Positions 1-64,000 of a DNA stretch of 64,000 nt are shown here, piece after piece. The DNA lies in contig CAZNOJ010000002.1 in NCBI GenBank assembly GCA_964574665.1, positions 6,130 through 70,129 on the forward strand. The letters run 5' to 3'. The notes under the pieces are model-generated. The model was not told where the DNA came from. It saw nothing but the letters and a program-made list of their open reading frames with translations, and did no database searches. Positions within the stretch are counted from its first letter, which is position 1, and each line of letters begins with the position of its first letter. Made by a program: the position numbers and the translations under genes. The DNA is from an uncultured Gemmatimonadaceae bacterium. Lineage in GTDB: Bacteria; Gemmatimonadota; Gemmatimonadetes; Gemmatimonadales; GWC2-71-9.

Positions 1-1
1 C

Positions 2-421
2 AACCGCCCCTACGACCGGGTGGAGCCCGACGACCTGCTGCACTTCGGCCTGATCCCGGAACTGGTCGGGCGGTTGCCGGTGCTGGTGCCGCTGGAGTCG
101 CTCGACGAGGACGCCCTGGTGCGGATCCTGGTGGAGCCGCGCAACGCCCTCACGCGGCAGTACCAGCGGCTCTTCGAACTGGAGGGCGTGGGCCTCACCT
201 TCGACCAGGGCGCCCTGCGCGCCGCCGCCAAGAAGGCGATCACCCGGCAGACCGGCGCGCGCGGGTTGCGCTCGATCCTCGAGGGCGTGATGACCGACAT
301 CATGTTCGACCTCCCCGCCCGGTCCGACGTGCGCGAGGTGATCGTCACGCCCGAGACCATCAGCGAGGGGACCGCGCCCCTGGTGGTGACCGAGCGGCCG
401 CGGCAGAAGAAGGAAGCCTGA
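2..421 (+). CDS. clpX: ATP-dependent Clp protease ATP-binding subunit ClpX, C-terminal fragment (5' end lies outside the window)
   Basis: The frame is open to the window edge. The translation [21 protein letters not shown]...[15 protein letters not shown]...[11 protein letters not shown] matches the conserved ClpX C-terminal region. Stop TGA at 419-421. Confidence 0.9.
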
Positions 422-428
422 GTCACCG

Positions 429-1037
429 GTGAGGGCGGCCACGCCCCTGGCACAGCTCCCGGTGGAGTTCGTGGGCTCGTTTCCCGACCCGCTGCACCGC
501 CTCGACCCGCCCCTGCCCGAGTTCGCCCTGATCGGTCGCTCCAACGTCGGCAAGTCGTCGTTGCTCAACGCGCTGGTCGGGCGCCGGGGCCTCGCCCGCG
601 TCTCGGCCACCCCGGGCAAGACCCAGCTCCTCAACATCTTCCGGTTGCCGACGCTGTACTTGATCGACCTGCCGGGGTACGGTTATGCCAGGGCCTCGCA
701 CGCGGAGCGAGCCGGCTACCGGACGCTGCTCGAACGACTGCTCCGTGACCGCGCCTCCCTCGCCGGGGTCATCTGGCTGCTCGACATCCGCCATCCCCCT
801 TCGCGCGACGACCAGGAGTTCCACCAGATGCTCGAACGCTCCGGGGTCGCCGTGCTGGCGGTGCTCACCAAGGCGGACAAGCTCAACCGCTCCGGGCAGG
901 CCCGCGCCGTGCGCGAACGCGCCGCCGAACTGGGGCTGGAGCACGACCAGGTGCAGGTGGTGTCGGCCGAGCGTGGCGAAGGCATCGTCGAGCTGGCCGA
1001 GGCGCTGCTGGCCCGCGCGGGAGAGGAGGCACGATGA
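429..1037 (+). CDS. engB: Ribosome-biogenesis GTPase EngB/YsxC
   Basis: GTG start 8 nt after the clpX stop. G1 motif GRSNVGKSSLLNAL, G3 DLPGYG and G4 TKADK are present. The size (202 aa) fits the family. Confidence 0.88.
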   Translation: MRAATPLAQLPVEFVGSFPDPLHRLDPPLPEFALIGRSNVGKSSLLNALVGRRGLARVSATPGKTQLLNIFRLPTLYLIDLPGYGYARASHAERAGYRTLLERLLRDRASLAGVIWLLDIRHPPSRDDQEFHQMLERSGVAVLAVLTKADKLNRSGQARAVRERAAELGLEHDQVQVVSAERGEGIVELAEALLARAGEEAR

Positions 1038-1672
1038 CCCGTCCCCTGGCTGTCGCCGCGATGACCATGACGCTCGTGGGGTGTGCCGCGCGGAGCGCCC
1101 CGGCGCAGGATCCCTCGCCGATGGACACCTCCGGGGCCCTGGTGCCCGCCGGGCACGGACAGCTCGGCCAGGACCAGATCACCCTCTCGTTCCGCAACGG
1201 CAACCTCGACATCCGGTTCACGCCGCTCGACGAGCGGGTGCTCCGCCTCCTCACCGACGAGGCCTACCGGGCGCTCACCGACCTGGTCGCCGACCAGCGC
1301 CCCCGGATCGATTCGGTCACCACGCGCTTCGCCATCCGCCGCCCCGGCCTCGCGCTGGTGAGCTTCTACGGCCTGGCACCCGACACGCGGTTCGACCCGA
1401 GGATCCTGCTGGTCAACGTGCGCAACCGGGTGGTGCGGCCCGTGGCCACCATCCCGCTCTCCCCCGCGTTCTCGGCGCAGCAGCTCGAGCTCCGGCAGCA
1501 GGCGATGGGGATCTTCGTGTTCGACGAGCCCCTGCCGGTGACGGAACCGTTCGGCGTGGAGTACCTCACCACCGTGGTGACCGACTGGGAGCGCCGCCTC
1601 CCCCGATTCGACCGTGAACGGGCGCGCATCCAGGCGCGCACCGGCAGCGGCACCCCGCCGGGAGCGCCCTGA
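1034..1672 (+). CDS. Hypothetical lipoprotein
   Basis: ATGA overlap with the engB stop. The N-terminus MTRPLAVAAMTMTLVGC carries a lipobox (LVGC). No recognisable catalytic motif. Confidence 0.6.
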   Translation: MTRPLAVAAMTMTLVGCAARSAPAQDPSPMDTSGALVPAGHGQLGQDQITLSFRNGNLDIRFTPLDERVLRLLTDEAYRALTDLVADQRPRIDSVTTRFAIRRPGLALVSFYGLAPDTRFDPRILLVNVRNRVVRPVATIPLSPAFSAQQLELRQQAMGIFVFDEPLPVTEPFGVEYLTTVVTDWERRLPRFDRERARIQARTGSGTPPGAP

Positions 1673-2505
1673 TGCCGATCCGACCGCTCAAGCGGATCCT
1701 GGTCCCCGAGGCGATGCAGGCCCTGGGCGATCGCTGGCTGGCGGACCTCGATGCCCAGCTCTCCGCGCCCGACGCGGACTGGCGAGCCGTGGCGCGCGAG
1801 CAGCTCTTTGCGCTCGGCTACCCCGGCCAGGGAGGGTGGGAAGAGCGCGCCGGCGACGAACGGCTCCCCCTCGCCTCGCGCCTGGCCCTTGCCGCCCTAG
1901 ACCCCGCCAACGTCACGCTGGAGCCGGAGTACTACGCCGAGGTGGACCAGGACCGCTTCGCGCGAGTCAAGCCGCTGCTCTGGCTCTGGTACTCCTTCGA
2001 CCGGCTCCCCATCGGCGGCCAGCATGTGGCGCACGGCGTCGAGTTCCGGCGGCTCCTGGCCCCGCGGATCTTCGAGCGCGTGGGCCGCAACTTCAAGTGC
2101 TTCCAGCACGTGGAGTTCTCGTTCGGCTACAACATGGACGTGGGCGACGACGTGGTGGTCCACCGCCACGTCCTGCTCGACGACCGCGGCGGGATCACGC
2201 TCGGCGACCGCGTCTCGATCTCCGACTACGCCAACATCTACTCGCACACGCACAGCATCGTGGACCAGAAGGACGTCACCTCGCTCCGGACCGTGCTGGA
2301 GCCCGACGTGCGCATCACCTACCACGCCACCGTGCTCGCCGGGGTGCGGGTGGGCCAGAACGGCATGGTGGGGGCGTGCGCGCTGGCCACCAAGGACGTG
2401 CGACCCTACCACGTGAACGTCGGCATCCCCGCCAAGAGCGTGCGCGTCAAGCCGAACGCCCCGCCCGACCTGACGCGGACCACACGGGAGCCGTCGGGGG
2501 GCTGA
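1672..2505 (+). CDS. Hexapeptide-repeat (left-handed beta-helix) acyl/acetyltransferase family protein
   Basis: The start overlaps the upstream stop by 1 nt (TGATG). The C-terminal half shows an imperfect hexapeptide periodicity (VGDDVVVHRHVLLDDRGGITLGDRVSISDYANIYSH...VRITYHATVLAGVRVGQNGMVGACALATKDV). Substrate cannot be inferred. Confidence 0.7.
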   Translation: MPIRPLKRILVPEAMQALGDRWLADLDAQLSAPDADWRAVAREQLFALGYPGQGGWEERAGDERLPLASRLALAALDPANVTLEPEYYAEVDQDRFARVKPLLWLWYSFDRLPIGGQHVAHGVEFRRLLAPRIFERVGRNFKCFQHVEFSFGYNMDVGDDVVVHRHVLLDDRGGITLGDRVSISDYANIYSHTHSIVDQKDVTSLRTVLEPDVRITYHATVLAGVRVGQNGMVGACALATKDVRPYHVNVGIPAKSVRVKPNAPPDLTRTTREPSGG

Positions 2506-2520
2506 CCTGCAGGTCATGCC

Positions 2521-2614
2521 GTGAAGGGTGAAGGGTGAAGGGTGAAGCGGACGCGATTCCCGCTTCACCCTTCACCCTTCACGCTTCACCCTTCACCCTT
2601 CACCCATCACCCTT
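2521..2614. repeat. Tandem-heptamer hairpin element, GTGAAGG family (copy A)
   Basis: The left arm is 3 x GTGAAGG followed by a truncated GTGAAG (2521-2547, 3.9 units). The loop is about 9 nt (acgcgattc). The right arm has about 7 CCTTCAC-type units (2560-2614). The element starts 16 nt after the acetyltransferase stop. Confidence 0.9.
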
Positions 2615-2618
2615 CCCG

Positions 2619-2678
2619 CGTGATGCCGTGATCCTTCCGTGACCATTCCGTTGCCATTCCCGTGACCTCCCCGTGGCC
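2619..2678. repeat. Degenerate 11-nt tandem repeat (about 5-6 copies of CGTGAYCNTTC) upstream of the TonB-dependent receptor gene
   Basis: Read directly: cgtgatgc / cgtgatccttc / cgtgaccattc / cgttgccattc / cgtgacctccc / cgtggcc. The period is about one helical turn. It lies 90-145 nt upstream of the ATG at 2765. Confidence 0.6.
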
Positions 2679-2764
2679 CGGGGCGGCGATCGTGCTGCCG
2701 AATTCTGGAGCCCGGCGCGACGGTCGTGCCGGGTCCACGAACCGGCTCACGATGGACGGACACG

Positions 2765-5503
2765 ATGACGCAACGATGGATCCTGGCGGCGGCCCTTCTC
2801 CTGCCCACGCTCGCCGCGGCCCAGTCGCCCGCCACCGGTCGGATCGTCGGTCGGGTGATCGAGGTGGACGGCGGCGCGGGCATCGCCGGGGCCCGGGTCG
2901 CGGTGGTGGGAACCACGCAGGCCACCACCACTTCGATCGACGGCCGGTTCGCCCTCGGGGACGTGGCCGCCGGGGCGGTGACGCTCCGGATCACGATGGT
3001 GGGATACACGCCGAAGAGCGTCACCGGCGTGCAGGTCCCGGCCGGCGGCGTGGTCGAGCAGGTGGTCACCCTCGCGGCCACCGTGGTGGAACTCCAGGAA
3101 GTGACCGTGAGCGCGGCGGTGGAGGCCGGCTCGGTCGACGCCGCCCTGGACGAGCAACGCAACTCCGTGGGGATCGTCAACGCGATCTCGTCGGAGCAGA
3201 TCGCCCGCTCGCCGGACGGCGACGCGGCGGCAGCGGTGCAGCGGGTCAGCGGCGTCACGGTGCAGGATGGCCGGTATGTGGTGGCCCGCGGCCTGGGGGA
3301 TCGCTACACCCAGGCCTCGCTCAACGGCGCCCGGATCCCGTCGCCTGAACCCGAGAAGAAGGTGGTCCCGCTCGACCTCTTCCCCTCGTCGCTGCTGTCG
3401 GCGATCACCACCTCCAAGACCTTCACGCCCGACCAGCCGGGCGACTTCTCGGGTGCCTCGGTCAACATCCGTACCAGGGAGTTCCCCGGGCGCCACTTCC
3501 TGTCCATGTCGGCATCGCTGGGCTTCAATGACGCCGTCACCGGCTCGACGCTGGGCTTCGCCCCGACGTTGTCGGCGGACTGGGCCGCGCTGGGCGCCTC
3601 AGACCGGGCGCTGCCCGCGCAGGTGGCCGGCACCGACTTCGGCCAGGCGCTGGGCCCCGACCAGGTCAATGCCCTGCTGGGCTCCCTCCGAAACTCCTGG
3701 TCGGTGCGGCAGCGGAGCGCCGCCCCGAACGGCTCGTTCGGCGCGGCACTCGGCGGCAACCTCCCCACCGGCGGTACCGGGATTTCCTACCTGCTGAGCG
3801 GCACCTACTCCAGCGCGCAGGAGGCGCGGCTGGGCGAGGTGCGCGCGCTGGCGGCGCCGATCTCCAGCGGCGCGGCCGAGGAGATCGACCGGTTCGAGGG
3901 CACCACGGCGCGCAACACGGTGCTGTGGGGCGGCATCGCCAACTTCAGCACCACGTTGGGCCGCCACACCAAGGTGTCGCTCAACAACACCTACAACCGT
4001 ACCATGGACAACGAGGGGCGCCACGAGACGGGCTACTCGGAAAACCTGGCGATTCCCCTCGACATCCAGCGGCTCCGCTACGTGGAGCGACGCATCCACT
4101 CGTCGCAGTTGGCCTTCCGCCACGAGCTCTCCGGCGGGCGGCTGGGGATCGAATGGGGAGCCACGGTGTCGGGGGTGAGCCGCCAGGAGCCCGATCGCTC
4201 CGAGGTGGTCTACACCCGGGCTGGGAGCGACGAGGCGCAGTGGCTCGGCTTCTCCAACGAGGCGGCGGTGCGCACCTTCGGCGCGCTCGAGGAGGACGCC
4301 CTCGAGGGCAACCTGAACCTGCAGTGGAACCTGGGCCCGCGAGGCCGCACCATCCTCCGCGCCGGGGCACTGTACCGCACGGTGCACCGCGACGCCGACA
4401 ACCGGGTCTATTCGATCTCGCTCAACCGCGCCCTGCCGGATGCGGCCGCGGCCGCAGCACCCGAGGAGATCTTCGCCACGCATGCGGGCCAGGGTGACGA
4501 CTACTTCCGGATCTTCCCGCTGACCGCCGGGGGCGCCTATGCCGCCGAGGATCGCCTCCTGGCGGGCTACGCGATGGCGGTGCTCCCGATCACCGGCTCG
4601 ATCGAGGCGGTGGTGGGCGGACGCCTGGAGCACTCCGCCGTGGACGTGACGTCGCGGTCCACCGCCAACCAGGCCTCGCTGGCGCAGCCGCGCTACACCG
4701 ACCTCCTCCCCGCCCTGGCCATCACCTGGCGCGCGGGCGAGGACGTGAATGTCCGCTTCTCGGCCACCCGGACGCTGTCGCGGCCGGAGTACCGTGAGCT
4801 GTCGCCCATCCTGTTCCGGGAGGTGATCGGTGGCGACAACGTCCGCGGCAACGAGGGGCTCGACCGCACCCTGATCAGCAACCTCGACCTGCGCTGGGAG
4901 TGGTACCCGGAGCGCGGCGAGGTGCTCAGCGTGGCGCTCTTCGCGAAGCAGTTCGACCAGCCGATCGAGCGGGTCTACCAGGGCACGTCGGGGACCCGGA
5001 TCATCTCCTACGTCAATGCCGACGGCGCCGAGAACTACGGCGTCGAGCTGGAGGCCCGCAAGTCGCTGGCGTTCCTCGCCGAGGGCCTCCGACCGCTCTC
5101 CGTGTTCGGCAACGCCACCGTGATGCACTCGCGGATCACGATCGACCCGTCGGCCGGCGCGATCACCAACGCCGACCGGCGCATGGTGGGGCAGTCGCCC
5201 TACGTGCTGAATGGCGGCATCACCTGGAACCACCCCACCGCCGACCTCTCGGCAACGGTGCTGTTCAACCGGGTGGGCGAGCGGATCACCGAGGCGGGCG
5301 AGTCGCCGCTTCCGGACATCGTGGAGGCGCCGCGCAACGTGCTCGACGCCTCGCTCCGGTTCCCGGTGGTGGGCACGCTGTCCGCCCGCGTGGACGCGCG
5401 CAACCTGCTCGACGCGCCGTACCTGGTGACGCAGGGGGGCGTCACGCGGCAGCGCTACACCGCCGGCCGCGTCTTCACGATCGGATTCGCCTGGCAACAG
5501 TGA
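2765..5503 (+). CDS. TonB-dependent outer-membrane receptor with N-terminal carboxypeptidase-regulatory-like domain
   Basis: Signal peptide MTQRWILAAALLLPTLAAAQS. CarboxypepD_reg-like segment GRIVGRVIEVDGGAGIAGARVAVVGT. Plug region VNAISSEQIARSPDGDAAAAVQRVSGVTVQDGRYVVARGLGDRYT. A long barrel ends in ...GRVFTIGFAWQQ. I prefer the ATG at 2765 to the ORF-track start at 2726 because it places the signal peptide at the N-terminus. Confidence 0.88.
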   Translation: MTQRWILAAALLLPTLAAAQSPATGRIVGRVIEVDGGAGIAGARVAVVGTTQATTTSIDGRFALGDVAAGAVTLRITMVGYTPKSVTGVQVPAGGVVEQVVTLAATVVELQEVTVSAAVEAGSVDAALDEQRNSVGIVNAISSEQIARSPDGDAAAAVQRVSGVTVQDGRYVVARGLGDRYTQASLNGARIPSPEPEKKVVPLDLFPSSLLSAITTSKTFTPDQPGDFSGASVNIRTREFPGRHFLSMSASLGFNDAVTGSTLGFAPTLSADWAALGASDRALPAQVAGTDFGQALGPDQVNALLGSLRNSWSVRQRSAAPNGSFGAALGGNLPTGGTGISYLLSGTYSSAQEARLGEVRALAAPISSGAAEEIDRFEGTTARNTVLWGGIANFSTTLGRHTKVSLNNTYNRTMDNEGRHETGYSENLAIPLDIQRLRYVERRIHSSQLAFRHELSGGRLGIEWGATVSGVSRQEPDRSEVVYTRAGSDEAQWLGFSNEAAVRTFGALEEDALEGNLNLQWNLGPRGRTILRAGALYRTVHRDADNRVYSISLNRALPDAAAAAAPEEIFATHAGQGDDYFRIFPLTAGGAYAAEDRLLAGYAMAVLPITGSIEAVVGGRLEHSAVDVTSRSTANQASLAQPRYTDLLPALAITWRAGEDVNVRFSATRTLSRPEYRELSPILFREVIGGDNVRGNEGLDRTLISNLDLRWEWYPERGEVLSVALFAKQFDQPIERVYQGTSGTRIISYVNADGAENYGVELEARKSLAFLAEGLRPLSVFGNATVMHSRITIDPSAGAITNADRRMVGQSPYVLNGGITWNHPTADLSATVLFNRVGERITEAGESPLPDIVEAPRNVLDASLRFPVVGTLSARVDARNLLDAPYLVTQGGVTRQRYTAGRVFTIGFAWQQ

Positions 5504-5628
5504 GCACCCTGCACGTGTGACCCGACCGTGACCCGGCCGTGGTGCAACGCCGACACCTGCTGCCGTAATTGGGCGCCGAGTGTCGGCGTTTGCCGTGGAC
5601 GATGATCACCAACCTCGAGGATTGCCCC

Positions 5629-7320
5629 ATGCGTGTCGCGAAGCTGTCCCGTTCCCTTCTCGCCCTGACGGCGGTGCTGGTGGCCGCGTGCGGCGAAGAC
5701 CCGGTGACCCCGCCGCCGGGGAACGACAACCCTGCGCCGACCGGCCTCGCCGCCGCCCCGACGGGCACCACGACCATCAACCTGACCTGGGCCGCTCCCG
5801 CGAAGGCGGTGACCCAGTTCGTGCTGCAGCGCGCCACCGGCACCGGCGCCTACGCCGAGATCGCCCGGCCCGCCGCGGGGGCCACGGCCTACGCCGATGC
5901 GGGACTCACCGCCTCCACCGCCTACTCGTATCGCCTCGCCGCGGTGCGCGATGGCGCCACGTCCGCCTTCTCCGCGGTGGCCACCGCCACGACCGGGGAC
6001 GAGGAAGTTCCCAGCAACATCGTGGACGTGACGGCGAACATCACCACCAACACCCTGTGGACCTCCGTCAAGATCTACGTGCTCAAGGGGTTCATCAAGG
6101 TGGCCAACGGGGCCACCCTGACGATCCAGCCCGGCACCCGGATCGTCGGCGACTTCGAGACGCTCGGTGCCTCCCTGTTCGTGCTGCGCGGCGCCCGGAT
6201 CGTCGCCAACGGCACGGCGGACCACCCGATCGTCTTCACCTCGGAGCGCGAGGCGGGTCAGCGGCAGCCCGGCGACTGGGGCGGGCTGATCCTGATCGGC
6301 AACGCCCGGATCAATCGGTCGGGGACGGTCAACCTCGAGGGGACCGGCACCGACAACACGCTGAATCCCTTCATCCCCTACTCGGGCGGCGACAACGACT
6401 TCGACAACTCCGGCTCGCTCCGCTACGTGCGAGTGGAGTACGCCGGGTACGCCCCGGCCCCCGACGCCGAGCTCAACTCCTTCACCTTTGCGGCGGTGGG
6501 CGGCCAGACCACGGTCGAGTTCCTCCAGGCGCTCAACGGCCTCGACGACCACTACGAGTGGTTCGGCGGGACGATGGATGCCCGCAACCTGGTGTCGTAC
6601 GAATCGGGTGACGACCACTTCGACATGTCGGAGGGCTTCCGCGGCCGGCTCCAGTTCCTGATCGGCTACCAGAGCAAGGTGCTGGTACCGCGGCCCCAGG
6701 CCGGCGGCGTCTCCAGCGATCCCCAGGGGATCGAGAACGACGGTTGCGGCTCCAACGCCGGTGGCGGCTGTGATCTCGGCTTCAACTCCACCCCGCTCAC
6801 CATCCCGGTGGTGGCCAACTTCACCCTGATCGGCACCGGCCCAGGGGTGGTGGGCGCCTCGGGTGGCTACGGCATGGTGCTGCGCCGGGGCGTGGGCGGG
6901 CACTACGTCAACGGCCTCCTGGCCCGGTGGCCGTCGGCCGCCGTGGGGTACCGCGATGCGCAGACCAAGCAGCGCGAGATCGAAGGGGTGTTCTCGCTGC
7001 AGGGGATCTACGCGGCCGAGACGGCCACGCTCTTCCAGGCTGGGCAGCAGGTGTACGGATCGCCGGGCAACCTGGAGCACGCGGCCGCCACCACCGCCGC
7101 TTCCCTCTTCACCGCCCTCCCAGCCAATCCGGCGGCGGCGGCCGACTTCGATTGGTCGCTGGCCGCCGGCGTGGCGCCGCGGACCGGAGGCGTGGCGGTT
7201 TTCACCGGCGACCTCGCCAACCGCGCCGCCGGGTTCGTGAACGCCACCGGCTACCGCGGTGCCGCCGACCCGGCCGGTGCCAAGTGGTGGGCTGGCTGGA
7301 CCGCGTATTCGGACAACTGA
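5629..7320 (+). CDS. Surface lipoprotein with fibronectin type III domain and beta-helix-like region (probable partner of the upstream receptor)
   Basis: The ATG at 5629 gives MRVAKLSRSLLALTAVLVAAC (lipobox). An FN3-like segment follows (PTGLAAAPTGTTTINLTWAAP...YSYRLAAV). Then a repetitive beta-rich region (TLTIQPGTRIVGD...ARIVANGTADHPIVFTS). Function unknown. Confidence 0.65.
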   Translation: MRVAKLSRSLLALTAVLVAACGEDPVTPPPGNDNPAPTGLAAAPTGTTTINLTWAAPAKAVTQFVLQRATGTGAYAEIARPAAGATAYADAGLTASTAYSYRLAAVRDGATSAFSAVATATTGDEEVPSNIVDVTANITTNTLWTSVKIYVLKGFIKVANGATLTIQPGTRIVGDFETLGASLFVLRGARIVANGTADHPIVFTSEREAGQRQPGDWGGLILIGNARINRSGTVNLEGTGTDNTLNPFIPYSGGDNDFDNSGSLRYVRVEYAGYAPAPDAELNSFTFAAVGGQTTVEFLQALNGLDDHYEWFGGTMDARNLVSYESGDDHFDMSEGFRGRLQFLIGYQSKVLVPRPQAGGVSSDPQGIENDGCGSNAGGGCDLGFNSTPLTIPVVANFTLIGTGPGVVGASGGYGMVLRRGVGGHYVNGLLARWPSAAVGYRDAQTKQREIEGVFSLQGIYAAETATLFQAGQQVYGSPGNLEHAAATTAASLFTALPANPAAAADFDWSLAAGVAPRTGGVAVFTGDLANRAAGFVNATGYRGAADPAGAKWWAGWTAYSDN

Positions 7321-7326
7321 GTTGCG

Positions 7327-7463
7327 GTAAAGGGTGAAGGGTGAAGGGTGAAGGGTGAAGGGGATAGCAGGTCCTTCGACTCCGGGATCGCCTCGCGATC
7401 CCTTCGCTCAGGATGAGGAACCTGCCCTGTAACCCCCTTCACCCTTCACCCTTCACCCTTCAG
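7327..7463. repeat. Tandem-heptamer hairpin element, GTGAAGG family (copy B), with a 72-nt spacer carrying a second nested palindrome
   Basis: The left arm is GTAAAGG plus 4 x GTGAAGG (7327-7361). The right arm is 3 x CCTTCAC plus CCTTCAG (7436-7463). The spacer contains GGGATCGC-CT-CGCGATCCC and the motif GCGATCCCTTCGCTCAGGATGAGG (7395-7418). Confidence 0.9.
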
Positions 7464-7483
7464 CAACACCCAAGGAGCAGTGC

Positions 7484-8092
7484 GTGAAGCGGTTGACGTG
7501 GCTCGCGGCGATCGCGGCGTTGTCGGGATGCTCATCGGCGGAGAATGCCGTGTTCGACGCCGAGCACCCCTGGCGCCAGCCAGGCGACGTGATCGACTCG
7601 ATCCTCCCGATGGAGGAATACGAGCGCCGCTTCCGGGTCGGGCTGCCGGAGGTGACCGCGTTCGGGCACGGGGCACCCGACCGCGAGGCGCTCGCGTCCC
7701 GCTTCCTGGCCGCCGTGGAGGCACGCGACTCGGTGGCACTCGCGCGGCTGGCGGTGTCGCGCGGCGAGTTCGCGTGGCTGGTCTTTCCGCAGCATCGCTA
7801 CCGGGTGCCGCCGTACGAACTCGACCCGGGCATCGTCTGGATGCAGGTGACCGCTGCCTCGGCGAAGGGGCTGGCCCGGGTGCTGGAGCGCCACGGCGGC
7901 CAGCGCCTCGCGCTCCGGGGGATTTCCTGCGCCTCCGACACGGTGCAGTTCACCCCGGGTCCGGTCCGCGCGTGGGGCGATTGCACCCTGAACTACCAGG
8001 CCGGCGACTCGCTACTCACGCGGCGGCTGTTCGGCACCGTGGTGGAGCACCACGGTGTGGTGAAGCTGCTCGGGTTCTCGAACGACTTCTAG
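7484..8092 (+). CDS. Hypothetical lipoprotein
   Basis: GTG start preceded by AAGGAG (7472-7477). MKRLTWLAAIAALSGC carries a lipobox. No recognisable domain. Confidence 0.6.
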   Translation: MKRLTWLAAIAALSGCSSAENAVFDAEHPWRQPGDVIDSILPMEEYERRFRVGLPEVTAFGHGAPDREALASRFLAAVEARDSVALARLAVSRGEFAWLVFPQHRYRVPPYELDPGIVWMQVTAASAKGLARVLERHGGQRLALRGISCASDTVQFTPGPVRAWGDCTLNYQAGDSLLTRRLFGTVVEHHGVVKLLGFSNDF

Positions 8093-8559
8093 GACCCGAT
8101 GGTGAGCACGTCGTCCAGGGTGGCGTCGTGGTCGCGGAGCAGGAGGCGCTCCACGGCGTCGAGCAGGGTGACGAACCGCGGCCAGGTGGCCCGGTCGCGC
8201 GCAGCTGCCGGCGGCAGCCACGCGTGCGCGTCGTGCTCGGCGGACAGCGTCACCACGTCCGTCGGGGCCACGCGGAGGGCAAAGGCCGGCACGAGGGTGA
8301 CCTCGTCGCGGTCGTGCCGGTAGAACTGCGAGACATGGGACAGGTTGTACCAGCTGCCGTCGCGGATGCCGGATTCCTCCTGGACCTCGCGACGGGCCGC
8401 GGCAACCGGGGCCTCGTCGGGATCGATCGCCCCGTGGACTCCCTCCCAGCTGCCGGGATTGCGGCCCCCGGCTGCGCGGCGGAGCATCAGGATCTCGGCC
8501 CTGCCCTCCCGGACGCGGTAGACCACCACGTCCACCAGCGCCACCCGGATCGTGCTCAC
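8089..8559 (-). CDS. NUDIX hydrolase
   Basis: Complete Nudix box GAIDPDEAPVAAARREVQEESGI (Gx5Ex7REVxEExGI). The GTG start at 8559 overlaps the stop of the upstream ATPase gene (GTGA). The remaining N-terminal part of the 407-aa track ORF runs antisense through that gene and was discarded. Confidence 0.8.
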   Translation of the reverse strand: MSTIRVALVDVVVYRVREGRAEILMLRRAAGGRNPGSWEGVHGAIDPDEAPVAAARREVQEESGIRDGSWYNLSHVSQFYRHDRDEVTLVPAFALRVAPTDVVTLSAEHDAHAWLPPAAARDRATWPRFVTLLDAVERLLLRDHDATLDDVLTIGS

Positions 8560-10784
8560 GCGCGGCGCGACAGCGTGGCCTCGACGCGGGCGGAGAGCGC
8601 CCGCGGGCGGAACGGCTTGGTGAGGAAGTCGGTGGCGCCGAGGCGGAGCACCCGCACCTCGTTGTCCTCGTCGCCGCGCGCGGAGAGCACCAGCACGGGG
8701 AGGTTGCGCGTCGCCGGGCGCGAGCGGAGCTGGGCCAGCACGGTATAGCCGTCCACGTTGGGCAGGTTGAGGTCGAGCAGCACCACGTCGGGCGCGAAGC
8801 GGTCCACCTGCTCCAGGGCCTCGGCGCCGTCGCGCGCCTCGCAGACCGCGTACCCCTCCTGCTCGAGGAGGTCGCGCATCACCCGGCGCAGGGTGTCCTC
8901 GTCCTCCACCAGCAGCACGGTGGCCCGGGGCGCGGCCACCGCGTGCTCGCCGCTGTGCGAATCGTCCACCAGCTCGATCCCCTCGAGCAGCTGCTCGGGC
9001 CTCGGCGCGGGCGGGGCGAACGGCACGTGGGCCCCCGGCGCCGCCACCCCGGCGGGGCCGTCGAACGTGGCGGCCGGACGCGCTCCCCGGATGTTGGGCA
9101 CGTCGGCTACGCGGAGCAGCTCCTCGATCGAGGACTTCCCCTCGAGCACGTGACGCAGCCCGCACTCGAACAGGGTGCGCATGCCTTCGGCGCGCGCGGC
9201 GCGCCCGATCTGCTCCGCCGTGGCGCTGCTGCCCACCAGGCGCTCGATCTCCGGCGACACGACCAGGATCTCGACGATCGAGAAGCGGCCGTGATACCCG
9301 GTCTGTGAGCACTGGCTGCAGCCGGTGCCGCGGTAGAGCGCCGCCCCGGCGGGGAGGTATGGCTTGATCCGCGGCGGGATGGAGGCCACGTCCTGCGGCG
9401 CCCGGCAGTGGGGGCAGAGTCGCCGCATCAGCCGCTGGGCGATCACGCCCCGCAGGGCCGCGCCGAGCTTGAAGGGCTCCATCCCCATGTCCACGAGGCG
9501 CGTCACCGTGTTGGGGGCGTCGTTGGTGTGCAGCGTGGAGAGCACGAGGTGGCCGGTGAGCGACGCCTGGATCGCGATCTGCGACGTCTCGATGTCGCGG
9601 ATCTCGCCCACCAGCACCACGTCGGGGTCCTGGCGCAGGATCGACCGCAGCGCGGTCGAGAAGGTGAGCCCCTGCTTCTCGTTCACCTGCACCTGCACGA
9701 TGTTCTTGCCGAGCCGGTACTCGACCGGGTCCTCGACGGTCACGATGTTGATCCCCTCGGCGAGGATCTCGCGGATGCAGGCGTACAGCGTGGTGGTCTT
9801 GCCGGAGCCGGTCGGCCCGGTGCAGAGGATCACGCCTTCCTTGTGGTTGAGGAGGTCGCGGATCAGCTGCTGGTCGTCCTCGTGCATCCCCAGCGTGCTC
9901 AGCTCCAGCATGGTCTGCTGGGTGTCGAGGATGCGGATCACCACCTTCTCGCCGTGGGTGGCGGGCAGGGTCGAGATGCGCAGGTCCACCGGCTTGCCGT
10001 TGACCGCCACGCGGGCCCGGCCGTCCTGCGGCCGCAGCCGGTCGGCGATGTCGAGCCCCGAGATGATCTTGATCCGCGAGATCAGCGGGATGCCGGCCTT
10101 GCGCGGGATCGTCATGGCCTGGCGCAGCACGCCGTCAATCCGGTAGCGGACCACCACGGCCGATTCGCTCGACTCGATGTGGATGTCGCTGGCCCGCGAG
10201 GTGATGCCGTCGGCGAGCAGCACGTCCACCAGCTTGATGATCGGCCGGGAGAGCGCCTCCTGGGCGGCCAGCTCCTCGTCGGCGTCCACCGGGGTGTCCT
10301 CGATGTTCTGCACGTCGAGGTCGTCCATGCCGGCGATCAGCTTGGAGACACCCTCGCCCACCGGCACCCCGTACAACTCGTCGATCTTGTCGAGGATGCG
10401 CGGCGGGGCGGCGAGCGCCATCCGCACCTCGCGGCCGGTGGCAAACGCCAGCGACTGCTCGGCGCCCACGTCGAACGGATTGCCGGTGGCCACCTCCATC
10501 AGCGAGTCGGTGACCTTGATCGCGATCACGCTGTAGCGCCGGGCCAGCGCCTCCGGCAGGGCGTCACGGGTGTAGGAGTTCGCGGTGGTCAGGTCGGCGA
10601 TCGGGAGGCGGCATCGCGCCGACATCGCCGCCAGCAGCTCCGCCTCGCCCACCAGGCGGTCGGCCAGCACCCGCTCCCACAGGGTGCGCTGCTCGGGATC
10701 GGGCAGACGCAGCGACTCGACCACCCCCTCTTCCACCAGGGGGGCGAGCACCGCCAGCATCCACTCGTCGCCGAAATTGCTCAT
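8556..10784 (-). CDS. GspE/PilB-family secretion ATPase fused to a C-terminal response-regulator receiver domain
   Basis: N-terminal T2SSE_N-like domain. Walker A GPTGSGKTT, Walker B DPDVVLVGEIRD and His box GHLVLSTLHTN are present. A tetracysteine motif is present (CPHCRAP...CSQCSQTGYHGR). After a Pro/Ala linker comes an intact REC domain (LLVEDED...VVLLDLNLP...LVLSARG...LTKPF). Confidence 0.88.
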   Translation of the reverse strand: MSNFGDEWMLAVLAPLVEEGVVESLRLPDPEQRTLWERVLADRLVGEAELLAAMSARCRLPIADLTTANSYTRDALPEALARRYSVIAIKVTDSLMEVATGNPFDVGAEQSLAFATGREVRMALAAPPRILDKIDELYGVPVGEGVSKLIAGMDDLDVQNIEDTPVDADEELAAQEALSRPIIKLVDVLLADGITSRASDIHIESSESAVVVRYRIDGVLRQAMTIPRKAGIPLISRIKIISGLDIADRLRPQDGRARVAVNGKPVDLRISTLPATHGEKVVIRILDTQQTMLELSTLGMHEDDQQLIRDLLNHKEGVILCTGPTGSGKTTTLYACIREILAEGINIVTVEDPVEYRLGKNIVQVQVNEKQGLTFSTALRSILRQDPDVVLVGEIRDIETSQIAIQASLTGHLVLSTLHTNDAPNTVTRLVDMGMEPFKLGAALRGVIAQRLMRRLCPHCRAPQDVASIPPRIKPYLPAGAALYRGTGCSQCSQTGYHGRFSIVEILVVSPEIERLVGSSATAEQIGRAARAEGMRTLFECGLRHVLEGKSSIEELLRVADVPNIRGARPAATFDGPAGVAAPGAHVPFAPPAPRPEQLLEGIELVDDSHSGEHAVAAPRATVLLVEDEDTLRRVMRDLLEQEGYAVCEARDGAEALEQVDRFAPDVVLLDLNLPNVDGYTVLAQLRSRPATRNLPVLVLSARGDEDNEVRVLRLGATDFLTKPFRPRALSARVEATLSRRA

Positions 10785-10866
10785 CTGCGATCACTCCCCG
10801 CCACGGGACCGAACCTCCGACATCACCGCAAACTAGAAGCCACCAGCCACTGGTCCAACCGTGGCA

Positions 10867-12840
10867 TCACAGCAACGGCCACCAGTCGGGATGTGCGTCC
10901 AACCCGAGCGACAGGTGGCCGCGCCGAGGGTTCCAGGCCCCCTCCAGCCGCAGCGCGGGGCCCCAGAGTTCCAGGCGCAGGCCCACGAACGGCACCAGGC
11001 CGTCGGCGGCGGCCAGGTCGGGGCGCGGCGGGCCACCGGCCACCGCCAGCCCCGCGAAGGGGGCCACGGCGCTCCCGGGGTGGAAACCAGCCCGCCCAAG
11101 TCGTGGAGCGGGTAGCGACAGCCCGAATGTCCGGGACACCTCTGCCCGCAGGAAGCGTCGTCCGGCAACGCTCCGGGCCGCGGTGGTTGGAACGGAGCCG
11201 ACTCCCCCAAGGACGAACGCCCGGTGTGGCGGCACACCCCCACCGCTCAGACCCACGGCGACATCGCACCGCATTTCTGCCGGAAGCAGGCATCCCGCCG
11301 TGGCCACGCCACGCCACCACCACGACTCCACACGGCCACCCTCGCCCGTCACCGTCCAGCCGCGCCCGGTCCTGGTGCGGCCATCGTGGCGCAGCCACCA
11401 TCGCCACGCCGGGTCGCTGCCGAGCGGTGGATTCTCCCGCACCGTACCGTCGAGGGCCTCGAAGCGGCTCGTGCGCGAGGTGACACGCTCCCGGGCGCCG
11501 CCAAGCACCACGCGGGCGACGCGGAGTTCGCCCGCGACGCGATCCACCTGGTACCAGTCACCGGCGTCATCGCCCGTGAGCGTCGTCGCGAGCGAGTTCA
11601 CCAATCCGCTCCGTCGCGGTTGCCACTCGCTCGACTCCACCGCGCGCTCCGCACGGAGCGCCCACCCCAGTCCGCGCCACACCCCGCTCACCGCGGTGCC
11701 GCCGCTGAGTCGACGATCGGACATCCCCACGGCCGCCTGCAGCTCGAGGGCAACGCCTGCCCGACTCAACCAGCGCATCCCCGCCCCGAGCGTCGGCCCC
11801 TGCACCCGATTGACCCGCACCAGGTGGCTGAGTCCCCGGCCCACTCCGAACCGCACGCCGGGGAGGCCCTCGAGGAGTCGCTGGCTGAGCAACTGGCCGG
11901 CCTGCGCGGTGATCGCCTCGAGCGCGGCGGCCTCGTTGGCCGCTGCCTCGAGATCGATCCGCATCGGTGCCGGCCAGGATCCCGCGCCCGGTGCACGCAG
12001 TCCGGCGATGGCCTCGCCGGCAAACCGGTCCGGGGGATGCACCACCCCGAGGCGGTAGTCATCCAGCTTCCAGTCGGCGCGGATCACGGTCTCGAGCGGC
12101 AGCGCGAGCCACGGCACGGCCCGGGCGATGGTGATGGACTGTCGCCAGGGCAGCCACCAGCTGCCCTCGTGGAGGGCGTTCTCGAGCCGCACCGCGATCG
12201 CGGATACGCTCGGATCGCGGTAGGAGGCGCCGGTGAAGGTGAAGTCGAAGCGCACCAGTGCCGCGCGATCCACGTCGAGGTACAGCACGCCCACCGCGCC
12301 GGGGCCCTCGGCATCCGCCGGTCGCACTTCGATCGCCACGGCGCGCAACGAGCCGGCGGGCCCGCCCAGCACCAGGGTGTCGCCCGGCCGGAATCGGTAA
12401 TGCTCGAGGCCCCTGGACGAGAGCGGGTGCGGGACGTCGCGGACCTCGTCGCCCTCGCCGAGCCGGATCTGGTCCCCGAAGTCCTGGGTCACGATGCCCA
12501 GGTGGTCGCGGTGGTAGACGATGCTGGTGGGCTGCAGGATGCTGTCTCGCCACGCCACGATGACCTGCTTGCTCCGGCTCGGGGCTTCCCCGTACACTTC
12601 GACCCGCAACTCGTCGACCCGGATCACCCGCTCGATCGGCGTTTCCCCGTGACGCATGACCGCTGCAAATCGGACGGTGCCCTCCGCCGTGGCCTGCCAT
12701 CGCGCGAGCGACCCGGCAGCGTCGCGGCGGCTGCGCTCGCTCGCGGCGCGGCGCACCACGTCGAGCCCGTCGCCCCGTTGCCACTGCGCCGGAAGCGTCG
12801 CCACCGGCAGCAGCAGGGCAAGCGCGGTCACCAATCGCAT
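10867..12840 (-). CDS. Hypothetical exported protein (possibly outer-membrane associated)
   Basis: The ATG at 12840 gives the signal-like N-terminus MRLVTALALLLPVATLPAQ. The upstream 137 codons of the track ORF have no support. The sequence is beta-rich with a Gly/Arg/Trp-rich C-terminal third. No motif recognised. Confidence 0.5.
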   Translation of the reverse strand: MRLVTALALLLPVATLPAQWQRGDGLDVVRRAASERSRRDAAGSLARWQATAEGTVRFAAVMRHGETPIERVIRVDELRVEVYGEAPSRSKQVIVAWRDSILQPTSIVYHRDHLGIVTQDFGDQIRLGEGDEVRDVPHPLSSRGLEHYRFRPGDTLVLGGPAGSLRAVAIEVRPADAEGPGAVGVLYLDVDRAALVRFDFTFTGASYRDPSVSAIAVRLENALHEGSWWLPWRQSITIARAVPWLALPLETVIRADWKLDDYRLGVVHPPDRFAGEAIAGLRAPGAGSWPAPMRIDLEAAANEAAALEAITAQAGQLLSQRLLEGLPGVRFGVGRGLSHLVRVNRVQGPTLGAGMRWLSRAGVALELQAAVGMSDRRLSGGTAVSGVWRGLGWALRAERAVESSEWQPRRSGLVNSLATTLTGDDAGDWYQVDRVAGELRVARVVLGGARERVTSRTSRFEALDGTVRENPPLGSDPAWRWWLRHDGRTRTGRGWTVTGEGGRVESWWWRGVATAGCLLPAEMRCDVAVGLSGGGVPPHRAFVLGGVGSVPTTAARSVAGRRFLRAEVSRTFGLSLPAPRLGRAGFHPGSAVAPFAGLAVAGGPPRPDLAAADGLVPFVGLRLELWGPALRLEGAWNPRRGHLSLGLDAHPDWWPLL

Positions 12841-12864
12841 GGTCGGAAGATAGGAGCGCTGCTC

Positions 12865-13428
12865 GTGCTGGCCGGCACGATCGGCTGCGCGGCGCGGCCC
12901 TTTGCGCCCGAGAGCGGCCCCAGTCGCGCAGATCGGGTGGCCGCCCTGCCGGCCCAGCCCGCCGACCGGGTGCTGCTGGCCAATCGGGCCGGGGTCTCGC
13001 CGCCGGACACCGTGGTGCAGTTCGCCGCGCGGGATGGGCGCACCATCGTGCTGCGTCACGCGCCGCCCGACAATGCCGTCTTCGTGGTGGTGCAGGTGCC
13101 CGCCGACACCGCCGCGGGCGATTCGCTCCAGCTCACGCTCAGGCCCGTGCCGGGACGCTATGGCGTCGTGGTGCAGGCGGAGCCGCGGCTGCCGAGCGGG
13201 GCCTCGGTGGCCTTCTCGTACGCCATCCACTTCGCACCGCCGGACAACCACCCGACGGCGGCCTACCCGACCGCGGCCCGCTATGCCGACTGGCTGGCGA
13301 TCCTCCGGGTCCAGGCCGATGGCAGCTACCGCTTCCTCGCCACGTCGCGTCCGGCCACCGACATGGTGCGCGCCATGCTCGAGCAGCCGGGGGAATACCT
13401 CGTCGGCGCACCGGTGACCCCGCCGTGA
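12865..13428 (+). CDS. Hypothetical protein, lipoprotein-like, start unresolved (possible 1-nt frameshift near 12839-12841)
   Basis: The frame is open upstream and reads ...GRKIGALLVLAGTIGCAARPF (lipobox LAGTIGC). The only in-frame canonical start is the GTG at 12865, which truncates the signal peptide. The stop overlaps the trpE start (GTGA). See findings. Confidence 0.4.
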   Translation: MLAGTIGCAARPFAPESGPSRADRVAALPAQPADRVLLANRAGVSPPDTVVQFAARDGRTIVLRHAPPDNAVFVVVQVPADTAAGDSLQLTLRPVPGRYGVVVQAEPRLPSGASVAFSYAIHFAPPDNHPTAAYPTAARYADWLAILRVQADGSYRFLATSRPATDMVRAMLEQPGEYLVGAPVTPP

Positions 13429-14927
13429 GCAGCGCGGTGCTCGACCAGTGCCGCGAGGCGCTGGCCAAGGGGCACGGGCGCTACCCCGTGGTGCGCGAGC
13501 TCGTGCTCGACGGCGACACGCCGGTCTCGGCGTTCGCGAAGCTGCACCGCGGCGAGTACGGGTTCCTCCTCGAGTCGCTCGAGGGCGGCGAGCGGTGGGC
13601 GCGCTTCACCTTTCTCGCCACGGAGCCCGCCGCCGTGTATCGGTACCGCGGCGAGCAGGTCGAGCAGCGCTGCGACGACGGAACCTGGCAGGCGCTGGCC
13701 GCGCCGATGCCTCCGCTCGACCACCTCGGCGCCCTGGTGCGGCCCGTCACCGCCCCGGCGGTGGAGGGGTTGCCGCGCTTCACCGGGGGCGCCGTGGGGT
13801 TCTGGGGCTACGACGTGGTGCGCACCATCGAGCGCCTGCCGGATCCTCCCGACGACGACCGCGATCTCCCCGATGCCGTGGTGATGCTGGTGGACACCTT
13901 GCTGGTGCTCGACCACCTCCACCACCGCGCCACCGTGATCGCCAACGTGCCGCTGGACGGACCCGCAGACGACGCCACGCTCCGGGCCCGCATCGCCGCC
14001 GCCGAGGAACGCGCCGGGGACTGGGTGCGGCGGCTGTCGGATCCGTCTTCGCTGGTCCCGCTCGCCACGCGCGGGTCCCCATCACCCTGCCCGACCACGT
14101 CCCCCTTTTCCGACGCGGCGTTCCGGGCCGGTGTCGCCCGGTGCCAGGAACACATCGCGGCCGGCGACGCCTTCCAGGTGGTGCTCTCGCGGCGCCTCGA
14201 CGTGACCTGGCACGGCGAGCCCTTCGACGTGTACCGGTGGCTGCGCTCGCTCAATCCCGCCCCGTACTGCTACTTCCTCCGGCTCGGCGAGTTGACGCTG
14301 GCCGGCGCCTCCCCCGAGGTGCTGGTGCGAGTGGAGTCCGGCAGCGTCACGGTGCGGCCGATTGCGGGGACGCGCCCCAGGGGTGCCGATCCCGACGAGG
14401 ATGCCGCGCTCGAGGCCGACCTGCGCGCCGACCCGAAGGAGTGCGCCGAGCACCAGATGCTGGTGGACCTCGGCCGCAACGACGTGGGACGGGTGGCGGC
14501 ATGGGGGAGCGTCGAGGTGACGACCCACATGACGGTGGAACGCTACGCCAGGGTGATGCACCTGGTCAGCGAGGTGCGCGGCCGGTTGCGGGACGGCAAT
14601 GACGCGCTCGATGCCCTCCGGGCCACCTTCCCGGCCGGCACCGTGAGCGGAGCGCCCAAGGTGCGCGCGATGGAGATCATTGACGCGCTGGAACCGACGC
14701 GGCGCGGCCCCTACGCCGGCGCCGTCGGGTACGTCGGCTACGGCGCGCGCACCCTCGACACCGCCATCGCCATCCGCACCGTGGTGTTCACGCCGGACCG
14801 TGTCTCGGTGCAGGCGGGGGCCGGCATCGTGGCCGACTCCGACCCGGCCATGGAACTGCGCGAGACGGAGATCAAGGCCGCGGCCCCGCTCATGGCGCTG
14901 GCGCAAAGCGTGAAGGGTGAAGGGTGA
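13425..14927 (+). CDS. trpE: Anthranilate synthase component I
   Basis: Family motifs LESLEGGERWARFTF, PIAGTRPRG, GRNDVGRV and MEIIDALEPTRRGPYAGAVGY. 500 aa. The last six codons (VKGEG plus stop) lie inside repeat copy C. Confidence 0.92.
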   Translation: MSSAVLDQCREALAKGHGRYPVVRELVLDGDTPVSAFAKLHRGEYGFLLESLEGGERWARFTFLATEPAAVYRYRGEQVEQRCDDGTWQALAAPMPPLDHLGALVRPVTAPAVEGLPRFTGGAVGFWGYDVVRTIERLPDPPDDDRDLPDAVVMLVDTLLVLDHLHHRATVIANVPLDGPADDATLRARIAAAEERAGDWVRRLSDPSSLVPLATRGSPSPCPTTSPFSDAAFRAGVARCQEHIAAGDAFQVVLSRRLDVTWHGEPFDVYRWLRSLNPAPYCYFLRLGELTLAGASPEVLVRVESGSVTVRPIAGTRPRGADPDEDAALEADLRADPKECAEHQMLVDLGRNDVGRVAAWGSVEVTTHMTVERYARVMHLVSEVRGRLRDGNDALDALRATFPAGTVSGAPKVRAMEIIDALEPTRRGPYAGAVGYVGYGARTLDTAIAIRTVVFTPDRVSVQAGAGIVADSDPAMELRETEIKAAAPLMALAQSVKGEG

Positions 14928-14976
14928 AGGGTAAAGCGGGTTGAGGCCGATTCCCCCTTCACCCTTCACGCTTCAC
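14910..14976. repeat. Tandem-heptamer hairpin element, GTGAAGG family (copy C), between convergent trpE and maf
   Basis: The left arm is 3 x GTGAAGG plus GTAAAGC (14910-14937). The right arm is CCTTCAC, CCTTCAC, GCTTCAC (14956-14976). It contains the trpE stop (14925-14927) and the maf stop (14973-14975). Confidence 0.9.
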
Positions 14977-15554
14977 GTTCCAGGCCTCCCGAACCGATAC
15001 CGATATCCCGCTTCCTCGAGCAGCTCGAGCACCAGCCGCACCGGCAGCCCCATCACGCCGAAGAAATCGCCGTCAATCCGCTCCACCAGCGCGGCGCCCC
15101 ACCCCTGGATGCCGTACCCACCCGCCTTGTCCAGCGGCTCGCCGGTGGCCACGTAATCGCGCAGCCATTCGGCCTCGGCCCGGTGAAAGGTGACGGCGGT
15201 GCGATCGTGCCGCACCCGTTCCACCCCGTCGGCCATCAGGCAGACCGCAGTCACCACGTGGTGGGTGCGCCCCTGCAGCCGGAGCAGCATGGCCAGGGCG
15301 TCGGCGTCGTCGCGCGGCTTCTCGAGGATCTCGTCGTCGAGCACCACGATGGTGTCCGCGCCGAGCACCAGGCGGCCCGGCACCGCGCGGGCCTTGTCGC
15401 GGGCGAGGCGGCGGGCGTAGGCCTCTGGCAACTCGCCGGGGAGCGGGATCTCCTGCACGTTGGCCGGTTGCACCAGCACCGGGAGGCGCAGCATCTCGAG
15501 CAACTGCTGGCGGCGGGGGGACGCCGAGGCCAGCACGATCGTGGGGAAGGTCAT
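14973..15554 (-). CDS. maf: Maf-family nucleoside triphosphate pyrophosphatase
   Basis: [19 protein letters not shown]..., [17 protein letters not shown] and GGYGIQG are typical Maf motifs. The ATG at 15554 overlaps the dtd stop (ATGA). Confidence 0.88.
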
Positions 15555-15997
15555 GCGGCGGTCCGCTCCAGGATCAGGGTCACCGGGCCGTCGTTGACGA
15601 GCGATACCTGCATGTCTGCGCCGAACTCGCCGGTGGCCACCGTGACCCCTCGCTCCCGGAGCGCGGCGATGAAGCGCTCGTACAGCGGAATCGCCACCTC
15701 GGGCGGCGCGGCGCTGATGAACGACGGGCGACGCCCGCGGCTGGCGTCGCCGAACAGGGTGAACTGCGACACCACCAGGATCGCCCCGCCCACCTCGCCC
15801 AGGTCGCGGTTCATCTTGCCATCGGCGTCGGCGAACAGCCGGAGGCCGACCACCTTGTCGGCCATCCATGCCACCACCGCGGCATCGTCGCCCTGGGTGA
15901 ACCCCACCAGCACCAGGTATCCGGCGCCGATCCGCGCGGTCTCCGTCCCGCCGATCCGCACCGCGGCCTCGCGCACCCGCTGCAGCACCACGCGCAT
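15551..15997 (-). CDS. dtd: D-aminoacyl-tRNA deacylase
   Basis: MRVVLQRV..., VSQFTLFGD and the size (148 aa) fit Dtd. The upstream part of the track ORF was discarded. Confidence 0.88.
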
Positions 15998-16105
15998 CGC
16001 ACCTCCCCGTGCGGCGGGAAGTCTAAGCCGAGGCGCGGCGCGCAGGAATTGACCCACCGTTGAGGGTGAGGTGGCATCGTGTCCAGGTCTCGTCCTGGAG
16101 GCCCG

Positions 16106-16693
16106 ATGCGCCGTGCCCTGTTGCTCTTGCTGCTCTCGCCCGCCGCCCTCGCGGCTCAGTTCGACTTCACCGTGCGCGCCGGACTCGCCGCCCACGGCAA
16201 CCATGCCCACGACCCTTCGGCGAGCGACCATCCGGGATTCGCCCCGAGCACCTCGGTCACGCTCGGGGCCGCCGTGGGATACGCCAGGGGGAAGTCACGC
16301 GCGGCGATCGCGCTCCGTCACCAGGCCCCCGACCTGGTGCTGCGCGGCGATGACGCGGCGGTGGTGTCGCCGGGCGTGCTGCGCCAGCTCACCCTGGCCG
16401 CCACCATGGGGCGCCGGCTCGCGGGTGGGTCGGCGACTCCCGCGCTCTGGGTGGAGGTCGGGGTCGCCCGCAGCCGCTGGAGCTTCCGGGGCTTCGATGA
16501 CCCGCCCCATGCCGGCTGGACCGCGCTGGCCGCCCTCGAGGCCACGCTCGCGCTGGCAGGGCGGTGGCACGGCGTGCTCCGGGTGGAGGGGGGCCTCGGC
16601 GGTTCGATGTTCGCCGAGGCACCGATCGAGGGATACACCACCCGGACACCGACGCGCGGCACCGTGGAGCTGGGGCTTCGCCTGCTGCCCTGA
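16106..16693 (+). CDS. Hypothetical exported protein, small beta-barrel-like
   Basis: The ATG at 16106 is preceded by GGAG. Signal peptide [18 protein letters not shown]. Alternating hydrophobic pattern. No motif recognised. Confidence 0.5.
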
Positions 16694-16733
16694 CGGGCTA
16701 TCGTTGGGATGACTCCCACGCCAAGGTCCCCCC

Positions 16734-17873
16734 GTGCACCGCCTGCTCGCCGTCCTGCTCGCCGCCCCCCTCGTGACCGCCACGGCGCAGGACGACGCGC
16801 GCTGGCGCGACGCGGTGGCCGCCCTCGCCCGGTACACCGCCGCCGACTCGACGGTGGGCGCCGCCCTGGTGCTGGTGCGCGACGGCGAGATCGTGCGGGA
16901 GGCGTATCACGGCTTCGCGGATCGGGACCGGGGAACCCCGGCCGGCCGTCACACCCTCTGGCACTGGGGATCCATCACCAAGACACTCACCGCCGTGGCG
17001 GTGATGCAGCTGGTCGAGCTTGGACGGCTCTCCCTCGATCGCCCCGCCGTCGAGCTGGTCCCGGAACTGGCCCGGATCCACAACCCGCACGGCAGCATGG
17101 CCGCGGTCACGGTGCGGATGCTGCTGTCCCACAGCTCGGGACTCCAGGCGGGCACCTGGCCCTGGAGTCGCGGCGAGGCCTGGGAACCGTTCGAGCCCAC
17201 GGAATGGGACCAGCTCGTCGCCATGATGCCCTACATGCGGCTGCAGTTCGCCCCGGGCACGCGGTACGGCTACTCCAATCCCGGCGTGGTGTACCTGGCG
17301 CGCATCCTCGAACGCCTCACCGGTGATCCCTGGCAGGGCTACATCCACAAGAACCTCTTCCTGCCGCTCGACCTCCGCGAGTCGTACTTCGGGGCCACCC
17401 CGTGGCACCTTGCCGGCGTGCGGTCGCACAACTACGCGGTGACCGCGACCGGGGTGGTGGACCGGGGAGCGGATTTCGATCCCGGGATCACGATCCCCAA
17501 CGGCGGCTGGAACGCGTCCGTGGGCGACCTCGCCCGGTGGATCGGGTTCCTGTCGGGCTCCGCGGACTCGGTGCGCCAGGCGCGCCACGACCGGATCCTG
17601 CCCCGGCGCAGTCTGGAGGCGATGTGGCAGCCGCTGGTGCGGGTCAACGCCGAGGAGGAGATGGGGCTGTCGTTCTTCCTGCGGCGCGCCGGCGGGCGGC
17701 TGCTGGTGGGCCACACCGGCACGCAGGCCAACTTCCGGTCCTTCTTCTGGCTCGACCCCGCCACGCGCACCGCGGTCGTCGGGGTGGTGAACACGAGCAG
17801 CGCCGTCGACGGGGCGCGCTCGACGGCGGGGTTCAATGCATTGATGGGGGTGGCCAGGGAGGTGTTGAACTGA
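16734..17873 (+). CDS. Serine hydrolase of the beta-lactamase/PBP (class C-like) family
   Basis: Signal peptide present. An SxxK motif sits in WHWGSITKTLTAV. A YSN motif sits in YGYSNPG. 379 aa. Confidence 0.8.
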   Translation: MHRLLAVLLAAPLVTATAQDDARWRDAVAALARYTAADSTVGAALVLVRDGEIVREAYHGFADRDRGTPAGRHTLWHWGSITKTLTAVAVMQLVELGRLSLDRPAVELVPELARIHNPHGSMAAVTVRMLLSHSSGLQAGTWPWSRGEAWEPFEPTEWDQLVAMMPYMRLQFAPGTRYGYSNPGVVYLARILERLTGDPWQGYIHKNLFLPLDLRESYFGATPWHLAGVRSHNYAVTATGVVDRGADFDPGITIPNGGWNASVGDLARWIGFLSGSADSVRQARHDRILPRRSLEAMWQPLVRVNAEEEMGLSFFLRRAGGRLLVGHTGTQANFRSFFWLDPATRTAVVGVVNTSSAVDGARSTAGFNALMGVAREVLN

Positions 17874-17874
17874 C

Positions 17875-17947
17875 AGGAGGGCGGAGGGCGGAGGACAGCG
17901 GACGGAGCGCGTGGTGCGCTCGATCCTCCGTCCTCTACCCTCCGTGC
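17875..17947. repeat. Tandem-heptamer hairpin element, GGAGGRC family (copy F), between the convergent beta-lactamase-family gene and glmS
   Basis: The left arm is GGAGGGC, GGAGGGC, GGAGGAC then ..GGACGGAG (17877-17907). The right arm is CCTCCGTCCTCTACCCTCCGTGC (17925-17947). It starts 2 nt after the TGA at 17871-17873. Confidence 0.85.
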
Positions 17948-17951
17948 TCGA

Positions 17952-19778
17952 TCAGTCCACCGTCACGCTCTTGGCCAGGGTCCGCGGCTGGTCCACGTTG
18001 CAGCCCCGACGGACGGCCACGTAGTACGAGAACAGCTGCAGCGGGATGATGGTGAGGATCGGGGTGAGCAGGTCGAGCGTCTCGGGGACGGTGAAGGTCG
18101 CCTCGGCGAGGCGCGCGATCTCCTCGTCGCCGGGGTTGGTGATGGCGATCACGCGTCCCCCCCGCGCGCGCACCTCCTGCACGTTGGAGACGATCTTGCC
18201 GTGGACCGCATCGCGCGGGGCCACCACCACCACCGGCATGTTCTCGTCGATCAGGGCGATGGGGCCGTGCTTCATCTCGGCCGCGGGATACCCCTCGGCG
18301 TGGATGTAGGAGATCTCCTTCAGCTTGAGCGCGCCCTCGAGCGCGATCGGGAAGTTGACGCCCAGGCCGAGGTAGAGCGCGTTGGTGGCGTCGTCGAACT
18401 GCTCGGCGAGCTCGCGCACTTCCTCGGCGCGCGCCAGGATCTCCCGCACCTGCGCCGGCAGCGCGCTGAGGGCGGCAACCCAGCGGCGCCCCTCCTCGGC
18501 CGACATCCCCCGCAACCGCGCGAACCGCATCGTCACCATCGCCAGGGCGGCGACCTGCGAGGAGAACGCGTTGGTGCTCGACACCCCGATCTCGGGGCCG
18601 CAGCGGAGATACAGGCCGCCATCCACCTCGCGGTCGATGGTCGAGCCGACCACGTTGACCAGGCCCACGGTGCGCGCCCCGCGCTGCTTGGCCTCCAGCA
18701 GCGCCGCCAGGGTGTCGGCGGTCTCCCCGGACTGCGAGATCGCGATCACCAGGGTGTCCGGCTCGATGATCGGGTTGCGATACCGGAACTCGGAGGCGTA
18801 CTCCACGTCGGTCGGGATCCGGGCCATCTCCTCCAGCATGTACTTGCCGATCAGCCCCGAGTGCCACGAGGTGCCGCACGCGGTGATGATGATCCGGCGC
18901 ACCCGGAGCACGTCCTCGTCGGAGAGCTTGAGGCCATAGACCCGCACGTCGCCGGTCGCCTCGAGCAGGTGCCCCCGCATCGTGTTCTCGATGCTCTCGG
19001 GCTGCTCGAAGATCTCCTTGAGCATGAAGTGCTCGAAGCCGCCGCGCTCGATCGTCTCGAGGTCCCACTCGATCTGGTTGACGGGCTTGTCCACCCGGCG
19101 TGACTTGAGGGTCCGCACCCGGTAGCCGTCGCGACGGAGCACCGCCATCTCGCCGTTGTCGAGGTAGACCACCGAGCGGGTGTGCTCCAGGATCGCGGAC
19201 TGGTCGGAGGCGACCAGGAACTCGTCGTCGCCGATGCCGAGGATGATGGGCGAGCCGTTCCGGGCGGCCACCAGCGTGCCGGGCTCGTCGGCCGAGATCA
19301 CCGCGATCCCGTAGGCGCCGTCCACGTCGCGCAGGGCCGCGGCCACCGCCTCCTCGAGGTCGCCTTCGTAGAGCGCCCCGATGAGGTGGGCCAGCACCTC
19401 CGTGTCGGTCTCCGAGGTGAACACGTGCCCGCGCGCCAGCAGCGCCTTCCGCAGGTCGGAGGCGTTCTCGATGATGCCGTTGTGGATCAGGGCGATGCGG
19501 CCCGACTGGTCGGTGTGGGGATGCGCATTGGGCGTGGTCGGGGCGCCGTGGGTGGCCCAGCGGGTGTGACCGATCCCGATGCTGCCGTGCGGCGCCTGGC
19601 CCGCGATCTCCTCGGCGAGCACCGAGAGCTTCCCCGCGGCCTTGCGCACCGACAGGCCGTCGCCGTTGATCACGGCGATCCCGGCCGAGTCGTAGCCACG
19701 GTACTCCATCCGACGAAGCCCATCCATCAGGATCGGCGCCGCTTCACGCGGACCGACGTATCCCACGATGCCGCACAT
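17952..19778 (-). CDS. glmS: Glutamine--fructose-6-phosphate aminotransferase
   Basis: N-terminal MCGIVGYVG (catalytic Cys after the initiator), two SIS domains, and a C-terminus ...LAKSVTVD. I prefer the start at 19778 (MCGIVG) to 19784. Confidence 0.95.
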   Translation of the reverse strand: MCGIVGYVGPREAAPILMDGLRRMEYRGYDSAGIAVINGDGLSVRKAAGKLSVLAEEIAGQAPHGSIGIGHTRWATHGAPTTPNAHPHTDQSGRIALIHNGIIENASDLRKALLARGHVFTSETDTEVLAHLIGALYEGDLEEAVAAALRDVDGAYGIAVISADEPGTLVAARNGSPIILGIGDDEFLVASDQSAILEHTRSVVYLDNGEMAVLRRDGYRVRTLKSRRVDKPVNQIEWDLETIERGGFEHFMLKEIFEQPESIENTMRGHLLEATGDVRVYGLKLSDEDVLRVRRIIITACGTSWHSGLIGKYMLEEMARIPTDVEYASEFRYRNPIIEPDTLVIAISQSGETADTLAALLEAKQRGARTVGLVNVVGSTIDREVDGGLYLRCGPEIGVSSTNAFSSQVAALAMVTMRFARLRGMSAEEGRRWVAALSALPAQVREILARAEEVRELAEQFDDATNALYLGLGVNFPIALEGALKLKEISYIHAEGYPAAEMKHGPIALIDENMPVVVVAPRDAVHGKIVSNVQEVRARGGRVIAITNPGDEEIARLAEATFTVPETLDLLTPILTIIPLQLFSYYVAVRRGCNVDQPRTLAKSVTVD

Positions 19779-19814
19779 CAGCAACCGCCTTGCCGTTCAG
19801 GAAGTGTCGACCTG

Positions 19815-21173
19815 CTACTCCGCCCGCGCCGCCGCCACCAGCGCCTCCGCCTCGGCCGCCGTGGGCGCCTCGGCGATCAGCCGCACGATCGGCTCGGTGC
19901 CCGAGGGCCGCACGTGCAACCAGCGGTCCGCCCACCCCAGCCGCAGGCCGTCCCGCAAGTCCACCTCGGCGTCCGGGAAGCGGCGCCGGAGCGCATCATA
20001 GCGGAACTCCAGCGAGCCGCCCCGATCGGCCTTGGCCTTCACGATCGCGTAACGCGGGGCGCCTGCCACGAGCTCCGAGAGCCGAGCCCCCTGCCGGGCC
20101 AGGTATTGCAAGATGAGGGCCGCGCCAAGGGGGGCGTCCCGGCCCACGTGCAGGGCCGGCAGGATCACCCCACCGTTGCCTTCCCCCCCGATCAGGGCGC
20201 CTTCCGCCACGATCACCCGCGCCACATTCGCCTCCCCCACCGGGGCCCGCACCAGCCGCGCCCCGTGGGCCCGGGCGGCATCCTCCACCACCAGCGAGGT
20301 GGAGAGGTTGGCCACCACCGTGGCCGGCGGCGCGTCGGCCGGACGACTCGACAGCACCGCCCGGATCGCCAGGGCCAGGGTGTAGTCCTCCCCGATCGGG
20401 GTACCGGTGTCATCCACCAGGGCCAGCCGGTCCACGTCGGGATCCACCGCCATGCCGATCGAGGCCCCTGTGGACCGCACCAGGGCGGCCAGGTCGCCGA
20501 GGTGTGCCGGAATCGGCTCGGGCTCCCGAGGGAAACGCCCATCGGGCTCCAGGTGGATCCCGGTGGCCGACACCCCGAGCCGACGGAACAATTCGGTCAT
20601 CACCGGGCCGCCCGCCCCGCGGACGGTGTCGAAGGCCACCCGCAGGCCGCTCCGCCCGATCAGGCCGGCATCCACCTCGGGCAGGGCGAGGATTGCGTCG
20701 AAGTGCCGCGAGACGGCGTCGGGGTCGCGCCGGTACCCGCCGATGGCATCCCATCCGCTCCGGGGCGGGCCCGCCTCCGCGAGCGTGCGCACCGTGGCCC
20801 CGGCGTCGGCATCGAGGAAGATGCCGTCCGGCCCGACGAACTTGAGGGCGTTCCATTCGATCGGGTTGTGCGACGCGGTGATGATGAGGCCTGCCCCGGC
20901 GTGGTGATGCTCGACGGCCATCTGCACCGTGGGCGTGGGCACCACGCCGACATCAATCACGCCGACGCCGACCGAGGCGAAGCCCGCCGCGGCCGCCATC
21001 GCGAACATCTCGCCGGACGTGCGGGCATCGCGCCCCACCACGACCTCGCGGCCCCCCCGGCTCCGCACCCACGATCCCAGGGCCGCCGCATGCCGCGCGA
21101 CCAGCTCGGGTGTCAGGTCGGTTCCCACATGGCCGCGCATGCCGGAAACCGAGATCATCAGGGTGCTGCTCAC
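19815..21173 (-). CDS. glmM: Phosphohexomutase, probable phosphoglucosamine mutase
   Basis: Motifs SVSGMRG, the phosphoserine loop ITASHNP, Mg loop AVDPDVDR and GGEGNGG. It lies immediately upstream of glmS. The specificity call (GlmM versus PMM/PGM) rests on gene context. Confidence 0.8.
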   Translation of the reverse strand: MSSTLMISVSGMRGHVGTDLTPELVARHAAALGSWVRSRGGREVVVGRDARTSGEMFAMAAAAGFASVGVGVIDVGVVPTPTVQMAVEHHHAGAGLIITASHNPIEWNALKFVGPDGIFLDADAGATVRTLAEAGPPRSGWDAIGGYRRDPDAVSRHFDAILALPEVDAGLIGRSGLRVAFDTVRGAGGPVMTELFRRLGVSATGIHLEPDGRFPREPEPIPAHLGDLAALVRSTGASIGMAVDPDVDRLALVDDTGTPIGEDYTLALAIRAVLSSRPADAPPATVVANLSTSLVVEDAARAHGARLVRAPVGEANVARVIVAEGALIGGEGNGGVILPALHVGRDAPLGAALILQYLARQGARLSELVAGAPRYAIVKAKADRGGSLEFRYDALRRRFPDAEVDLRDGLRLGWADRWLHVRPSGTEPIVRLIAEAPTAAEAEALVAAARAE

Positions 21174-22258
21174 ATCACCTCGTCAGGTTGCTGGTAGGCC
21201 CGCAGGTCGCCGCGACCGGCATCGGGGTGCGCCGCCAGGAAGGCCCGCACCACCTGGGCGTCGAAATGGCTGTCGGAGTGCCGCAGCAGCTCGTCCACCG
21301 CCCAATCCACGCGGCCGCGGTCCCGATACGCGCGCGTGCTCGTCATCGCGTCGAAGGCATCCGCCACCGCCACGATGCGGACCGGCAGGGGAATGGCCTC
21401 GCGGGCGAGGCCGTCGGGGAATCCGGTCCCGTCCACGCGCTCGTGGTGCCAGCGCACGATCTGCAGCACCAGGGGATGGTCCTCCCGCAAAACGCTCAGC
21501 ATGGACTCGCCGTCGGTGGTGTGTCGCCGCATCTCGGCGAACTCCTCCTCGGTCAGCGGTCCCGGCTTGTTGAGCACGGCGTCGCGGGTGCCGATCTTGC
21601 CGATGTCGTGCAGCTCGCCGCCCAGGCGCAGCTCCTCGAGCTCGGACTCGGCCAGGCCCATCAACCGCCCCGTGCGCGTGGCGTAGCCGGCCACCCGGCT
21701 CGAGTGACCGCGCGTGTAGCGATCCTTGGCCTCGAGCATCTGCACCGCCATCTGGATCTGGGCCAGGAACATGTCGCGATTGCGCCGCGACAGCGCCTTG
21801 ACCTGGTCCTCGAGCTCGGCCTGGTACCGCTCTCGCAGGAGGCGGAGCTCGTGGCGCGTGCGCAGCGTGTCCATGGCCTTGGCCACCCGCGAATGCACCT
21901 CGCCGACCGTCATCGGCTTGGAGAGATAGTCGAGCGCCCCGACCTGGAGGCAGGCGACCGCCGTGTCGAGGTCGCTGTCGCCGGACAGCATCATCACGCC
22001 GACATCACGATGGGTCCGCCCCAGCTCCCCGAGGAGCCAGCGGCCGTCCTTGCCGGGCATGTGCAGGTCGGTCACCACCAGGGCCGCCTCGAACCCCTGG
22101 TCGAGGCACGCGAGCGCATCCGTGGCCGTGGCGGCTTCGGCCACGACGTAGCCCTCGACCTCGAGCATCCGGCGCAGGACGTTGCGGATGCCGGCGTCGT
22201 CATCCACGACCAGCACCCGTCGGGCGTCGAGCACCTCCAGCAGGTCGCGCGGAGTCAT
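21170..22258 (-). CDS. Response regulator with HD-GYP domain (putative c-di-GMP phosphodiesterase)
   Basis: The ATG at 22258 gives a REC domain (VLVVDDDAG...ALVVTDLHMPG...LSKP). A coiled linker follows, then HD-GYP motifs (GGELHDIGK, HHERVDGTGFPDGL). The stop overlaps the glmM start (GTGA). Confidence 0.85.
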   Translation of the reverse strand: MTPRDLLEVLDARRVLVVDDDAGIRNVLRRMLEVEGYVVAEAATATDALACLDQGFEAALVVTDLHMPGKDGRWLLGELGRTHRDVGVMMLSGDSDLDTAVACLQVGALDYLSKPMTVGEVHSRVAKAMDTLRTRHELRLLRERYQAELEDQVKALSRRNRDMFLAQIQMAVQMLEAKDRYTRGHSSRVAGYATRTGRLMGLAESELEELRLGGELHDIGKIGTRDAVLNKPGPLTEEEFAEMRRHTTDGESMLSVLREDHPLVLQIVRWHHERVDGTGFPDGLAREAIPLPVRIVAVADAFDAMTSTRAYRDRGRVDWAVDELLRHSDSHFDAQVVRAFLAAHPDAGRGDLRAYQQPDEVM

Positions 22259-22345
22259 GCGGCAACCTAATGGGATGTTTTGCCTTGCTGGAAGTGCCGA
22301 CGCGACATATGCTTCCGACCCTTCCGACCCGCGTCGAGGAATCCC

Positions 22346-23512
22346 ATGACCCGCCTCGCGTCCCCCCCGCCCGCCCATCGCCTCGGCACCCTCGCGGTGC
22401 ATGCGGGACCGGAGCCGGACCCGGTGGCCGGCGCCGTGATGCCTCCGATCTACCAGACGTCGACCTACATCCAGGACGGTCTCGAGCGGCCCCACCACGG
22501 CTACGAGTATGCCCGCACCAGCAACCCGACCCGGCAGGCCTTGGAGCGGGCCCTCGCCACGCTGGAGGGCGGCACGCACGGCTTCGCCTTCGGCTCCGGA
22601 CTCGCGGCGCTCGATGCGGTGCTCAAGCTGCTCCGTCCGGGCGACCACGTGGTCGCCGGGGAGAACCTCTACGGCGGCTCGCACCGCCAGATGGTCCGCA
22701 TCTTCGCGGAGTTCGGGGTGGCGTTCGACTTCGTGGACCTCCGCGACGTGGATGCGGTGCGCGCCGCGTTCCGACCCGCGACCCGGATGCTCTACGCGGA
22801 GACCCCCACCAACCCGATGATGTTCCTGGCCGACCTCGCCGCCCTCGGCGACCTGGCCCAGGCCCGCGGCGCGATCTTCGTGGTGGACAACACCTTTGCC
22901 ACGCCGGTGCTGCAGCGGCCGCTCACCCTCGGCGCCGACATCGTGCTCCACTCCACCACCAAGTACCTCAACGGCCACTCCGACATGGTGGGCGGCGCGC
23001 TGGTGACCTCGCGCGATGACCTCGCCGAAAAGCTCGGGTTCCTCCAGAACGCGGTGGGTGCGGTGCCGGGCCCGTTCGACTGCTGGCTGGTGCTGCGCGG
23101 CCTCAAGACGCTGCCGCTGCGGATGCGCCAGCACTGCGACACCGCGGGGCGGATCGCCGCGTGGCTGGCCGAGCGGAGCGACATCCCGGCGACCTACTAC
23201 CCCGGACTGCCGAGTCACCCGCAGCACGACCTTGCCCGCCGGCAGATGACGGGGTTCGGCGGCATGGTCTCGATCGAACTGGGCTCGGTCGAGCGGATGC
23301 GGAAGGTGGTGCCCCGCTTCCGCCTCTTCGCGCTGGCCGAGTCGCTCGGCGGGGTCGAGTCGCTGCTGGGCCACCCGGCCTCGATGACCCATGCCTCGGT
23401 GCCGCCGGCGATGCGGCAACGGATGGGGCTCACCGACTCGCTGATCCGGCTCTCGGTGGGGATTGAGGATGCGGACGACCTGATTGCGGACCTAGAGGAG
23501 GCACTTGGGTGA
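22346..23512 (+). CDS. Cys/Met-metabolism PLP-dependent enzyme (cystathionine gamma-synthase/gamma-lyase family)
   Basis: Family-typical YARTSNPT, FVVDNTFATP, and the PLP-lysine region HSTTKYLNGHSD. The ATG at 22346 is preferred. The stop codon lies inside repeat copy D. Confidence 0.85.
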   Translation: MTRLASPPPAHRLGTLAVHAGPEPDPVAGAVMPPIYQTSTYIQDGLERPHHGYEYARTSNPTRQALERALATLEGGTHGFAFGSGLAALDAVLKLLRPGDHVVAGENLYGGSHRQMVRIFAEFGVAFDFVDLRDVDAVRAAFRPATRMLYAETPTNPMMFLADLAALGDLAQARGAIFVVDNTFATPVLQRPLTLGADIVLHSTTKYLNGHSDMVGGALVTSRDDLAEKLGFLQNAVGAVPGPFDCWLVLRGLKTLPLRMRQHCDTAGRIAAWLAERSDIPATYYPGLPSHPQHDLARRQMTGFGGMVSIELGSVERMRKVVPRFRLFALAESLGGVESLLGHPASMTHASVPPAMRQRMGLTDSLIRLSVGIEDADDLIADLEEALG

Positions 23513-23563
23513 AGGGTGAAGGGTGAAGCGTGTGCGCCCGCATCACCATTCACCCTTCACCCC
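23509..23563. repeat. Tandem-heptamer hairpin element, GTGAAGG family (copy D)
   Basis: The left arm is GTGAAGG, GTGAAGG, GTGAAG (23509-23528). The right arm is CATCAC CATTCAC CCTTCAC (23541-23560). It overlaps the TGA at 23510-23512. Confidence 0.85.
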
Positions 23564-23636
23564 GGATCGTGATGCAACCTGAAACACATTTCTGGACCTC
23601 CCCGTAAGAGGGATCGTCCCCAACCCCGAGCACCCG

Positions 23637-24659
23637 ATGACCTCCCTCCCAGCTCCCCGGCCCCGCGTGGCCCTCCCCGAGATCGCCCCGGTGGCGTGGG
23701 AGCACCCGGCCGACCGCGCGGCCCTCACCGCGCTCCGGGCGGTCCCGGGCGTGGACGAGGTGATCCGGAAGATCCTCGGCATCCTGGGCGGCGAGGAGGG
23801 GATCCGGCTGCTGTTCCAGGGGAACGCGGTCCGGGTGGGCCCGACCCAGTATCCGCTGCTCTGGGGACTGCACGTCGAGAACTGCCAGACGTTCGGCTGG
23901 GAGCGGATCCCCGAGCTGTACGTGACCCAGACGCCGGTGTTCAACGCCGGTGCCTACGGCATTGACGATCCCTTCATCGTGATCCACTCGTCGGCGCTGG
24001 AGATCCTCGACGAGGCCGAGCTGCGGGTGCTGCTCGCCCACGAGCTGGGGCACGCGCTGTACAGCACGATCGCCGAGATCATCACGCTGGTGTCGCTCGG
24101 GGTGCTGCCGATGCTGGCGATGGTGGTGGTGCTGCCGGTCAAGCTGGCGTTCCTGGAGTGGTACCGGAAGTCGGAGCTTTCGGCCGACCGCGCCGGGCTG
24201 CTGGGTGCCCAGGACCTGCCGTCGGCGATGCGGCTCTTCCTCAAGATGGCCGGTGGCGGCAACACGCAGAACATCCGTCCCGGCGACCTCAACCTCGAGC
24301 CGTTCCTGGTGCAGGCCAACGAGTATGCCCGCAACAACGACGGGCTCAACGTGGTGTACAAGATCCTCAACACCCTGGCGCTCACCCACCCGATGCACGT
24401 GGTGCGCGCCGCCGAGGTGCAGCTCTGGCTGCAGTCGGGGGCGTACGACCGCATCCTGGCGGGGGAATACGTGCGTCGCGGCAGCGCGGAGGCGAAGCGC
24501 AACATCCGCGAGGACATGAAGGAGGCCGGGTCGTACTACAAGCAGGAGTTCAAGGAGACCGCCACCCACATCAAGAACGCCGCCAAGAAGGCCGCCGCCA
24601 GCGCGCGCGACGCGCTCGACGAGGCCAGGCGGCGCAAGAGCCAGGGCTCCACGTCGTGA
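23637..24659 (+). CDS. M48-family zinc metallopeptidase-like membrane protein
   Basis: HELGHALY (HExxH) is followed by a hydrophobic segment ITLVSLGVLPMLAMVVVLPV and ELSADRAG. The C-terminal tail is Lys/Ala-rich. Confidence 0.7.
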   Translation: MTSLPAPRPRVALPEIAPVAWEHPADRAALTALRAVPGVDEVIRKILGILGGEEGIRLLFQGNAVRVGPTQYPLLWGLHVENCQTFGWERIPELYVTQTPVFNAGAYGIDDPFIVIHSSALEILDEAELRVLLAHELGHALYSTIAEIITLVSLGVLPMLAMVVVLPVKLAFLEWYRKSELSADRAGLLGAQDLPSAMRLFLKMAGGGNTQNIRPGDLNLEPFLVQANEYARNNDGLNVVYKILNTLALTHPMHVVRAAEVQLWLQSGAYDRILAGEYVRRGSAEAKRNIREDMKEAGSYYKQEFKETATHIKNAAKKAAASARDALDEARRRKSQGSTS

Positions 24660-25930
24660 GGATCCTGGTCGTCGGCGGCGGCGGGCGCGAGCACGCCCTG
24701 CTGGCCGCCCTTGCCGCCGACGACCCGCGCCACGAGCTGCACGCCGCCCCGGGCAATCCGGGCACCGCCGCACTGGCCACCAACCACCCCGTCGCCGCCG
24801 ACGACCTCGACCGCCTCGCCGACCTCGCCGACGCGTTCGCGATCGACCTCGTGGTCGTGGGCCCCGAGGTTCCGCTTGCCCTGGGCCTCGCCGACCGGCT
24901 CCGGGACAACGGCCGAGTGGTGTTCGGTCCCGGGGCGTCCGCCGCACGGATCGAGGCCTCGAAGGCGTTCGCCAAGGACGTGATGGCCGCCGCCGGCGTG
25001 CCCACGGCGCCGAGCGCCACCTTCAGCGACCTGGCCGCGGCGCTGGCGCACGTGGAGGGGCACGCGGAGCCGTTGGTGGTCAAGGCCAGCGGCCTCGCCG
25101 CCGGCAAGGGTGCCGTGGTGTGTGCCACGCGCCAGGAGGCGCGCGCCGCGCTGCACGACATGCTCGGCGCCCATCGCCTGGGCGATGCGGGCGACACGGT
25201 GGTGATCGAAGGGTTCCTCGAGGGCGAGGAGCTCTCGGTGTTCGCGGTCACCAACGGCCGCGAGGTGCGATTGCTCCCGGCCGCGCAGGACCACAAGCGG
25301 ATCGGCGAGGGCGACACCGGGCCCAACACCGGCGGCATGGGCGCCTACGCCCCGGTGGCGATCGCCACGGTGGCGTTGCTCGAGCGCGTCGAGCGCGAGG
25401 TGCTGCGGCCCACGCTCGGGGAGCTGGAGCGGCGCGGCGCGCCGTTCCGCGGCGTGCTGTACGCCGGGCTGATGATCCACCCCGACGGCACGCCCAACGT
25501 GGTGGAGTTCAACTGCCGCTTCGGCGACCCCGAGACGCAGGTGGTGCTGCCGCTGCTGGGGCCGGGCCTCACGGCCCTGCTCGACGCCGCGGCACGCGGC
25601 AACCCGCTGCCGGAGGTCACGGTGCGTGGCGGCGTGGCCCTCACCACCGTGCTGGCGAGCGCGGGCTACCCCGAGTCGGTGCGCAAGGGCGACGCCATCA
25701 CGATTCCGGACGACCTTCCCCGGGAGGTCACGGTGTATCACGCCGGCACCGCGACACGCGACGGGCGACTGGTGACGGCGGGTGGGCGCGTCCTGGCCGT
25801 GACGGCGGTCGCGGACACCATCACCGCCGCGCAGCAGCTCAGTCGCGACGCCGCGGAGCGGATCGCCTTCGCCGGCAAGCAGTTCCGGCGGGACATCGGG
25901 TGGCGGGAGGTGTTGAGGAGTGAGTCCTGA
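24656..25930 (+). CDS. purD: Phosphoribosylamine--glycine ligase
   Basis: The GTG at 24656 overlaps the upstream stop (GTGA). Motifs VRILVVGGGGREHAL, an ATP-grasp region, and NTGGMGAYAP. The last codons (LRSES plus stop) lie in repeat copy I. Confidence 0.92.
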   Translation: MRILVVGGGGREHALLAALAADDPRHELHAAPGNPGTAALATNHPVAADDLDRLADLADAFAIDLVVVGPEVPLALGLADRLRDNGRVVFGPGASAARIEASKAFAKDVMAAAGVPTAPSATFSDLAAALAHVEGHAEPLVVKASGLAAGKGAVVCATRQEARAALHDMLGAHRLGDAGDTVVIEGFLEGEELSVFAVTNGREVRLLPAAQDHKRIGEGDTGPNTGGMGAYAPVAIATVALLERVEREVLRPTLGELERRGAPFRGVLYAGLMIHPDGTPNVVEFNCRFGDPETQVVLPLLGPGLTALLDAAARGNPLPEVTVRGGVALTTVLASAGYPESVRKGDAITIPDDLPREVTVYHAGTATRDGRLVTAGGRVLAVTAVADTITAAQQLSRDAAERIAFAGKQFRRDIGWREVLRSES

Positions 25931-25988
25931 GTCCTGAGGCGACGTGGTACACTTCCCAGGACTCACTCCCCAGGACTCACTGCTCCTC
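25915..25988. repeat. Tandem-heptamer hairpin element, TGAGTCC family (copy I)
   Basis: The left arm is GAGGAG TGAGTCC TGAGTCC TGAGG (25915-25939). The right arm is CCCAGGACTCACTCCCCAGGACTCACTGCTCCTC (25955-25988). It contains the purD stop (25928-25930) and ends 1 nt before the mutM GTG (25989). Confidence 0.88.
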
Positions 25989-26813
25989 GTGCCCGAACTC
26001 CCCGAAGTCGAAACGATGGTCCGCGAGCTCCGCCCCCGGGTGACGGGCCGCCGCGTGGTGGCCGTGCGCCTGCGGCACGACGACCTGCTGGCCGGGGTGT
26101 CGCGCGCCACCCTGGTGCGCGGCCTCCGCGACCGCACCATCCACGACGTCAGCCGGCGCGCGAAGCACGCCCTGATCCACACCGACACCCGGATTCTCGC
26201 GGCGCAACCGGGCATGAGTGGCGGGCTCGAGTGGCTCGAGCAGCCGCGCAGCGGCGAGGCCGCCCGCCACGACGTGCTGACCTGCACCCTCGATGACTTC
26301 TCGGTGCTCATCTACCGGGATGTCCGCCGGATCGGCACCCTGCGCTGGACCACCCCGGAGGGTTGGCACGCGTATGCCGCGCGACTCGGCCCCGAGCCGC
26401 TCGACCCCACCCTCACCCCTGCCGACTTCGCCGCCCGGCTCGGCCGTTCACGCTCGCCGATCAAGAAGGTGCTGATGGACCAGCGCTTCGTGGTCGGGGT
26501 GGGAAACATCTACGCCAACGAGGCGCTCTTCGCCGCCGGCATTGATCCGTCCCGCGCCGCCAATGCGGTCCCGGCCGGTAAGCTGGAGGCGCTCCACGGG
26601 CATGTGGTCCGGATCCTGGCCCACGCCATTTCCCGGGAGGGCACCACGCTTCGCGACTACCGCACGCCGAGCGGCGCCACCGGGGAGTTCAAGGAGGAGT
26701 TGCTGGTGTACGATCGGGCCGGCGAGCCCTGCCGGGTCTGCGGCACGGCGTTGGCCGTGACGCACGACATCGATGCCCGGCAGACCGTGTTCTGCTGGAG
26801 GTGCCAGGCCTAG
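25989..26813 (+). CDS. mutM: Formamidopyrimidine-DNA glycosylase
   Basis: The GTG at 25989 is followed by PELPEVE (catalytic N-terminal Pro). H2TH region present. C-terminal zinc finger CRVCGTALAV...FCWRCQ. Confidence 0.9.
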   Translation: MPELPEVETMVRELRPRVTGRRVVAVRLRHDDLLAGVSRATLVRGLRDRTIHDVSRRAKHALIHTDTRILAAQPGMSGGLEWLEQPRSGEAARHDVLTCTLDDFSVLIYRDVRRIGTLRWTTPEGWHAYAARLGPEPLDPTLTPADFAARLGRSRSPIKKVLMDQRFVVGVGNIYANEALFAAGIDPSRAANAVPAGKLEALHGHVVRILAHAISREGTTLRDYRTPSGATGEFKEELLVYDRAGEPCRVCGTALAVTHDIDARQTVFCWRCQA

Positions 26814-26898
26814 ACGGAGAGGAGAGGGTGGAGGATGGAGAACAGCGGGTGAGGCGGCTCCCTCGACCCTCCGTTCTCCACCCTCCGTCCTCCGTCTA
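26811..26898. repeat. Tandem-heptamer hairpin element, GGAGGRC-related family (copy G)
   Basis: The left arm is TAGACGGAGAGGAGAGGGTGGAGGATGGAGAAC (26811-26843). The right arm is CCCTCCGTTCTCCACCCTCCGTCCTCCGTCTA (26867-26898). The terminal TAGACGGAG / CTCCGTCTA are perfect complements. It includes the mutM TAG stop. Confidence 0.85.
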
Positions 26899-26908
26899 GT
26901 TTCCATCC

Positions 26909-28003
26909 GTGGCCTCCCTGGCGCTCGCGCTCCCCGCCACCGACCTCGAGGCGCTTCGCTTCCGGGTCCGTCGGCTGGCCGACCACCGACCCGGCACGTA
27001 CCGGATGCTCGATGCGTCCGGCCGCGTGCTCTACGTGGGCAAGGCCAAGTCGCTCCGCACCAGGCTGCTCTCGTACTTCCGCGCCTCCTACCCCGAGGAC
27101 AAGGCCGCCCGGATCCTCCACGCCGCCAGCGACATCCGGTTCGACCCGGCACCCGGGGAGTTCGCCGCGGCCCTGCAGGAGCTGGCCCTGATTCGCCAGC
27201 ACCGCCCCCCGTTCAACGTGGCGATGAACCGGAACAAGCGGCACGCCTTCCTGGTGCTCACCGACGAGGCGGCGCCCCGGCTGCTGGTCACCGCCACCCC
27301 CGAGCGGCATCGCGGCCGGACGTACGGCCCGCTGCCATCGCCCAGCCGCCTCCGCGAGGCGGCCCGGGTGCTGCTCGACCTGCTGGCGCTGCGGGACTGC
27401 CGCGCCGACACCGGGATGCACTACACCGAGCAGGCCGACCTCTTTGCCCAGCCCCGCCGTGCCGCCTGCCCGCGGTTCGACTTCGGCACCTGCCTGGGTC
27501 CGTGCGCCGGGCGCATCACGGCCGCCGCCTACCAGGAGCGCGTCGAGCTTGCCGCTGCCTTCTGTGAGGCGCGCACCATCACGCCGATTGATCGGGTGGT
27601 CCGCGAAATGACCACCCACTCCACCGCGGCCGACTTCGAGCGGGCCCTGCACTGGCGACACAAGTTCGAGGCGCTGGAGTGGCTGGTCGCCGCGATCGGC
27701 CGCGCCCGCGCGGCCACCGAGGCACTCACCTTCGTGTACCGCGACCCCGGGGCGCGGGGCGACGCGCGCGCCTACCTCATCATCCGCGGCGAGGTGCGCG
27801 CCGCGTATCCCGATCCGGTGACGCCCCTCGAACGAGAGGCCTTCGCCGCGGTGGTGCACCAGGAGATGGCGCGACCCGCCGATCCACCGGGACGCGCCGA
27901 CCCCGAGCGCCTGCACCAGCGACTGCTGGTGATGTCGTGGTTCCGCAACCGCCCCGAGTCGTGGCGCGCCACGGAACCCCTGGCCGCCTGGACCGCCCCA
28001 TAA
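26909..28003 (+). CDS. GIY-YIG nuclease with UVR-like segment, UvrC N-terminal-half homologue (Cho-like)
   Basis: GIY-YIG motifs GTYRMLDASGRVLYVGKAKSLRTRLLSYF and ...EFAAALQELALIRQHRPPFNV. A UVR-like helix is present (DFERALHWRHKFEALEWL). At 364 aa there is no room for the UvrC C-terminal endonuclease plus HhH half. Confidence 0.7.
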   Translation: MASLALALPATDLEALRFRVRRLADHRPGTYRMLDASGRVLYVGKAKSLRTRLLSYFRASYPEDKAARILHAASDIRFDPAPGEFAAALQELALIRQHRPPFNVAMNRNKRHAFLVLTDEAAPRLLVTATPERHRGRTYGPLPSPSRLREAARVLLDLLALRDCRADTGMHYTEQADLFAQPRRAACPRFDFGTCLGPCAGRITAAAYQERVELAAAFCEARTITPIDRVVREMTTHSTAADFERALHWRHKFEALEWLVAAIGRARAATEALTFVYRDPGARGDARAYLIIRGEVRAAYPDPVTPLEREAFAAVVHQEMARPADPPGRADPERLHQRLLVMSWFRNRPESWRATEPLAAWTAP

Positions 28004-28086
28004 GGCGTTTCAGCCACGAAACGTTGCAGCATGAAACCCGCAGGAGGCCGACTCGTAGTGGGGGCACACTCCACCCCGAGGTTTGC

Positions 28087-28542
28087 GTGCCGTCCAAAGC
28101 CCTGATGGTCTCTGCCCTGCTCACCCTGGCCGCGGGTTCGCTCGCCGCGCAGGATGCCCCGCCTCCATTTGTGCCGTTCACCGCAGAGGAGACGGCCCGC
28201 TTCACCGCACTCGGCAAGCAGGCCACCCGCTACTTCTTCGAAGGCAAGGCCGACTCGCTGCTCGGCATGATCGACAGCAGCGCAGTGGAGGGCGTTGGTG
28301 GGCTCGACGGCATCCGCGGCCAGATGGACCGCCTGGCGGAGCGCGCCGGCGTGGTCGTCAAGGTGGAGGCCGAGATGCTCACGCGCCGGATGGGCAATCC
28401 GCAGTGGTGGCACGAGGCATCCTTCTCGGACTTCACCCAGGAGCCGATCGTGATGCGCTGGGTGTTCAACTCCGACGGCAGGATCGTCGGCGCGGGGATG
28501 GGGCCAAAGAGCGGCGCTCGGCGGGATCCGGGGCAGAACTGA
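28087..28542 (+). CDS. Hypothetical exported protein
   Basis: The GTG at 28087 (or the ATG at 28105) gives the signal peptide ...MVSALLTLAAGSLAAQ. The rest of the 287-aa track ORF overlaps the previous gene and was discarded. Confidence 0.55.
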   Translation: MPSKALMVSALLTLAAGSLAAQDAPPPFVPFTAEETARFTALGKQATRYFFEGKADSLLGMIDSSAVEGVGGLDGIRGQMDRLAERAGVVVKVEAEMLTRRMGNPQWWHEASFSDFTQEPIVMRWVFNSDGRIVGAGMGPKSGARRDPGQN

Positions 28543-28549
28543 GCGCCGG

Positions 28550-28584
28550 GCAACGGGCGACGTCCGGACACCGTCGCCCGTTGC
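28550..28584. terminator. Perfect 13-bp hairpin between convergent genes (ACGGGCGAC-type stem)
   Basis: GCAACGGGCGACG (28550-28562), a 9-nt loop, then CGTCGCCCGTTGC (28572-28584). It lies between stop codons at 28540-28542 (+) and 28604-28606 (-). There is no U-tract. Confidence 0.65.
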
Positions 28585-28603
28585 GTGTCGCCAGTCGCCG
28601 TGG

Positions 28604-29098
28604 TCAGTCCTCGTCCGCCGCGGTGAGGGGCAGCAGCCGCCCCCGCGGCGGGATGCCGGCTTCGAGTTCCAGGATGCCGACCGACGCCGGGATGTCGTAG
28701 CGACGCTCCCCCGCGGCGCCCGGGTTCATCACCGTCACCACCACGTCCACCAGCTCCAGCTTGGGGACGTGCGTGTGGCCGTGGATCAGGATGTCGGCGT
28801 CGGGAAAGAGCTCGTGCAGTGCCTCGCTGGGCACCTCGCGGCCGAACTGGTCGCCGTGCGTGACGACGATGCTGAAGCCGTCGAGCTCGAGGCGCGCCAC
28901 GCGCGGCAGGCGGGCGCGAATGTCGCCGCGGTCGGTGTTGCCGTACACCGCCGTCACCGGGGCGATCGCCTCCAGCTCGGTGAGGATGTCGAGGTCGCCC
29001 ACGTCGCCGGCGTGGAGGATGTGGTCCACCTGGGCGAAGGCCTCGAACACCTGCGGCCGGAGCAGGCCGTGGGTGTCGGAGATCACGCCGAGCCGCAC
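28604..29098 (-). CDS. YfcE/MJ0936-type metallophosphoesterase
   Basis: Motifs MRLGVISDTHG, HAGDVGD, YGNTD, VTHGD and IHGHTH. 164 aa. Confidence 0.82.
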   Translation of the reverse strand: MRLGVISDTHGLLRPQVFEAFAQVDHILHAGDVGDLDILTELEAIAPVTAVYGNTDRGDIRARLPRVARLELDGFSIVVTHGDQFGREVPSEALHELFPDADILIHGHTHVPKLELVDVVVTVMNPGAAGERRYDIPASVGILELEAGIPPRGRLLPLTAADED

Positions 29099-29099
29099 G

Positions 29100-29684
29100 T
29101 CACCCTTCCCAGCGCGGCGTGAGGGCGATGTCGAGGCCCAACTGGTCGAGGATCCGCTGCACGATGAAGTCGACCAACTGGTCGATGGTCGTGGGGCGAT
29201 GGTAGAAGCCGGGGGCGGCCGGGATGACCACGGCGCCCGCCTCGGTCACGGCAGTGAGGTTGCGGAGGTGGATGAGCGACAGCGGCGTCTCGCGCGGCAC
29301 CAGGATCAGCTTGCGCCGTTCCTTGAGCGTCACGTCGGCGGCGCGCTCCACCAGCGAGCGCGACGAACCCTGCGCGATCGCGGCGACCGTCCCCATCGAG
29401 CAGGGACAGACCACCATCCCCGCCGTGCGGTGCGAGCCGGAGGCCGGCTTCGCGCCGCGATCATCATCGGGCCACACCGTGACGCTGCCCCATTCCCCGC
29501 CGGTGCAGGCCCGCAGCGCCGCCTCGTCGCCGATCCCCGCCTCGGTGGCCAGCAGGCGCCAGCCGTGCCGCGAGACGATCAGCTCCACCGGGACGGCGTG
29601 ACGCGCGAGCACCTCGAGCAGGCGCACGGCATAGGGCGCCCCGGAGGCGCCGGTGATGGCGAGGACGATGGGGAGGTCGGACAT
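29100..29684 (-). CDS. ubiX: Flavin prenyltransferase UbiX family
   Basis: The ATG at 29684 gives MSDLPIVLAITGASGAPYAVRLLEVL. Also MVVCPCSMGTVAAIA and KLILVPRETPLS. 194 aa. Confidence 0.88.
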   Translation of the reverse strand: MSDLPIVLAITGASGAPYAVRLLEVLARHAVPVELIVSRHGWRLLATEAGIGDEAALRACTGGEWGSVTVWPDDDRGAKPASGSHRTAGMVVCPCSMGTVAAIAQGSSRSLVERAADVTLKERRKLILVPRETPLSLIHLRNLTAVTEAGAVVIPAAPGFYHRPTTIDQLVDFIVQRILDQLGLDIALTPRWEG

Positions 29685-29716
29685 CTGGGCGGAATATACG
29701 GCGACCTGAGGGTCAA

Positions 29717-29771
29717 GCGTGAAGGGTGCAGCGGTGAGGATTTGGCCCGCTTCACCCTTCACCCTTCACGC
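29717..29771. repeat. Tandem-heptamer hairpin element, GTGAAGG family (copy E), inside the ubi operon
   Basis: The left arm is degenerate: GCGTGAAGGGTGCAGCGGTGAGG (29717-29739). The right arm is GCTTCAC CCTTCAC CCTTCAC (29749-29769). It overlaps the ubiA stop (29766-29768) and sits between ubiA and ubiX. Confidence 0.8.
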
Positions 29772-30653
29772 CAGGATGTCCACCAGCGCGAACGCAAAGA
29801 CCGTCACGCTCATCACGCCGTTCATGGTGAAGAACGCCGCATCGAGCCGCGAGAGGTCGCCGGGCCGGACCAGGCGATGCTCCCAGGCCAGGATCAGCGC
29901 CGCCACCGCCACCCCGGCGAAGTACCAGCCGCCGAACCCGGCGCCCCAACCGAACGCCGCCAGGGCCGGGATGGTCACCCCGTGCAGCAGCTTCGCCGCC
30001 AGGATCGCCCGGGACTCTCCCAGCGCCACCACCGCGGAGCGCAGCCGTTCGCTGCGATCGAAGTCGGCGTCGGGGAGGGCGTAGAAGATGTCGAATCCGG
30101 CCACCCAGGTCATCACCGCCAGCGTGATGGCGAGCAACAGCCACCAGGGATCGCTCCAGGCGCCGGTCACGGCCAGCCAGCCGCCCACCGGGGCGATCGC
30201 CAGCGAGAGCCCGAGCCAGAGGTGCGGCCACGCGGTGAAGCGCTTGGCGTAGGAGTAGGCCAGGATCCAGCCCAGCGCGACGGGGGAGAGCAGCAGGCAG
30301 AGCCGGTTGAGCTGGGCGCTGGCCAACACGAACACCGCGGCGGCGGCAGCCACGGCGGCCGCGGCGGCCGGCACGGCGATCCGTCCCGTCGGGATCTCCC
30401 GGCCCGCGGTGCGGGGGTTGCGGGCGTCGAAGCGGTGGTCGGCGATCCGGTTGAAGCCCATCGCGGCGAACCGGGCGGCCGTGAAGGCCACCACGACCCA
30501 CAGCACGGTGGGCGCAGTGAGCGGCACCACCCGGGAGGCCGCCAGCACGCCCAGCAGGGCGAACGGCAGCGCGAAGAGGGTGTGGGGCAGCTTGACGAAG
30601 TTGATCCAATCCAGGAGGCGGGAAGTCCCTGCATACGTCTGGCCCTCCCGCAC
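29766..30653 (-). CDS. ubiA: UbiA-family aromatic polyprenyltransferase (4-hydroxybenzoate or MqnP-type)
   Basis: A multi-TM protein with LPHTLFALPFALLG, NRIADHRFDARNPRTAGREIPTG (Asp-rich motif 1) and FYALPDADFD (motif 2). The GTG at 30653 gives 295 aa and leaves the repeat at 30655-30726 intergenic. The alternative GTG at 30728 (GTGA overlap with ubiD) would translate the repeat. Confidence 0.8.
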   Translation of the reverse strand: MREGQTYAGTSRLLDWINFVKLPHTLFALPFALLGVLAASRVVPLTAPTVLWVVVAFTAARFAAMGFNRIADHRFDARNPRTAGREIPTGRIAVPAAAAAVAAAAAVFVLASAQLNRLCLLLSPVALGWILAYSYAKRFTAWPHLWLGLSLAIAPVGGWLAVTGAWSDPWWLLLAITLAVMTWVAGFDIFYALPDADFDRSERLRSAVVALGESRAILAAKLLHGVTIPALAAFGWGAGFGGWYFAGVAVAALILAWEHRLVRPGDLSRLDAAFFTMNGVMSVTVFAFALVDILA

Positions 30654-30654
30654 C

Positions 30655-30726
30655 GCGACGGGCGACGGGCGACCGGCGACGGAGTCAGCCAGCGTGTCGC
30701 CCGTTCCCTGTCGCTTGTCGCCGGTC
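30655..30726. repeat. Tandem-heptamer hairpin element, GCGACGG/ACGGGCGAC family, at the ubiD-ubiA junction
   Basis: The left arm is GCGACGG GCGACGG GCGACCG GCGACGG (30655-30682). The right arm is GTCGCCCGTTCCCTGTCGCTTGTCGCCGGTC (30696-30726). GACCGGCGAC / GTCGCCGGTC is a perfect 10-bp pair, and several pairing registers are possible. Confidence 0.8.
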
Positions 30727-32197
30727 ACAGTCCCAGGTCCTGCCACATTGCGTCCACCTGCCGCTTCGTGGCCTCGTCCATCGCGATCCGCTCGGGCCAT
30801 TCCCGGGTGAAGCCCTCCTCGGGCCACTTCCGGGTGGCATCAATGCCCATCTTGCTGCCGAAGGTGAACGCGGTCGAGGCGTGGTCGAGCACGTCCACCG
30901 GGCCGCGGGCGAACTCCGTGTCGCGCCGGGGGTCGATGTTGTTGAGCGCGATCCACCACACCTCGTCGGGGTCCTGCACGTTGACATCCTTGTCCACCAC
31001 CACCAGCACCTTGCTGAGCGACATCAGCCCAGTGCCCCAGAGGGCGTGCATCACCTTGTAGGCCTGCCCGGGGTACTGCTTGTCAATGCTCACGAAGACG
31101 AGGTTGTGGAAGATCCCTTCGGCCGGCATGTGGTAGTCCACGATCTCCGGCACCGTGAGCCGGAGCAGCGGCAGGAAGATCCGCTCGGTGGCGTGGCCCA
31201 GCCAGTAGTCCTCCATCGGCGGACGCCCGACCAGCGTGGCCGGATAGACCGGGCTGTGCTTCCGCGTGATGGCGGTGACGTGCATCCGGGGATACAGGTC
31301 GGCCAGCGAGTAGAACCCGGTGTGGTCGCCGAACGGCCCTTCGGTCACCAGCGCCTCGGCCGGGTCGATGTAGCCCTCGATCACGATCTCCGCCTCGGCC
31401 GGGACCTCGAGGTCCGCGGTCAGCGCCGGCACGAGTTCCACCGGGGCACGGCGCAGGAACCCCGCGAAGAGGAACTCGTCGATGCCCGGCGGCAGCGGCG
31501 CGGAACCGGAGTAGATCGACGCCGGATCGCCGCCCAGGGCGATCGCCACCGGCATCGTCTCGCCGCGGGCCGCCATCTCGCGCCAGTGCGCCGCCCCCGT
31601 CTTGTGGCGCTGCCAGTGCATCGCGAGGGTGCGGCGGCCGAGCTGCTGCACGCGGTACATCCCGACGTTGCGGGTGCCGCGCACCGGGTCGCGGGTGATC
31701 ACCATCGGCAGGGTGAGGTAGTTGCCGCCGTCGCCGGGCCAGGTCTTGAGCATCGGGATGGCATCGAGGTCGGCCTCGTCGTCACGCAGCACCACCTCCT
31801 GGCACGGCGCGCGCCCCGACCGCGTGCGTGGCGGGAACTTGGCCATCTCCGCCAGCCGGGGCAGCATCGCCAGCTTGCCGAGGATCCCGCTGGGCACCTT
31901 GAGGTCGAGCATCTCCGCGATGCGGTCGCCGATGTCATCCAGCCGCGTGACCCCGAGGGCCAGCTCCATGCGGCGGCGCGAGCCGAACAGGTTGATCGCC
32001 ACGGGCATGGTCGCCGTGCTGCCATCGTCGCGCACCGGCCGGGTGAACAGCAGCGCCTTGCCGCCGCCCGGAGACTTCATCACCCGGTCGGCGATCTCGG
32101 CGATCTCCAGCGTGGTCCGCACCGGGCGATCAATGCGCACCAGCTCGCCGGCGCGCGTGAGCGCGTCGAGGAACGCGGGCAGGGAGTCGAGGCTCAT
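30725..32197 (-). CDS. ubiD: UbiD-family (prenylated-FMN dependent) decarboxylase
   Basis: 490 aa. Family-typical segments NLFGSRRRMELALG, GGNYLTLPMVITRDP, GMYRVQ and PAEAEIVIEGYIDP. Confidence 0.88.
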   Translation of the reverse strand: MSLDSLPAFLDALTRAGELVRIDRPVRTTLEIAEIADRVMKSPGGGKALLFTRPVRDDGSTATMPVAINLFGSRRRMELALGVTRLDDIGDRIAEMLDLKVPSGILGKLAMLPRLAEMAKFPPRTRSGRAPCQEVVLRDDEADLDAIPMLKTWPGDGGNYLTLPMVITRDPVRGTRNVGMYRVQQLGRRTLAMHWQRHKTGAAHWREMAARGETMPVAIALGGDPASIYSGSAPLPPGIDEFLFAGFLRRAPVELVPALTADLEVPAEAEIVIEGYIDPAEALVTEGPFGDHTGFYSLADLYPRMHVTAITRKHSPVYPATLVGRPPMEDYWLGHATERIFLPLLRLTVPEIVDYHMPAEGIFHNLVFVSIDKQYPGQAYKVMHALWGTGLMSLSKVLVVVDKDVNVQDPDEVWWIALNNIDPRRDTEFARGPVDVLDHASTAFTFGSKMGIDATRKWPEEGFTREWPERIAMDEATKRQVDAMWQDLGL

Positions 32198-32928
32198 CGG
32201 GGGCTCCGGGTACCCTGGTGGAGGGCCACGATGCCGCCCCAGAGGGAGGTCCAGCTGACCTCCGCGAGGCCGGCATCGCGCAGCTTGCTCCCCAGGGTGG
32301 CGGGGTCGGGGAAGGCGAGCACCGACGCTGGTAGCCAGTCGTAGGCGCTCCTATGTTTCGAGACGAGTCGTCCGATCCGCGGCAAGACCTGGCGGAAGTA
32401 CCCGAGGTACAGCGCCCGGAGGGGCTGCCACCGCGGCGTGGTGAACTCGAGCACCACCAGCCGCCCTCCCGGCTTGATGACGCGTGCCACTTCACGGAGC
32501 CCGGCATCGAGATCCATGAGATTGCGCACGCCGAACCCCACCGTCGCCCCGTCGAACGTGCCATCCGCGAACGGCAGCGTGAGCGCATCGGCGCCCACCG
32601 GCACCACGCGCCCCGACTTGCCGCGGCCGTGGTGCAGCATCGCGGGCACGAAGTCGGCCCCCACCACGGTCCCCGCAAACTCGGGCTGGTTGCCGAGCTC
32701 GGCGGCCAGGTCGAGGGTGCCGGCGCAGAGGTCGAGGTACCGTCCCTGCGGGGCGGCCCGCCACCCCAGCGCGGCCACGGCCTTGCGCCGCCAGCGCCGG
32801 TCGGCGTTGAGGGAGAGGACATGATTGAGCAGGTCGTACCGGGGCGCGATCTGCTCGAAGACGCCGCGCACGTAGGCCCGCTTGGCGTCGCCTCCGGTGA
32901 CCGGTAGCTCCGTGTCCGTGGATGGCAT
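32194..32928 (-). CDS. ubiE: Demethylmenaquinone/ubiquinone C-methyltransferase (UbiE/MenG family)
   Basis: The ATG at 32928 gives ...VFEQIAPRYDLLNHVLSLNADRRWRR (UbiE signature). SAM motif YLDLCAGTLD, then LKPGGRLVVLEF. The stop overlaps the ubiD start. Confidence 0.88.
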   Translation of the reverse strand: MPSTDTELPVTGGDAKRAYVRGVFEQIAPRYDLLNHVLSLNADRRWRRKAVAALGWRAAPQGRYLDLCAGTLDLAAELGNQPEFAGTVVGADFVPAMLHHGRGKSGRVVPVGADALTLPFADGTFDGATVGFGVRNLMDLDAGLREVARVIKPGGRLVVLEFTTPRWQPLRALYLGYFRQVLPRIGRLVSKHRSAYDWLPASVLAFPDPATLGSKLRDAGLAEVSWTSLWGGIVALHQGTRSPR

Positions 32929-32979
32929 GGACCCCAAAGCTACCGGCGGGCGGATTGCCGGGGCAACGCGGGGGCGGCG

Positions 32980-33591
32980 GTGACGGCACCCACCCCGGTG
33001 GATTGGCGGATGCTCACCGACCAGGAGGTGGTGCGGCATGCCGTGATCGGCCGCGAGGCCGCCTATCGCGAGCTGATCCGCCGCTACCAGCGCCCGGTGT
33101 TCTCCCTGGTGTTCCGCATGGTGCGCGACCGCGAGCTGGCCGAGGACCTGGCGCAGGAAACCTTCGTCAAGGTGCTCAACGCCATCGATTCCTATCGCCC
33201 CGAATACAAGTTTTCCAGCTGGATCTTCAAGATCGCCAACAACGCCGCGATCGATCACCTCCGCCGACGCAACCTCGACACCCTGTCCATTGACGGCTCC
33301 CCCCACGCGGAGACCGCGGAGGCCATCGAGGCCACCACGCTGCAGCTCGGCGACGGGCAGGAATCACCGCTCGATGAAGTGGCCTCGCGCGAGCTCGGTG
33401 AGCAGATCGAGCGCGCCATCAACGCCCTCCGGCCGGAATACCGCAGCTGCATCCTGCTGCGCCACATTGACGGCCGCCCGTACGAGGAGATCGCCGAGAT
33501 CCTCGACCTCCCGCTCGGCACCGTGAAGACCTACATCCACCGGGCCCGCAACGAGCTGCGGATCCTGCTGGCCGACACCCGTGATCGCTGA
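32980..33591 (+). CDS. ECF-type RNA polymerase sigma factor
   Basis: Region 2 (YRELIRRYQRPVFSLVFRMVRDRELAEDLAQETFVKV) and region 4 (YRSCILLRHIDGRPYEEIAEILDLPLGTVKTYIHRAR). Divergent from ubiE. Confidence 0.88.
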   Translation: MTAPTPVDWRMLTDQEVVRHAVIGREAAYRELIRRYQRPVFSLVFRMVRDRELAEDLAQETFVKVLNAIDSYRPEYKFSSWIFKIANNAAIDHLRRRNLDTLSIDGSPHAETAEAIEATTLQLGDGQESPLDEVASRELGEQIERAINALRPEYRSCILLRHIDGRPYEEIAEILDLPLGTVKTYIHRARNELRILLADTRDR

Positions 33592-33627
33592 AACCCGGAC
33601 CACCTTTTTCCGTAAGAGGCCGGTAAG

Positions 33628-34215
33628 ATGAACGCCGCCGCACCGCACCTCTCCGCCGACGATCTCGACCTCCTCCTCGAGGGGCATGCGCCCATCGGGG
33701 TGGCGTCACACCTTGAGACGTGCACCGCATGCCGCGCCCTGGCCGCCAGCGACCGACAGGTCGTGGCGGCGCTTGCCGCCCTCCCCACCTGGGATCCCTC
33801 GCCGCTCTTCGCCGAGCGGGTGCTGAGCCAGGTGGCCCGGGTGCCGGCCCAGGTGGCGGTGGCCCCCGCCGGGCCGAGTGCCCGGGCCCAGTCGGCCCGC
33901 CGGCGGGTCTGGATCGGCGGCTCGCTGGTGGGTGGCCTGGTGACGGCCGGTTTCGCCTGGGCGCTCATTGATCCCCGCACCGCGGTGAACCTGGTGGAGC
34001 CCGCCTTCCAGCAACTGACCCAGTCGCTCTGGCTCTCGTTGCAGGCGATCGCGGCCAACACCACGGAACAGCCGTGGTTTGCCCCGATCCGCGATGCCAT
34101 GGCCACCCCGGCCCGGGCGGTGCCCGCCCTGCTCGGTGTGGCCGGCGTGTACCTGGTGCTCCTGCTCGGTCTCCGTCGCCTGCTGACCCGGCCTGCGACC
34201 GATGCGGGCTGGTAA
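33628..34215 (+). CDS. Anti-sigma factor (ZAS-type HxxxCxxC) with transmembrane segments
   Basis: HLETCTACRAL is the zinc-binding anti-sigma motif. Hydrophobic segments VWIGGSLVGGLVTAGFAWALI and VPALLGVAGVYLVLLLGL. It lies immediately downstream of the ECF sigma gene. Confidence 0.75.
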   Translation: MNAAAPHLSADDLDLLLEGHAPIGVASHLETCTACRALAASDRQVVAALAALPTWDPSPLFAERVLSQVARVPAQVAVAPAGPSARAQSARRRVWIGGSLVGGLVTAGFAWALIDPRTAVNLVEPAFQQLTQSLWLSLQAIAANTTEQPWFAPIRDAMATPARAVPALLGVAGVYLVLLLGLRRLLTRPATDAGW

Positions 34216-35425
34216 CGCCGCCGCGCGCCTTCTCCTCCTCGCCGCCCTGCTGCCAGCCCCGTTGCTGGCGGCCCCGGCGCCCGACCCGAAGGCTGCCATC
34301 GAGGATCTCGTCGAGCTGATGCGCGACGCGCTGCCGTTCCGGAGCGCTGCCAGCCCGCTCCCTCAGGCCGTGATCGAGGCCGACCAGGACGGCCCCCGCA
34401 TTGACCCTTCCCGCCTGATCGTCCCCGAACAGATCGAACTCGACCTCCGCGCGGCGCTCGCCGAGCCGCTCAGCGCCACCCGCCTCACCGTGGTGGGCGG
34501 CATCGCCCGGATCGGCAACTATTCGCTGGGCTCGGCCGAGACGCACAGCGGTCACGTGGTGGTGCTCAAGGGCAACGCCGACATCCACGGCACCATTGAC
34601 GGCAACGTCGTGACCCTCGACGGCGACGTGACGCTGCACCCCGGGGCGCGCCTGCGCGGCGACGTGCTGGTGATCGGTGGCCGCCTGCGCGGCGATCGCA
34701 GCGTGATCACCGGGACGTACCAGGTGATCGAGCCGTACGCCCCCGCGGCCCCGCCGACCTCCGTGCTCACGCTGGTCTCGCGACGCGCCGCGGGACTGCT
34801 CGCCGTGTTCGCCACGCTCTCGGTGCTCGGGCTGGGCCTGGTCACCTTCGGGCGCCCCAACCTCGAGATCGTCTCCGACACCGTCACGCATTCGTTCGGG
34901 CGTTCCTTCCTGGCGGGGGTGCTGGGCCAGATCCTGGTGCTCCCCACCTTCGGCATGCTGGTGGTGGGCCTGATCCTCACCATCGCCGGCGCGCTGCTGG
35001 TCCCCTTCGCCGTGGTCGTCTACGGATTGCTGGCGATCGTGTCGGTGCTGGGCGGCTTCCTCGCGGTGGCCCACGCGATGGGCGAGACGATCACCCGGCG
35101 CCGCATGGCGCGGGGCATCGCGATGTCGCCCAACTCGTATCGCTACCTGTTCACCGGCCTGCTGGCGATCGCATTGTCGTGGGTCGCCTGGGTGCTGTTC
35201 GGCTGGGTGCCGGTGGCCGGGGCCATTGCCTTCCTGGCCGCCGCGCTGGGCAGCTGGACGGTGGCCACCGCCGGATTCGGCGCCGCGCTGCTCTCCCGTG
35301 GCGGGATCCGCGAGGAGTTCACCGGGCGACTGCTCCCCACCGCAATGATGACCGACGAGTACCTCTGGGCCACCCCGCAGATGGGCGTGCCCGCGGTGAA
35401 GCGGCCGCCGAAGGAGCCGACATGA
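34202..35425 (+). CDS. Membrane protein with N-terminal bactofilin-like (polymer-forming beta-helix) region
   Basis: The start overlaps the anti-sigma gene by 14 nt. Signal peptide present. A repeat-like beta-helix stretch follows (GHVVVLKGNADIHGTIDGNVVTLDGDVTLHPGARLRGDVLVIGGRLRGD), then about 5-6 hydrophobic helices. Confidence 0.6.
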   Translation: MRAGNAAARLLLLAALLPAPLLAAPAPDPKAAIEDLVELMRDALPFRSAASPLPQAVIEADQDGPRIDPSRLIVPEQIELDLRAALAEPLSATRLTVVGGIARIGNYSLGSAETHSGHVVVLKGNADIHGTIDGNVVTLDGDVTLHPGARLRGDVLVIGGRLRGDRSVITGTYQVIEPYAPAAPPTSVLTLVSRRAAGLLAVFATLSVLGLGLVTFGRPNLEIVSDTVTHSFGRSFLAGVLGQILVLPTFGMLVVGLILTIAGALLVPFAVVVYGLLAIVSVLGGFLAVAHAMGETITRRRMARGIAMSPNSYRYLFTGLLAIALSWVAWVLFGWVPVAGAIAFLAAALGSWTVATAGFGAALLSRGGIREEFTGRLLPTAMMTDEYLWATPQMGVPAVKRPPKEPT

Positions 35426-36276
35426 GGCGGCTCGGTGCCGCGCTCGGCGCAGTGCTGCTGGCCGCCGGCCCGGCGCTCGCGGCGCAGACGATGCGGAGCT
35501 ACGCGGCGGGCGGGCCATCCGCCAACCCACCGGCGGTGCTGCGCACCGTGCTGGAGTTCGGTGCCGGTCGCGTGGTGGTGCGGGCCGGCACCGGGCCGTC
35601 GCTCTACGATGCGCAGCTCCGCTATGACGCCGATCGGTTCACGCCGGTGCATCGCTACGAACCTCGCACCGGTGCGCTGCGCCTCGGACTCGAGTCGGTG
35701 GGACGCGCCGGGATCCGGGTGACGTCGCGTTCACAGCTCGAGCAGGTGGCGCGCTTCGAGCTCTCGCCCCGGGTGCCGCTCGAGCTGGAGGCGTCGCTGG
35801 GAGCCAGCGAGGCGCTGCTCGACCTCGGCGGCCTCACCCTGCAGCGCCTCGCGGTGCGGGCCGGCGCCACCCGCGGCACCATTGATTTCTCCACCCCGAC
35901 CCGCGGCACCTGCCGCGAGTTCGCGCTGGCCCTCGGGGCCGGCGAGCTCCTGGCCCTGCGGCTGGCGAATGCCGGCTGCGAGCTGGTGCGCATCGAGGGC
36001 GGCGTGGGCCGTGCCCTGCTCGACCTGGGCGGCACCTGGCGCCGTGACCTGCGGGTCGAGTCGAAGCTCTCCATGGGTTCCCTCGTGGTGCGCATTCCCC
36101 GCGGCACGGGCGTGGAGGTGACCGCGCAGAAGTTCCTCTCGCGGTTCGCCATGGAGGGGCTCACCCGCGACGGCGATGCCTGGCGGACGGCCGGTTTCGC
36201 GCAGGCCGAGCGCAAGGTCACCCTCGACCTGCAGGCCAACGTGGCCGGGTTCGAGATCGAGTGGATTGACCGCTGA
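35422..36276 (+). CDS. Hypothetical exported beta-rich protein
   Basis: ATGA overlap with the upstream gene. Signal peptide MRRLGAALGAVLLAAGPALAAQ. Repetitive beta-strand pattern. No motif recognised. Confidence 0.55.
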   Translation: MRRLGAALGAVLLAAGPALAAQTMRSYAAGGPSANPPAVLRTVLEFGAGRVVVRAGTGPSLYDAQLRYDADRFTPVHRYEPRTGALRLGLESVGRAGIRVTSRSQLEQVARFELSPRVPLELEASLGASEALLDLGGLTLQRLAVRAGATRGTIDFSTPTRGTCREFALALGAGELLALRLANAGCELVRIEGGVGRALLDLGGTWRRDLRVESKLSMGSLVVRIPRGTGVEVTAQKFLSRFAMEGLTRDGDAWRTAGFAQAERKVTLDLQANVAGFEIEWIDR

Positions 36277-36341
36277 CCCCGCGGCGCCCGCCGCGGTCCG
36301 GCACGATTCAGCTCCTGCCTCGATCCGGTTAGGTTCCCCGG

Positions 36342-37664
36342 ATGCTGTCGTTCGTCGCGTCCGCGAGCACCGCGGCCCCTGAGGGGGCGCGCGAGATCCC
36401 CGACATCTTCCTGATGCTGGTGGTGATGGTGTCGGCTGCCTACGTGGGCGGCCGGGTGTTCCGCCGCATCGGCCAGCCGGCCGTGCTGGGCGAGCTGATC
36501 GCGGGGATCCTGGTGGGGCCGTCGCTGCTGGGCTGGGTGGCGCCGAGCGACCCGATCGTGCACGTGATCGCCGAGTTCGGCATCGTCATCCTGCTGTTCC
36601 AGATCGGCCTGCACACCGACCTGCGCTCGCTGCTCGGCGTGGGCCCCGCGGCGGCCTCGGTGGGCCTCCTGGGCGTGGTGCTGCCGTTCTTCTCGGGCTA
36701 TTTCGCTGCCACGTGGCTCGGCGTGCCGACCCTCGCGGCGGTGGTCTGCGGTGCCGCCATGACGGCCACCTCCATCGGCATCTCGGCGCGGATCCTGGGC
36801 GACATCAAGGCGCTCGACACCCCCGAGGGCAAGACGGTGCTCGGCGCCGCCGTGCTCGACGACGTGATCGGCCTGGTGATCCTCGCGGTGGTCACCACCG
36901 TGGTGACCGGCGGCGCGATCACGGCGGGAAGCGTCTCCCTCACGGTGGCCAAGGCGATCGGCTTCCTCGCGGTCGCGCTGCTGCTCGGGCGGCTCCTTGC
37001 CCCCCGGCTGTTCGGCGCGATCGACCGCGGCCCGGGGAGCGGCACCACCGGCGCGCTGGCGCTGGCGTTCGCGCTGCTGCTCGCCGCCCTCGCCGCCATG
37101 GCGGGCTCGGCCCTGATCATCGGCGCGTTCGCGGCCGGCCTGATCCTGCACGGCACCGCGCAGCGCCCGCGGATCGAGGGCTCCACCAGCGCCCTCGGCC
37201 ACTTCTTCGTGCCGATCTTCTTCGTGTCGGTGGGGGCCTCGGTGGACCTGCAGGCGATGCTGGCCCCACAGTCGCTGCTGCTCGGCAGCGTGCTCATGGT
37301 GGTGGGAATCGCCACCAAGTTCGCCGCGGGGTACGCCCCCTGGTGGGTGCCGATGCGCCACGCGGTGGTGGGCGTGGCGATGGTGCCCCGCGGAGAGGTG
37401 GGCCTCATCTTCGCCCAGATGGGGTTCGCCACGGCCGCGCTCACCCCGGAGCTGTTCGGTGCGTTGATGCTGATGGTGATGGGCACCACGTTCGTGACGC
37501 CACCGTGGCTGGCGTGGATCGCCGGGGCGCATCGCGGGGAGTTCGCGGCGCCCGGCCGCCGCTCCGAGCATCGCCACCTGCAGGAACTCACGGTGGGCGA
37601 TGACGACGACCAGGACATCGGCACGGTGGACGACCTGGTGAGCGGCGAACGGAAGGACGCCTAG
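36342..37664 (+). CDS. Cation:proton antiporter (CPA2/Kef-NapA type)
   Basis: About 12 hydrophobic helices. Typical N-terminus ...LMLVVMVSAAYVGGRVFRRIGQPAVLGELIAGILVGPS. No C-terminal KTN domain. Confidence 0.8.
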   Translation: MLSFVASASTAAPEGAREIPDIFLMLVVMVSAAYVGGRVFRRIGQPAVLGELIAGILVGPSLLGWVAPSDPIVHVIAEFGIVILLFQIGLHTDLRSLLGVGPAAASVGLLGVVLPFFSGYFAATWLGVPTLAAVVCGAAMTATSIGISARILGDIKALDTPEGKTVLGAAVLDDVIGLVILAVVTTVVTGGAITAGSVSLTVAKAIGFLAVALLLGRLLAPRLFGAIDRGPGSGTTGALALAFALLLAALAAMAGSALIIGAFAAGLILHGTAQRPRIEGSTSALGHFFVPIFFVSVGASVDLQAMLAPQSLLLGSVLMVVGIATKFAAGYAPWWVPMRHAVVGVAMVPRGEVGLIFAQMGFATAALTPELFGALMLMVMGTTFVTPPWLAWIAGAHRGEFAAPGRRSEHRHLQELTVGDDDDQDIGTVDDLVSGERKDA

Positions 37665-37668
37665 CCCG

Positions 37669-38754
37669 TCACTCCAGCCGCGGCAGCTTGACGCCCACTT
37701 CCGCGCCGCGGCGCACGATGCGCTCCGCCACCTCCGTGAGCATCACTGCCGCGGCGCTCCCCGGCGCCGCCACCACGATCGGCTCGCCCCGGTCGGCGGC
37801 ATCGGCCAGTCCCATCTGCAGCGGCACCTGCCCCAGCAGCGGCGTGTCCAGCTCCGCGGCGAGGCGCTCCCCGCCCCCGGCGCCGAACAGGTCGTGGCGC
37901 ACCCCGGTCACCGGATCGAGGAAGCCGCTCATGTTCTCGACCACCCCGAGCAGCGGCACGTTGACGCGGTCGAACATCCGGGCGCCGCGGAGCGCATCGC
38001 CCACCGCCACTTCCTGCGGCGTGGTCACGATCACGGCCCCGCTCACCAGCACCTGCTGCACCAGCGAGAGCTGCGCATCGCCGGTGCCCGGGGGCATGTC
38101 CACCAGCAGGTAGTCGAGCTCGCCCCACGCGACGTCGTGCAGGAACTGCTGCAGCACCTTGGTGATGATCGGGCCGCGCCAGATGGCGGGCGCATCGCGG
38201 TCCACGAGGAAGCCGATGGACATCAGCTTCACCCCGTGCGCCTCGAGCGGGATGATCCGCTTGTCCGCATCAATGCCGGGACGTTCGAAGACCCCCATCA
38301 TGCGGGGCACGTCGGGCCCGTAGAAGTCCGAGTCGATCAGCCCCACGCGGTGACCCGCTTGCGCCAGGGCGATGGCCACGTTGACCGACACGGTGGACTT
38401 GCCCACCCCGCCCTTCCCCGAGGAGATCGCCACCACCCGCGCGATCCCCGGCACCGCCATCGGCACCGGCGCCGGCACGCCGGCCTGGGCGCTCTGGGGC
38501 GGCTGGTGCGTCGCGGCCGGGGGCCCCGAGGGGTCCACCACCTTGATGTGCACCGTGGGGAACCCGGCGGCGGCGAGGGCCTGCCGGGCCTGGCGCACCA
38601 GCGTGGCGGGGTCGTCGCGACCGAGCAGGAAGGTGAACCGCACCGCGTCGCCCTCGCGCTCGAGATCCGCGATCATCCGCGACGCGTGGATACCGTGCCC
38701 GGTGCGGGGGTTGACCACCTGGTCGAGGGCGGCGACGATCGGATCGAGGGTCAT
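37669..38754 (-). CDS. apbC: Fe-S cluster carrier ATPase Mrp/ApbC
   Basis: The ATG at 38754. N-terminal DUF59-like segment (ALDQVVNPRTGHGI). Deviant Walker A ISSGKGGVGKST. DMPPGTGD is present. Confidence 0.88.
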   Translation of the reverse strand: MTLDPIVAALDQVVNPRTGHGIHASRMIADLEREGDAVRFTFLLGRDDPATLVRQARQALAAAGFPTVHIKVVDPSGPPAATHQPPQSAQAGVPAPVPMAVPGIARVVAISSGKGGVGKSTVSVNVAIALAQAGHRVGLIDSDFYGPDVPRMMGVFERPGIDADKRIIPLEAHGVKLMSIGFLVDRDAPAIWRGPIITKVLQQFLHDVAWGELDYLLVDMPPGTGDAQLSLVQQVLVSGAVIVTTPQEVAVGDALRGARMFDRVNVPLLGVVENMSGFLDPVTGVRHDLFGAGGGERLAAELDTPLLGQVPLQMGLADAADRGEPIVVAAPGSAAAVMLTEVAERIVRRGAEVGVKLPRLE

Positions 38755-38764
38755 GGAACCACGC

Positions 38765-39028
38765 TCACACCGCCTCGACGACCCGGACTTCCGGGACCAG
38801 CTCCCGGAGGCGGATCTCGATGCCGTGCTTGAGGGTGATGCTGGCCGCGGCGCACCCATGGCAGGTGCCGCTCAGCCGCAGGGTGAGGCGCCCTTCCCCG
38901 GGATCGAAGTCAATCACCTCGACCGCGCCCCGATGCGAGGCGATGTAGGGACGGATGCCATCGAGGCCGCGTTCGATGCGCTGCAGCACCGCGTCGATCC
39001 CGCCCGCGGCGGGTTCGGTCCGGTTCAC
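38765..39028 (-). CDS. NifU C-terminal-domain (Nfu-type) Fe-S assembly protein
   Basis: 87 aa with the CxxC motif LSGTCHGC and IRPYIASHRGAVEVIDF. The GTG start overlaps the nrnA stop (GTGA). Confidence 0.8.
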   Translation of the reverse strand: MNRTEPAAGGIDAVLQRIERGLDGIRPYIASHRGAVEVIDFDPGEGRLTLRLSGTCHGCAAASITLKHGIEIRLRELVPEVRVVEAV

Positions 39029-40047
39029 GACGCCGGCACCCCCGCCACGAAGCGGCGCGCGGCCGCGAGCACGTCCCGCTGCACGGCGTCGAGGTCGCCG
39101 GCGATCGCCACGCCGGCGGCCTTGGTGTGACCGCCGCCGCCCATGGTGCGCGCCAGGGCGGCCACGTCCACCGTGCCCACCGAACGGAACGACACCTTGA
39201 TCCGCCCGCCCGAGACGTGGCGGAACAGGATGGCCAGGCGCACGCCCTTGACCGCGCGGGCATGCTCCACGATGCCGTCGAGGTCGTCGGCGTCCACGCC
39301 ATGCCGCTCCAGGGCCCCCGGCGGCACGGTCATCCACGCGATCCCGGCGTCGTCCTCGATCACCAGCGTCTGCAGCGTCTCGGCGAGGAGGCGGGGGCGA
39401 CCGGGCGGTGCGGAGGCGTACACCTCCAGGTACACCTCCTCCGGATCGGCACCCAGCTCGAGCAGCTCGGCGGCCACCCGCAGGGTGCGCGGCGTAGTGT
39501 TGGAGAACCGGAACGAGCCGGTGTCGGTGACGATCGCCACGTAGATCGCGTGGGCGATCTCGCGGGTCACCGGCCGGTCGAGATCGCGCGCCAGCAGGAA
39601 GATCAGCTCGCCGGTGGCCGCGGCGGTGGAGTCCACGATCCGCGGGCCCGGGGGAAGCTGCCCGCCGCCGGTGTGGTGATCAATGCAGGCCACCGGCACG
39701 TTGCGCTCCCGCACCACCTCGCCGAGCTGCCCCAGGCGGGACTGGTCCGCGATGTCGAGCACGATCACCAGGTCGGCGCGACGCAGCTCCTTCACGGCGG
39801 TGGCGGAGCGGTCCACCCCGGGCAGCGACGTGAACAGGAAGGCGAAGCGCTCCGGGGTGGGCGACGGGTTGGCGATCACCGGGTCGAGCCCCATGTCGCG
39901 CAGCAGGTGCGCCAGCGCCACCTCGCTGCCGAGGCCGTCGCCGTCGGGATTGACGTGGGTGGTGAGCACCACGCGGGTGCCGGGAACGAGCAGCGCCGCC
40001 AGCTCGTGGGCGGCGGCGCGCTCGGGTGCAGCCAGGGAGGACGTCAT
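39025..40047 (-). CDS. nrnA: DHH-family phosphoesterase (NrnA-like oligoribonuclease/pAp phosphatase)
   Basis: DHH motifs HVNPDGDGLGS, VLDIAD and IDHHTG. DHHA1 motif GGGGHTKAAG. Confidence 0.85.
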   Translation of the reverse strand: MTSSLAAPERAAAHELAALLVPGTRVVLTTHVNPDGDGLGSEVALAHLLRDMGLDPVIANPSPTPERFAFLFTSLPGVDRSATAVKELRRADLVIVLDIADQSRLGQLGEVVRERNVPVACIDHHTGGGQLPPGPRIVDSTAAATGELIFLLARDLDRPVTREIAHAIYVAIVTDTGSFRFSNTTPRTLRVAAELLELGADPEEVYLEVYASAPPGRPRLLAETLQTLVIEDDAGIAWMTVPPGALERHGVDADDLDGIVEHARAVKGVRLAILFRHVSGGRIKVSFRSVGTVDVAALARTMGGGGHTKAAGVAIAGDLDAVQRDVLAAARRFVAGVPAS

Positions 40048-40060
40048 CCCCGCAAAATAA

Positions 40061-41515
40061 TCAGGTCGGCTCTCCGGTCCCCTGGCGGGCGAGCCGGGAG
40101 TGCCGCACGCCGTACAGGAAGTAGATCGCCAGGCCGATCGCCAGCCAGATGCCGAGCCGCTCCCAGGCCACCCGGGGGAGGTAGTACATCAGGTAGAGCG
40201 AGGAGAGCACGCCCATGGGGGCCACGAACCACACCAGCGGCGTCCGGAACGGTCGGTGCAGGTCGGGCTCGCGGAGCCGGAGCACGATCACCCCGGCCGA
40301 GACGATGGCGAACGCGAGCAGCGTGCCGATGGACACCAGGTGCGCCGCCTCGGAGACGGTGAGGAACCCGGCAGGAATCGTCACCGCGATGCCCACGGCA
40401 ATGGTGGTGATCCAAGGTGTCCGGAACGTCGGGTGGATGACATTGACCCACTTGGGCAGGAGCCCGTCGCGCGACATCGAGTAGAACACGCGGGTCTGCC
40501 CCATCATCTGCACGAGGATCACCGAGGTGAGGCCGGCGATCGCGCCGATCTTGATGAGCGTGGCGAACCACCCCAGCCCCGCGACGTCGGCCACCTTGGC
40601 GATCGGGTCGGGGACATTCAGCTCCTGGTAGGGTACCACGCCGGTGGCGATCGCCGAGACCACCATGTACAGCACGGTGCAGATCAACAGCGAACCCAGG
40701 ATCCCGATCGGCATGTCGCGCTGGGGGTTCTTCGCCTCCTGCGCCGCGGTGGAGACGGCATCGAACCCGATGTAGGCGAAGAACACCACCCCGGCGCCCG
40801 AGATGATCCCGGTGAGCCCGAACGCCTCGCGCGCCCCGGTGTTGGCGGGAATGAATGGCTGCCAGTTCGCGGGATTGATCTTGCCGATGCAGAGGAAGAT
40901 CACGGCGAGCACCACCGCCACCTTGATCACCACCACCACGTTGTTGACCTTCGCCGATTCCCGGATCCCCACCACGAGCAGCGTGGTGATCAGCAGCGTG
41001 ATGATCACGGCCGGCAGGTTGAACAGCGCCGTGACCGTGCCGCCATCGGCAAGTTGCACGGTGGCGCCGGCCGGGGCGGTGAGTGCCGGGGGGATCGCGA
41101 TGCCGAGCTGGTTGAGCAGCGACACCACGTAGCCCGACCAGCCGATCGCCACCGTGGTGGCGGCAAGGGCGTACTCGAGGACGAGGTCCCACCCGATGAT
41201 CCAGGCGAAGAGCTCGCCCAGGGTAGCGTACCCGTAGGTGTAGGCGCTCCCGGCCACGGGAACCACGGAGGCGAACTCCGCATAGCAGAGCGCGGCGAAG
41301 ATCGCGGCCATCCCCGCGAGGCCGAAGGAGAGCACCACCGCGGGGCCAGCATTGTTGGCGGCCACCGTGCCGGTGAGCACGAAGATCCCGGTGCCGATGA
41401 TGGCCCCGATGCCGAGCATGACGAGGTTGCCCGCGCCCAGCGCGCGGCGCAGGCCGCTTTCGTCAGCGGCCTCCGCCTGCAGCGACGCGATCGACTTGCG
41501 ACGGAACAGGTTCAC
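40061..41515 (-). CDS. APC-superfamily amino-acid permease
   Basis: 484 aa, 12-14 TM. The N-terminal region LRRALGAGNLVMLGIGAIIGTGIF is typical of amino-acid/polyamine permeases. GTG start. Confidence 0.85.
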   Translation of the reverse strand: MNLFRRKSIASLQAEAADESGLRRALGAGNLVMLGIGAIIGTGIFVLTGTVAANNAGPAVVLSFGLAGMAAIFAALCYAEFASVVPVAGSAYTYGYATLGELFAWIIGWDLVLEYALAATTVAIGWSGYVVSLLNQLGIAIPPALTAPAGATVQLADGGTVTALFNLPAVIITLLITTLLVVGIRESAKVNNVVVVIKVAVVLAVIFLCIGKINPANWQPFIPANTGAREAFGLTGIISGAGVVFFAYIGFDAVSTAAQEAKNPQRDMPIGILGSLLICTVLYMVVSAIATGVVPYQELNVPDPIAKVADVAGLGWFATLIKIGAIAGLTSVILVQMMGQTRVFYSMSRDGLLPKWVNVIHPTFRTPWITTIAVGIAVTIPAGFLTVSEAAHLVSIGTLLAFAIVSAGVIVLRLREPDLHRPFRTPLVWFVAPMGVLSSLYLMYYLPRVAWERLGIWLAIGLAIYFLYGVRHSRLARQGTGEPT

Positions 41516-41643
41516 GGCATGGACCCCGGCGGCGGCAGCTTCTCGTTGGGCGGGGTGCTCAGCAACTTCTTGTACGACCAGCTGGTGAGCCCGAGCACGA
41601 AGGCCCAGGCACCCAGCATGAAGAGCAGGGCATTGGTGGTCAT
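41512..41643 (-). CDS. Small single-pass membrane protein (43 aa), possible MetS-like accessory subunit of the upstream NSS transporter
   Basis: Not in the ORF track because it is shorter than 60 aa. The ATG at 41643 lies 1 nt after the NSS gene stop. Translation MTTNALLFMLGAWAFVLGLTSWSYKKLLSTPPNEKLPPPGSMP. The TGA overlaps the GTG of the permease gene (GTGA). Confidence 0.55.
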   Translation of the reverse strand: MTTNALLFMLGAWAFVLGLTSWSYKKLLSTPPNEKLPPPGSMP

Positions 41644-41644
41644 C

Positions 41645-43243
41645 TCACGCCTCCCGGCCGGCGGCGCGGCGGCGCGCCCAGGCCTTCTTGATCAGGAAGA
41701 GCTGGAACAGCAGGATCGCCACCATCACGCCGCGGGACGCCCAGCGCACCACGGCGCGCTCGGGGGTCTCGGGCGTGCCGTCCGCGCTGACCATGGTGAG
41801 GACGCCGAACGCCTCCGTCACGGTCCACCAGGCCATCATCACCAGCAGGAAGAGCGGCGTGACGTACGTCATCACGAACTTGTAGAACTTCGGGATCCGG
41901 ATCGTGGCGCCCTCGTGGATCTCGTTCCACATCCGGTCGGGGCCCAGCACCCAGACGAACAGGATCGTCTCCACGATGGCGAGCACCACGAGGCCGAATG
42001 TCCCCGCCCAGTAGTCCCACTCGTCGAGGAAGCCGCGGGTGTTGTACACGATGTGCAGGATGCCGAGGGCCACGACGATCGCGCCGAGGGCCCAGACGGT
42101 CTGCTTCCGTTTCCAGCCGAAGTTCTCCTCCACGAAGGACAGCGCCGGCGTGGCCATGGAGACCGACGAGGTGATCCCGGCGAAGAACAGCAGCCCGAAC
42201 CACATCACCCCCGCCAGCGTGGCCATGATCGCGCCGCCGGGGAGCTCGTTGAACACCAGCGGCATCGCGATGAAGCCCAGGTTGAACGACCCCTGTCCCG
42301 CGATCATCACCGCCCCGCTCACCCCGAAGAACGCCACGATCGCCGGGATCGCCAGCGAGCCGCCCAGCACCACCTCGGCGGTCTCGTTGGTGGACGCGGT
42401 GGCGATGCCCGAGAGGGCGATGTCGTCCTTCTTGGTGAGGTAGGAGGCGTACGCCTGCAGCGATCCCATCCCCACCGAGAGCGTGAAGAAGATCTGGCCC
42501 GTGGCGGCGAGCCAGACCTTGGGCTCGCCCAGCTTGGACCAGTCCGGCGTGAACATGAAGTTGAGGCCCTGCATCGGGTTGGTGGTGGTGGCCACCCCGT
42601 CGATCATCACCGTCTGGTCACCCAGCGTCAGCACGCGGATGACCAGGATCGCCGCGAAGATGAAGAGGATCGGCATCCCGATCTTGGCGAGCTTCTCGAT
42701 CCCGGCCGAGATCCCCTTGCTCACCACCCAGAAGTTGATGGCGATGGTGATGAAGAAGAAGATGAACGGCGTCCAGAAGCCGTGCACCGTGCCGTTCTCG
42801 AGGTTGACGTAGGAATTGAAGAACGCCTGCATCCCCGCCTGGTCGAGTCCCTGGGTCTGGCCGGTGAGCGAGAAGAAGGTCCACGCCAGGGTCCACGACT
42901 CGATGTAGCAGTAGTACACCAGCACCACGAACGGCATGAACAGGCCCAGCACGCCGAGGTACTTCGAGACCGGATGGTCCCAGAGCGAGTGGAACATCCC
43001 GGGCACCGAGCCGTGGCCGCGCTGGCCGCCGTGGCGCCCCACCCCCCACTCGATCCACATCAGCGGGATCCCCACCAGCAGGAACGCGATGAAGTAGGGG
43101 ATCATGAAGGTGCCGCCGCCGTTCTCGACGGCCTGGCGGGGGAACCGCAGGAAATTGCCCAGGCCGACCGCGTTGCCGGCCATCGCGAGGATCAGCCCGA
43201 TCCGGGATCCCCACTGTTCGCGTGGTGCTGAGGTGTCGGTCAA
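41645..43243 (-). CDS. Sodium-dependent transporter, NSS/SNF family
   Basis: NSS signature WGSRIGLILAMAGNAVGLGNFLRFP near the N-terminus. 532 aa, multi-TM. Confidence 0.9.
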   Translation of the reverse strand: MTDTSAPREQWGSRIGLILAMAGNAVGLGNFLRFPRQAVENGGGTFMIPYFIAFLLVGIPLMWIEWGVGRHGGQRGHGSVPGMFHSLWDHPVSKYLGVLGLFMPFVVLVYYCYIESWTLAWTFFSLTGQTQGLDQAGMQAFFNSYVNLENGTVHGFWTPFIFFFITIAINFWVVSKGISAGIEKLAKIGMPILFIFAAILVIRVLTLGDQTVMIDGVATTTNPMQGLNFMFTPDWSKLGEPKVWLAATGQIFFTLSVGMGSLQAYASYLTKKDDIALSGIATASTNETAEVVLGGSLAIPAIVAFFGVSGAVMIAGQGSFNLGFIAMPLVFNELPGGAIMATLAGVMWFGLLFFAGITSSVSMATPALSFVEENFGWKRKQTVWALGAIVVALGILHIVYNTRGFLDEWDYWAGTFGLVVLAIVETILFVWVLGPDRMWNEIHEGATIRIPKFYKFVMTYVTPLFLLVMMAWWTVTEAFGVLTMVSADGTPETPERAVVRWASRGVMVAILLFQLFLIKKAWARRRAAGREA

Positions 43244-43282
43244 GCCGCCCTCGGGGTGGATGGTGGACGCCGGTTGCCCGGC

Positions 43283-44857
43283 CTACGAGTAGACCTTGAA
43301 CTCGCCCCGCCGGTACATCGCCCAGTACGCCTGCAGGTCGGCCTTGACCTTGCCCGAGAGCATCAGCACGCCGAACAGGTTGGGGAACGCCATCCCGAGG
43401 ATCATCAGGTCGCCGAAGTCGAGCACGTTCTGCGCCGAGATGATCGCGCCCAGGAAGGTGAAGGTGACGAAGAGCACCTGGAACCAGCGGGTCTTGTCGT
43501 CGCCGAACAGGTAGCACCAGCAGCGCTCGCCGTAGTAGCTCCACGAGATCATCGTGGAGTAGGCAAAGAGCAGCACGCACGCCGCCAGGATCATCGGGAA
43601 CCAGGTGATGTGCTCGCCGAAGGCGCGTGAGGTGAGCGCGGCGCCCTGCGTCGCGGCCCGGAGCCCCTCGTAGTCGGGGTTGTTGTAGGCCCCGGTGATC
43701 ACGATCACCAGCGCCGTCATGGTGCACACCACCACGGTGTCAATGAACGGCTCGAGCAGCGCCACGATCCCCTCGCGCACCGGGTAGGGGGTGCGCGCCG
43801 CCGAGTGGGCGATCGCCGCCGAGCCGGCGCCGGCCTCGTTGGAGAACGCAGCCCGCCGGAACCCCTGCACCAACACCCCGATGATCCCGCCATAGCCGGC
43901 CTCGGGGGAGAAGGCGCCCGAGAAGATCGCCCCGAAGGCGCCCGGGATGTGCGAGGCGTTGTCCACCAGGATGAAGAGCGCCGCAGCCACGTACAGCCCC
44001 ACCATCAGCGGCACGATCTTCTCCGCCACGTCGGCGATCCGCCGGATCCCGCCGATGATCACGATCCCCACCATCACGGCCATCACCAGCCCGTAGATCC
44101 ACTCGCGGCCCACCAGGAACGGGATCGTCTCCTGCACCGCGTTCATGGACTGGTTGACCTGGAAGGTGTTGCCGCCGCCCAGCGACCCGCCGATGCACAT
44201 CACGGCGAAGATCACGGCCAGTGCCTTGCCCAGCCGGCCCCAGCCCATTTCGCCGAGGCCCTTGGAGAGGTAGAACATCGCGCCGCCCATCACCCGGCCG
44301 TCGGGGCGGATCTCGCGGTACTTCTGCCCCAGGGTGCACTCGGTGAACTTGGCCGTCATGCCGATCAGGCCGGCGATGATCATCCAGAAGGTGGCGCCGG
44401 GGCCGCCGATCGAGACGGCGATCGCCACCCCGGCGATGTTGCCGAGGCCCACCGTGGCCGAGAGCGCGGCGGCGAGCGCCTGGAAGTGGGACACTTCGCC
44501 CGTATCGGCAGGATTGCTGTACTTGCCGCGCGTCACGTTCACCGCGTGGCGGAACGCGCGCAGGTTGATGAACCCCATCTTGACGGTGAGGAAGATCGAC
44601 CCCAGGACCAGCCACAGCACCACCAGCGGCAGCACCAGGTTGGTCTCGCTGGCGTTGTCCCAGAAGATGACGTCGCGGAAGATGAACCACTCGAAGACGC
44701 CGTTGACGCGGTCCATTGCCCCGTCCACCGTGGCCATCCAGCCGGTGGGGACAGGGGCGGCGGGAACGGTGTCCTGCGCCACGGCGGGCGTGGCGCACAG
44801 GGCGGCAAGGGCGAGGAGGCCGGTGAACAGGCTCAACGGCGAAGAGCGACGAGTCAT
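43283..44857 (-). CDS. Alanine/glycine:cation symporter (AGCS family)
   Basis: The family-typical segment GGPGATFWMIIAGLIGMTAKFTECTLGQKYR. 524 aa. The N-terminus is signal-like. Confidence 0.88.
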   Translation of the reverse strand: MTRRSSPLSLFTGLLALAALCATPAVAQDTVPAAPVPTGWMATVDGAMDRVNGVFEWFIFRDVIFWDNASETNLVLPLVVLWLVLGSIFLTVKMGFINLRAFRHAVNVTRGKYSNPADTGEVSHFQALAAALSATVGLGNIAGVAIAVSIGGPGATFWMIIAGLIGMTAKFTECTLGQKYREIRPDGRVMGGAMFYLSKGLGEMGWGRLGKALAVIFAVMCIGGSLGGGNTFQVNQSMNAVQETIPFLVGREWIYGLVMAVMVGIVIIGGIRRIADVAEKIVPLMVGLYVAAALFILVDNASHIPGAFGAIFSGAFSPEAGYGGIIGVLVQGFRRAAFSNEAGAGSAAIAHSAARTPYPVREGIVALLEPFIDTVVVCTMTALVIVITGAYNNPDYEGLRAATQGAALTSRAFGEHITWFPMILAACVLLFAYSTMISWSYYGERCWCYLFGDDKTRWFQVLFVTFTFLGAIISAQNVLDFGDLMILGMAFPNLFGVLMLSGKVKADLQAYWAMYRRGEFKVYS

Positions 44858-44934
44858 TCCACGTCCAGGAGGGGGTGAAGCCTGTCGTGCGAAGGGAAGA
44901 CGCAGGGCGGCAGGAGGACCCGGCCGCCTGAGGG

Positions 44935-46392
44935 TCAGACGCTGTAGTTCGGGGCTTCCCGGGTGATCGTCACGTCGTGCGGGTGCGATTCCCGGAGTCC
45001 GGCCGTCGTGATCTGTACAAACTCGGTGTCCTGCCGCAATTGCGCCAGATCCTTGACCCCGCAGTACCCCATCCCGCTGCGGAGTCCTCCCACCATCTGG
45101 AAGAGGACGTCGGCCACCGGCCCCTTGTAGGGGACCCGCCCCTCGATCCCCTCGGGGACCATCTTGGAGGGCGACACCTCGCCGTCCTGGAAATACCGGT
45201 CGGCCGAGCCGTCCTGCATGGCGGAGAGGGAGCCCATGCCGCGGATCAACTTGAAACGGCGGCCCTCGGCCAGGATGCTCTCCCCCGGCGACTCCTCCGT
45301 CCCGGCCAGCATCGAGCCCATCATCACCGACTCCGCGCCGGCGGCGATCGCCTTGACCACGTCGCCACTGTACTTGATGCCGCCATCGGCGATCACCGGG
45401 ATGTCGCCCGCACCCCGCACCGCCTCCTGGATCGCGGTGACCTGCGGCACCCCCACGCCGGTCACCACGCGGGTGGTGCAGATCGAACCGGGACCGATCC
45501 CCACCTTGACCGCATCCACCCCGCGCTCGACCAGGGCGCGGGCCCCGGCCTCGGTCGCGATGTTGCCGGCCACGAGCTGGGTCTCGGGATACTTCTCCCG
45601 GAGCCGCGCCACGGTGTCGAGCACGCCGACCGAGTGGCCGTGGGCGGAATCCACCACGACGACGTCCACGCCCGCCTGGATCAGGGCGCCGGCGCGCTGG
45701 AGCGCCTCGGTGCCGGCGCCCACCGCGGCCGCCACCCGGAGGCGGCCATGCTGGTCCTTGTTGGCGTTGGGGTGCTCGCGGCGCTTGAAGATGTCCTTGA
45801 CGGTGATCAGCCCCTTGAGCACGCCGTCGGCGTCCACCACCGGCAGCTTCTCGATCCGGTGACGCGCCAGGATCGCCTCCGCCTCCTCGAGCCCGGTCCC
45901 CACGGGGGCGGTCACCAGCCGCTCCTTGGTCATCGCCTCGGCGATCGGGCGATCCAGCGCCGTCTCGAACTGCAAGTCGCGATTGGTGATGATCCCGATC
46001 AGCCGGCCCGCCCCGTCCACGATCGGCACGCCGGAAATCCGGAACCGCCGCATCAGGGCGTGTGCCTCGCGCACCGGTCGGTCGGGACCCAGGGTGATCG
46101 GGTTGAGGATCATCCCGCTCTCGCTGCGCTTGACCCGGTCCACCTCGGCGGCCTGCCGGTCCACGGACATGTTCTTGTGGATCACGCCGATGCCGCCGGC
46201 CCGGGCCATGGCGATCGCCATGTCGGATTCGGTCACGGTGTCCATGGCGGCGGAGATGAGCGGGACGTTGAGCAGGATCCCGCGGGTGAAGCGGCTGGCG
46301 GTGGAGACGTCGCGGGGGTGGACCGTCGAGAGGCGGGGCAACAGCAGGACGTCGTCAAAGGTCAGGCCGTGGCCCGGTCGGATGCGACTCAC
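44935..46392 (-). CDS. guaB: Inosine-5'-monophosphate dehydrogenase
   Basis: [10 protein letters not shown], a CBS pair, the catalytic loop [11 protein letters not shown], and GGIKYSGD. The GTG at 46392, preceded by GGAG, is preferred over the TTG at 46467. Confidence 0.93.
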
Positions 46393-46463
46393 GGCATCTC
46401 CGGGGCACGGCCTGGGCAGGTTCGAAGCTCCATCCACAATCCTATCCCCGGATGGGGGGACGA

Positions 46464-46826
46464 TCAACCCGCTTCCCCGGGCCCCATCGCGGGTCCCTCC
46501 GGCGGACTGCCGCCGGCCGGAGGGCTTCCCTTCGCCACCTTGGCGGCCTCGTCCACCACCGACTGGGCGGCCGAGGCGAGCCCGCGCATCACCTTGCTGG
46601 CGCCGTCGAAGAAGGTGACCGTGCCCGCAATGGCGTCCACCGGCATCTTGCCGGCGCGCAGCGTGTTCTCCACCGTGTCCTGCAGCCGGGTGAAGATGTT
46701 GTCGGGGGTGGAGCGCTCCGCGTACTTGCTCTCGAGGAACTCGATGTAGTCGAGCACCTGGTAGGCGCGTTCGTCGGGCAACCCGTCGAGGCGCCGCATG
46801 ATCCGGTCCTTCAAGTGGTCCTGCAC
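46464..46826 (-). CDS. Hypothetical protein (120 aa)
   Basis: The GTG at 46826 sits 4 nt downstream of GGAGG. The translation [35 protein letters not shown]... ends in a Pro/Gly-rich tail. No motif recognised. Confidence 0.5.
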
Positions 46827-46840
46827 GCGACCTCCGCGGC

Positions 46841-47884
46841 TCAGTCGATGCGATCTACCAGGTCGAGCACGGGGGTCGCGAGGAAGCGGCTCCGCCCCGC
46901 CCGGATCGTGGCGCGCACCATCACCTCGGTGAGCGGCTCGAGCCCCCTGAAGGTACTGGCCTGCTCGGCCGACAGGGTGAGGTAGACGAATCCGGTTTCC
47001 GGCAGCGGGCCCCGGGCCAGCAGGTACGCCTGCCCCCGCGGCAGTTCGGGCCGCAGCTCGTCGGCCTCGCGCACCGCCAGCACCTGCAGTCGCCACTCCA
47101 CCGTGGCCCCCACATACCGGTCCGGGTCGCTGCGGAGTTGCTCGGCGGTGACCCCCTGGGGCCGGGCCCCCTCCAGGGCACGATCAGGGACCCAGGCCTC
47201 GATACGCACCCGGCTCCACCCCTGCCGTCGCTCGACCACCTCGGCGGCCACGGGCGCACTGAGCTGCCCCACTGGCTCGCCCTCCCGCGCCGCGGAGAGC
47301 GCGGTGCCGGCCGCCACGGCCAATCGGCCGGAATCCACGGTCGCAGCAGACAGGGAAGGATTGCCAGCGGCCGCCGGGGGCGGTGGAGGTGGCGGCGGGG
47401 GCTGGGGCGGCGGAGTCCCGGACCCGGGCGCCGCGGCGGACGCGGCCGGCATCCAGCCGGTGCGGCGCACCAGCACCCAGCCGGTCCGCGTCTCCATGCG
47501 ATCGAACAATGCTCCCGCCACCGCCGTGGCGCGCACCGGCGCCTCGGCGCTGGGCAGCGTCCGGAGCGACGTCCCCGCGGCCAGGGCCACCGCGACGTCG
47601 AAGCCATCACGCGAATCGTTGCGGAGGGCCGCGGCCGGCACCCAGCCCTGCACCGTCACTTCGCGCCAGGTGCCCCGCGTGGCACCAAGGGTCACGGCCG
47701 CGCCGCGCTCGAGGCGACCGAGCACGGTGCCGCCCGGTTCCTTGTGGAAGGCGGCGACGGCGGCGGTGCGATCATCGCCCTGGGCCGCGAGCGGTGTCGC
47801 CAGGCACGCGGCGAGCAGCGCGCAACGCGCCGCGCGCGATGGAAGGCAGCTTGGCAACGGGGTAGATTCCGGCACTGGGATCAC
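46841..47884 (-). CDS. Hypothetical exported protein with internal polyproline linker
   Basis: The N-terminus is signal-like (...[15 protein letters not shown]). Two similar modules (W-rich, SH3-like pattern GWV../AWVP) are separated by [19 protein letters not shown]. Confidence 0.55.
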
Positions 47885-47914
47885 GAGTCGTGAGTGTAGA
47901 CCGCGCGGAGGACC

Positions 47915-49471
47915 ATGTCAAACAGCAGCGGGGTCGGAGCCCCGGTCGTGTTGCTCGTGCTCGACGGCTGGGGTTGGCGCGCCGAACGCGCCGGCAACGC
48001 CATCGCCCTCGCCGACACCCCCGTCTGGGATCGCCTGGTCCCGGCGACGCCCGCGACACTGCTCGATGCCAGCGGGCTCCCGGTGGGTCTCCCCGACGGC
48101 CAGATGGGCAACAGCGAGGTCGGCCACCTCAACCTCGGGGCCGGTCGCGTGGTGCCGCAGGACCTGGTGCGCATCAACCAGAGTATCGACCGGCGCGAGT
48201 TCCACGCTCTCCCCGCCCTGCTCGGCCTCGCCCGCCACACCGCCACCACCGGTGGCACGGTCCACCTGGTCGGCCTGCTGGGCGCCGGCGGGGTGCACGC
48301 GATGGATCGCCACCTGGTGGCCACCGTGGAGGCGTTGGTGGCCGCGGGCGCGCCCCGGGTGGCGATTCACGGCTTCCTCGATGGGCGCGACTCGGCGCCC
48401 ACCGCGGGGCCCGACGTGGTGACCCGGCTGGAGGCCGACATCGCCCGGGTGGGCGGGGGCCGCACCGTGCTCGCCTCGTTGATCGGCCGGTACTTCGCGA
48501 TGGACCGCGACCACCGCTGGGAGCGGACCCGGCTGGCGTGGGACCTCCTCGTGCACGGCACCGGGGACCCGGCACACGACGCGGTGGCCGCGATCCGCGA
48601 GTGCCACGCGCGCGGCGAGACCGACGAGTTCATCCATCCGATCGTGCTGCTCGATGCCGCCGGCCAGCCACGCGCCCTGCTCCGCGATGGTGACGCGGTC
48701 TTCGGGTTCAACTATCGCTCGGACCGGATGCGGCAGATCATCGCCTCGCTCGCGCTGCCGGGGTTCTCCGGCTTCGACGTGAGTGGCCGACCGGCGGTGA
48801 TCGCCGCCACCATGACGCAGTACGACCAGACCTTCCCGTTCCCCCAGGCCTTCCCGCCGTTCTCGATGGCACGGATCCTCGCCGAGGTGCTCGCGGGTGC
48901 CGGCGCCGGACAGTTCCGCACCGCGGAGACCGAGAAGTACCCGCACGTCACGTACTTCTTCAACGGCGGCAACGAGGTGCCGTATCCCGGCGAGGAACGC
49001 GAGCTGGTGCCGAGCCAGAAGGTGCCGACCTACGACCTGATGCCCGAGATGTCGGCCCCGGGGATCGCCGACACCCTGATCCGCGCGCTCGACCGCGCCG
49101 ACCACCGGTTCTTCCTCTGCAACTTTGCCAACGCCGACATGGTGGGGCACACCGGCGTGCTGCCGGCCGTGATCCGCGCGGTGGAAACGGTGGATGCCTG
49201 CCTGGGCCGCATCCTGGCCGCGGCGGAACGGCGCGGGGCTCGGGTGCTGATCACCGCCGACCACGGCAACGCCGAGATGATGATTGACCCCGTCACCGGC
49301 GGACCCCACACGGCACACACCACCAACCTGGTCCCCTTCGTGGGGCTCGGCGCCGGCACGGCGGGACTGGGTGCACGCGGCGCGCTCTGCGACGTCGCCC
49401 CCACCATCCTGCAGTTGCTGGGGCTCGAGCAACCGGCCGAGATGACCGGCCGATCACTTCTTCCTGGATGA
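47915..49471 (+). CDS. gpmI: 2,3-bisphosphoglycerate-independent phosphoglycerate mutase
   Basis: LLVLDGWG, the catalytic-Ser region GQMGNSEVGHLNLGAGR, NFANADMVGHTG and TADHGNAE. Confidence 0.93.
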   Translation: MSNSSGVGAPVVLLVLDGWGWRAERAGNAIALADTPVWDRLVPATPATLLDASGLPVGLPDGQMGNSEVGHLNLGAGRVVPQDLVRINQSIDRREFHALPALLGLARHTATTGGTVHLVGLLGAGGVHAMDRHLVATVEALVAAGAPRVAIHGFLDGRDSAPTAGPDVVTRLEADIARVGGGRTVLASLIGRYFAMDRDHRWERTRLAWDLLVHGTGDPAHDAVAAIRECHARGETDEFIHPIVLLDAAGQPRALLRDGDAVFGFNYRSDRMRQIIASLALPGFSGFDVSGRPAVIAATMTQYDQTFPFPQAFPPFSMARILAEVLAGAGAGQFRTAETEKYPHVTYFFNGGNEVPYPGEERELVPSQKVPTYDLMPEMSAPGIADTLIRALDRADHRFFLCNFANADMVGHTGVLPAVIRAVETVDACLGRILAAAERRGARVLITADHGNAEMMIDPVTGGPHTAHTTNLVPFVGLGAGTAGLGARGALCDVAPTILQLLGLEQPAEMTGRSLLPG

Positions 49472-50175
49472 CCCCCGTGCGGCGAATCGCCCCGCTGGCC
49501 CTGCTCCTTCTCGTTGCCCCCGCACTCCCCGCGCAGGTGGGGATCGACCCCTCGCGCTCGCCCTACCGTGACATCCGTCCCGGCACCACGTTCGAGGCGT
49601 GGGGCGGACCGCTGATGGGGTCGGGCGGCCCGATCCCGGTCGGCCCGCGCGACGGGCCGATGCTCGGCGTCCGCGCGCTGCTGCGGGCCAACGCCACCAT
49701 CTCGCTGGGCCTCGGCACCTGGGGTGCGCTCGCCAAGCGCACCGTGATCGACCCCACCAACGCCCCCGACGAGCAAGAGACCGGCGAGGTGGATCACGAG
49801 CTGGTCGCCGTCGAGGCGCTGATCCAGCTCAACGCCACCGGCGGCAAGACGTGGCACGGCATCGCCCCGTTCGCCGGGGTCGGGATCGGGCTGGTGAAGG
49901 CCGGCGCCACCGACGATGCCGCCGGGTATGAGTTCGGTACGAAGTTCTACTTCGCGCCGGTGCTCGGTGCGAGGTTGTTCCTGGCGGAACGACTGTATCT
50001 CCGCACCGAGGCGCGCGGGCTGGTCTGGAAGGTGAAGTATCCGAGCACCTATGCCCTGGAACCGACCGACGACCCGGGCACGACGGAGGATCCGCACGCC
50101 GTGAACCCGAGCGGCCGCACCGGGCAATACATCGTGGCGCCGGCGCTGACGCTCGGGATCGGGATCGCCTTCTGA
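49468..50175 (+). CDS. Hypothetical outer-membrane beta-barrel-like protein
   Basis: ATGA overlap with gpmI. Signal peptide. Alternating hydrophobic strands. C-terminal ...LTLGIGIAF (terminal Phe). Confidence 0.55.
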   Translation: MTPVRRIAPLALLLLVAPALPAQVGIDPSRSPYRDIRPGTTFEAWGGPLMGSGGPIPVGPRDGPMLGVRALLRANATISLGLGTWGALAKRTVIDPTNAPDEQETGEVDHELVAVEALIQLNATGGKTWHGIAPFAGVGIGLVKAGATDDAAGYEFGTKFYFAPVLGARLFLAERLYLRTEARGLVWKVKYPSTYALEPTDDPGTTEDPHAVNPSGRTGQYIVAPALTLGIGIAF

Positions 50176-50180
50176 CCCGG

Positions 50181-50603
50181 GTGCGACTCCGGCTCACGCG
50201 CCGGCTGGCGTTCCACGCCCGGCACCGCATGACCAAGCCGGGGTGGAGCGAGTCCGAGGCGGAGCGTCGCTTCGGCTGGACCGGGGCGGCACCGGGGCAC
50301 GGGCACCTCTACCGTGTGGCCGTGTCGGTCACGGGCGTCCCCGACCCAGAGACGGGCACCATCGTGGACCTCGACCTGCTCGACGAGATCCTGGCCCGCG
50401 AGGTGACCGCGCGGTACGCGGGCAGCGACCTCAACGCCGCCGTGCGCGAGGTGGCGGATGGCCGGGTGGTGCCGAGCTGCGAGGCGCTGGCCGCGGCGAT
50501 CTGGAGCGACGTGACCGCCGCCCTCCCGGCCGGGGTGATCCTGGAGCGGGTGGTGGTGGCGGAGGACGACACGCTGGAAGCGGAGTGCCGCGGCATCACG
50601 TGA
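50181..50603 (+). CDS. queD: 6-carboxy-5,6,7,8-tetrahydropterin synthase (QueD/PTPS family)
   Basis: 140 aa. HGHLYRVAVSV (His-x-His zinc motif), a Cys in SCEALAAAIW, and ...VVVAEDD. Confidence 0.8.
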   Translation: MRLRLTRRLAFHARHRMTKPGWSESEAERRFGWTGAAPGHGHLYRVAVSVTGVPDPETGTIVDLDLLDEILAREVTARYAGSDLNAAVREVADGRVVPSCEALAAAIWSDVTAALPAGVILERVVVAEDDTLEAECRGIT

Positions 50604-50632
50604 CATGGTGGGTCACCGACCCAGGAATCCCG

Positions 50633-51421
50633 ATGAGAACCCGATTGTTCGCCGGCACGATGCTCTGCGCCACCCTGGCCACGCCGCTCCGCGCCCAGGC
50701 CAGCAACGACGAGGCCCGCCTCACGGTCGGGATCATCGGTGGCTGGATCGGCGGCTCCGCACTCTGGTCCGTCAACCAGCCCGTGTTTGCCAACTTCGGG
50801 CGCACCGACCAGTTCCTGCTGGTGCGCGACCTGCGCGGCAACATCGCCGTGAGCGGGCAGCTCACCTACTTCCCCACCCCCCGGCTGGGCTGGACCGGCG
50901 AGCTGAGCTACACCGGGCTGGGCACCCGCGACGGCTGCCGCCTGGCGGTGGACAACGGCGACCAGTTCAACCGCGACGCGTGCGCCGCGATCGACGGCCG
51001 CGACCGTGCCGCCTCCGCGGTCTCCGCCATGGCGGGGCTGGTGTACCGCCTCGGGTCGCGCACCGACCTGCAGCCCTACCTGCGGGGCAACCTCGGCCTC
51101 TCGCTGGTGCCCCGGTCCACCACGGCGATGGTGGCGTTCTTCGGCGAGGACGACGACGTCGCCCTGCCCATCTACCTCGAGGACGAGTCGCGCACGGCCA
51201 AGCCGACGGCGGCGCTCTCGATCGGGATGGCCACGGCACCGAACGCCGGATACCAGTTCCGCGTCGAGCTGCGCGGCACCGCGGTGCAACTCGACGTGGT
51301 GACCGGGCCGACCGCGATCGGCGTGCTGGAGCCGGACGTGCGCGGCAAGTGGGTCATCCTCCCCAGCATTTCGGTGGGCCTCGACGTGGTGCTCGAGAAG
51401 CGGCGCGGCCGGCGCTACTGA
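50633..51421 (+). CDS. Hypothetical outer-membrane beta-barrel-like protein
   Basis: The ATG at 50633 gives the signal peptide MRTRLFAGTMLCATLATPLRAQA. Alternating strand pattern. The terminal residue is aromatic (Y). Confidence 0.5.
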   Translation: MRTRLFAGTMLCATLATPLRAQASNDEARLTVGIIGGWIGGSALWSVNQPVFANFGRTDQFLLVRDLRGNIAVSGQLTYFPTPRLGWTGELSYTGLGTRDGCRLAVDNGDQFNRDACAAIDGRDRAASAVSAMAGLVYRLGSRTDLQPYLRGNLGLSLVPRSTTAMVAFFGEDDDVALPIYLEDESRTAKPTAALSIGMATAPNAGYQFRVELRGTAVQLDVVTGPTAIGVLEPDVRGKWVILPSISVGLDVVLEKRRGRRY

Positions 51422-51427
51422 CGCCTG

Positions 51428-52735
51428 ATGCGCACCGCCGTCCGTTGCGACGAGGCGCGTGACGCCGTGCTGGCCGCGAGCCGCCGGCAACCTCCCCTCC
51501 GCCTGCCGCTCGAGCACGCCCTCGGCCACGTCCTCGCGCACGAGCTGGTGGCCCCGTGGCCGCTGCCGTCGTGGACGGCCGCCTCGATGGATGGCTACGC
51601 GGTGCGCAGCGCCGACGTGCGTGGCGCCTCCCGCGACGCCCCGGTCACGCTGCCGCTCGTGGGCGGCGGCGACGCGGGTGACGCGGCCCCACCCCCGCTC
51701 GCGCCCGGCACGGCCTGGCGCGTGGCCACCGGGGGCCGCGTGCCGGACGGCGCGGACAGCGTGGTGCGGGTGGAGGACACCGCGCCGGCGACGGGCGACG
51801 GGCCTGCCCCGCCCCGTGAAGCGGCGGCGGGGCGACGGGCGAGCAACCTCGTCACCATCCACCACGACCGCGACGCCGGGCGCAACGTGCGCCCCGCCGG
51901 CGGCGACGTGGTCGCGGGGTCCGTCGCGCTGGCGGCCGGAACTTTCATCACTCCCGGCGTGGTGGCACTGCTCGCCGCCCTCGGCGAATCGCATCCCATG
52001 GTGCATCGCAAGCCGCGGGTGGCGATCGTCACCAGCGGCGAGGAGGTGGTGTCGCTCGACGAGCGCGACCGGATCGCGAGTGGCGAGCGGATCGCCGACG
52101 TGAATGGCCCCGTGCTCGCCGCCCTGGTGCGCCAGGCAGGAGGAGTGCCGGTGCCGGCCGGGCTGGCGCGCGATGACGCGGGGGCCATCGCCGAGGCCGT
52201 GGCGCGGGCCGCGGACGCCGACATGGTGATCACCGCCGGCGGGATCTCCGTGGGCGAGCGCGACCACGTGCCGGCCGCGATGCAGCGGCTCGGCGCCGAG
52301 CTGGTGTTTCGCCGGGTGCGGGTGCGCCCCGGCGGGCCGACGACGCTGGCGAGGTTGCCGGACGGGCGGCCCTGGTTGGCGCTGCCCGGAAATCCGGTGA
52401 GCGCGTTCGTGACGTTTCACGTGTTTGCGGCGCCGGGGATCCGGAGGATGTCGGGTGACGAGCGACGGGCGACGGGCGACGACACCTGGTCGCCTGTTGC
52501 CCCTGGCTCGTCGCGTCTCACCGCGAGACTCGCCGAGCCCGTGCCGCGTGACGCCACCCTTGAGCAGTACCTCCGGGTGACGCTCTCGCCCGCCGGCGAC
52601 GGCGGGTTGCCGTGGGCGCGCCTCACCGGCAACCAGGGGAGCTGGGTGACGAGTTCGATCGCGCAGGCGGAGGGGCTGGCCGTGATACCGGCGGGGGAGG
52701 GCGAGGTGACCGAGGCCGAGGTACTGCCACTGTAG
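51428..52735 (+). CDS. moeA: Molybdopterin molybdenumtransferase
   Basis: MDGYAV, GGISVGERDHV and LPGNPVSAFVTF. 435 aa. It carries an in-frame copy of the ACGGGCGAC-type palindromic repeat at 52455-52521. Confidence 0.88.
   Translation: MRTAVRCDEARDAVLAASRRQPPLRLPLEHALGHVLAHELVAPWPLPSWTAASMDGYAVRSADVRGASRDAPVTLPLVGGGDAGDAAPPPLAPGTAWRVATGGRVPDGADSVVRVEDTAPATGDGPAPPREAAAGRRASNLVTIHHDRDAGRNVRPAGGDVVAGSVALAAGTFITPGVVALLAALGESHPMVHRKPRVAIVTSGEEVVSLDERDRIASGERIADVNGPVLAALVRQAGGVPVPAGLARDDAGAIAEAVARAADADMVITAGGISVGERDHVPAAMQRLGAELVFRRVRVRPGGPTTLARLPDGRPWLALPGNPVSAFVTFHVFAAPGIRRMSGDERRATGDDTWSPVAPGSSRLTARLAEPVPRDATLEQYLRVTLSPAGDGGLPWARLTGNQGSWVTSSIAQAEGLAVIPAGEGEVTEAEVLPL
52455..52521. repeat. ACGGGCGAC-family palindromic heptamer element embedded in frame in moeA
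   Basis: The left arm is GTGACGAGCGACGGGCGACGGGCGACGA (52455-52482). The right arm is GTCGCCTGTTGCCCCTGGCTCGTCGCGTCTCAC (52489-52521). Pairs include GGCGAC/GTCGCC, GACGAGC/GCTCGTC and GTGA../..TCAC. It encodes ...GDERRATGDDTWSPVAPGSSRLT... Confidence 0.7.
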
Positions 52736-52810
52736 CATCAAGCCCAGCGTCCCCGGTCCCCCGTTTCCCGGCACACCGCCCGCCCTTGCCACCCCCATTA
52801 TCTTCCGTCC

Positions 52811-52927
52811 CGAAGGGGAGTAGCCCAGCCGCCGAGACAGGCGGCCGGCGGCATCGTCAAGACTGCGGGGCCCGTCCGGCCCGCACGGTGCCCCCGGGGC
52901 GCGCAAGCGTTTCAGGCGAGACCTTCG
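52811..52927 (+). promoter_or_regulatory. Probable yybP-ykoY (Mn2+) riboswitch aptamer in the htpX-terC leader
   Basis: 5' CGAAGG-GGAGUAGC (52811-52824) and 3' GCGAGAC-CUUCG (52916-52927). The P1 helix CGAAGG/CCTTCG flanks the two hallmark conserved strings (GGGGAGUAG and GAGACC). Internal GC hairpins and a GUCAA element (52856-52860) are present. It lies in a 238-nt intergenic leader, followed by hairpin GGCGAG-GG-CTCGCC and a GGAGGAA Shine-Dalgarno sequence. Confidence 0.6.
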
Positions 52928-52973
52928 CTGGTCCCGGAGCGGTTCCGGGGCGGCGAGGGCTCGCCTTCACTGC

Positions 52974-53828
52974 ATGGAGGAAGTGGTGATCAACACCATC
53001 AAGACGTTCGTCCTGCTGACCGGCATGCTGTCGCTGCTCATGGTGGCGGGCCAGCTCATCGGCGGCGCCCAGGGGCTGCTCATCGGCGGCTCGCTCGGCC
53101 TGATCATGACCTTCGTGTCGTTCTGGTTCTCCGACAAGATGGTGCTGCGCGGCTACCACGCCCGCGTGGTGACCGCCGCCGAGGCGCCGGAGCTGTACCA
53201 GATGGTGGACACCCTCCGCCAGCGCGCCGGCCTGCCGATGCCCAAGGTCGCCATCGTCCCGTCCGAGCAGCCCAACGCCTTCGCCACCGGTCGCTCGTGG
53301 AACCACTCGGTGGTCGCCGTCACCGAGGGCATGCTGCGCCAGATGCCGCGCGACGAGCTCGCCGGGGTGATCGCCCACGAGCTGGCGCACATCAAGAACC
53401 GCGACATGCTCACCCAGACCGTCGCCGCCGGCATCGCCTCGATGATCTCCGTGCTCCCCTACCTGATCATGATGGGGGCGGGGCGCAGCAGCGACGACGA
53501 CCGCGGCGGTGGCTTCGGCGCCCTCGCCCTGGCGATCCTCGCCCCCTTCGCCGCGATGCTGATGCAGTTCGCGATCTCGCGCCAGCGCGAGTTCGCCGCC
53601 GACCGCCTCGGCGCCGAAATCGCCGGCGCGGCGCGGCCGCTGGCCCAGGCGCTGACGCGGATCGAGGCCATGGTGCGCCAGATCCCGATGCCGGTGGCCC
53701 CGCAGCTCGCCCCGCTCGCGATCCAGAATCCGCTCGGCAAGGGGAGCGCCTTCGCGCGGATGCTGTCCACCCACCCGCCGACCGAGGACCGGGTGCGCGC
53801 CCTGCTGGCCCTCGACAACGGCCGCTGA
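52974..53828 (+). CDS. htpX: Protease HtpX (M48 family, membrane-bound)
   Basis: Two N-terminal TM segments. HELAHIKNRD (HExxH). EFAADRLGA. C-terminal ...STHPPTEDRV. The start could instead be the GTG at 52983 or 52986, just after GGAGGAA. Confidence 0.9.
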   Translation: MEEVVINTIKTFVLLTGMLSLLMVAGQLIGGAQGLLIGGSLGLIMTFVSFWFSDKMVLRGYHARVVTAAEAPELYQMVDTLRQRAGLPMPKVAIVPSEQPNAFATGRSWNHSVVAVTEGMLRQMPRDELAGVIAHELAHIKNRDMLTQTVAAGIASMISVLPYLIMMGAGRSSDDDRGGGFGALALAILAPFAAMLMQFAISRQREFAADRLGAEIAGAARPLAQALTRIEAMVRQIPMPVAPQLAPLAIQNPLGKGSAFARMLSTHPPTEDRVRALLALDNGR

Positions 53829-53831
53829 TCC

Positions 53832-54776
53832 GTGGAGCCGCTCGTCACCCATCCGCCCGTGGTGTGGATCGGCTTCACCACCCTGATCGCGCTGCTGCTG
53901 TTCCTCGACCTCGGGGTGCTGAACCGAAGGTCGCACGTGCTCTCGACCAAGGAGGCCGCCAGCTGGAGTGGCGGCCTCGTCACGTTGGCCATGCTGTTCT
54001 GCGGTTTCCTCTGGTACCGCGAGGGGAGCACCCACGCCCTCGAGTTCCTCACCGGCTACCTGATCGAGCTGTCGCTGTCGGTGGACAACCTGTTCGTCTT
54101 CATCCTGATCTTCCAGTACTTCGCCGTGCCCGCCGAGCTGCAACCCAAGGTGCTCAAGTGGGGGATCCTGGGCGCCCTGATCATGCGCGCCATCATGATC
54201 GGCGCCGGTGCGCTGCTGCTGCAGCGCTTCCACTGGATCATCTACGTGTTCGGGGCCATCCTGATCATCACCGGGATCCGGATGCTCACCAGCGGCGACG
54301 CCCACCACGTCGAACCCGAGAAGAATCCGCTGGTGCGCCTCGCCCGGCGGGTGCTGCCGTTCACCGCCTCCTACGACGGCGACAAGTTCTTCACCCGCAC
54401 CCTCACCCGCCGGCTGGCCACGCCGCTGCTGCTGGTGCTGCTGGTGGTGGAGTGGACCGACCTGGTGTTCGCGATCGACTCCATCCCGGCGATCTTCGCG
54501 GTGACCAGCGACCCGTTCATCGTGTACTCGTCGAACGTCTTCGCGATCCTGGGACTGCGGGCCCTCTTCTTCCTGCTGGCCGGCATGCTCGACAAGTTCG
54601 AGTACCTCAAGGTGGGGGTCTCGCTGATCCTCGTCTTCGTCGGGATCAAGATGACCCTCTCCGGCGTGATGCACCTGCCGATCGTGCTGTCGCTCGGCGT
54701 GATCGCCGGCACGCTGGCCGGGTCCATCCTGCTCTCGATCCGGAAGAACCGCCGAGAGGCGCGCCTGGCGGCCTAG
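53832..54776 (+). CDS. terC: TerC-family integral membrane protein
   Basis: TerC signature ELSLSVDNLFVFILIF and a second repeat FAIDSIPAIFAVT. 314 aa. GTG start 3 nt after the htpX stop. Confidence 0.88.
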   Translation: MEPLVTHPPVVWIGFTTLIALLLFLDLGVLNRRSHVLSTKEAASWSGGLVTLAMLFCGFLWYREGSTHALEFLTGYLIELSLSVDNLFVFILIFQYFAVPAELQPKVLKWGILGALIMRAIMIGAGALLLQRFHWIIYVFGAILIITGIRMLTSGDAHHVEPEKNPLVRLARRVLPFTASYDGDKFFTRTLTRRLATPLLLVLLVVEWTDLVFAIDSIPAIFAVTSDPFIVYSSNVFAILGLRALFFLLAGMLDKFEYLKVGVSLILVFVGIKMTLSGVMHLPIVLSLGVIAGTLAGSILLSIRKNRREARLAA

Positions 54777-54802
54777 CGGACGTCGCCCGTTATCCTTTGC
54801 CC

Positions 54803-55849
54803 ATGTCCAAGCTTCCCGTCGCCGTGCTCGGCGCCACCGGCGCGGTGGGCCAGGCCTTCATCGCCCGGCTCGCCGACCACCCCTGGTTCGAGGTGGCGCA
54901 GGTGGCCGCCTCCGCCGAGCGCGTCGGCCTCCGCTACGGCGAGACGGTGCGGTGGCGCGAGGCGCGGCCGCTGCCGGAAGGCGTGGCCGCGCTGCCCTGC
55001 ACCACCGCGGAGCCCGCCGCCGGGATCCGGATCGCCTTCTCCGCCCTCGACGCCGCGGTGGCGCGCGACGTGGAACCGGCCTTCGCCGCCGCCGGCGTGC
55101 TGGTGGTGAGCAACGCCTCCGCCTTCCGGATGGCGGCCGACGTGCCGCTGGTGATCCCGGAGGTCAACCCGGGGCACCTGGCGCTGCTCGACCACCAGCG
55201 GGCGCAACGCGGCTGGCGCGGGGGCATCGTCGCCAACCCCAACTGCTCCACCGCCGCGCTGGTCACCGCCCTCGCCCCGCTCGACCGCGCCTTCGGCCTC
55301 GAGCGCGCGGTGGTGGCCACGCTGCAGGCCGCGTCCGGGGCCGGGTATCCGGGCGTCCCCTCGCTCGACCTGCTCGACAACGTGATCCCGTACATCGCGG
55401 GCGAAGAGGAGAAGATCGAGGCGGAGTGCCGCAAGCTCCTCGGAACCCACGACCCCCACGCGATCCGCGAGGCCACCCTGACCGTCAGCGCGATGGTGCA
55501 CCGGGTCCCCGTCCTTGACGGGCACCTGGTGAGCGCGTCGCTCGCGTTTCGGAGGGTCCCGTCGGTGCAGGAGGCCGTGGCGGCACTCGAGGCGTTCCGT
55601 GGCGACGCCACGGTGGCCGGCCTGCCCACCTCACCGTCGCGCCCGATCGAAGTGGATGCGCGGGTGGACCGACCCCAGCCACGGCTCGACCGCGACCGCG
55701 GCCGGGGCATGACCGTGACGGTAGGGCGGGTGCGGCCCTGCCCGGTGCACCACCTTCGCTTCGTGGCGCTGGGCCACAACCTGGTGCGCGGCGCGGCGGG
55801 CGCGGCGATCCAGAATGCGGAGCTGTGCGTGGCAGGACAGAAGGTGTAG
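54803..55849 (+). CDS. asd: Aspartate-semialdehyde dehydrogenase
   Basis: VAVLGATGAVGQ (NADP site), the active-site Cys in NPNCSTA, and LQAASGAGY. Only the last 348 codons of the 850-aa track ORF are real. Confidence 0.9.
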   Translation: MSKLPVAVLGATGAVGQAFIARLADHPWFEVAQVAASAERVGLRYGETVRWREARPLPEGVAALPCTTAEPAAGIRIAFSALDAAVARDVEPAFAAAGVLVVSNASAFRMAADVPLVIPEVNPGHLALLDHQRAQRGWRGGIVANPNCSTAALVTALAPLDRAFGLERAVVATLQAASGAGYPGVPSLDLLDNVIPYIAGEEEKIEAECRKLLGTHDPHAIREATLTVSAMVHRVPVLDGHLVSASLAFRRVPSVQEAVAALEAFRGDATVAGLPTSPSRPIEVDARVDRPQPRLDRDRGRGMTVTVGRVRPCPVHHLRFVALGHNLVRGAAGAAIQNAELCVAGQKV

Positions 55850-55930
55850 CGGAGGACAGAGGACAGAGGACAGAGGACGGAGGGCAGGGTCCATCCTCTC
55901 CTCTCCGTCCTCTGCCCTCCGTCCTCCGTC
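55850..55930. repeat. Tandem-heptamer hairpin element, GGAGGAC/AGAGGAC family (copy H), between convergent asd and the GGDEF gene
   Basis: The left arm is GGAGGAC, 3 x AGAGGAC, then GGAGGGC (55851-55885). The right arm is CCTCTCCTCTCCGTCCTCTGCCCTCCGTCCTCCGTC (55895-55930). It starts 1 nt after the asd TAG and overlaps the GGDEF gene stop (55929-55931). Confidence 0.88.
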
Positions 55931-57068
55931 ACCCTTCCGGCCCGAACACCCGGTTGCGGCCCGCCTCCTTGGCGGCGTAGAGTCGCCGATCGGCGGCATC
56001 GAGCAGGGCGGAGAGGGTGTTGCCATCGCTGCCGAGGGCGGCGACCCCGATGGACACCGTCATGCGGGCACTCCCGCCGCGCGGCAGGGCCACCTCGTCG
56101 AGCCCGAGCCGTACCCGCAGCTCGTCGAGCTTTTCCATCGCGGCCGTGATCCCGGTGCCGGGCATGGCCATCAGGATCTCCTCGCCACCGTAGCGGGCCA
56201 CCACGTCGCTGCGCCGCAGCCCGCTGCGGAGCGTCACCGCGAGCTGCCGCAGGGCGGCATCGCCGGCCGCGTGGCCGTGCGTGTCGTTGAAATGCTTGAA
56301 ATGGTCCACGTCGAGCATCGCCACCACGAACGGGCGTCGCTCGCGCACCGCGCGCGTCAGCTCGTGGCCGAGGTACTCCTCCACGTAGGCGCGGTTGAAG
56401 AGGCCCGTGAGCCGGTCGAAGGTGGACAGCCGGCGGAGCCGGGTGGTGCGCCCCACGATGGCCATCGCCACCACCATCATGGCCAGCAGCATCACCAGGC
56501 GGGCGAACTGCGTGGTCCAGCTGAATGAGCCGTAGTCCGCCGCGCCCTGGAGGAGGCCCCCCGGGGCGTGCACGCGCCAGGTGAGCAGGGAGAGCAGGCC
56601 GTACTGCACCACCGCGGCGGTGCCGGCCGCCGCGCAGGCCCGCGGCGAGTACCGCAGCGCCGAGGCGGCAATCGCGAGAAAGTAGGCCTCGAACACCACC
56701 CGGGAGTTGGTGGTGATGATCGGCATGCCCACCAGCCAGAAGACGAACAGGCCGAGGGAGACAATCGTCACGTCGGCGACAGTGGTGATCACCGGCAGGC
56801 GGGGCCGGTAGAGTCCCCGGCGCACGGCACCGTCGAGCGCCACCGCCGCGGTGAGCGCGAAGAGCGCCACGCCGAGTCCGATCCAGTGTTGCCGCGACGG
56901 TTCGGCCGCCAGCGACACCACGGGGATCAGCAGCAGGAGCAGCGTGAGCCAGGTGCGGATCCGCGCCACGAGCGCCTCGCCATCCCGTGCGGCGTCGGCG
57001 AGGATCTCGTCGGACGGGGCGGTGAGCCACGCCCAGAGTCGCGCGAAGGGGCTCGGGCGGTCGGCCAC
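55929..57068 (-). CDS. Membrane-anchored diguanylate cyclase (GGDEF domain)
   Basis: About 5-6 N-terminal TM helices, then DRLTGLFNR, DVDHFKHFNDTHGH, and the active site RYGGEEI. The GTG at 57068 is the only in-frame start not overlapping ETF-QO. It shares 1 nt with that gene's TAG. Confidence 0.8.
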   Translation of the reverse strand: MADRPSPFARLWAWLTAPSDEILADAARDGEALVARIRTWLTLLLLLIPVVSLAAEPSRQHWIGLGVALFALTAAVALDGAVRRGLYRPRLPVITTVADVTIVSLGLFVFWLVGMPIITTNSRVVFEAYFLAIAASALRYSPRACAAAGTAAVVQYGLLSLLTWRVHAPGGLLQGAADYGSFSWTTQFARLVMLLAMMVVAMAIVGRTTRLRRLSTFDRLTGLFNRAYVEEYLGHELTRAVRERRPFVVAMLDVDHFKHFNDTHGHAAGDAALRQLAVTLRSGLRRSDVVARYGGEEILMAMPGTGITAAMEKLDELRVRLGLDEVALPRGGSARMTVSIGVAALGSDGNTLSALLDAADRRLYAAKEAGRNRVFGPEG

Positions 57069-58693
57069 TACATCAACCGGTACCGGGGACCGCTGCCCCC
57101 CTCGCGCGGCATCCAGCGCGGGCCCACCACGTCGGTGGCCTTGCAGTCCACGCAATTCGGGGCATTGACCCGGAGCTGGTCGCCGTCGAGCTCATACACG
57201 CCGGCCGGGCACACCCGCGCGTAGAACGCGGCCACCGCCGCGGGGATGTCCCGTCCCACCACCAGGTGCGACGGCACGTCATCGCGGGTGGCGTTGCCCG
57301 ACTTGAAGACGGCGTCCACCTTGCTGAAGGTGAGCACGTTATCGGGGACCAGCGGATGGTGGCCCCGATCCTGGCGCGGCGCCTCCGCGTCGCGATGCAT
57401 CGCGATGCGCCCGCCGGGAAACCGCCCACCCGTCAGGGTCATCAGCCCCGCCTTGATGCCCCCCGCCACGAAGCCGTCCTTGAAGGCCAGCCGCATGTTG
57501 CGGGTCCGCTGCAGGTCGTGGGCGATGCGCGACGAGCGCACCGCGGCGTCATACGCCATCAGCCGCGCCGCCTCGCCGGAGCCGCCACCGGCGAGCGCGT
57601 CGGCAATCGCCTCGGCCGCAAGCATTCCCGACTCCATGGCGTAATGGACACCCTTGAGCGACGGCACGTCCACGAATCCTGCCGTGTCCCCCACCATCAC
57701 GAGGCCGTCACCCACCAGCCGGTCGGGGATCGCGTACCAGCCGCCCTCCGGAATCGTCTTGGCGCCCCACTCGAGCAGGGTCCCGCCCTCGAGAATCTCC
57801 CGGAAGAGCGGGTGCAGCTTCATCCGCTGCATCGCCTCGTGCACGTCGAGCGAGGCATCGCCCGCATCGAGTCCCGCCACCAGGCCGATGGAAACCTGCT
57901 CGGGGCCCATCGGATAGCACCACGAGCCCCCGAAGGCATCGCGGGGCAGCGGCCAGCCGAGGGTGTGGATCACGCGATCCAGGGGCCGCTTCACCTGCCA
58001 GACCTCCTTGACGCCGAGCGCGAAGATCTGCGGGTTGGCGGATCCCACCCGCTGCCAGTCGCGCCACGCCTGCGCCAGCGGCCCGCGGGTGCCCTCGGCC
58101 AGTACCACCACCTTGGCCGTGAGCTCGGTCGGCTCCTGGTAGCCGTCGCCCGGCGTGCCGTCGCGCGTGAGCCCGGTGGCGGTGGTGCGCACGCCGATCA
58201 CCCGGGTGCCGTCCACCAGCAGCGATTCCGCGGGGAACCCCGGGAAGAGGTTGATGCCGAGGGCCTCGGCCTGCTCCCCCATCCAGCGCACCACCTCGCA
58301 CAGCGAGGCCACCACGTTGCCGTGATTGCGCATCGTGGGCGGCGTGGGGATCCGTGTCGCGCGCGTCGGCGAGAGGTAGTACACGGCCTCGCCCGTGACC
58401 GGCTGGCGGATCGGCATCTGCTCGAGCGGCACGTCGGGAAAGAGCGCGCGGAGCGCCACCGGATTGATCACCGCACCGGACAGCACGTGCTCACCGAGCG
58501 CGGCCGCCTTCTCGAGCACGCCGATGGCCAGCTCGGGATTCCGCCGGGCGAGCGCAATGGCGCACGCGAGGCCCGAGGGACCGGCCCCCACGATGAGCAC
58601 GTCGAGCTCGATCGCCTCCGGACCTGGCGGGTCGTGCCGGATCAGGGTGCTGGGAAGCGGCGGCTGATGGCGGATCGGCAGGATGACAGGCAC
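57068..58693 (-). CDS. Electron-transfer flavoprotein:ubiquinone oxidoreductase (ETF-QO)
   Basis: FAD motif DVLIVGAGPSGLACAI and a C-terminal 4Fe-4S region CPAGVYE...NAPNCVDCKATD. The start is set at GTG 58693 (541 aa). The ATG at 58801 lies inside the hairpin downstream of nadC and is disfavoured. Confidence 0.82.
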   Translation of the reverse strand: MPVILPIRHQPPLPSTLIRHDPPGPEAIELDVLIVGAGPSGLACAIALARRNPELAIGVLEKAAALGEHVLSGAVINPVALRALFPDVPLEQMPIRQPVTGEAVYYLSPTRATRIPTPPTMRNHGNVVASLCEVVRWMGEQAEALGINLFPGFPAESLLVDGTRVIGVRTTATGLTRDGTPGDGYQEPTELTAKVVVLAEGTRGPLAQAWRDWQRVGSANPQIFALGVKEVWQVKRPLDRVIHTLGWPLPRDAFGGSWCYPMGPEQVSIGLVAGLDAGDASLDVHEAMQRMKLHPLFREILEGGTLLEWGAKTIPEGGWYAIPDRLVGDGLVMVGDTAGFVDVPSLKGVHYAMESGMLAAEAIADALAGGGSGEAARLMAYDAAVRSSRIAHDLQRTRNMRLAFKDGFVAGGIKAGLMTLTGGRFPGGRIAMHRDAEAPRQDRGHHPLVPDNVLTFSKVDAVFKSGNATRDDVPSHLVVGRDIPAAVAAFYARVCPAGVYELDGDQLRVNAPNCVDCKATDVVGPRWMPREGGSGPRYRLM

Positions 58694-58771
58694 GGAGAGA
58701 TCCCTGGTCGGATTGCTAGGGGGAATATAGGCGACGGCCTGCCCCGCCTCGCGAAGCGACGGCGGGGGCGA

Positions 58772-58840
58772 CTCGTGCGGAGCGCAGCGAGGGACCGCCA
58801 TCCCGTCCGGCGGGCGATCCCTCGCTGCGCTCGGGATGAG
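58772..58840. terminator. Long imperfect palindrome downstream of nadC, sharing a motif with the spacer of repeat copy B
   Basis: The left arm is CTCGTGCGGAGCGCAGCGAGGGACCGCC (58772-58799). The right arm is GGCGGGCGATCCCTCGCTGCGCTCGGGATGAG (58809-58840). The core AGCGCAGCGAGGGA / TCCCTCGCTGCGCT is a perfect 14-bp pair. Confidence 0.6.
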
Positions 58841-58848
58841 CGGGCATG

Positions 58849-59715
58849 CTACGCGTTCCCACGCACCTCGAGGCCGAGATCGGCCGCCGGCACGGAATGG
58901 GTCAGGAGGCCCAGGCTCACGAAGTCGGCCCCGGCAAGCGCGTACTGGCGCATCGTCTCGAGGGTGATTCCTCCCGAGGCCTCGATCTCGATCGCGGGAT
59001 GCTGCGCGCGCGCCTCGCGGGCCCATTCCCGCACCCGATCGGGCGGCTGGTTGTCGATCAGCAGTCGCGTGGCCCCGGCGGCGCATGCCTCGCGCAATTG
59101 GGCCAGTGATTCCACTTCCACCTGCAGCCCGACCGCACCGAGCGCCCTGGCCTCTTCGAGTGCCTCCTCGAGCGAACGACCGCTGGCCCGGAGCGCCTGC
59201 CAGTGATTGTCCTTGACGAGCACGGTGGACGCCAGCTCGGTGCGATGCATCGCCCCGCCGGCATCGAGCACCGCGGCCACCTCCAGCAGCCGGAGGCCCG
59301 GCGTGGTCTTCCGGGTGTGCAGCACGCGGCAGCCGGTTCCCGCCAGTGCCGTCACGGCGCGCCGCGTGAGCGTGGCCACACCGGCCGCCCGTTGCAGCAG
59401 GTTGAGCAGCGGTCGCTCGGCGCGGAGGATGGCCCGCAGCGGGCCGTGCAGCGTCGCCACCGTGCCGACCGGGACGCTGTCGCCATCGTCGGCCGTCCAC
59501 GCGAAGGGCGGCAGCCCGCACGCCGTCAGCACGGCGTCGGCGTACCGGCGTCCGGAGAGGACCAGCGGCTGCCGGGCCTCGAGCACCGCCGTCCCCTCCT
59601 GGTCGCGTCCCACGGTCACCAGCGAGGTGATGTCGCGGCTGCCGTCCTCGCGGAGCGCCTCCTCGGCGAGGCGCGCGGCATCGGCGGCGAGGGGATGCAC
59701 GGGGCCGTCAGGCAC
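58849..59715 (-). CDS. nadC: Nicotinate-nucleotide pyrophosphorylase (carboxylating)
   Basis: 288 aa. Family-typical RAERPLLNLLQRAAGVAT, TRKTTPGLR and VLVKDNH. The start overlaps the nadA stop by 8 nt. Confidence 0.88.
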   Translation of the reverse strand: MPDGPVHPLAADAARLAEEALREDGSRDITSLVTVGRDQEGTAVLEARQPLVLSGRRYADAVLTACGLPPFAWTADDGDSVPVGTVATLHGPLRAILRAERPLLNLLQRAAGVATLTRRAVTALAGTGCRVLHTRKTTPGLRLLEVAAVLDAGGAMHRTELASTVLVKDNHWQALRASGRSLEEALEEARALGAVGLQVEVESLAQLREACAAGATRLLIDNQPPDRVREWAREARAQHPAIEIEASGGITLETMRQYALAGADFVSLGLLTHSVPAADLGLEVRGNA

Positions 59716-60703
59716 CGAGCGCCACCATGCGCTCGATCGCGGTGCGCGCCCGGATCCGGATCGCCTCGGGCACCTCGATCACGTGCTGGTTGTGCCGCAG
59801 CGCGTCGCGCACGTCGAGCAGCGTGATCGTCTTCATGTAGGCGCACTCGGCCGCCCGGTCGGCGGGCACGAATCGCTTCCCGGGCGCCATCTGCCGCATC
59901 CGGTGGATGATCCCGGTCTCGGTGGCGACGATGAACGTGTCGGCGTCGAGGGTGCGCGTCAGGTTGATCATCCCCTCGGTGGAGGCGATGTGGATCCCCT
60001 CGGGCGGCAGGTCGCCGTCGGCCATCCGGTAGAGGAGGCGCGAGGCGCAGCCGCACTCGGGATGCACCAGCACCTCGCTGCGGGGGTTGGCCGCGCGGGC
60101 CGCCTCCAGGGCGTCAATGTCAATGCCGGCATGGACGTGGCATTCGCCCATCCACACCTCGACGTCGCGGTCGGGGCGCATGCGTCGCACGTGCGCGCCG
60201 AGGAACATGTCGGGCAGGAAGAGGATGCCGCGGTCGGCCGGAATGGCGTCGATCACGTCGAGCACGTTGCCGCTGGTGCAGCAGTAGTCGAGCTCCGCCT
60301 TCACCGCCGCCGTGGTGTTGACGTAGCCCACCGCCACGTGGTCGGGGAACTGGCGGCGCCAGCCGCGCACCTCCTCGGGCGTGATCGTGTCGGCCAGCGA
60401 GCATCCCGCCTCGAGGTCGGGAAGCAGCACCACCTTGTCGGGGGCCAGCACCTTGGCAGTCTCCGCCATGAAGTGCACCCCGCAGAACACGATCACGTCC
60501 TCGGCCACGTCGGCCGCCCGGCGCGACAGGCCGAGGGAGTCGCCCACGAAGTGGGCCACGTCCTGCACCTCCGGCCGCTGGTAGTTGTGGGCCAGGATGA
60601 TCGCGCGGCGCTCGGCGGCCAGCTCGCGGATCTCCTCGGCAAGGCGCGGGATCTCGTGGTCGGGATACGGCGTCGGATCGATCACGGGCAACTGGTGGCT
60701 CAC
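59708..60703 (-). CDS. nadA: Quinolinate synthase
   Basis: ILAHNYQ, FCGVHFMAET, LVHPEC and ATETGIIHRM. The GTG at 60703 overlaps the nadB stop (GTGA). The other 797 codons of the 1128-aa track ORF are antisense read-through. Confidence 0.9.
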   Translation of the reverse strand: MSHQLPVIDPTPYPDHEIPRLAEEIRELAAERRAIILAHNYQRPEVQDVAHFVGDSLGLSRRAADVAEDVIVFCGVHFMAETAKVLAPDKVVLLPDLEAGCSLADTITPEEVRGWRRQFPDHVAVGYVNTTAAVKAELDYCCTSGNVLDVIDAIPADRGILFLPDMFLGAHVRRMRPDRDVEVWMGECHVHAGIDIDALEAARAANPRSEVLVHPECGCASRLLYRMADGDLPPEGIHIASTEGMINLTRTLDADTFIVATETGIIHRMRQMAPGKRFVPADRAAECAYMKTITLLDVRDALRHNQHVIEVPEAIRIRARTAIERMVALGA

Positions 60704-62208
60704 GTGGCGCTCCCCCCCCTCGGGTTGGGAAAGTCGGCCCGCCGGTGGCCGCCGCGCGACTCGCGGCGACCCCGGGCGGCCCGGGCAATCAGGGCGGCGA
60801 CCCGCAACTGGTCGGCGGTGTGCCAGGCCCCCGCAGGAGAACGCGCCAGCAGGTCGGCAAGTGCCAGCTCCGCCTCGGCGAGCCCCGGTTCGGTGCGAAC
60901 CACGCCCACCTCCCGGGTGAGAATCGAGCGCATCCGGGCCAGCAGCGCCAGCGCCTCCGGACGCTGGTCGGCACCGCTGTCCACGTCGGTCGGCGCGGGG
61001 GCGAGCGAGGCCGGCGCCCGGGGCGCGGCGACCAGGCCGCCTGCGATCTCGCGACCGGCCCGGTCGGCAAACACCAGCCCTTCGAGCAGCGAGTTCGACG
61101 CCAGCCGATTGGCCCCGTGCACGCCGGTGTGGGCGCACTCGCCCACCGCCCAGAGTCCCGCCACCGCGGTGCGGCCATCCAGGTCGGTGCCGATGCCGCC
61201 CATCGCGTAGTGCATCGCGGGTGCCACCGGCAGCAGGTCGCGCGACAGCGAGAAGCCGTGGGCGGCCACCAGCGCCTGCACGCCCGGAAAGCGCTGCTCC
61301 ACCTCGTCCACGTGCCGCGCGTCGAGCCAGGCATCGTGCCGGAAGGCGCGGAGCGCCACCGCCCGGGCCACCACGTCGCGGGGAGCGAGCTCGCCGCGGG
61401 GATCGAGTCCCAGCATGAAGCGCTCGCCGCGCGCATCCACGAGGAACGCCCCGGCCCCGCGCAGCGCCTCGGTGAGCAGCGGCGCCGGGTTGACGCCCGG
61501 CACGCGGAGCGCCGTGGGATGGAACTGCAGGAACTCGATGTGCGCCAGCGTGGCGCCCACGGCGTGGGCCAGGGCCCAGCCATCGCCGGTGGCGACCGGT
61601 GGGTTGGTGGTGACCTCGAACAGCTGGCCCACGCCGCCGGTGGCGAGCACCACGGCGGGCGCCGCGATCGCGGTGGGTTCGCCGTCGTCGTCGTGGACGA
61701 TCGCGCCGATCACGCGGTCCCGATGTCGCACCAGGCGCCGCACGCGGGTGCGCTCCAGCAGGGTGATGCGCGGATCGGCGCGGACCACGCGCGACAGCGT
61801 CTCCACCAGCGCGGCGCCGGTGCGATCTCCCTCGGCGTGGATGACGCGCGCGCGCGAGTGCGCGGCCTCGAGCCCGAACCGCAGCTCGCCGGCCGGGTCG
61901 CGATCGAAGGCCGCCCCCATCTCCAGCAGCTCCCGCACTCGCGCGGGGCCCTCGTGCACGAGGACGTCCACCGCGAGCGGGTCGGCGAGCCCACCGCTGG
62001 CGGCGATCGTGTCGGCGGCGTGCAGCGCCGGGGAGTCGGCGGCGTCCAGCGCCACCGCGATCCCCCCCTGCGCCCATGCCGTGTTGGAGTCGTGCAGCGT
62101 GGCCTTGGTGACCAGCACCACGTCGTGCCCCTCGGTCGCCAGCCGCCAGGCGGTCCAGAGTCCGGCGACTCCGGTGCCGACGACGAGCGGTCGATGGGTG
62201 GTCAGCAC
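60700..62208 (-). CDS. nadB: L-aspartate oxidase
   Basis: FAD motif LVVGTGVAGL, then AQGGIAV, HYAMGGI, GANRLASNSLLEG and ESRGGH. Confidence 0.9.
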   Translation of the reverse strand: MLTTHRPLVVGTGVAGLWTAWRLATEGHDVVLVTKATLHDSNTAWAQGGIAVALDAADSPALHAADTIAASGGLADPLAVDVLVHEGPARVRELLEMGAAFDRDPAGELRFGLEAAHSRARVIHAEGDRTGAALVETLSRVVRADPRITLLERTRVRRLVRHRDRVIGAIVHDDDGEPTAIAAPAVVLATGGVGQLFEVTTNPPVATGDGWALAHAVGATLAHIEFLQFHPTALRVPGVNPAPLLTEALRGAGAFLVDARGERFMLGLDPRGELAPRDVVARAVALRAFRHDAWLDARHVDEVEQRFPGVQALVAAHGFSLSRDLLPVAPAMHYAMGGIGTDLDGRTAVAGLWAVGECAHTGVHGANRLASNSLLEGLVFADRAGREIAGGLVAAPRAPASLAPAPTDVDSGADQRPEALALLARMRSILTREVGVVRTEPGLAEAELALADLLARSPAGAWHTADQLRVAALIARAARGRRESRGGHRRADFPNPRGGSAT

Positions 62209-62223
62209 GGCGGAAATCTAGCA

Positions 62224-62246
62224 GGGACAGGGCACCGCCCTGTCCC
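62224..62246. terminator. 9-bp GC hairpin downstream of etfA
   Basis: GGGACAGGG (62224-62232), loop CACCG, then CCCTGTCCC (62238-62246). It lies in the 45-nt gap between the etfA stop and the nadB start. There is no U-tract. Confidence 0.5.
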
Positions 62247-62253
62247 GGCGAGC

Positions 62254-63216
62254 CTACGCCTTCGCCCTGCGGATCGCCTCGGTCAGCGCCGGCAGCACCT
62301 CGAACAGGTCGCCCACGATGCCGTAGTCGGCCACCTTGAAGATCGGCGCATCCTTGTCGCGGTTGATGGCGACGATGGTGCGGGCCGTGCGCATGCCGGC
62401 GAGGTGCTGAATGGCGCCCGAGATGCCCACCGCGAAATACAGCTCGGGGGCCACCGTCTTGCCGGTCTGGCCCACCTGCGCCCCGTGACCGATCCAGCCG
62501 GCGTCCACCACCGCGCGCGACGCTCCCACCGCCGCCTCGCCACCGAAGGCGGCGGCGAGGTCGTCGAGCAGCGCGAAGTGCTTGGGATCGCCGAGCCCGC
62601 GGCCACCCGAGATCACCACCCGTGCCTCGCTCACGTCCACCGCGGCCTGCTCCGGCGCACGCACCTCGGTCACCGTGAGCCGACGCGTGAACGCGGGCAC
62701 GCTCACCGACTCGACGGCACCGGCCTTGGCTGCCGCAGTCGCCGGGTAGGCACCCGGACGCACGGCCACCACCGGCGTGCCGCCGAGGGCGAGCACCTGG
62801 ATCGCCTTGCCGGCATACACGGGCCGGGTGACCCGCAGCCCATCGCCGTCGCGGGCGACGGCGGTGACGTCCATGCCACAGGGTGCGCCCAGGCGCGCGG
62901 CGAGCCGCGGCGCCAGGTCCTTGCCGGTCGCCGTGGCGGCGACCAGCACCGCGCGCGGCGCGGGCAGCGCCGCCACGGTGGCCGTGATCCCGTCGGGGCA
63001 GTACTGCGCGAAATCCGGGTGGGTGGCCATCAGCACCCGGTCGGCGCCGGCGGCTCCGAGCCCGTCCACGCCCGCCACGGGGCCGGCGGCACACAGCAGC
63101 GCGTCCACGGTGTCGCCGCCCTGGTCGGCGAGGTCTCGCGCGGCCGCGAGCAACTCCGCCGCGCCCTTGCGCAGCGCGCCATCCCGCGACTCGAGCACCA
63201 CGAGAATCGTTGCCAT
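62254..63216 (-). CDS. etfA: Electron transfer flavoprotein alpha subunit
   Basis: C-terminal FAD-binding signature LYFAVGISGAIQHLAGM and ...INRDKDAPIF. The start overlaps the etfB stop by 1 nt. Confidence 0.9.
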   Translation of the reverse strand: MATILVVLESRDGALRKGAAELLAAARDLADQGGDTVDALLCAAGPVAGVDGLGAAGADRVLMATHPDFAQYCPDGITATVAALPAPRAVLVAATATGKDLAPRLAARLGAPCGMDVTAVARDGDGLRVTRPVYAGKAIQVLALGGTPVVAVRPGAYPATAAAKAGAVESVSVPAFTRRLTVTEVRAPEQAAVDVSEARVVISGGRGLGDPKHFALLDDLAAAFGGEAAVGASRAVVDAGWIGHGAQVGQTGKTVAPELYFAVGISGAIQHLAGMRTARTIVAINRDKDAPIFKVADYGIVGDLFEVLPALTEAIRRAKA

Positions 63217-63965
63217 CAGAGCACCTTCGCTTCGGTGGTGAGTGCCGCGATCAGCGCCGGCACCGCCGCCGCGCCTTCGCCCACGATCCGGCCGGCCGGA
63301 CGCTCCGGCGGCAGCGACACCGACACCACGGAGGCGGCGGCGCGGTCCACCGTCACCGGCACCACGTCGAGCGGCTTCTTCTTCGCGGCCATGATCCCCT
63401 TGAGCGACGGCAGTCGCGGCGTGTTGAGCCCCTTGTCGCAGGTGAAGAGGGCCGGGAGCGCGCAGGTGGCGCGCTCGGTGCCGCCTTCGATCTCCCGCTC
63501 CACGGTGGCCACGCCGCCATCGAGGGCCAGCGACGTGATCGCGGTCGCACAGGGCAGTTCGAGCAGCTCGGCGATCATCGGCCCGGTCTGCTGGCCGTAG
63601 TCATCCACCGCCAGCTTGCCGGCGAGGATGAGGTCGTACCCGCCGTCGCGGAGGTGCGCCGCGAGCACCCGCGCATTGGCGAGGCCGTCGGCGGAGGGTT
63701 CCCCCTGCAGGTGCACCGCGCGGTCGATCCCCATGGCCAGCGCGGTGCGCAGCGTCTCCTGCACGGCATCGCCGCCGAGCGCCACCGCCACCGTCTCGCT
63801 GCCGGCGTGGGCCTCGGCCAGCGCCAGCGCCGCCTCGACGGCGTATTCGTCGTAGGGGTTGAGCACGAACTTGACGCCCGCCGGGTCGATCGCCGTGCCG
63901 GATGCGGCGATCGCGATCTTGGCAGTGGTGTCGGGCGTGCGGCGGATGCAGACACAGATCTTCAC
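63216..63965 (-). CDS. etfB: Electron transfer flavoprotein beta subunit
   Basis: MKICVCIRRTPDT..., NPYDEYAVEAAL and DLILAGKLAVDDYGQQTG. 249 aa. Confidence 0.9.
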   Translation of the reverse strand: MKICVCIRRTPDTTAKIAIAASGTAIDPAGVKFVLNPYDEYAVEAALALAEAHAGSETVAVALGGDAVQETLRTALAMGIDRAVHLQGEPSADGLANARVLAAHLRDGGYDLILAGKLAVDDYGQQTGPMIAELLELPCATAITSLALDGGVATVEREIEGGTERATCALPALFTCDKGLNTPRLPSLKGIMAAKKKPLDVVPVTVDRAAASVVSVSLPPERPAGRIVGEGAAAVPALIAALTTEAKVL

Positions 63966-64000
63966 TGTTCATCAACTCCGTCGAGTGGGGCGAGTCGCGG

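Follow-up and report, generated by a model that had tools for sequence, protein, structure and literature searches.

Hairpins built of tandem 7-nt repeats have been noted for more than 30 years as the cyanobacterial STRR, reportedly described by Mazel et al. in 1990, and have been counted in Xanthomonas. STRR hairpins made of 7-bp tandem repeats occur, for example, between hupS and hupL and upstream of hoxW, and those near gene 3' ends have been proposed to serve in transcript stability, translational coupling or termination (PMC2670836). Rehm et al. 2015 described GGGAATC repeats in Xanthomonas and GGGGAYT repeats in Nostoc, in 2 to more than 20 copies and strongly intergenic, with 70-75 convergent inverted GGGAATC pairs per Xanthomonas genome lying no more than 50 bp from stop codons (PMC4692102). 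According to Mrazek, Guo and Shah 2007 (cited in PMC4679880 and PMC4692102), heptamers dominate among repeats of 5-11 nt in phylogenetically scattered genomes, and in many bacteria heptanucleotides rank first in abundance among long SSRs; an origin by polymerase slippage with a 7-nt preference was proposed. Intrinsic terminators, for their part, have shorter U-tracts and longer stems in high-GC species (PMC13613805).

We analysed a window of 64,000 nt (contig CAZNOJ010000002.1 of assembly GCA_964574665.1, from a Gemmatimonadales metagenome), in which a preliminary description had reported heptamer-arm hairpins and assigned them to no described element class. Given the similar hairpins in cyanobacteria (PMC2670836) and Xanthomonas (PMC4692102), that assignment does not hold. 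The elements are not an undescribed class; they are a further, well-documented example of a known and poorly understood repeat class and, by analogy, are the same kind of element as the STRR hairpins and the Xanthomonas convergent pairs.

Like the Xanthomonas pairs, the window elements consist of tandem G-rich 7-nt units with stem-loop potential, place the G-rich arm first on both strands, are rare between divergent genes and, as far as the window's genes were scanned, are not linked to mobile elements, while related species occupy the same junctions with other lengths and sequences. They differ in phylum (Gemmatimonadota) and in their units, several of which coexist within 64 kb. Moreover, Rehm et al. 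did not tie the Xanthomonas pairs to terminators (PMC4692102), whereas relatives of the present genome have canonical terminators at orthologous junctions. STRR likewise form hairpins of 7-bp repeats that are intergenic or lie close to where the preceding gene ends, and they too have several units per genome. However, STRR units are AT-rich to moderate-GC, many STRR arrays are unpaired, and the co-variation of arms shown here is not reported in the STRR literature examined. Since the window belongs to Gemmatimonadales and carries other units, its elements are analogous to STRR, not members in the narrow sense.

Structure and position of the nine hairpins

All nine loci are strong hairpins with tandem-heptamer arms (RNA fold z -3.4 to -10), at the nine junctions originally described (Table 1). 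Head-to-tail 7-nt units, at least two per array, were found by TRF and by an exact-run census, and the arms form a convergent pair with the G-rich arm 5' on both strands in 9/9 elements. Minimum free energies (MFE) run from -35 to -95 kcal/mol, and stem stability is well beyond that of shuffled sequences. A census of exact periodic arrays, with one fixed threshold applied across periods 2-15, returned 12 arrays of period 7, two of period 14 and nothing else in the window; 420 kb of Gemmatimonadales loci gave 37 and 6 such arrays, respectively, with no other period exceeding 4. This is the same heptamer dominance as that of long heptanucleotide SSRs; the survey of Mrazek 2007, as represented in the papers citing it, counted arrays, not paired hairpin architecture or post-stop siting. 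At no more than one mismatch, GTGAAGGGTGAAGG has 25 matches in the window versus 0 in shuffles.

Table 1 Heptamer-arm hairpins of the window, with arms, gene context and RNA fold z
Feature	Position	Strand	Arms and inner structure	Gene context	z
Element 1	2521..2614		(GTGAAGG)4 2521-2550; 9-nt loop; (CCTTCAC) ~7.6 copies 2560-2614	15 nt past stop 2503-2505; co-directional junction	-9.9
Element 2	7327..7463		(GTGAAGG)5 7327-7363; (CCTTCAC)4 7433-7463; ~70 nt between; inner hairpin 7384-7402	starts 6 nt past stop 7318-7320	-10.0
Element 3	14908..14977		GTGAAGG arms 14908-14940, 14953-14977	fills convergent junction; overlaps stops 14925-14927 (+, the third unit's TGA) and 14973-14975 (-)	-9.2
Element 4	17875..17949		GGAGGGC/GGAGGAC arms 17875-17903, 17922-17949; inner hairpin 17904-17921	fills convergent gap 17874-17951	-5.4
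Element 5	23507..23562		(GTGAAGG)3 23507-23530; complement 23539-23562	stop 23510-23512 is the first unit's TGA; co-directional junction	-7.2
Element 6	25915..25988		(TGAGTCC)2.6 25915-25939; right arm 25955-25988, period 14	stop 25928-25930 is a unit TGA	-3.4 (weakest of nine)
Element 7	26810..26899		GGAGRNN-type arms 26810-26843, 26868-26899; GTTTCC follows	TAG stop 26811-26813 within stem	-6.2
Element 8	29717..29771		GTGAAGG hairpin	between ubiA and flavoprotein gene, both - strand; overlaps ubiA stop 29766-29768	-4.8
Element 9	55850..55928		AGAGGAC/GGAGGAC arms 55850-55889, 55895-55928	fills convergent gap; stops 55847-55849 (+) and 55929-55931 (-)	-6.1
GGGCRAC-type hairpin	28548..28600		13-bp clean stem	convergent junction 28543-28603	-1.5
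GCGACGG-type hairpin	30655..30728	-		straight after ubiD stop 30725-30727	-2.0
GGGCGAC-type hairpin	52453..52522	+		in-frame within moeA	-5.1

Several details of the preliminary description could be refined. The grouping of units into GTGAAGG (5 loci), GGAGGRC/AGAGGAC-type (3) and TGAGTCC (1) stands, except that the right arm of the TGAGTCC element has a period of 14, not 7; this element is intergenic because the next gene (Fpg, PELPEVET) starts at GTG 25989. Calling the units unrelated was mistaken, as GTGAAGG, GCGAAGG, GCGAGGG and GCGACGG lie 1-2 substitutions apart and interchange at orthologous junctions. Spacers between arms reach about 70 nt and go down to 5 nt at 55850-55928 (10 nt under the arm boundaries of the repeat-finding program), slightly under the lower limit of 9 nt first given. 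The imbalance of 4 versus 7 units in element 1 is real and results from a one-sided 21-nt (3-unit) duplication in its right arm.

All nine elements adjoin a stop codon, at a distance of 0-15 nt, or overlap one; three lie at convergent and six at co-directional junctions. A start within a few nt of the stop, as previously stated, applies to the eight elements other than that at 2521, which start 0-6 nt past the stop or overlap it. None of the 5 divergent junctions carries an element; by our own calculation over the 27 junctions (p ~0.08), this is not significant on the window alone. All four convergent gaps longer than 40 nt contain a heptamer hairpin, and the remaining 3' junctions have ordinary GC hairpins that lie as close to stops. 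REP-like families are also genuinely present, at 58772-58840 in the window and at L145, L168, L171 and L172 in relatives.

The elements resemble intrinsic terminators in being stable GC-rich stem-loops straight after a stop that fill convergent gaps, with a purine-rich 5' and pyrimidine-rich 3' arm and canonical examples at the orthologous site; they differ in having 20-35 bp stems made of repeats and no U-tract. As first reported, a T-run of four or more follows none of the nine stems, the sole TTT lying after 26899, and a canonical terminator consensus scan of 20 kb returned 1 site versus 3.5 expected, not at an element. The lack of a U-tract makes classical intrinsic termination unlikely without a helper.

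Turnover of units at orthologous junctions

Relatives were compared by locus (L120, L125, L123, L170, L171, L172 and others). Close relatives carry heptamer hairpins at the same junctions with differing copy number, loop or unit, and the arms stay complementary, which bears out the earlier statement that architecture is conserved and sequence is not. The clearest paired change is at the junction of element 3, where GTGAAGG/CCTTCAC in the window corresponds to GCGAGGG/CCCTCGC in L120, both arms having switched. The L120 orthologue of element 1 has other copy numbers and another loop. At the junction after the fn3 gene (element 2), GTGAAGG hairpins are present in the window and in L120 and L125, which retain the arms around a different inner hairpin.

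Presence is patchy. The junction of element 4 has GGAGAAC arms in L172 and ordinary or REP-like hairpins in L170 and L171; that of element 5 has a GTGAAGG hairpin in L171 and none in L170 or L172; and relatives have unrelated GC hairpins at that of element 6. At the junction of element 7, L171 has GCGAACG arms that enclose a REP-like inner hairpin and L172 has CAGCGAA arms, while that of element 8 has (AAGGTTG)7 in L171 and another 7-periodic hairpin in L172. Unpaired arrays also occur in relatives, for example (GGATGTT)5 in L123.

In 26 more distant relatives, the fn3-gene junction is occupied by canonical GC hairpins, many of which have a short T-run behind them. Their 5' outer stem is purine-rich (mean 4.6/7), with at least five purines in 15 of the 26 and two or fewer in none, and some literally read GTGAAGG, GGAGGAC or GAACGG beside the GC core. 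Single junctions provide a clean comparative series: first a canonical terminator, then a hairpin with heptamer arms, then another unit or an unpaired array. This series ties the repeats to the niche of terminators and suggests the terminator outer stem as the source of the unit.

A proposed terminator niche and competing explanations

From position only, namely the siting at stop codons and the canonical terminators of distant relatives, we infer that the elements fill a terminator or 3'-end hairpin niche. The originally suggested reading as U-less terminators or RNA-stability elements fits both their positions and the terminators at the same junction in the 26 relatives. On balance, we consider it probable that they are U-tract-less terminators or stem-loops protecting transcript ends, with stems lengthened by 7-nt tandem duplication.

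Such a history might begin with a terminator-type hairpin whose outer stem is purine-rich 5' and pyrimidine-rich 3', such as GTGAAGGGCCGGCG...CGCCGGCCCTTTGCG in relatives. Replication slippage, which favours 7-nt units in many bacteria, would duplicate an outer-stem unit in either arm, and under this proposal both arms would turn into complementary arrays because the seeds were already complementary, each expanding and contracting independently. Selection for a paired stem, possibly with intrastrand template switching, would keep the arms matched. The special symmetric generator envisaged in the preliminary description is not required, since a two-unit stem makes each arm slippage-prone and the 21-nt duplication is one-sided. 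Once transcribed, the hairpin could stop or pause RNA polymerase without a U-tract, probably aided by Rho or other factors, and/or block 3'-5' exonucleases. At convergent junctions it may act in both directions; its effect within a gene cluster, for example ubiD-ubiA-ubiX, would be differential mRNA stability. Should mapping of 3' ends bear this out, a common kind of terminator that lacks a U-tract in high-GC bacteria would be explained, and terminators in metagenomes could be predicted better. It would also offer a natural system where stem length, and with it possibly read-through, varies in 7-nt steps.

It is possible, if rather unlikely, that the arrays are instead a functionless by-product of mutational bias (7-nt slippage, perhaps template switching) wherever selection tolerates it: at existing hairpin bases, just past stops and in permissive loops of proteins. 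Any terminator function would then belong to the inner or ancestral hairpin only. The patchy presence and fast unit turnover among close relatives are consistent with this, as are the many unpaired arrays (those of L123 and L171, and about 80% of heptamer arrays in other genomes, which have no inverted partner), the arrays that flank unrelated inner hairpins (7384-7402, 17904-17921 and that of L171 at junction 7) and the in-frame arrays in moeA and the ubiA N-terminus. Whatever the permutation, G-rich heptamer arrays are common, and GTGAAGG arrays are not commoner in viral contigs than composition-matched permutations. Sense and antisense RNAs of the elements fold equally and no strand bias of G-U pairs was found in them, so that nothing shows selection at the RNA rather than the DNA level. 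Against a mere by-product, the arms are still complementary after a unit change, stem stability far exceeds that of shuffles, and the heptamer stem is the sole hairpin at 14908-14977, 23507-23562 and 29717-29771. The polarity of inverted-partner arrays across phyla, with the G-rich arm first in 26 and the reverse in 0, would also require an additional cause.

Slippage alone leaves unexplained both the 7-nt preference and the dominance of GTGAAGG in the lineage despite unrelated loops. A bolder scheme, which we regard as improbable, is that the arms are made by polarity-locked templated addition of 7-nt units at the base of a terminator hairpin, purine- or G-rich arm first. This would convert U-tract terminators into a tunable, U-independent, bidirectional device for termination or RNA stability, common to Gemmatimonadota, Xanthomonas, Burkholderiales, Acidobacteriota and cyanobacteria and even invading coding loops in-frame.

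Somewhat less credible still is that the elements act as G-quadruplex (G4) or i-motif DNA or RNA, as proposed for the GGGNNNN repeats of Xanthomonas and Nostoc, with the hairpin secondary. Such repeats form G4 in vitro, four units reportedly being preferred (PMC4692102), and G3N4 tracts do arise from GGGTGAA, GGAGGGC and GGGCGAC units. However, four or more G3 tracts are present in only 3/9 elements (elements 1-3), and arms of AGAGGAC, GGAGAGG-type or TGAGTCC units have the same architecture and position without G3 runs, so that G4 potential is not common to all elements. The GGTACGA, GGATGTT, AAGGTTG and GCGAACG units of relatives likewise lack a G3 tract, and at the MFE values given above pairing with the complementary arm would prevail over G4 within one strand.

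REP/BIME of Enterobacteria and Pseudomonas are intergenic palindromes at gene 3' ends that are able to act between cistrons and to stabilise the mRNA upstream, and Rickettsia palindromic elements are in-frame insertions in genes. A mobile REP/BIME or MITE family, spread by a RAYT/IS200-like or other transposase elsewhere in the genome, is a very improbable source of the present elements. They share with REP/BIME their 3'-end intergenic siting, GTGAAGG arms recur at five loci within 30 kb and in relatives, the in-frame insertions are reminiscent of the Rickettsia elements, and REP-like families exist in these genomes (58772-58840; L145, L168, L171, L172). REPs, however, are RAYT-mobilised copies of one conserved ~35-nt sequence; here only the 7-nt unit recurs. 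The five GTGAAGG elements have unrelated loops and unrelated flanks, orthologous sites carry different units, and copy number shifts by whole units, one-sidedly; REP/BIME identity was rejected on the first two grounds. Terminal repeats, target duplications and a conserved body are absent from the elements, and MITE identity was rejected for want of a conserved body and direct flanking duplications. No transposase or Y1 (PF01797-type) protein was found among the window genes or their annotated orthologues in a search covering all but seven genes near the window ends (~1-421, 13252-13424, 58849-63965). The original view that this is not one mobile repeat is thereby upheld.

It is equally hard to credit that the elements serve as arrayed sites for a regulatory protein or one that binds single-strand nucleic acid: CspB, as reviewed in PMC4679880, binds heptamer direct repeats with one protein per heptamer, as a cold-shock-domain protein with one heptamer per monomer would here, and many units contain the GGA of a CsrA-like binder, but units vary widely within one genome and across orthologous sites, the very stable stems would sequester the sites, and no candidate protein is linked to the elements.

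Further hairpins and reading frames

A fourth unit type had been listed at three sites (Table 1), of which only that at 28548-28600 is intergenic; the other two lie in reading frames. The right arm at 28548-28600 runs on for two extra 7-nt units, and its junction has GGCGAGG arms in L170, the unpaired (GGTACGA)10 in L171 and a REP-like hairpin in L172.

The hairpins in moeA and the ubiA N-terminus speak against a terminator role, as a terminator would harm there. That at 30655-30728 falls inside the 26 non-conserved codons that open the ubiA reading frame, protein conservation beginning at REGQT; heptamer hairpins with other units occupy the site in L171 and L172. In moeA, the left arm of the hairpin forms, in the linker that joins the MoCF_biosynth domain to the MoeA_C domain, an insertion of 12-13 aa, which is missing in most homologues and common to P0242 (L173) and P0243.

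Heptamer-arm hairpins at gene 3' ends

By protein searches, the window (G+C ~71%) belongs to an uncultured Gemmatimonadales bacterium and lies on a contig of 89 kb; genes were called from third-position G+C and then compared with annotated orthologous loci. We recovered all nine hairpin loci of the preliminary description, in each of which two to five tandem heptamers make up the 5' arm and reverse-complement heptamers the 3' arm, separated by a spacer. The unit was GTGAAGG at five loci, similar to GGAGGRC/AGAGGAC at three, and TGAGTCC at one, where the right arm has a period of 14. The unequal arms described for the first element were also observed (4 versus ~7.6 units) and stem from a three-unit (21-nt) tandem duplication inside the right arm. 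With at most one mismatch, GTGAAGGGTGAAGG occurred 25 times in the window and 0 times in shuffles. When periods 2-15 were all subjected to a single fixed match-run threshold, the exact periodic arrays of the 64-kb window comprised 12 of period 7, two of period 14 and none of any other period. The nine elements had RNA folding energies between -35 and -95 kcal/mol; relative to dinucleotide shuffles, the z-scores ranged from -3.4 to -10.0. Collectively, these results indicate that the heptamer pattern is far from chance. An Rfam gathering scan of the whole window returned zero families.

Every element (9/9) contacted a stop codon, which in four is the unit's own TGA. The three at convergent junctions filled the junction and overlapped or abutted both stops, and the six at co-directional junctions began 0-15 nt from the upstream stop, whereas their distance to the next start was 0-150 nt. 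All five divergent junctions lacked an element (p ~0.08), a contrast with the other junctions that is only suggestive for this window alone. The remaining 3' junctions contained ordinary GC-rich hairpins equally near the stops, and a consensus scan found essentially no canonical T-tract terminators (1 versus 3.5 expected in 20 kb). The heptamer hairpins thus occupy the same niche as the ordinary 3' hairpins of this genome. High-GC species have longer terminator stems and shorter U-tracts (PMC13613805). The earlier proposal of U-less terminators or stability hairpins fits these positions, and the elements are probably U-less 3' hairpins. When RNA-level selection was sought through sense and antisense folding and G-U counts, folding was equal and no G-U strand bias appeared; what speaks for an RNA-level role is therefore only where the elements lie.

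A fourth type of unit (GCGACGG) had been listed at three further sites. One is an intergenic hairpin at a convergent junction, whereas the other two lie within the ubiA and moeA frames. The former of these is immediately 3' of the ubiD stop, within the ubiA frame, whose first 26 codons are non-conserved and only putatively translated; at precisely this position two relatives have hairpins built from different heptamers, and protein conservation begins only beyond it. The three genomes compared all have a ubiA start that overlaps the ubiD stop (GTGA or TAATG), and a heptamer hairpin follows it, with a different unit in each. The moeA hairpin is in-frame, and its left arm adds 12-13 aa (DERRATGDDTWS) to the linker that joins the Pfam domains MoCF_biosynth and MoeA_C; this insertion is present in two close homologues and missing from most others.

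Coordinates of the hairpins and other features in the window and in orthologous loci of relatives (L-numbers)
Feature	Position	Unit or sequence	Context
Element 1	2521-2614	GTGAAGG	
Element 2	7327-7463	GTGAAGG	after fn3 gene; inner hairpin 7384-7402
Element 3	14908-14977	GTGAAGG/CCTTCAC	convergent
Element 4	17875-17949		convergent; inner hairpin 17904-17921
Element 5	23507-23562		
Element 6	25915-25988		
Element 7	26810-26899		
Element 8	29717-29771		
Element 9	55850-55928		convergent
Fourth type	28548-28600		convergent
Fourth type	30655-30728 (-)		ubiA frame
Fourth type	52453-52522	GGGCGAC	moeA (51428-52735, +)
Ordinary GC-rich hairpins	5504-5589; 36277-36341; 58694-848; 62209-253		3' junctions
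Octamer-arm hairpin	L151 ~960-1025	GACGCAGA	junction orthologous to element 2
REP-like palindromes	58772-58840; L172 13968-14085; L145; L168; L171 junction 7	CTCATCCCGAGCGCAGCGAGGGAYC ... GRTCCCTCGCTGCGCTCGGGATGAG	gene 3' ends
GC-rich palindromic repeat	L170 11267-11346; 12172-12257		either side of fpg
Conserved intergenic region	52736-52973		5' of M48 peptidase and TerC-family genes
Conserved motif	23573-23585; 28025-28037	TGCAAC-N-TGAAAC (TGCAGC at 28025)	5' of M48 peptidase and 123-aa genes
Direct repeats	2626-2680; 5515-5541	CGTGAC/GTTGC	5' of TonB-dependent receptor and fn3/beta-helix genes
Transporter genes	40061-44836 (-)		

Orthologous junctions in relatives

Comparison of the junctions with those of relatives was the most informative step of the analysis. 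In the nearest relative (loci L120, L125 and L170; 81-84% protein identity), GTGAAGG hairpins are retained at junctions 1 and 2 with different copy numbers and unrelated loops, and at junction 3 the window's unit is replaced by GCGAGGG/CCCTCGC, a joint change of both arms. At other junctions, the window and two further loci (L171 and L172) carry heptamer-arm hairpins whose unit differs by genome (GGAGGRC versus GGAGAAC; GGAGRNN versus GCGAACG versus CAGCGAA; GGGCGAC versus GGCGAGG). The earlier view that structure is conserved over sequence is borne out by these switches; the units, then called unrelated, are not unrelated. Across 420 kb of Gemmatimonadales loci, we counted 37 distinct exact arrays of period 7 and six of period 14, every other period reaching at most four. 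At one junction in a relative, the arms consist of three tandem octamers, indicating that the design can also arise with period 8.

GTGAAGG is the preferred unit within this lineage despite the unrelated loops. A genome scan for (GTGAAGG)3 gave hits across many phyla at no fewer than 119 loci, some of which show the complete hairpin architecture; in viral contigs GTGAAGG was present at 27 loci versus 12, 23 and 46 for three composition-matched permutations. Since the permutations are as frequent, GTGAAGG was rejected as a special cross-phylum unit, its spread reflecting how common G-rich heptamer arrays are overall.

In some relatives the hairpin is replaced by an unpaired array, namely (GGTACGA)10, (GGATGTT)5 or (AAGGTTG)7, always directly 3' of the stop and G-rich on the sense strand; in further relatives the matching junction is occupied by a hairpin of ordinary or REP-like type. 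At junction 2, 26 more distant relatives carry a GC-rich hairpin, often with a short T-run 3' of it, which is a canonical terminator.

Polarity and origin of the arms

Arrays gathered in the genome and viral scans were examined for inverted partners up to 200 nt away. The G-rich arm came first in 26/26 arrays with a partner and the reverse order in 0; arrays without a partner accounted for ~80%. The junction-2 terminators were similarly oriented, with purines predominating in the outermost 7 nt of the 5' arm (mean 4.6/7; at least five purines in 15/26, two or fewer in 0/26). Several show GTGAAGG, GGAGGAC, GGACAGGAC or GAACGG adjoining the GC core, and the window and its relatives use these very sequences as repeat units. 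From this shared polarity and these unit-like sequences we infer that the arms may be 7-nt slippage products of the outer stem. The best explanation, which we favour with moderate confidence, is that these are hairpins of the terminator niche whose stems were lengthened by heptamer slippage. The outer stem of a terminator-type hairpin would be duplicated in 7-nt steps and, its seeds being complementary from the outset, would yield two complementary arrays that each then expand independently, so that no special symmetric generator is required. Template switching within one strand (quasipalindrome correction) could contribute to the continued match between the two arms.

The main rival, to which we assign a clearly lower probability, holds that the arrays are a neutral mutational by-product surrounding pre-existing hairpins; in its favour, arrays enclose an unrelated inner hairpin in elements 2 and 4 and at junction 7 of L171, and against it, both arms changed unit together at junction 3. 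A G-quadruplex (G4) reading is unlikely: in vitro G4 formation has been demonstrated for Xanthomonas heptamer repeats, with function left open by the authors (PMC4692102), but unlike those GGGAATC repeats, several of the units here lack G3 tracts, and G4 was thus rejected as the common denominator. A mobile element is also unlikely and was rejected, in line with the earlier exclusion of REP/MITE elements, on the grounds of unrelated loops and the absence of a transposase from the scanned window genes and the annotated orthologues of window genes. A reading of the arms as protein-binding sites is likewise unlikely, the unit differing by genome at orthologous junctions.

Known heptamer repeats and neighbouring features

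A literature search with the unit sequence returned nothing relevant. Xanthomonas GGGAATC arrays are intergenic, at most 50 bp from stop codons and on the sense strand (Rehm et al. 2015, PMC4692102); they vary across species, are scarce between divergent genes and form 70-75 close convergent pairs per genome with stem-loop potential (PMC4692102). According to Devine et al. 2009 (PMC2670836), cyanobacterial STRR sequences, whose unit is usually 7 bp long, fold into hairpins in the hupS-hupL intergenic region and close to the 3' ends of genes; the authors suggest that they stabilise transcripts, couple translation or terminate transcription. In many bacteria, heptanucleotides reportedly outnumber all other long SSRs, with polymerase slippage offered as the cause (Mrazek 2007, as summarised in PMC4679880 and PMC4692102). 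These descriptions show that the class, initially thought undescribed, was already on record. What is new here is the phylum and the units, several of them incapable of G4 formation. The junction-by-junction series tying the class to canonical terminators, together with the strict polarity, provides useful leads towards a function.

The REP-like palindromes form a dispersed family in several Gemmatimonadales genomes, separate from the heptamer hairpins and at times nested within heptamer arms. Where the window has hairpins 6 and 7, L170 has the same ~60-nt GC-rich palindrome on either side of fpg, which looks like another dispersed repeat family. The 238-nt intergenic region downstream of moeA is nearly identical in the related locus L173, yet the adjacent MoeA proteins share just 87-90% identity. 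The region may thus be a structured leader or an ncRNA, although a relaxed E-value Rfam scan of 52650-53050 gave no credible match. The TGCAAC-N-TGAAAC motif, conserved at the same places in L170-L172 (where the 123-aa gene product has 152 aa), may be a promoter or regulatory site, and the CGTGAC/GTTGC repeats, spaced by ~11 nt and kept in L120, L121 and L123, may be a regulator binding site. Across three transporter genes (amino-acid permease, SNF-family symporter and Na/Ala symporter), G+C drops locally to 0.67 with a strong AT skew, which looks like merely a membrane-protein composition effect.
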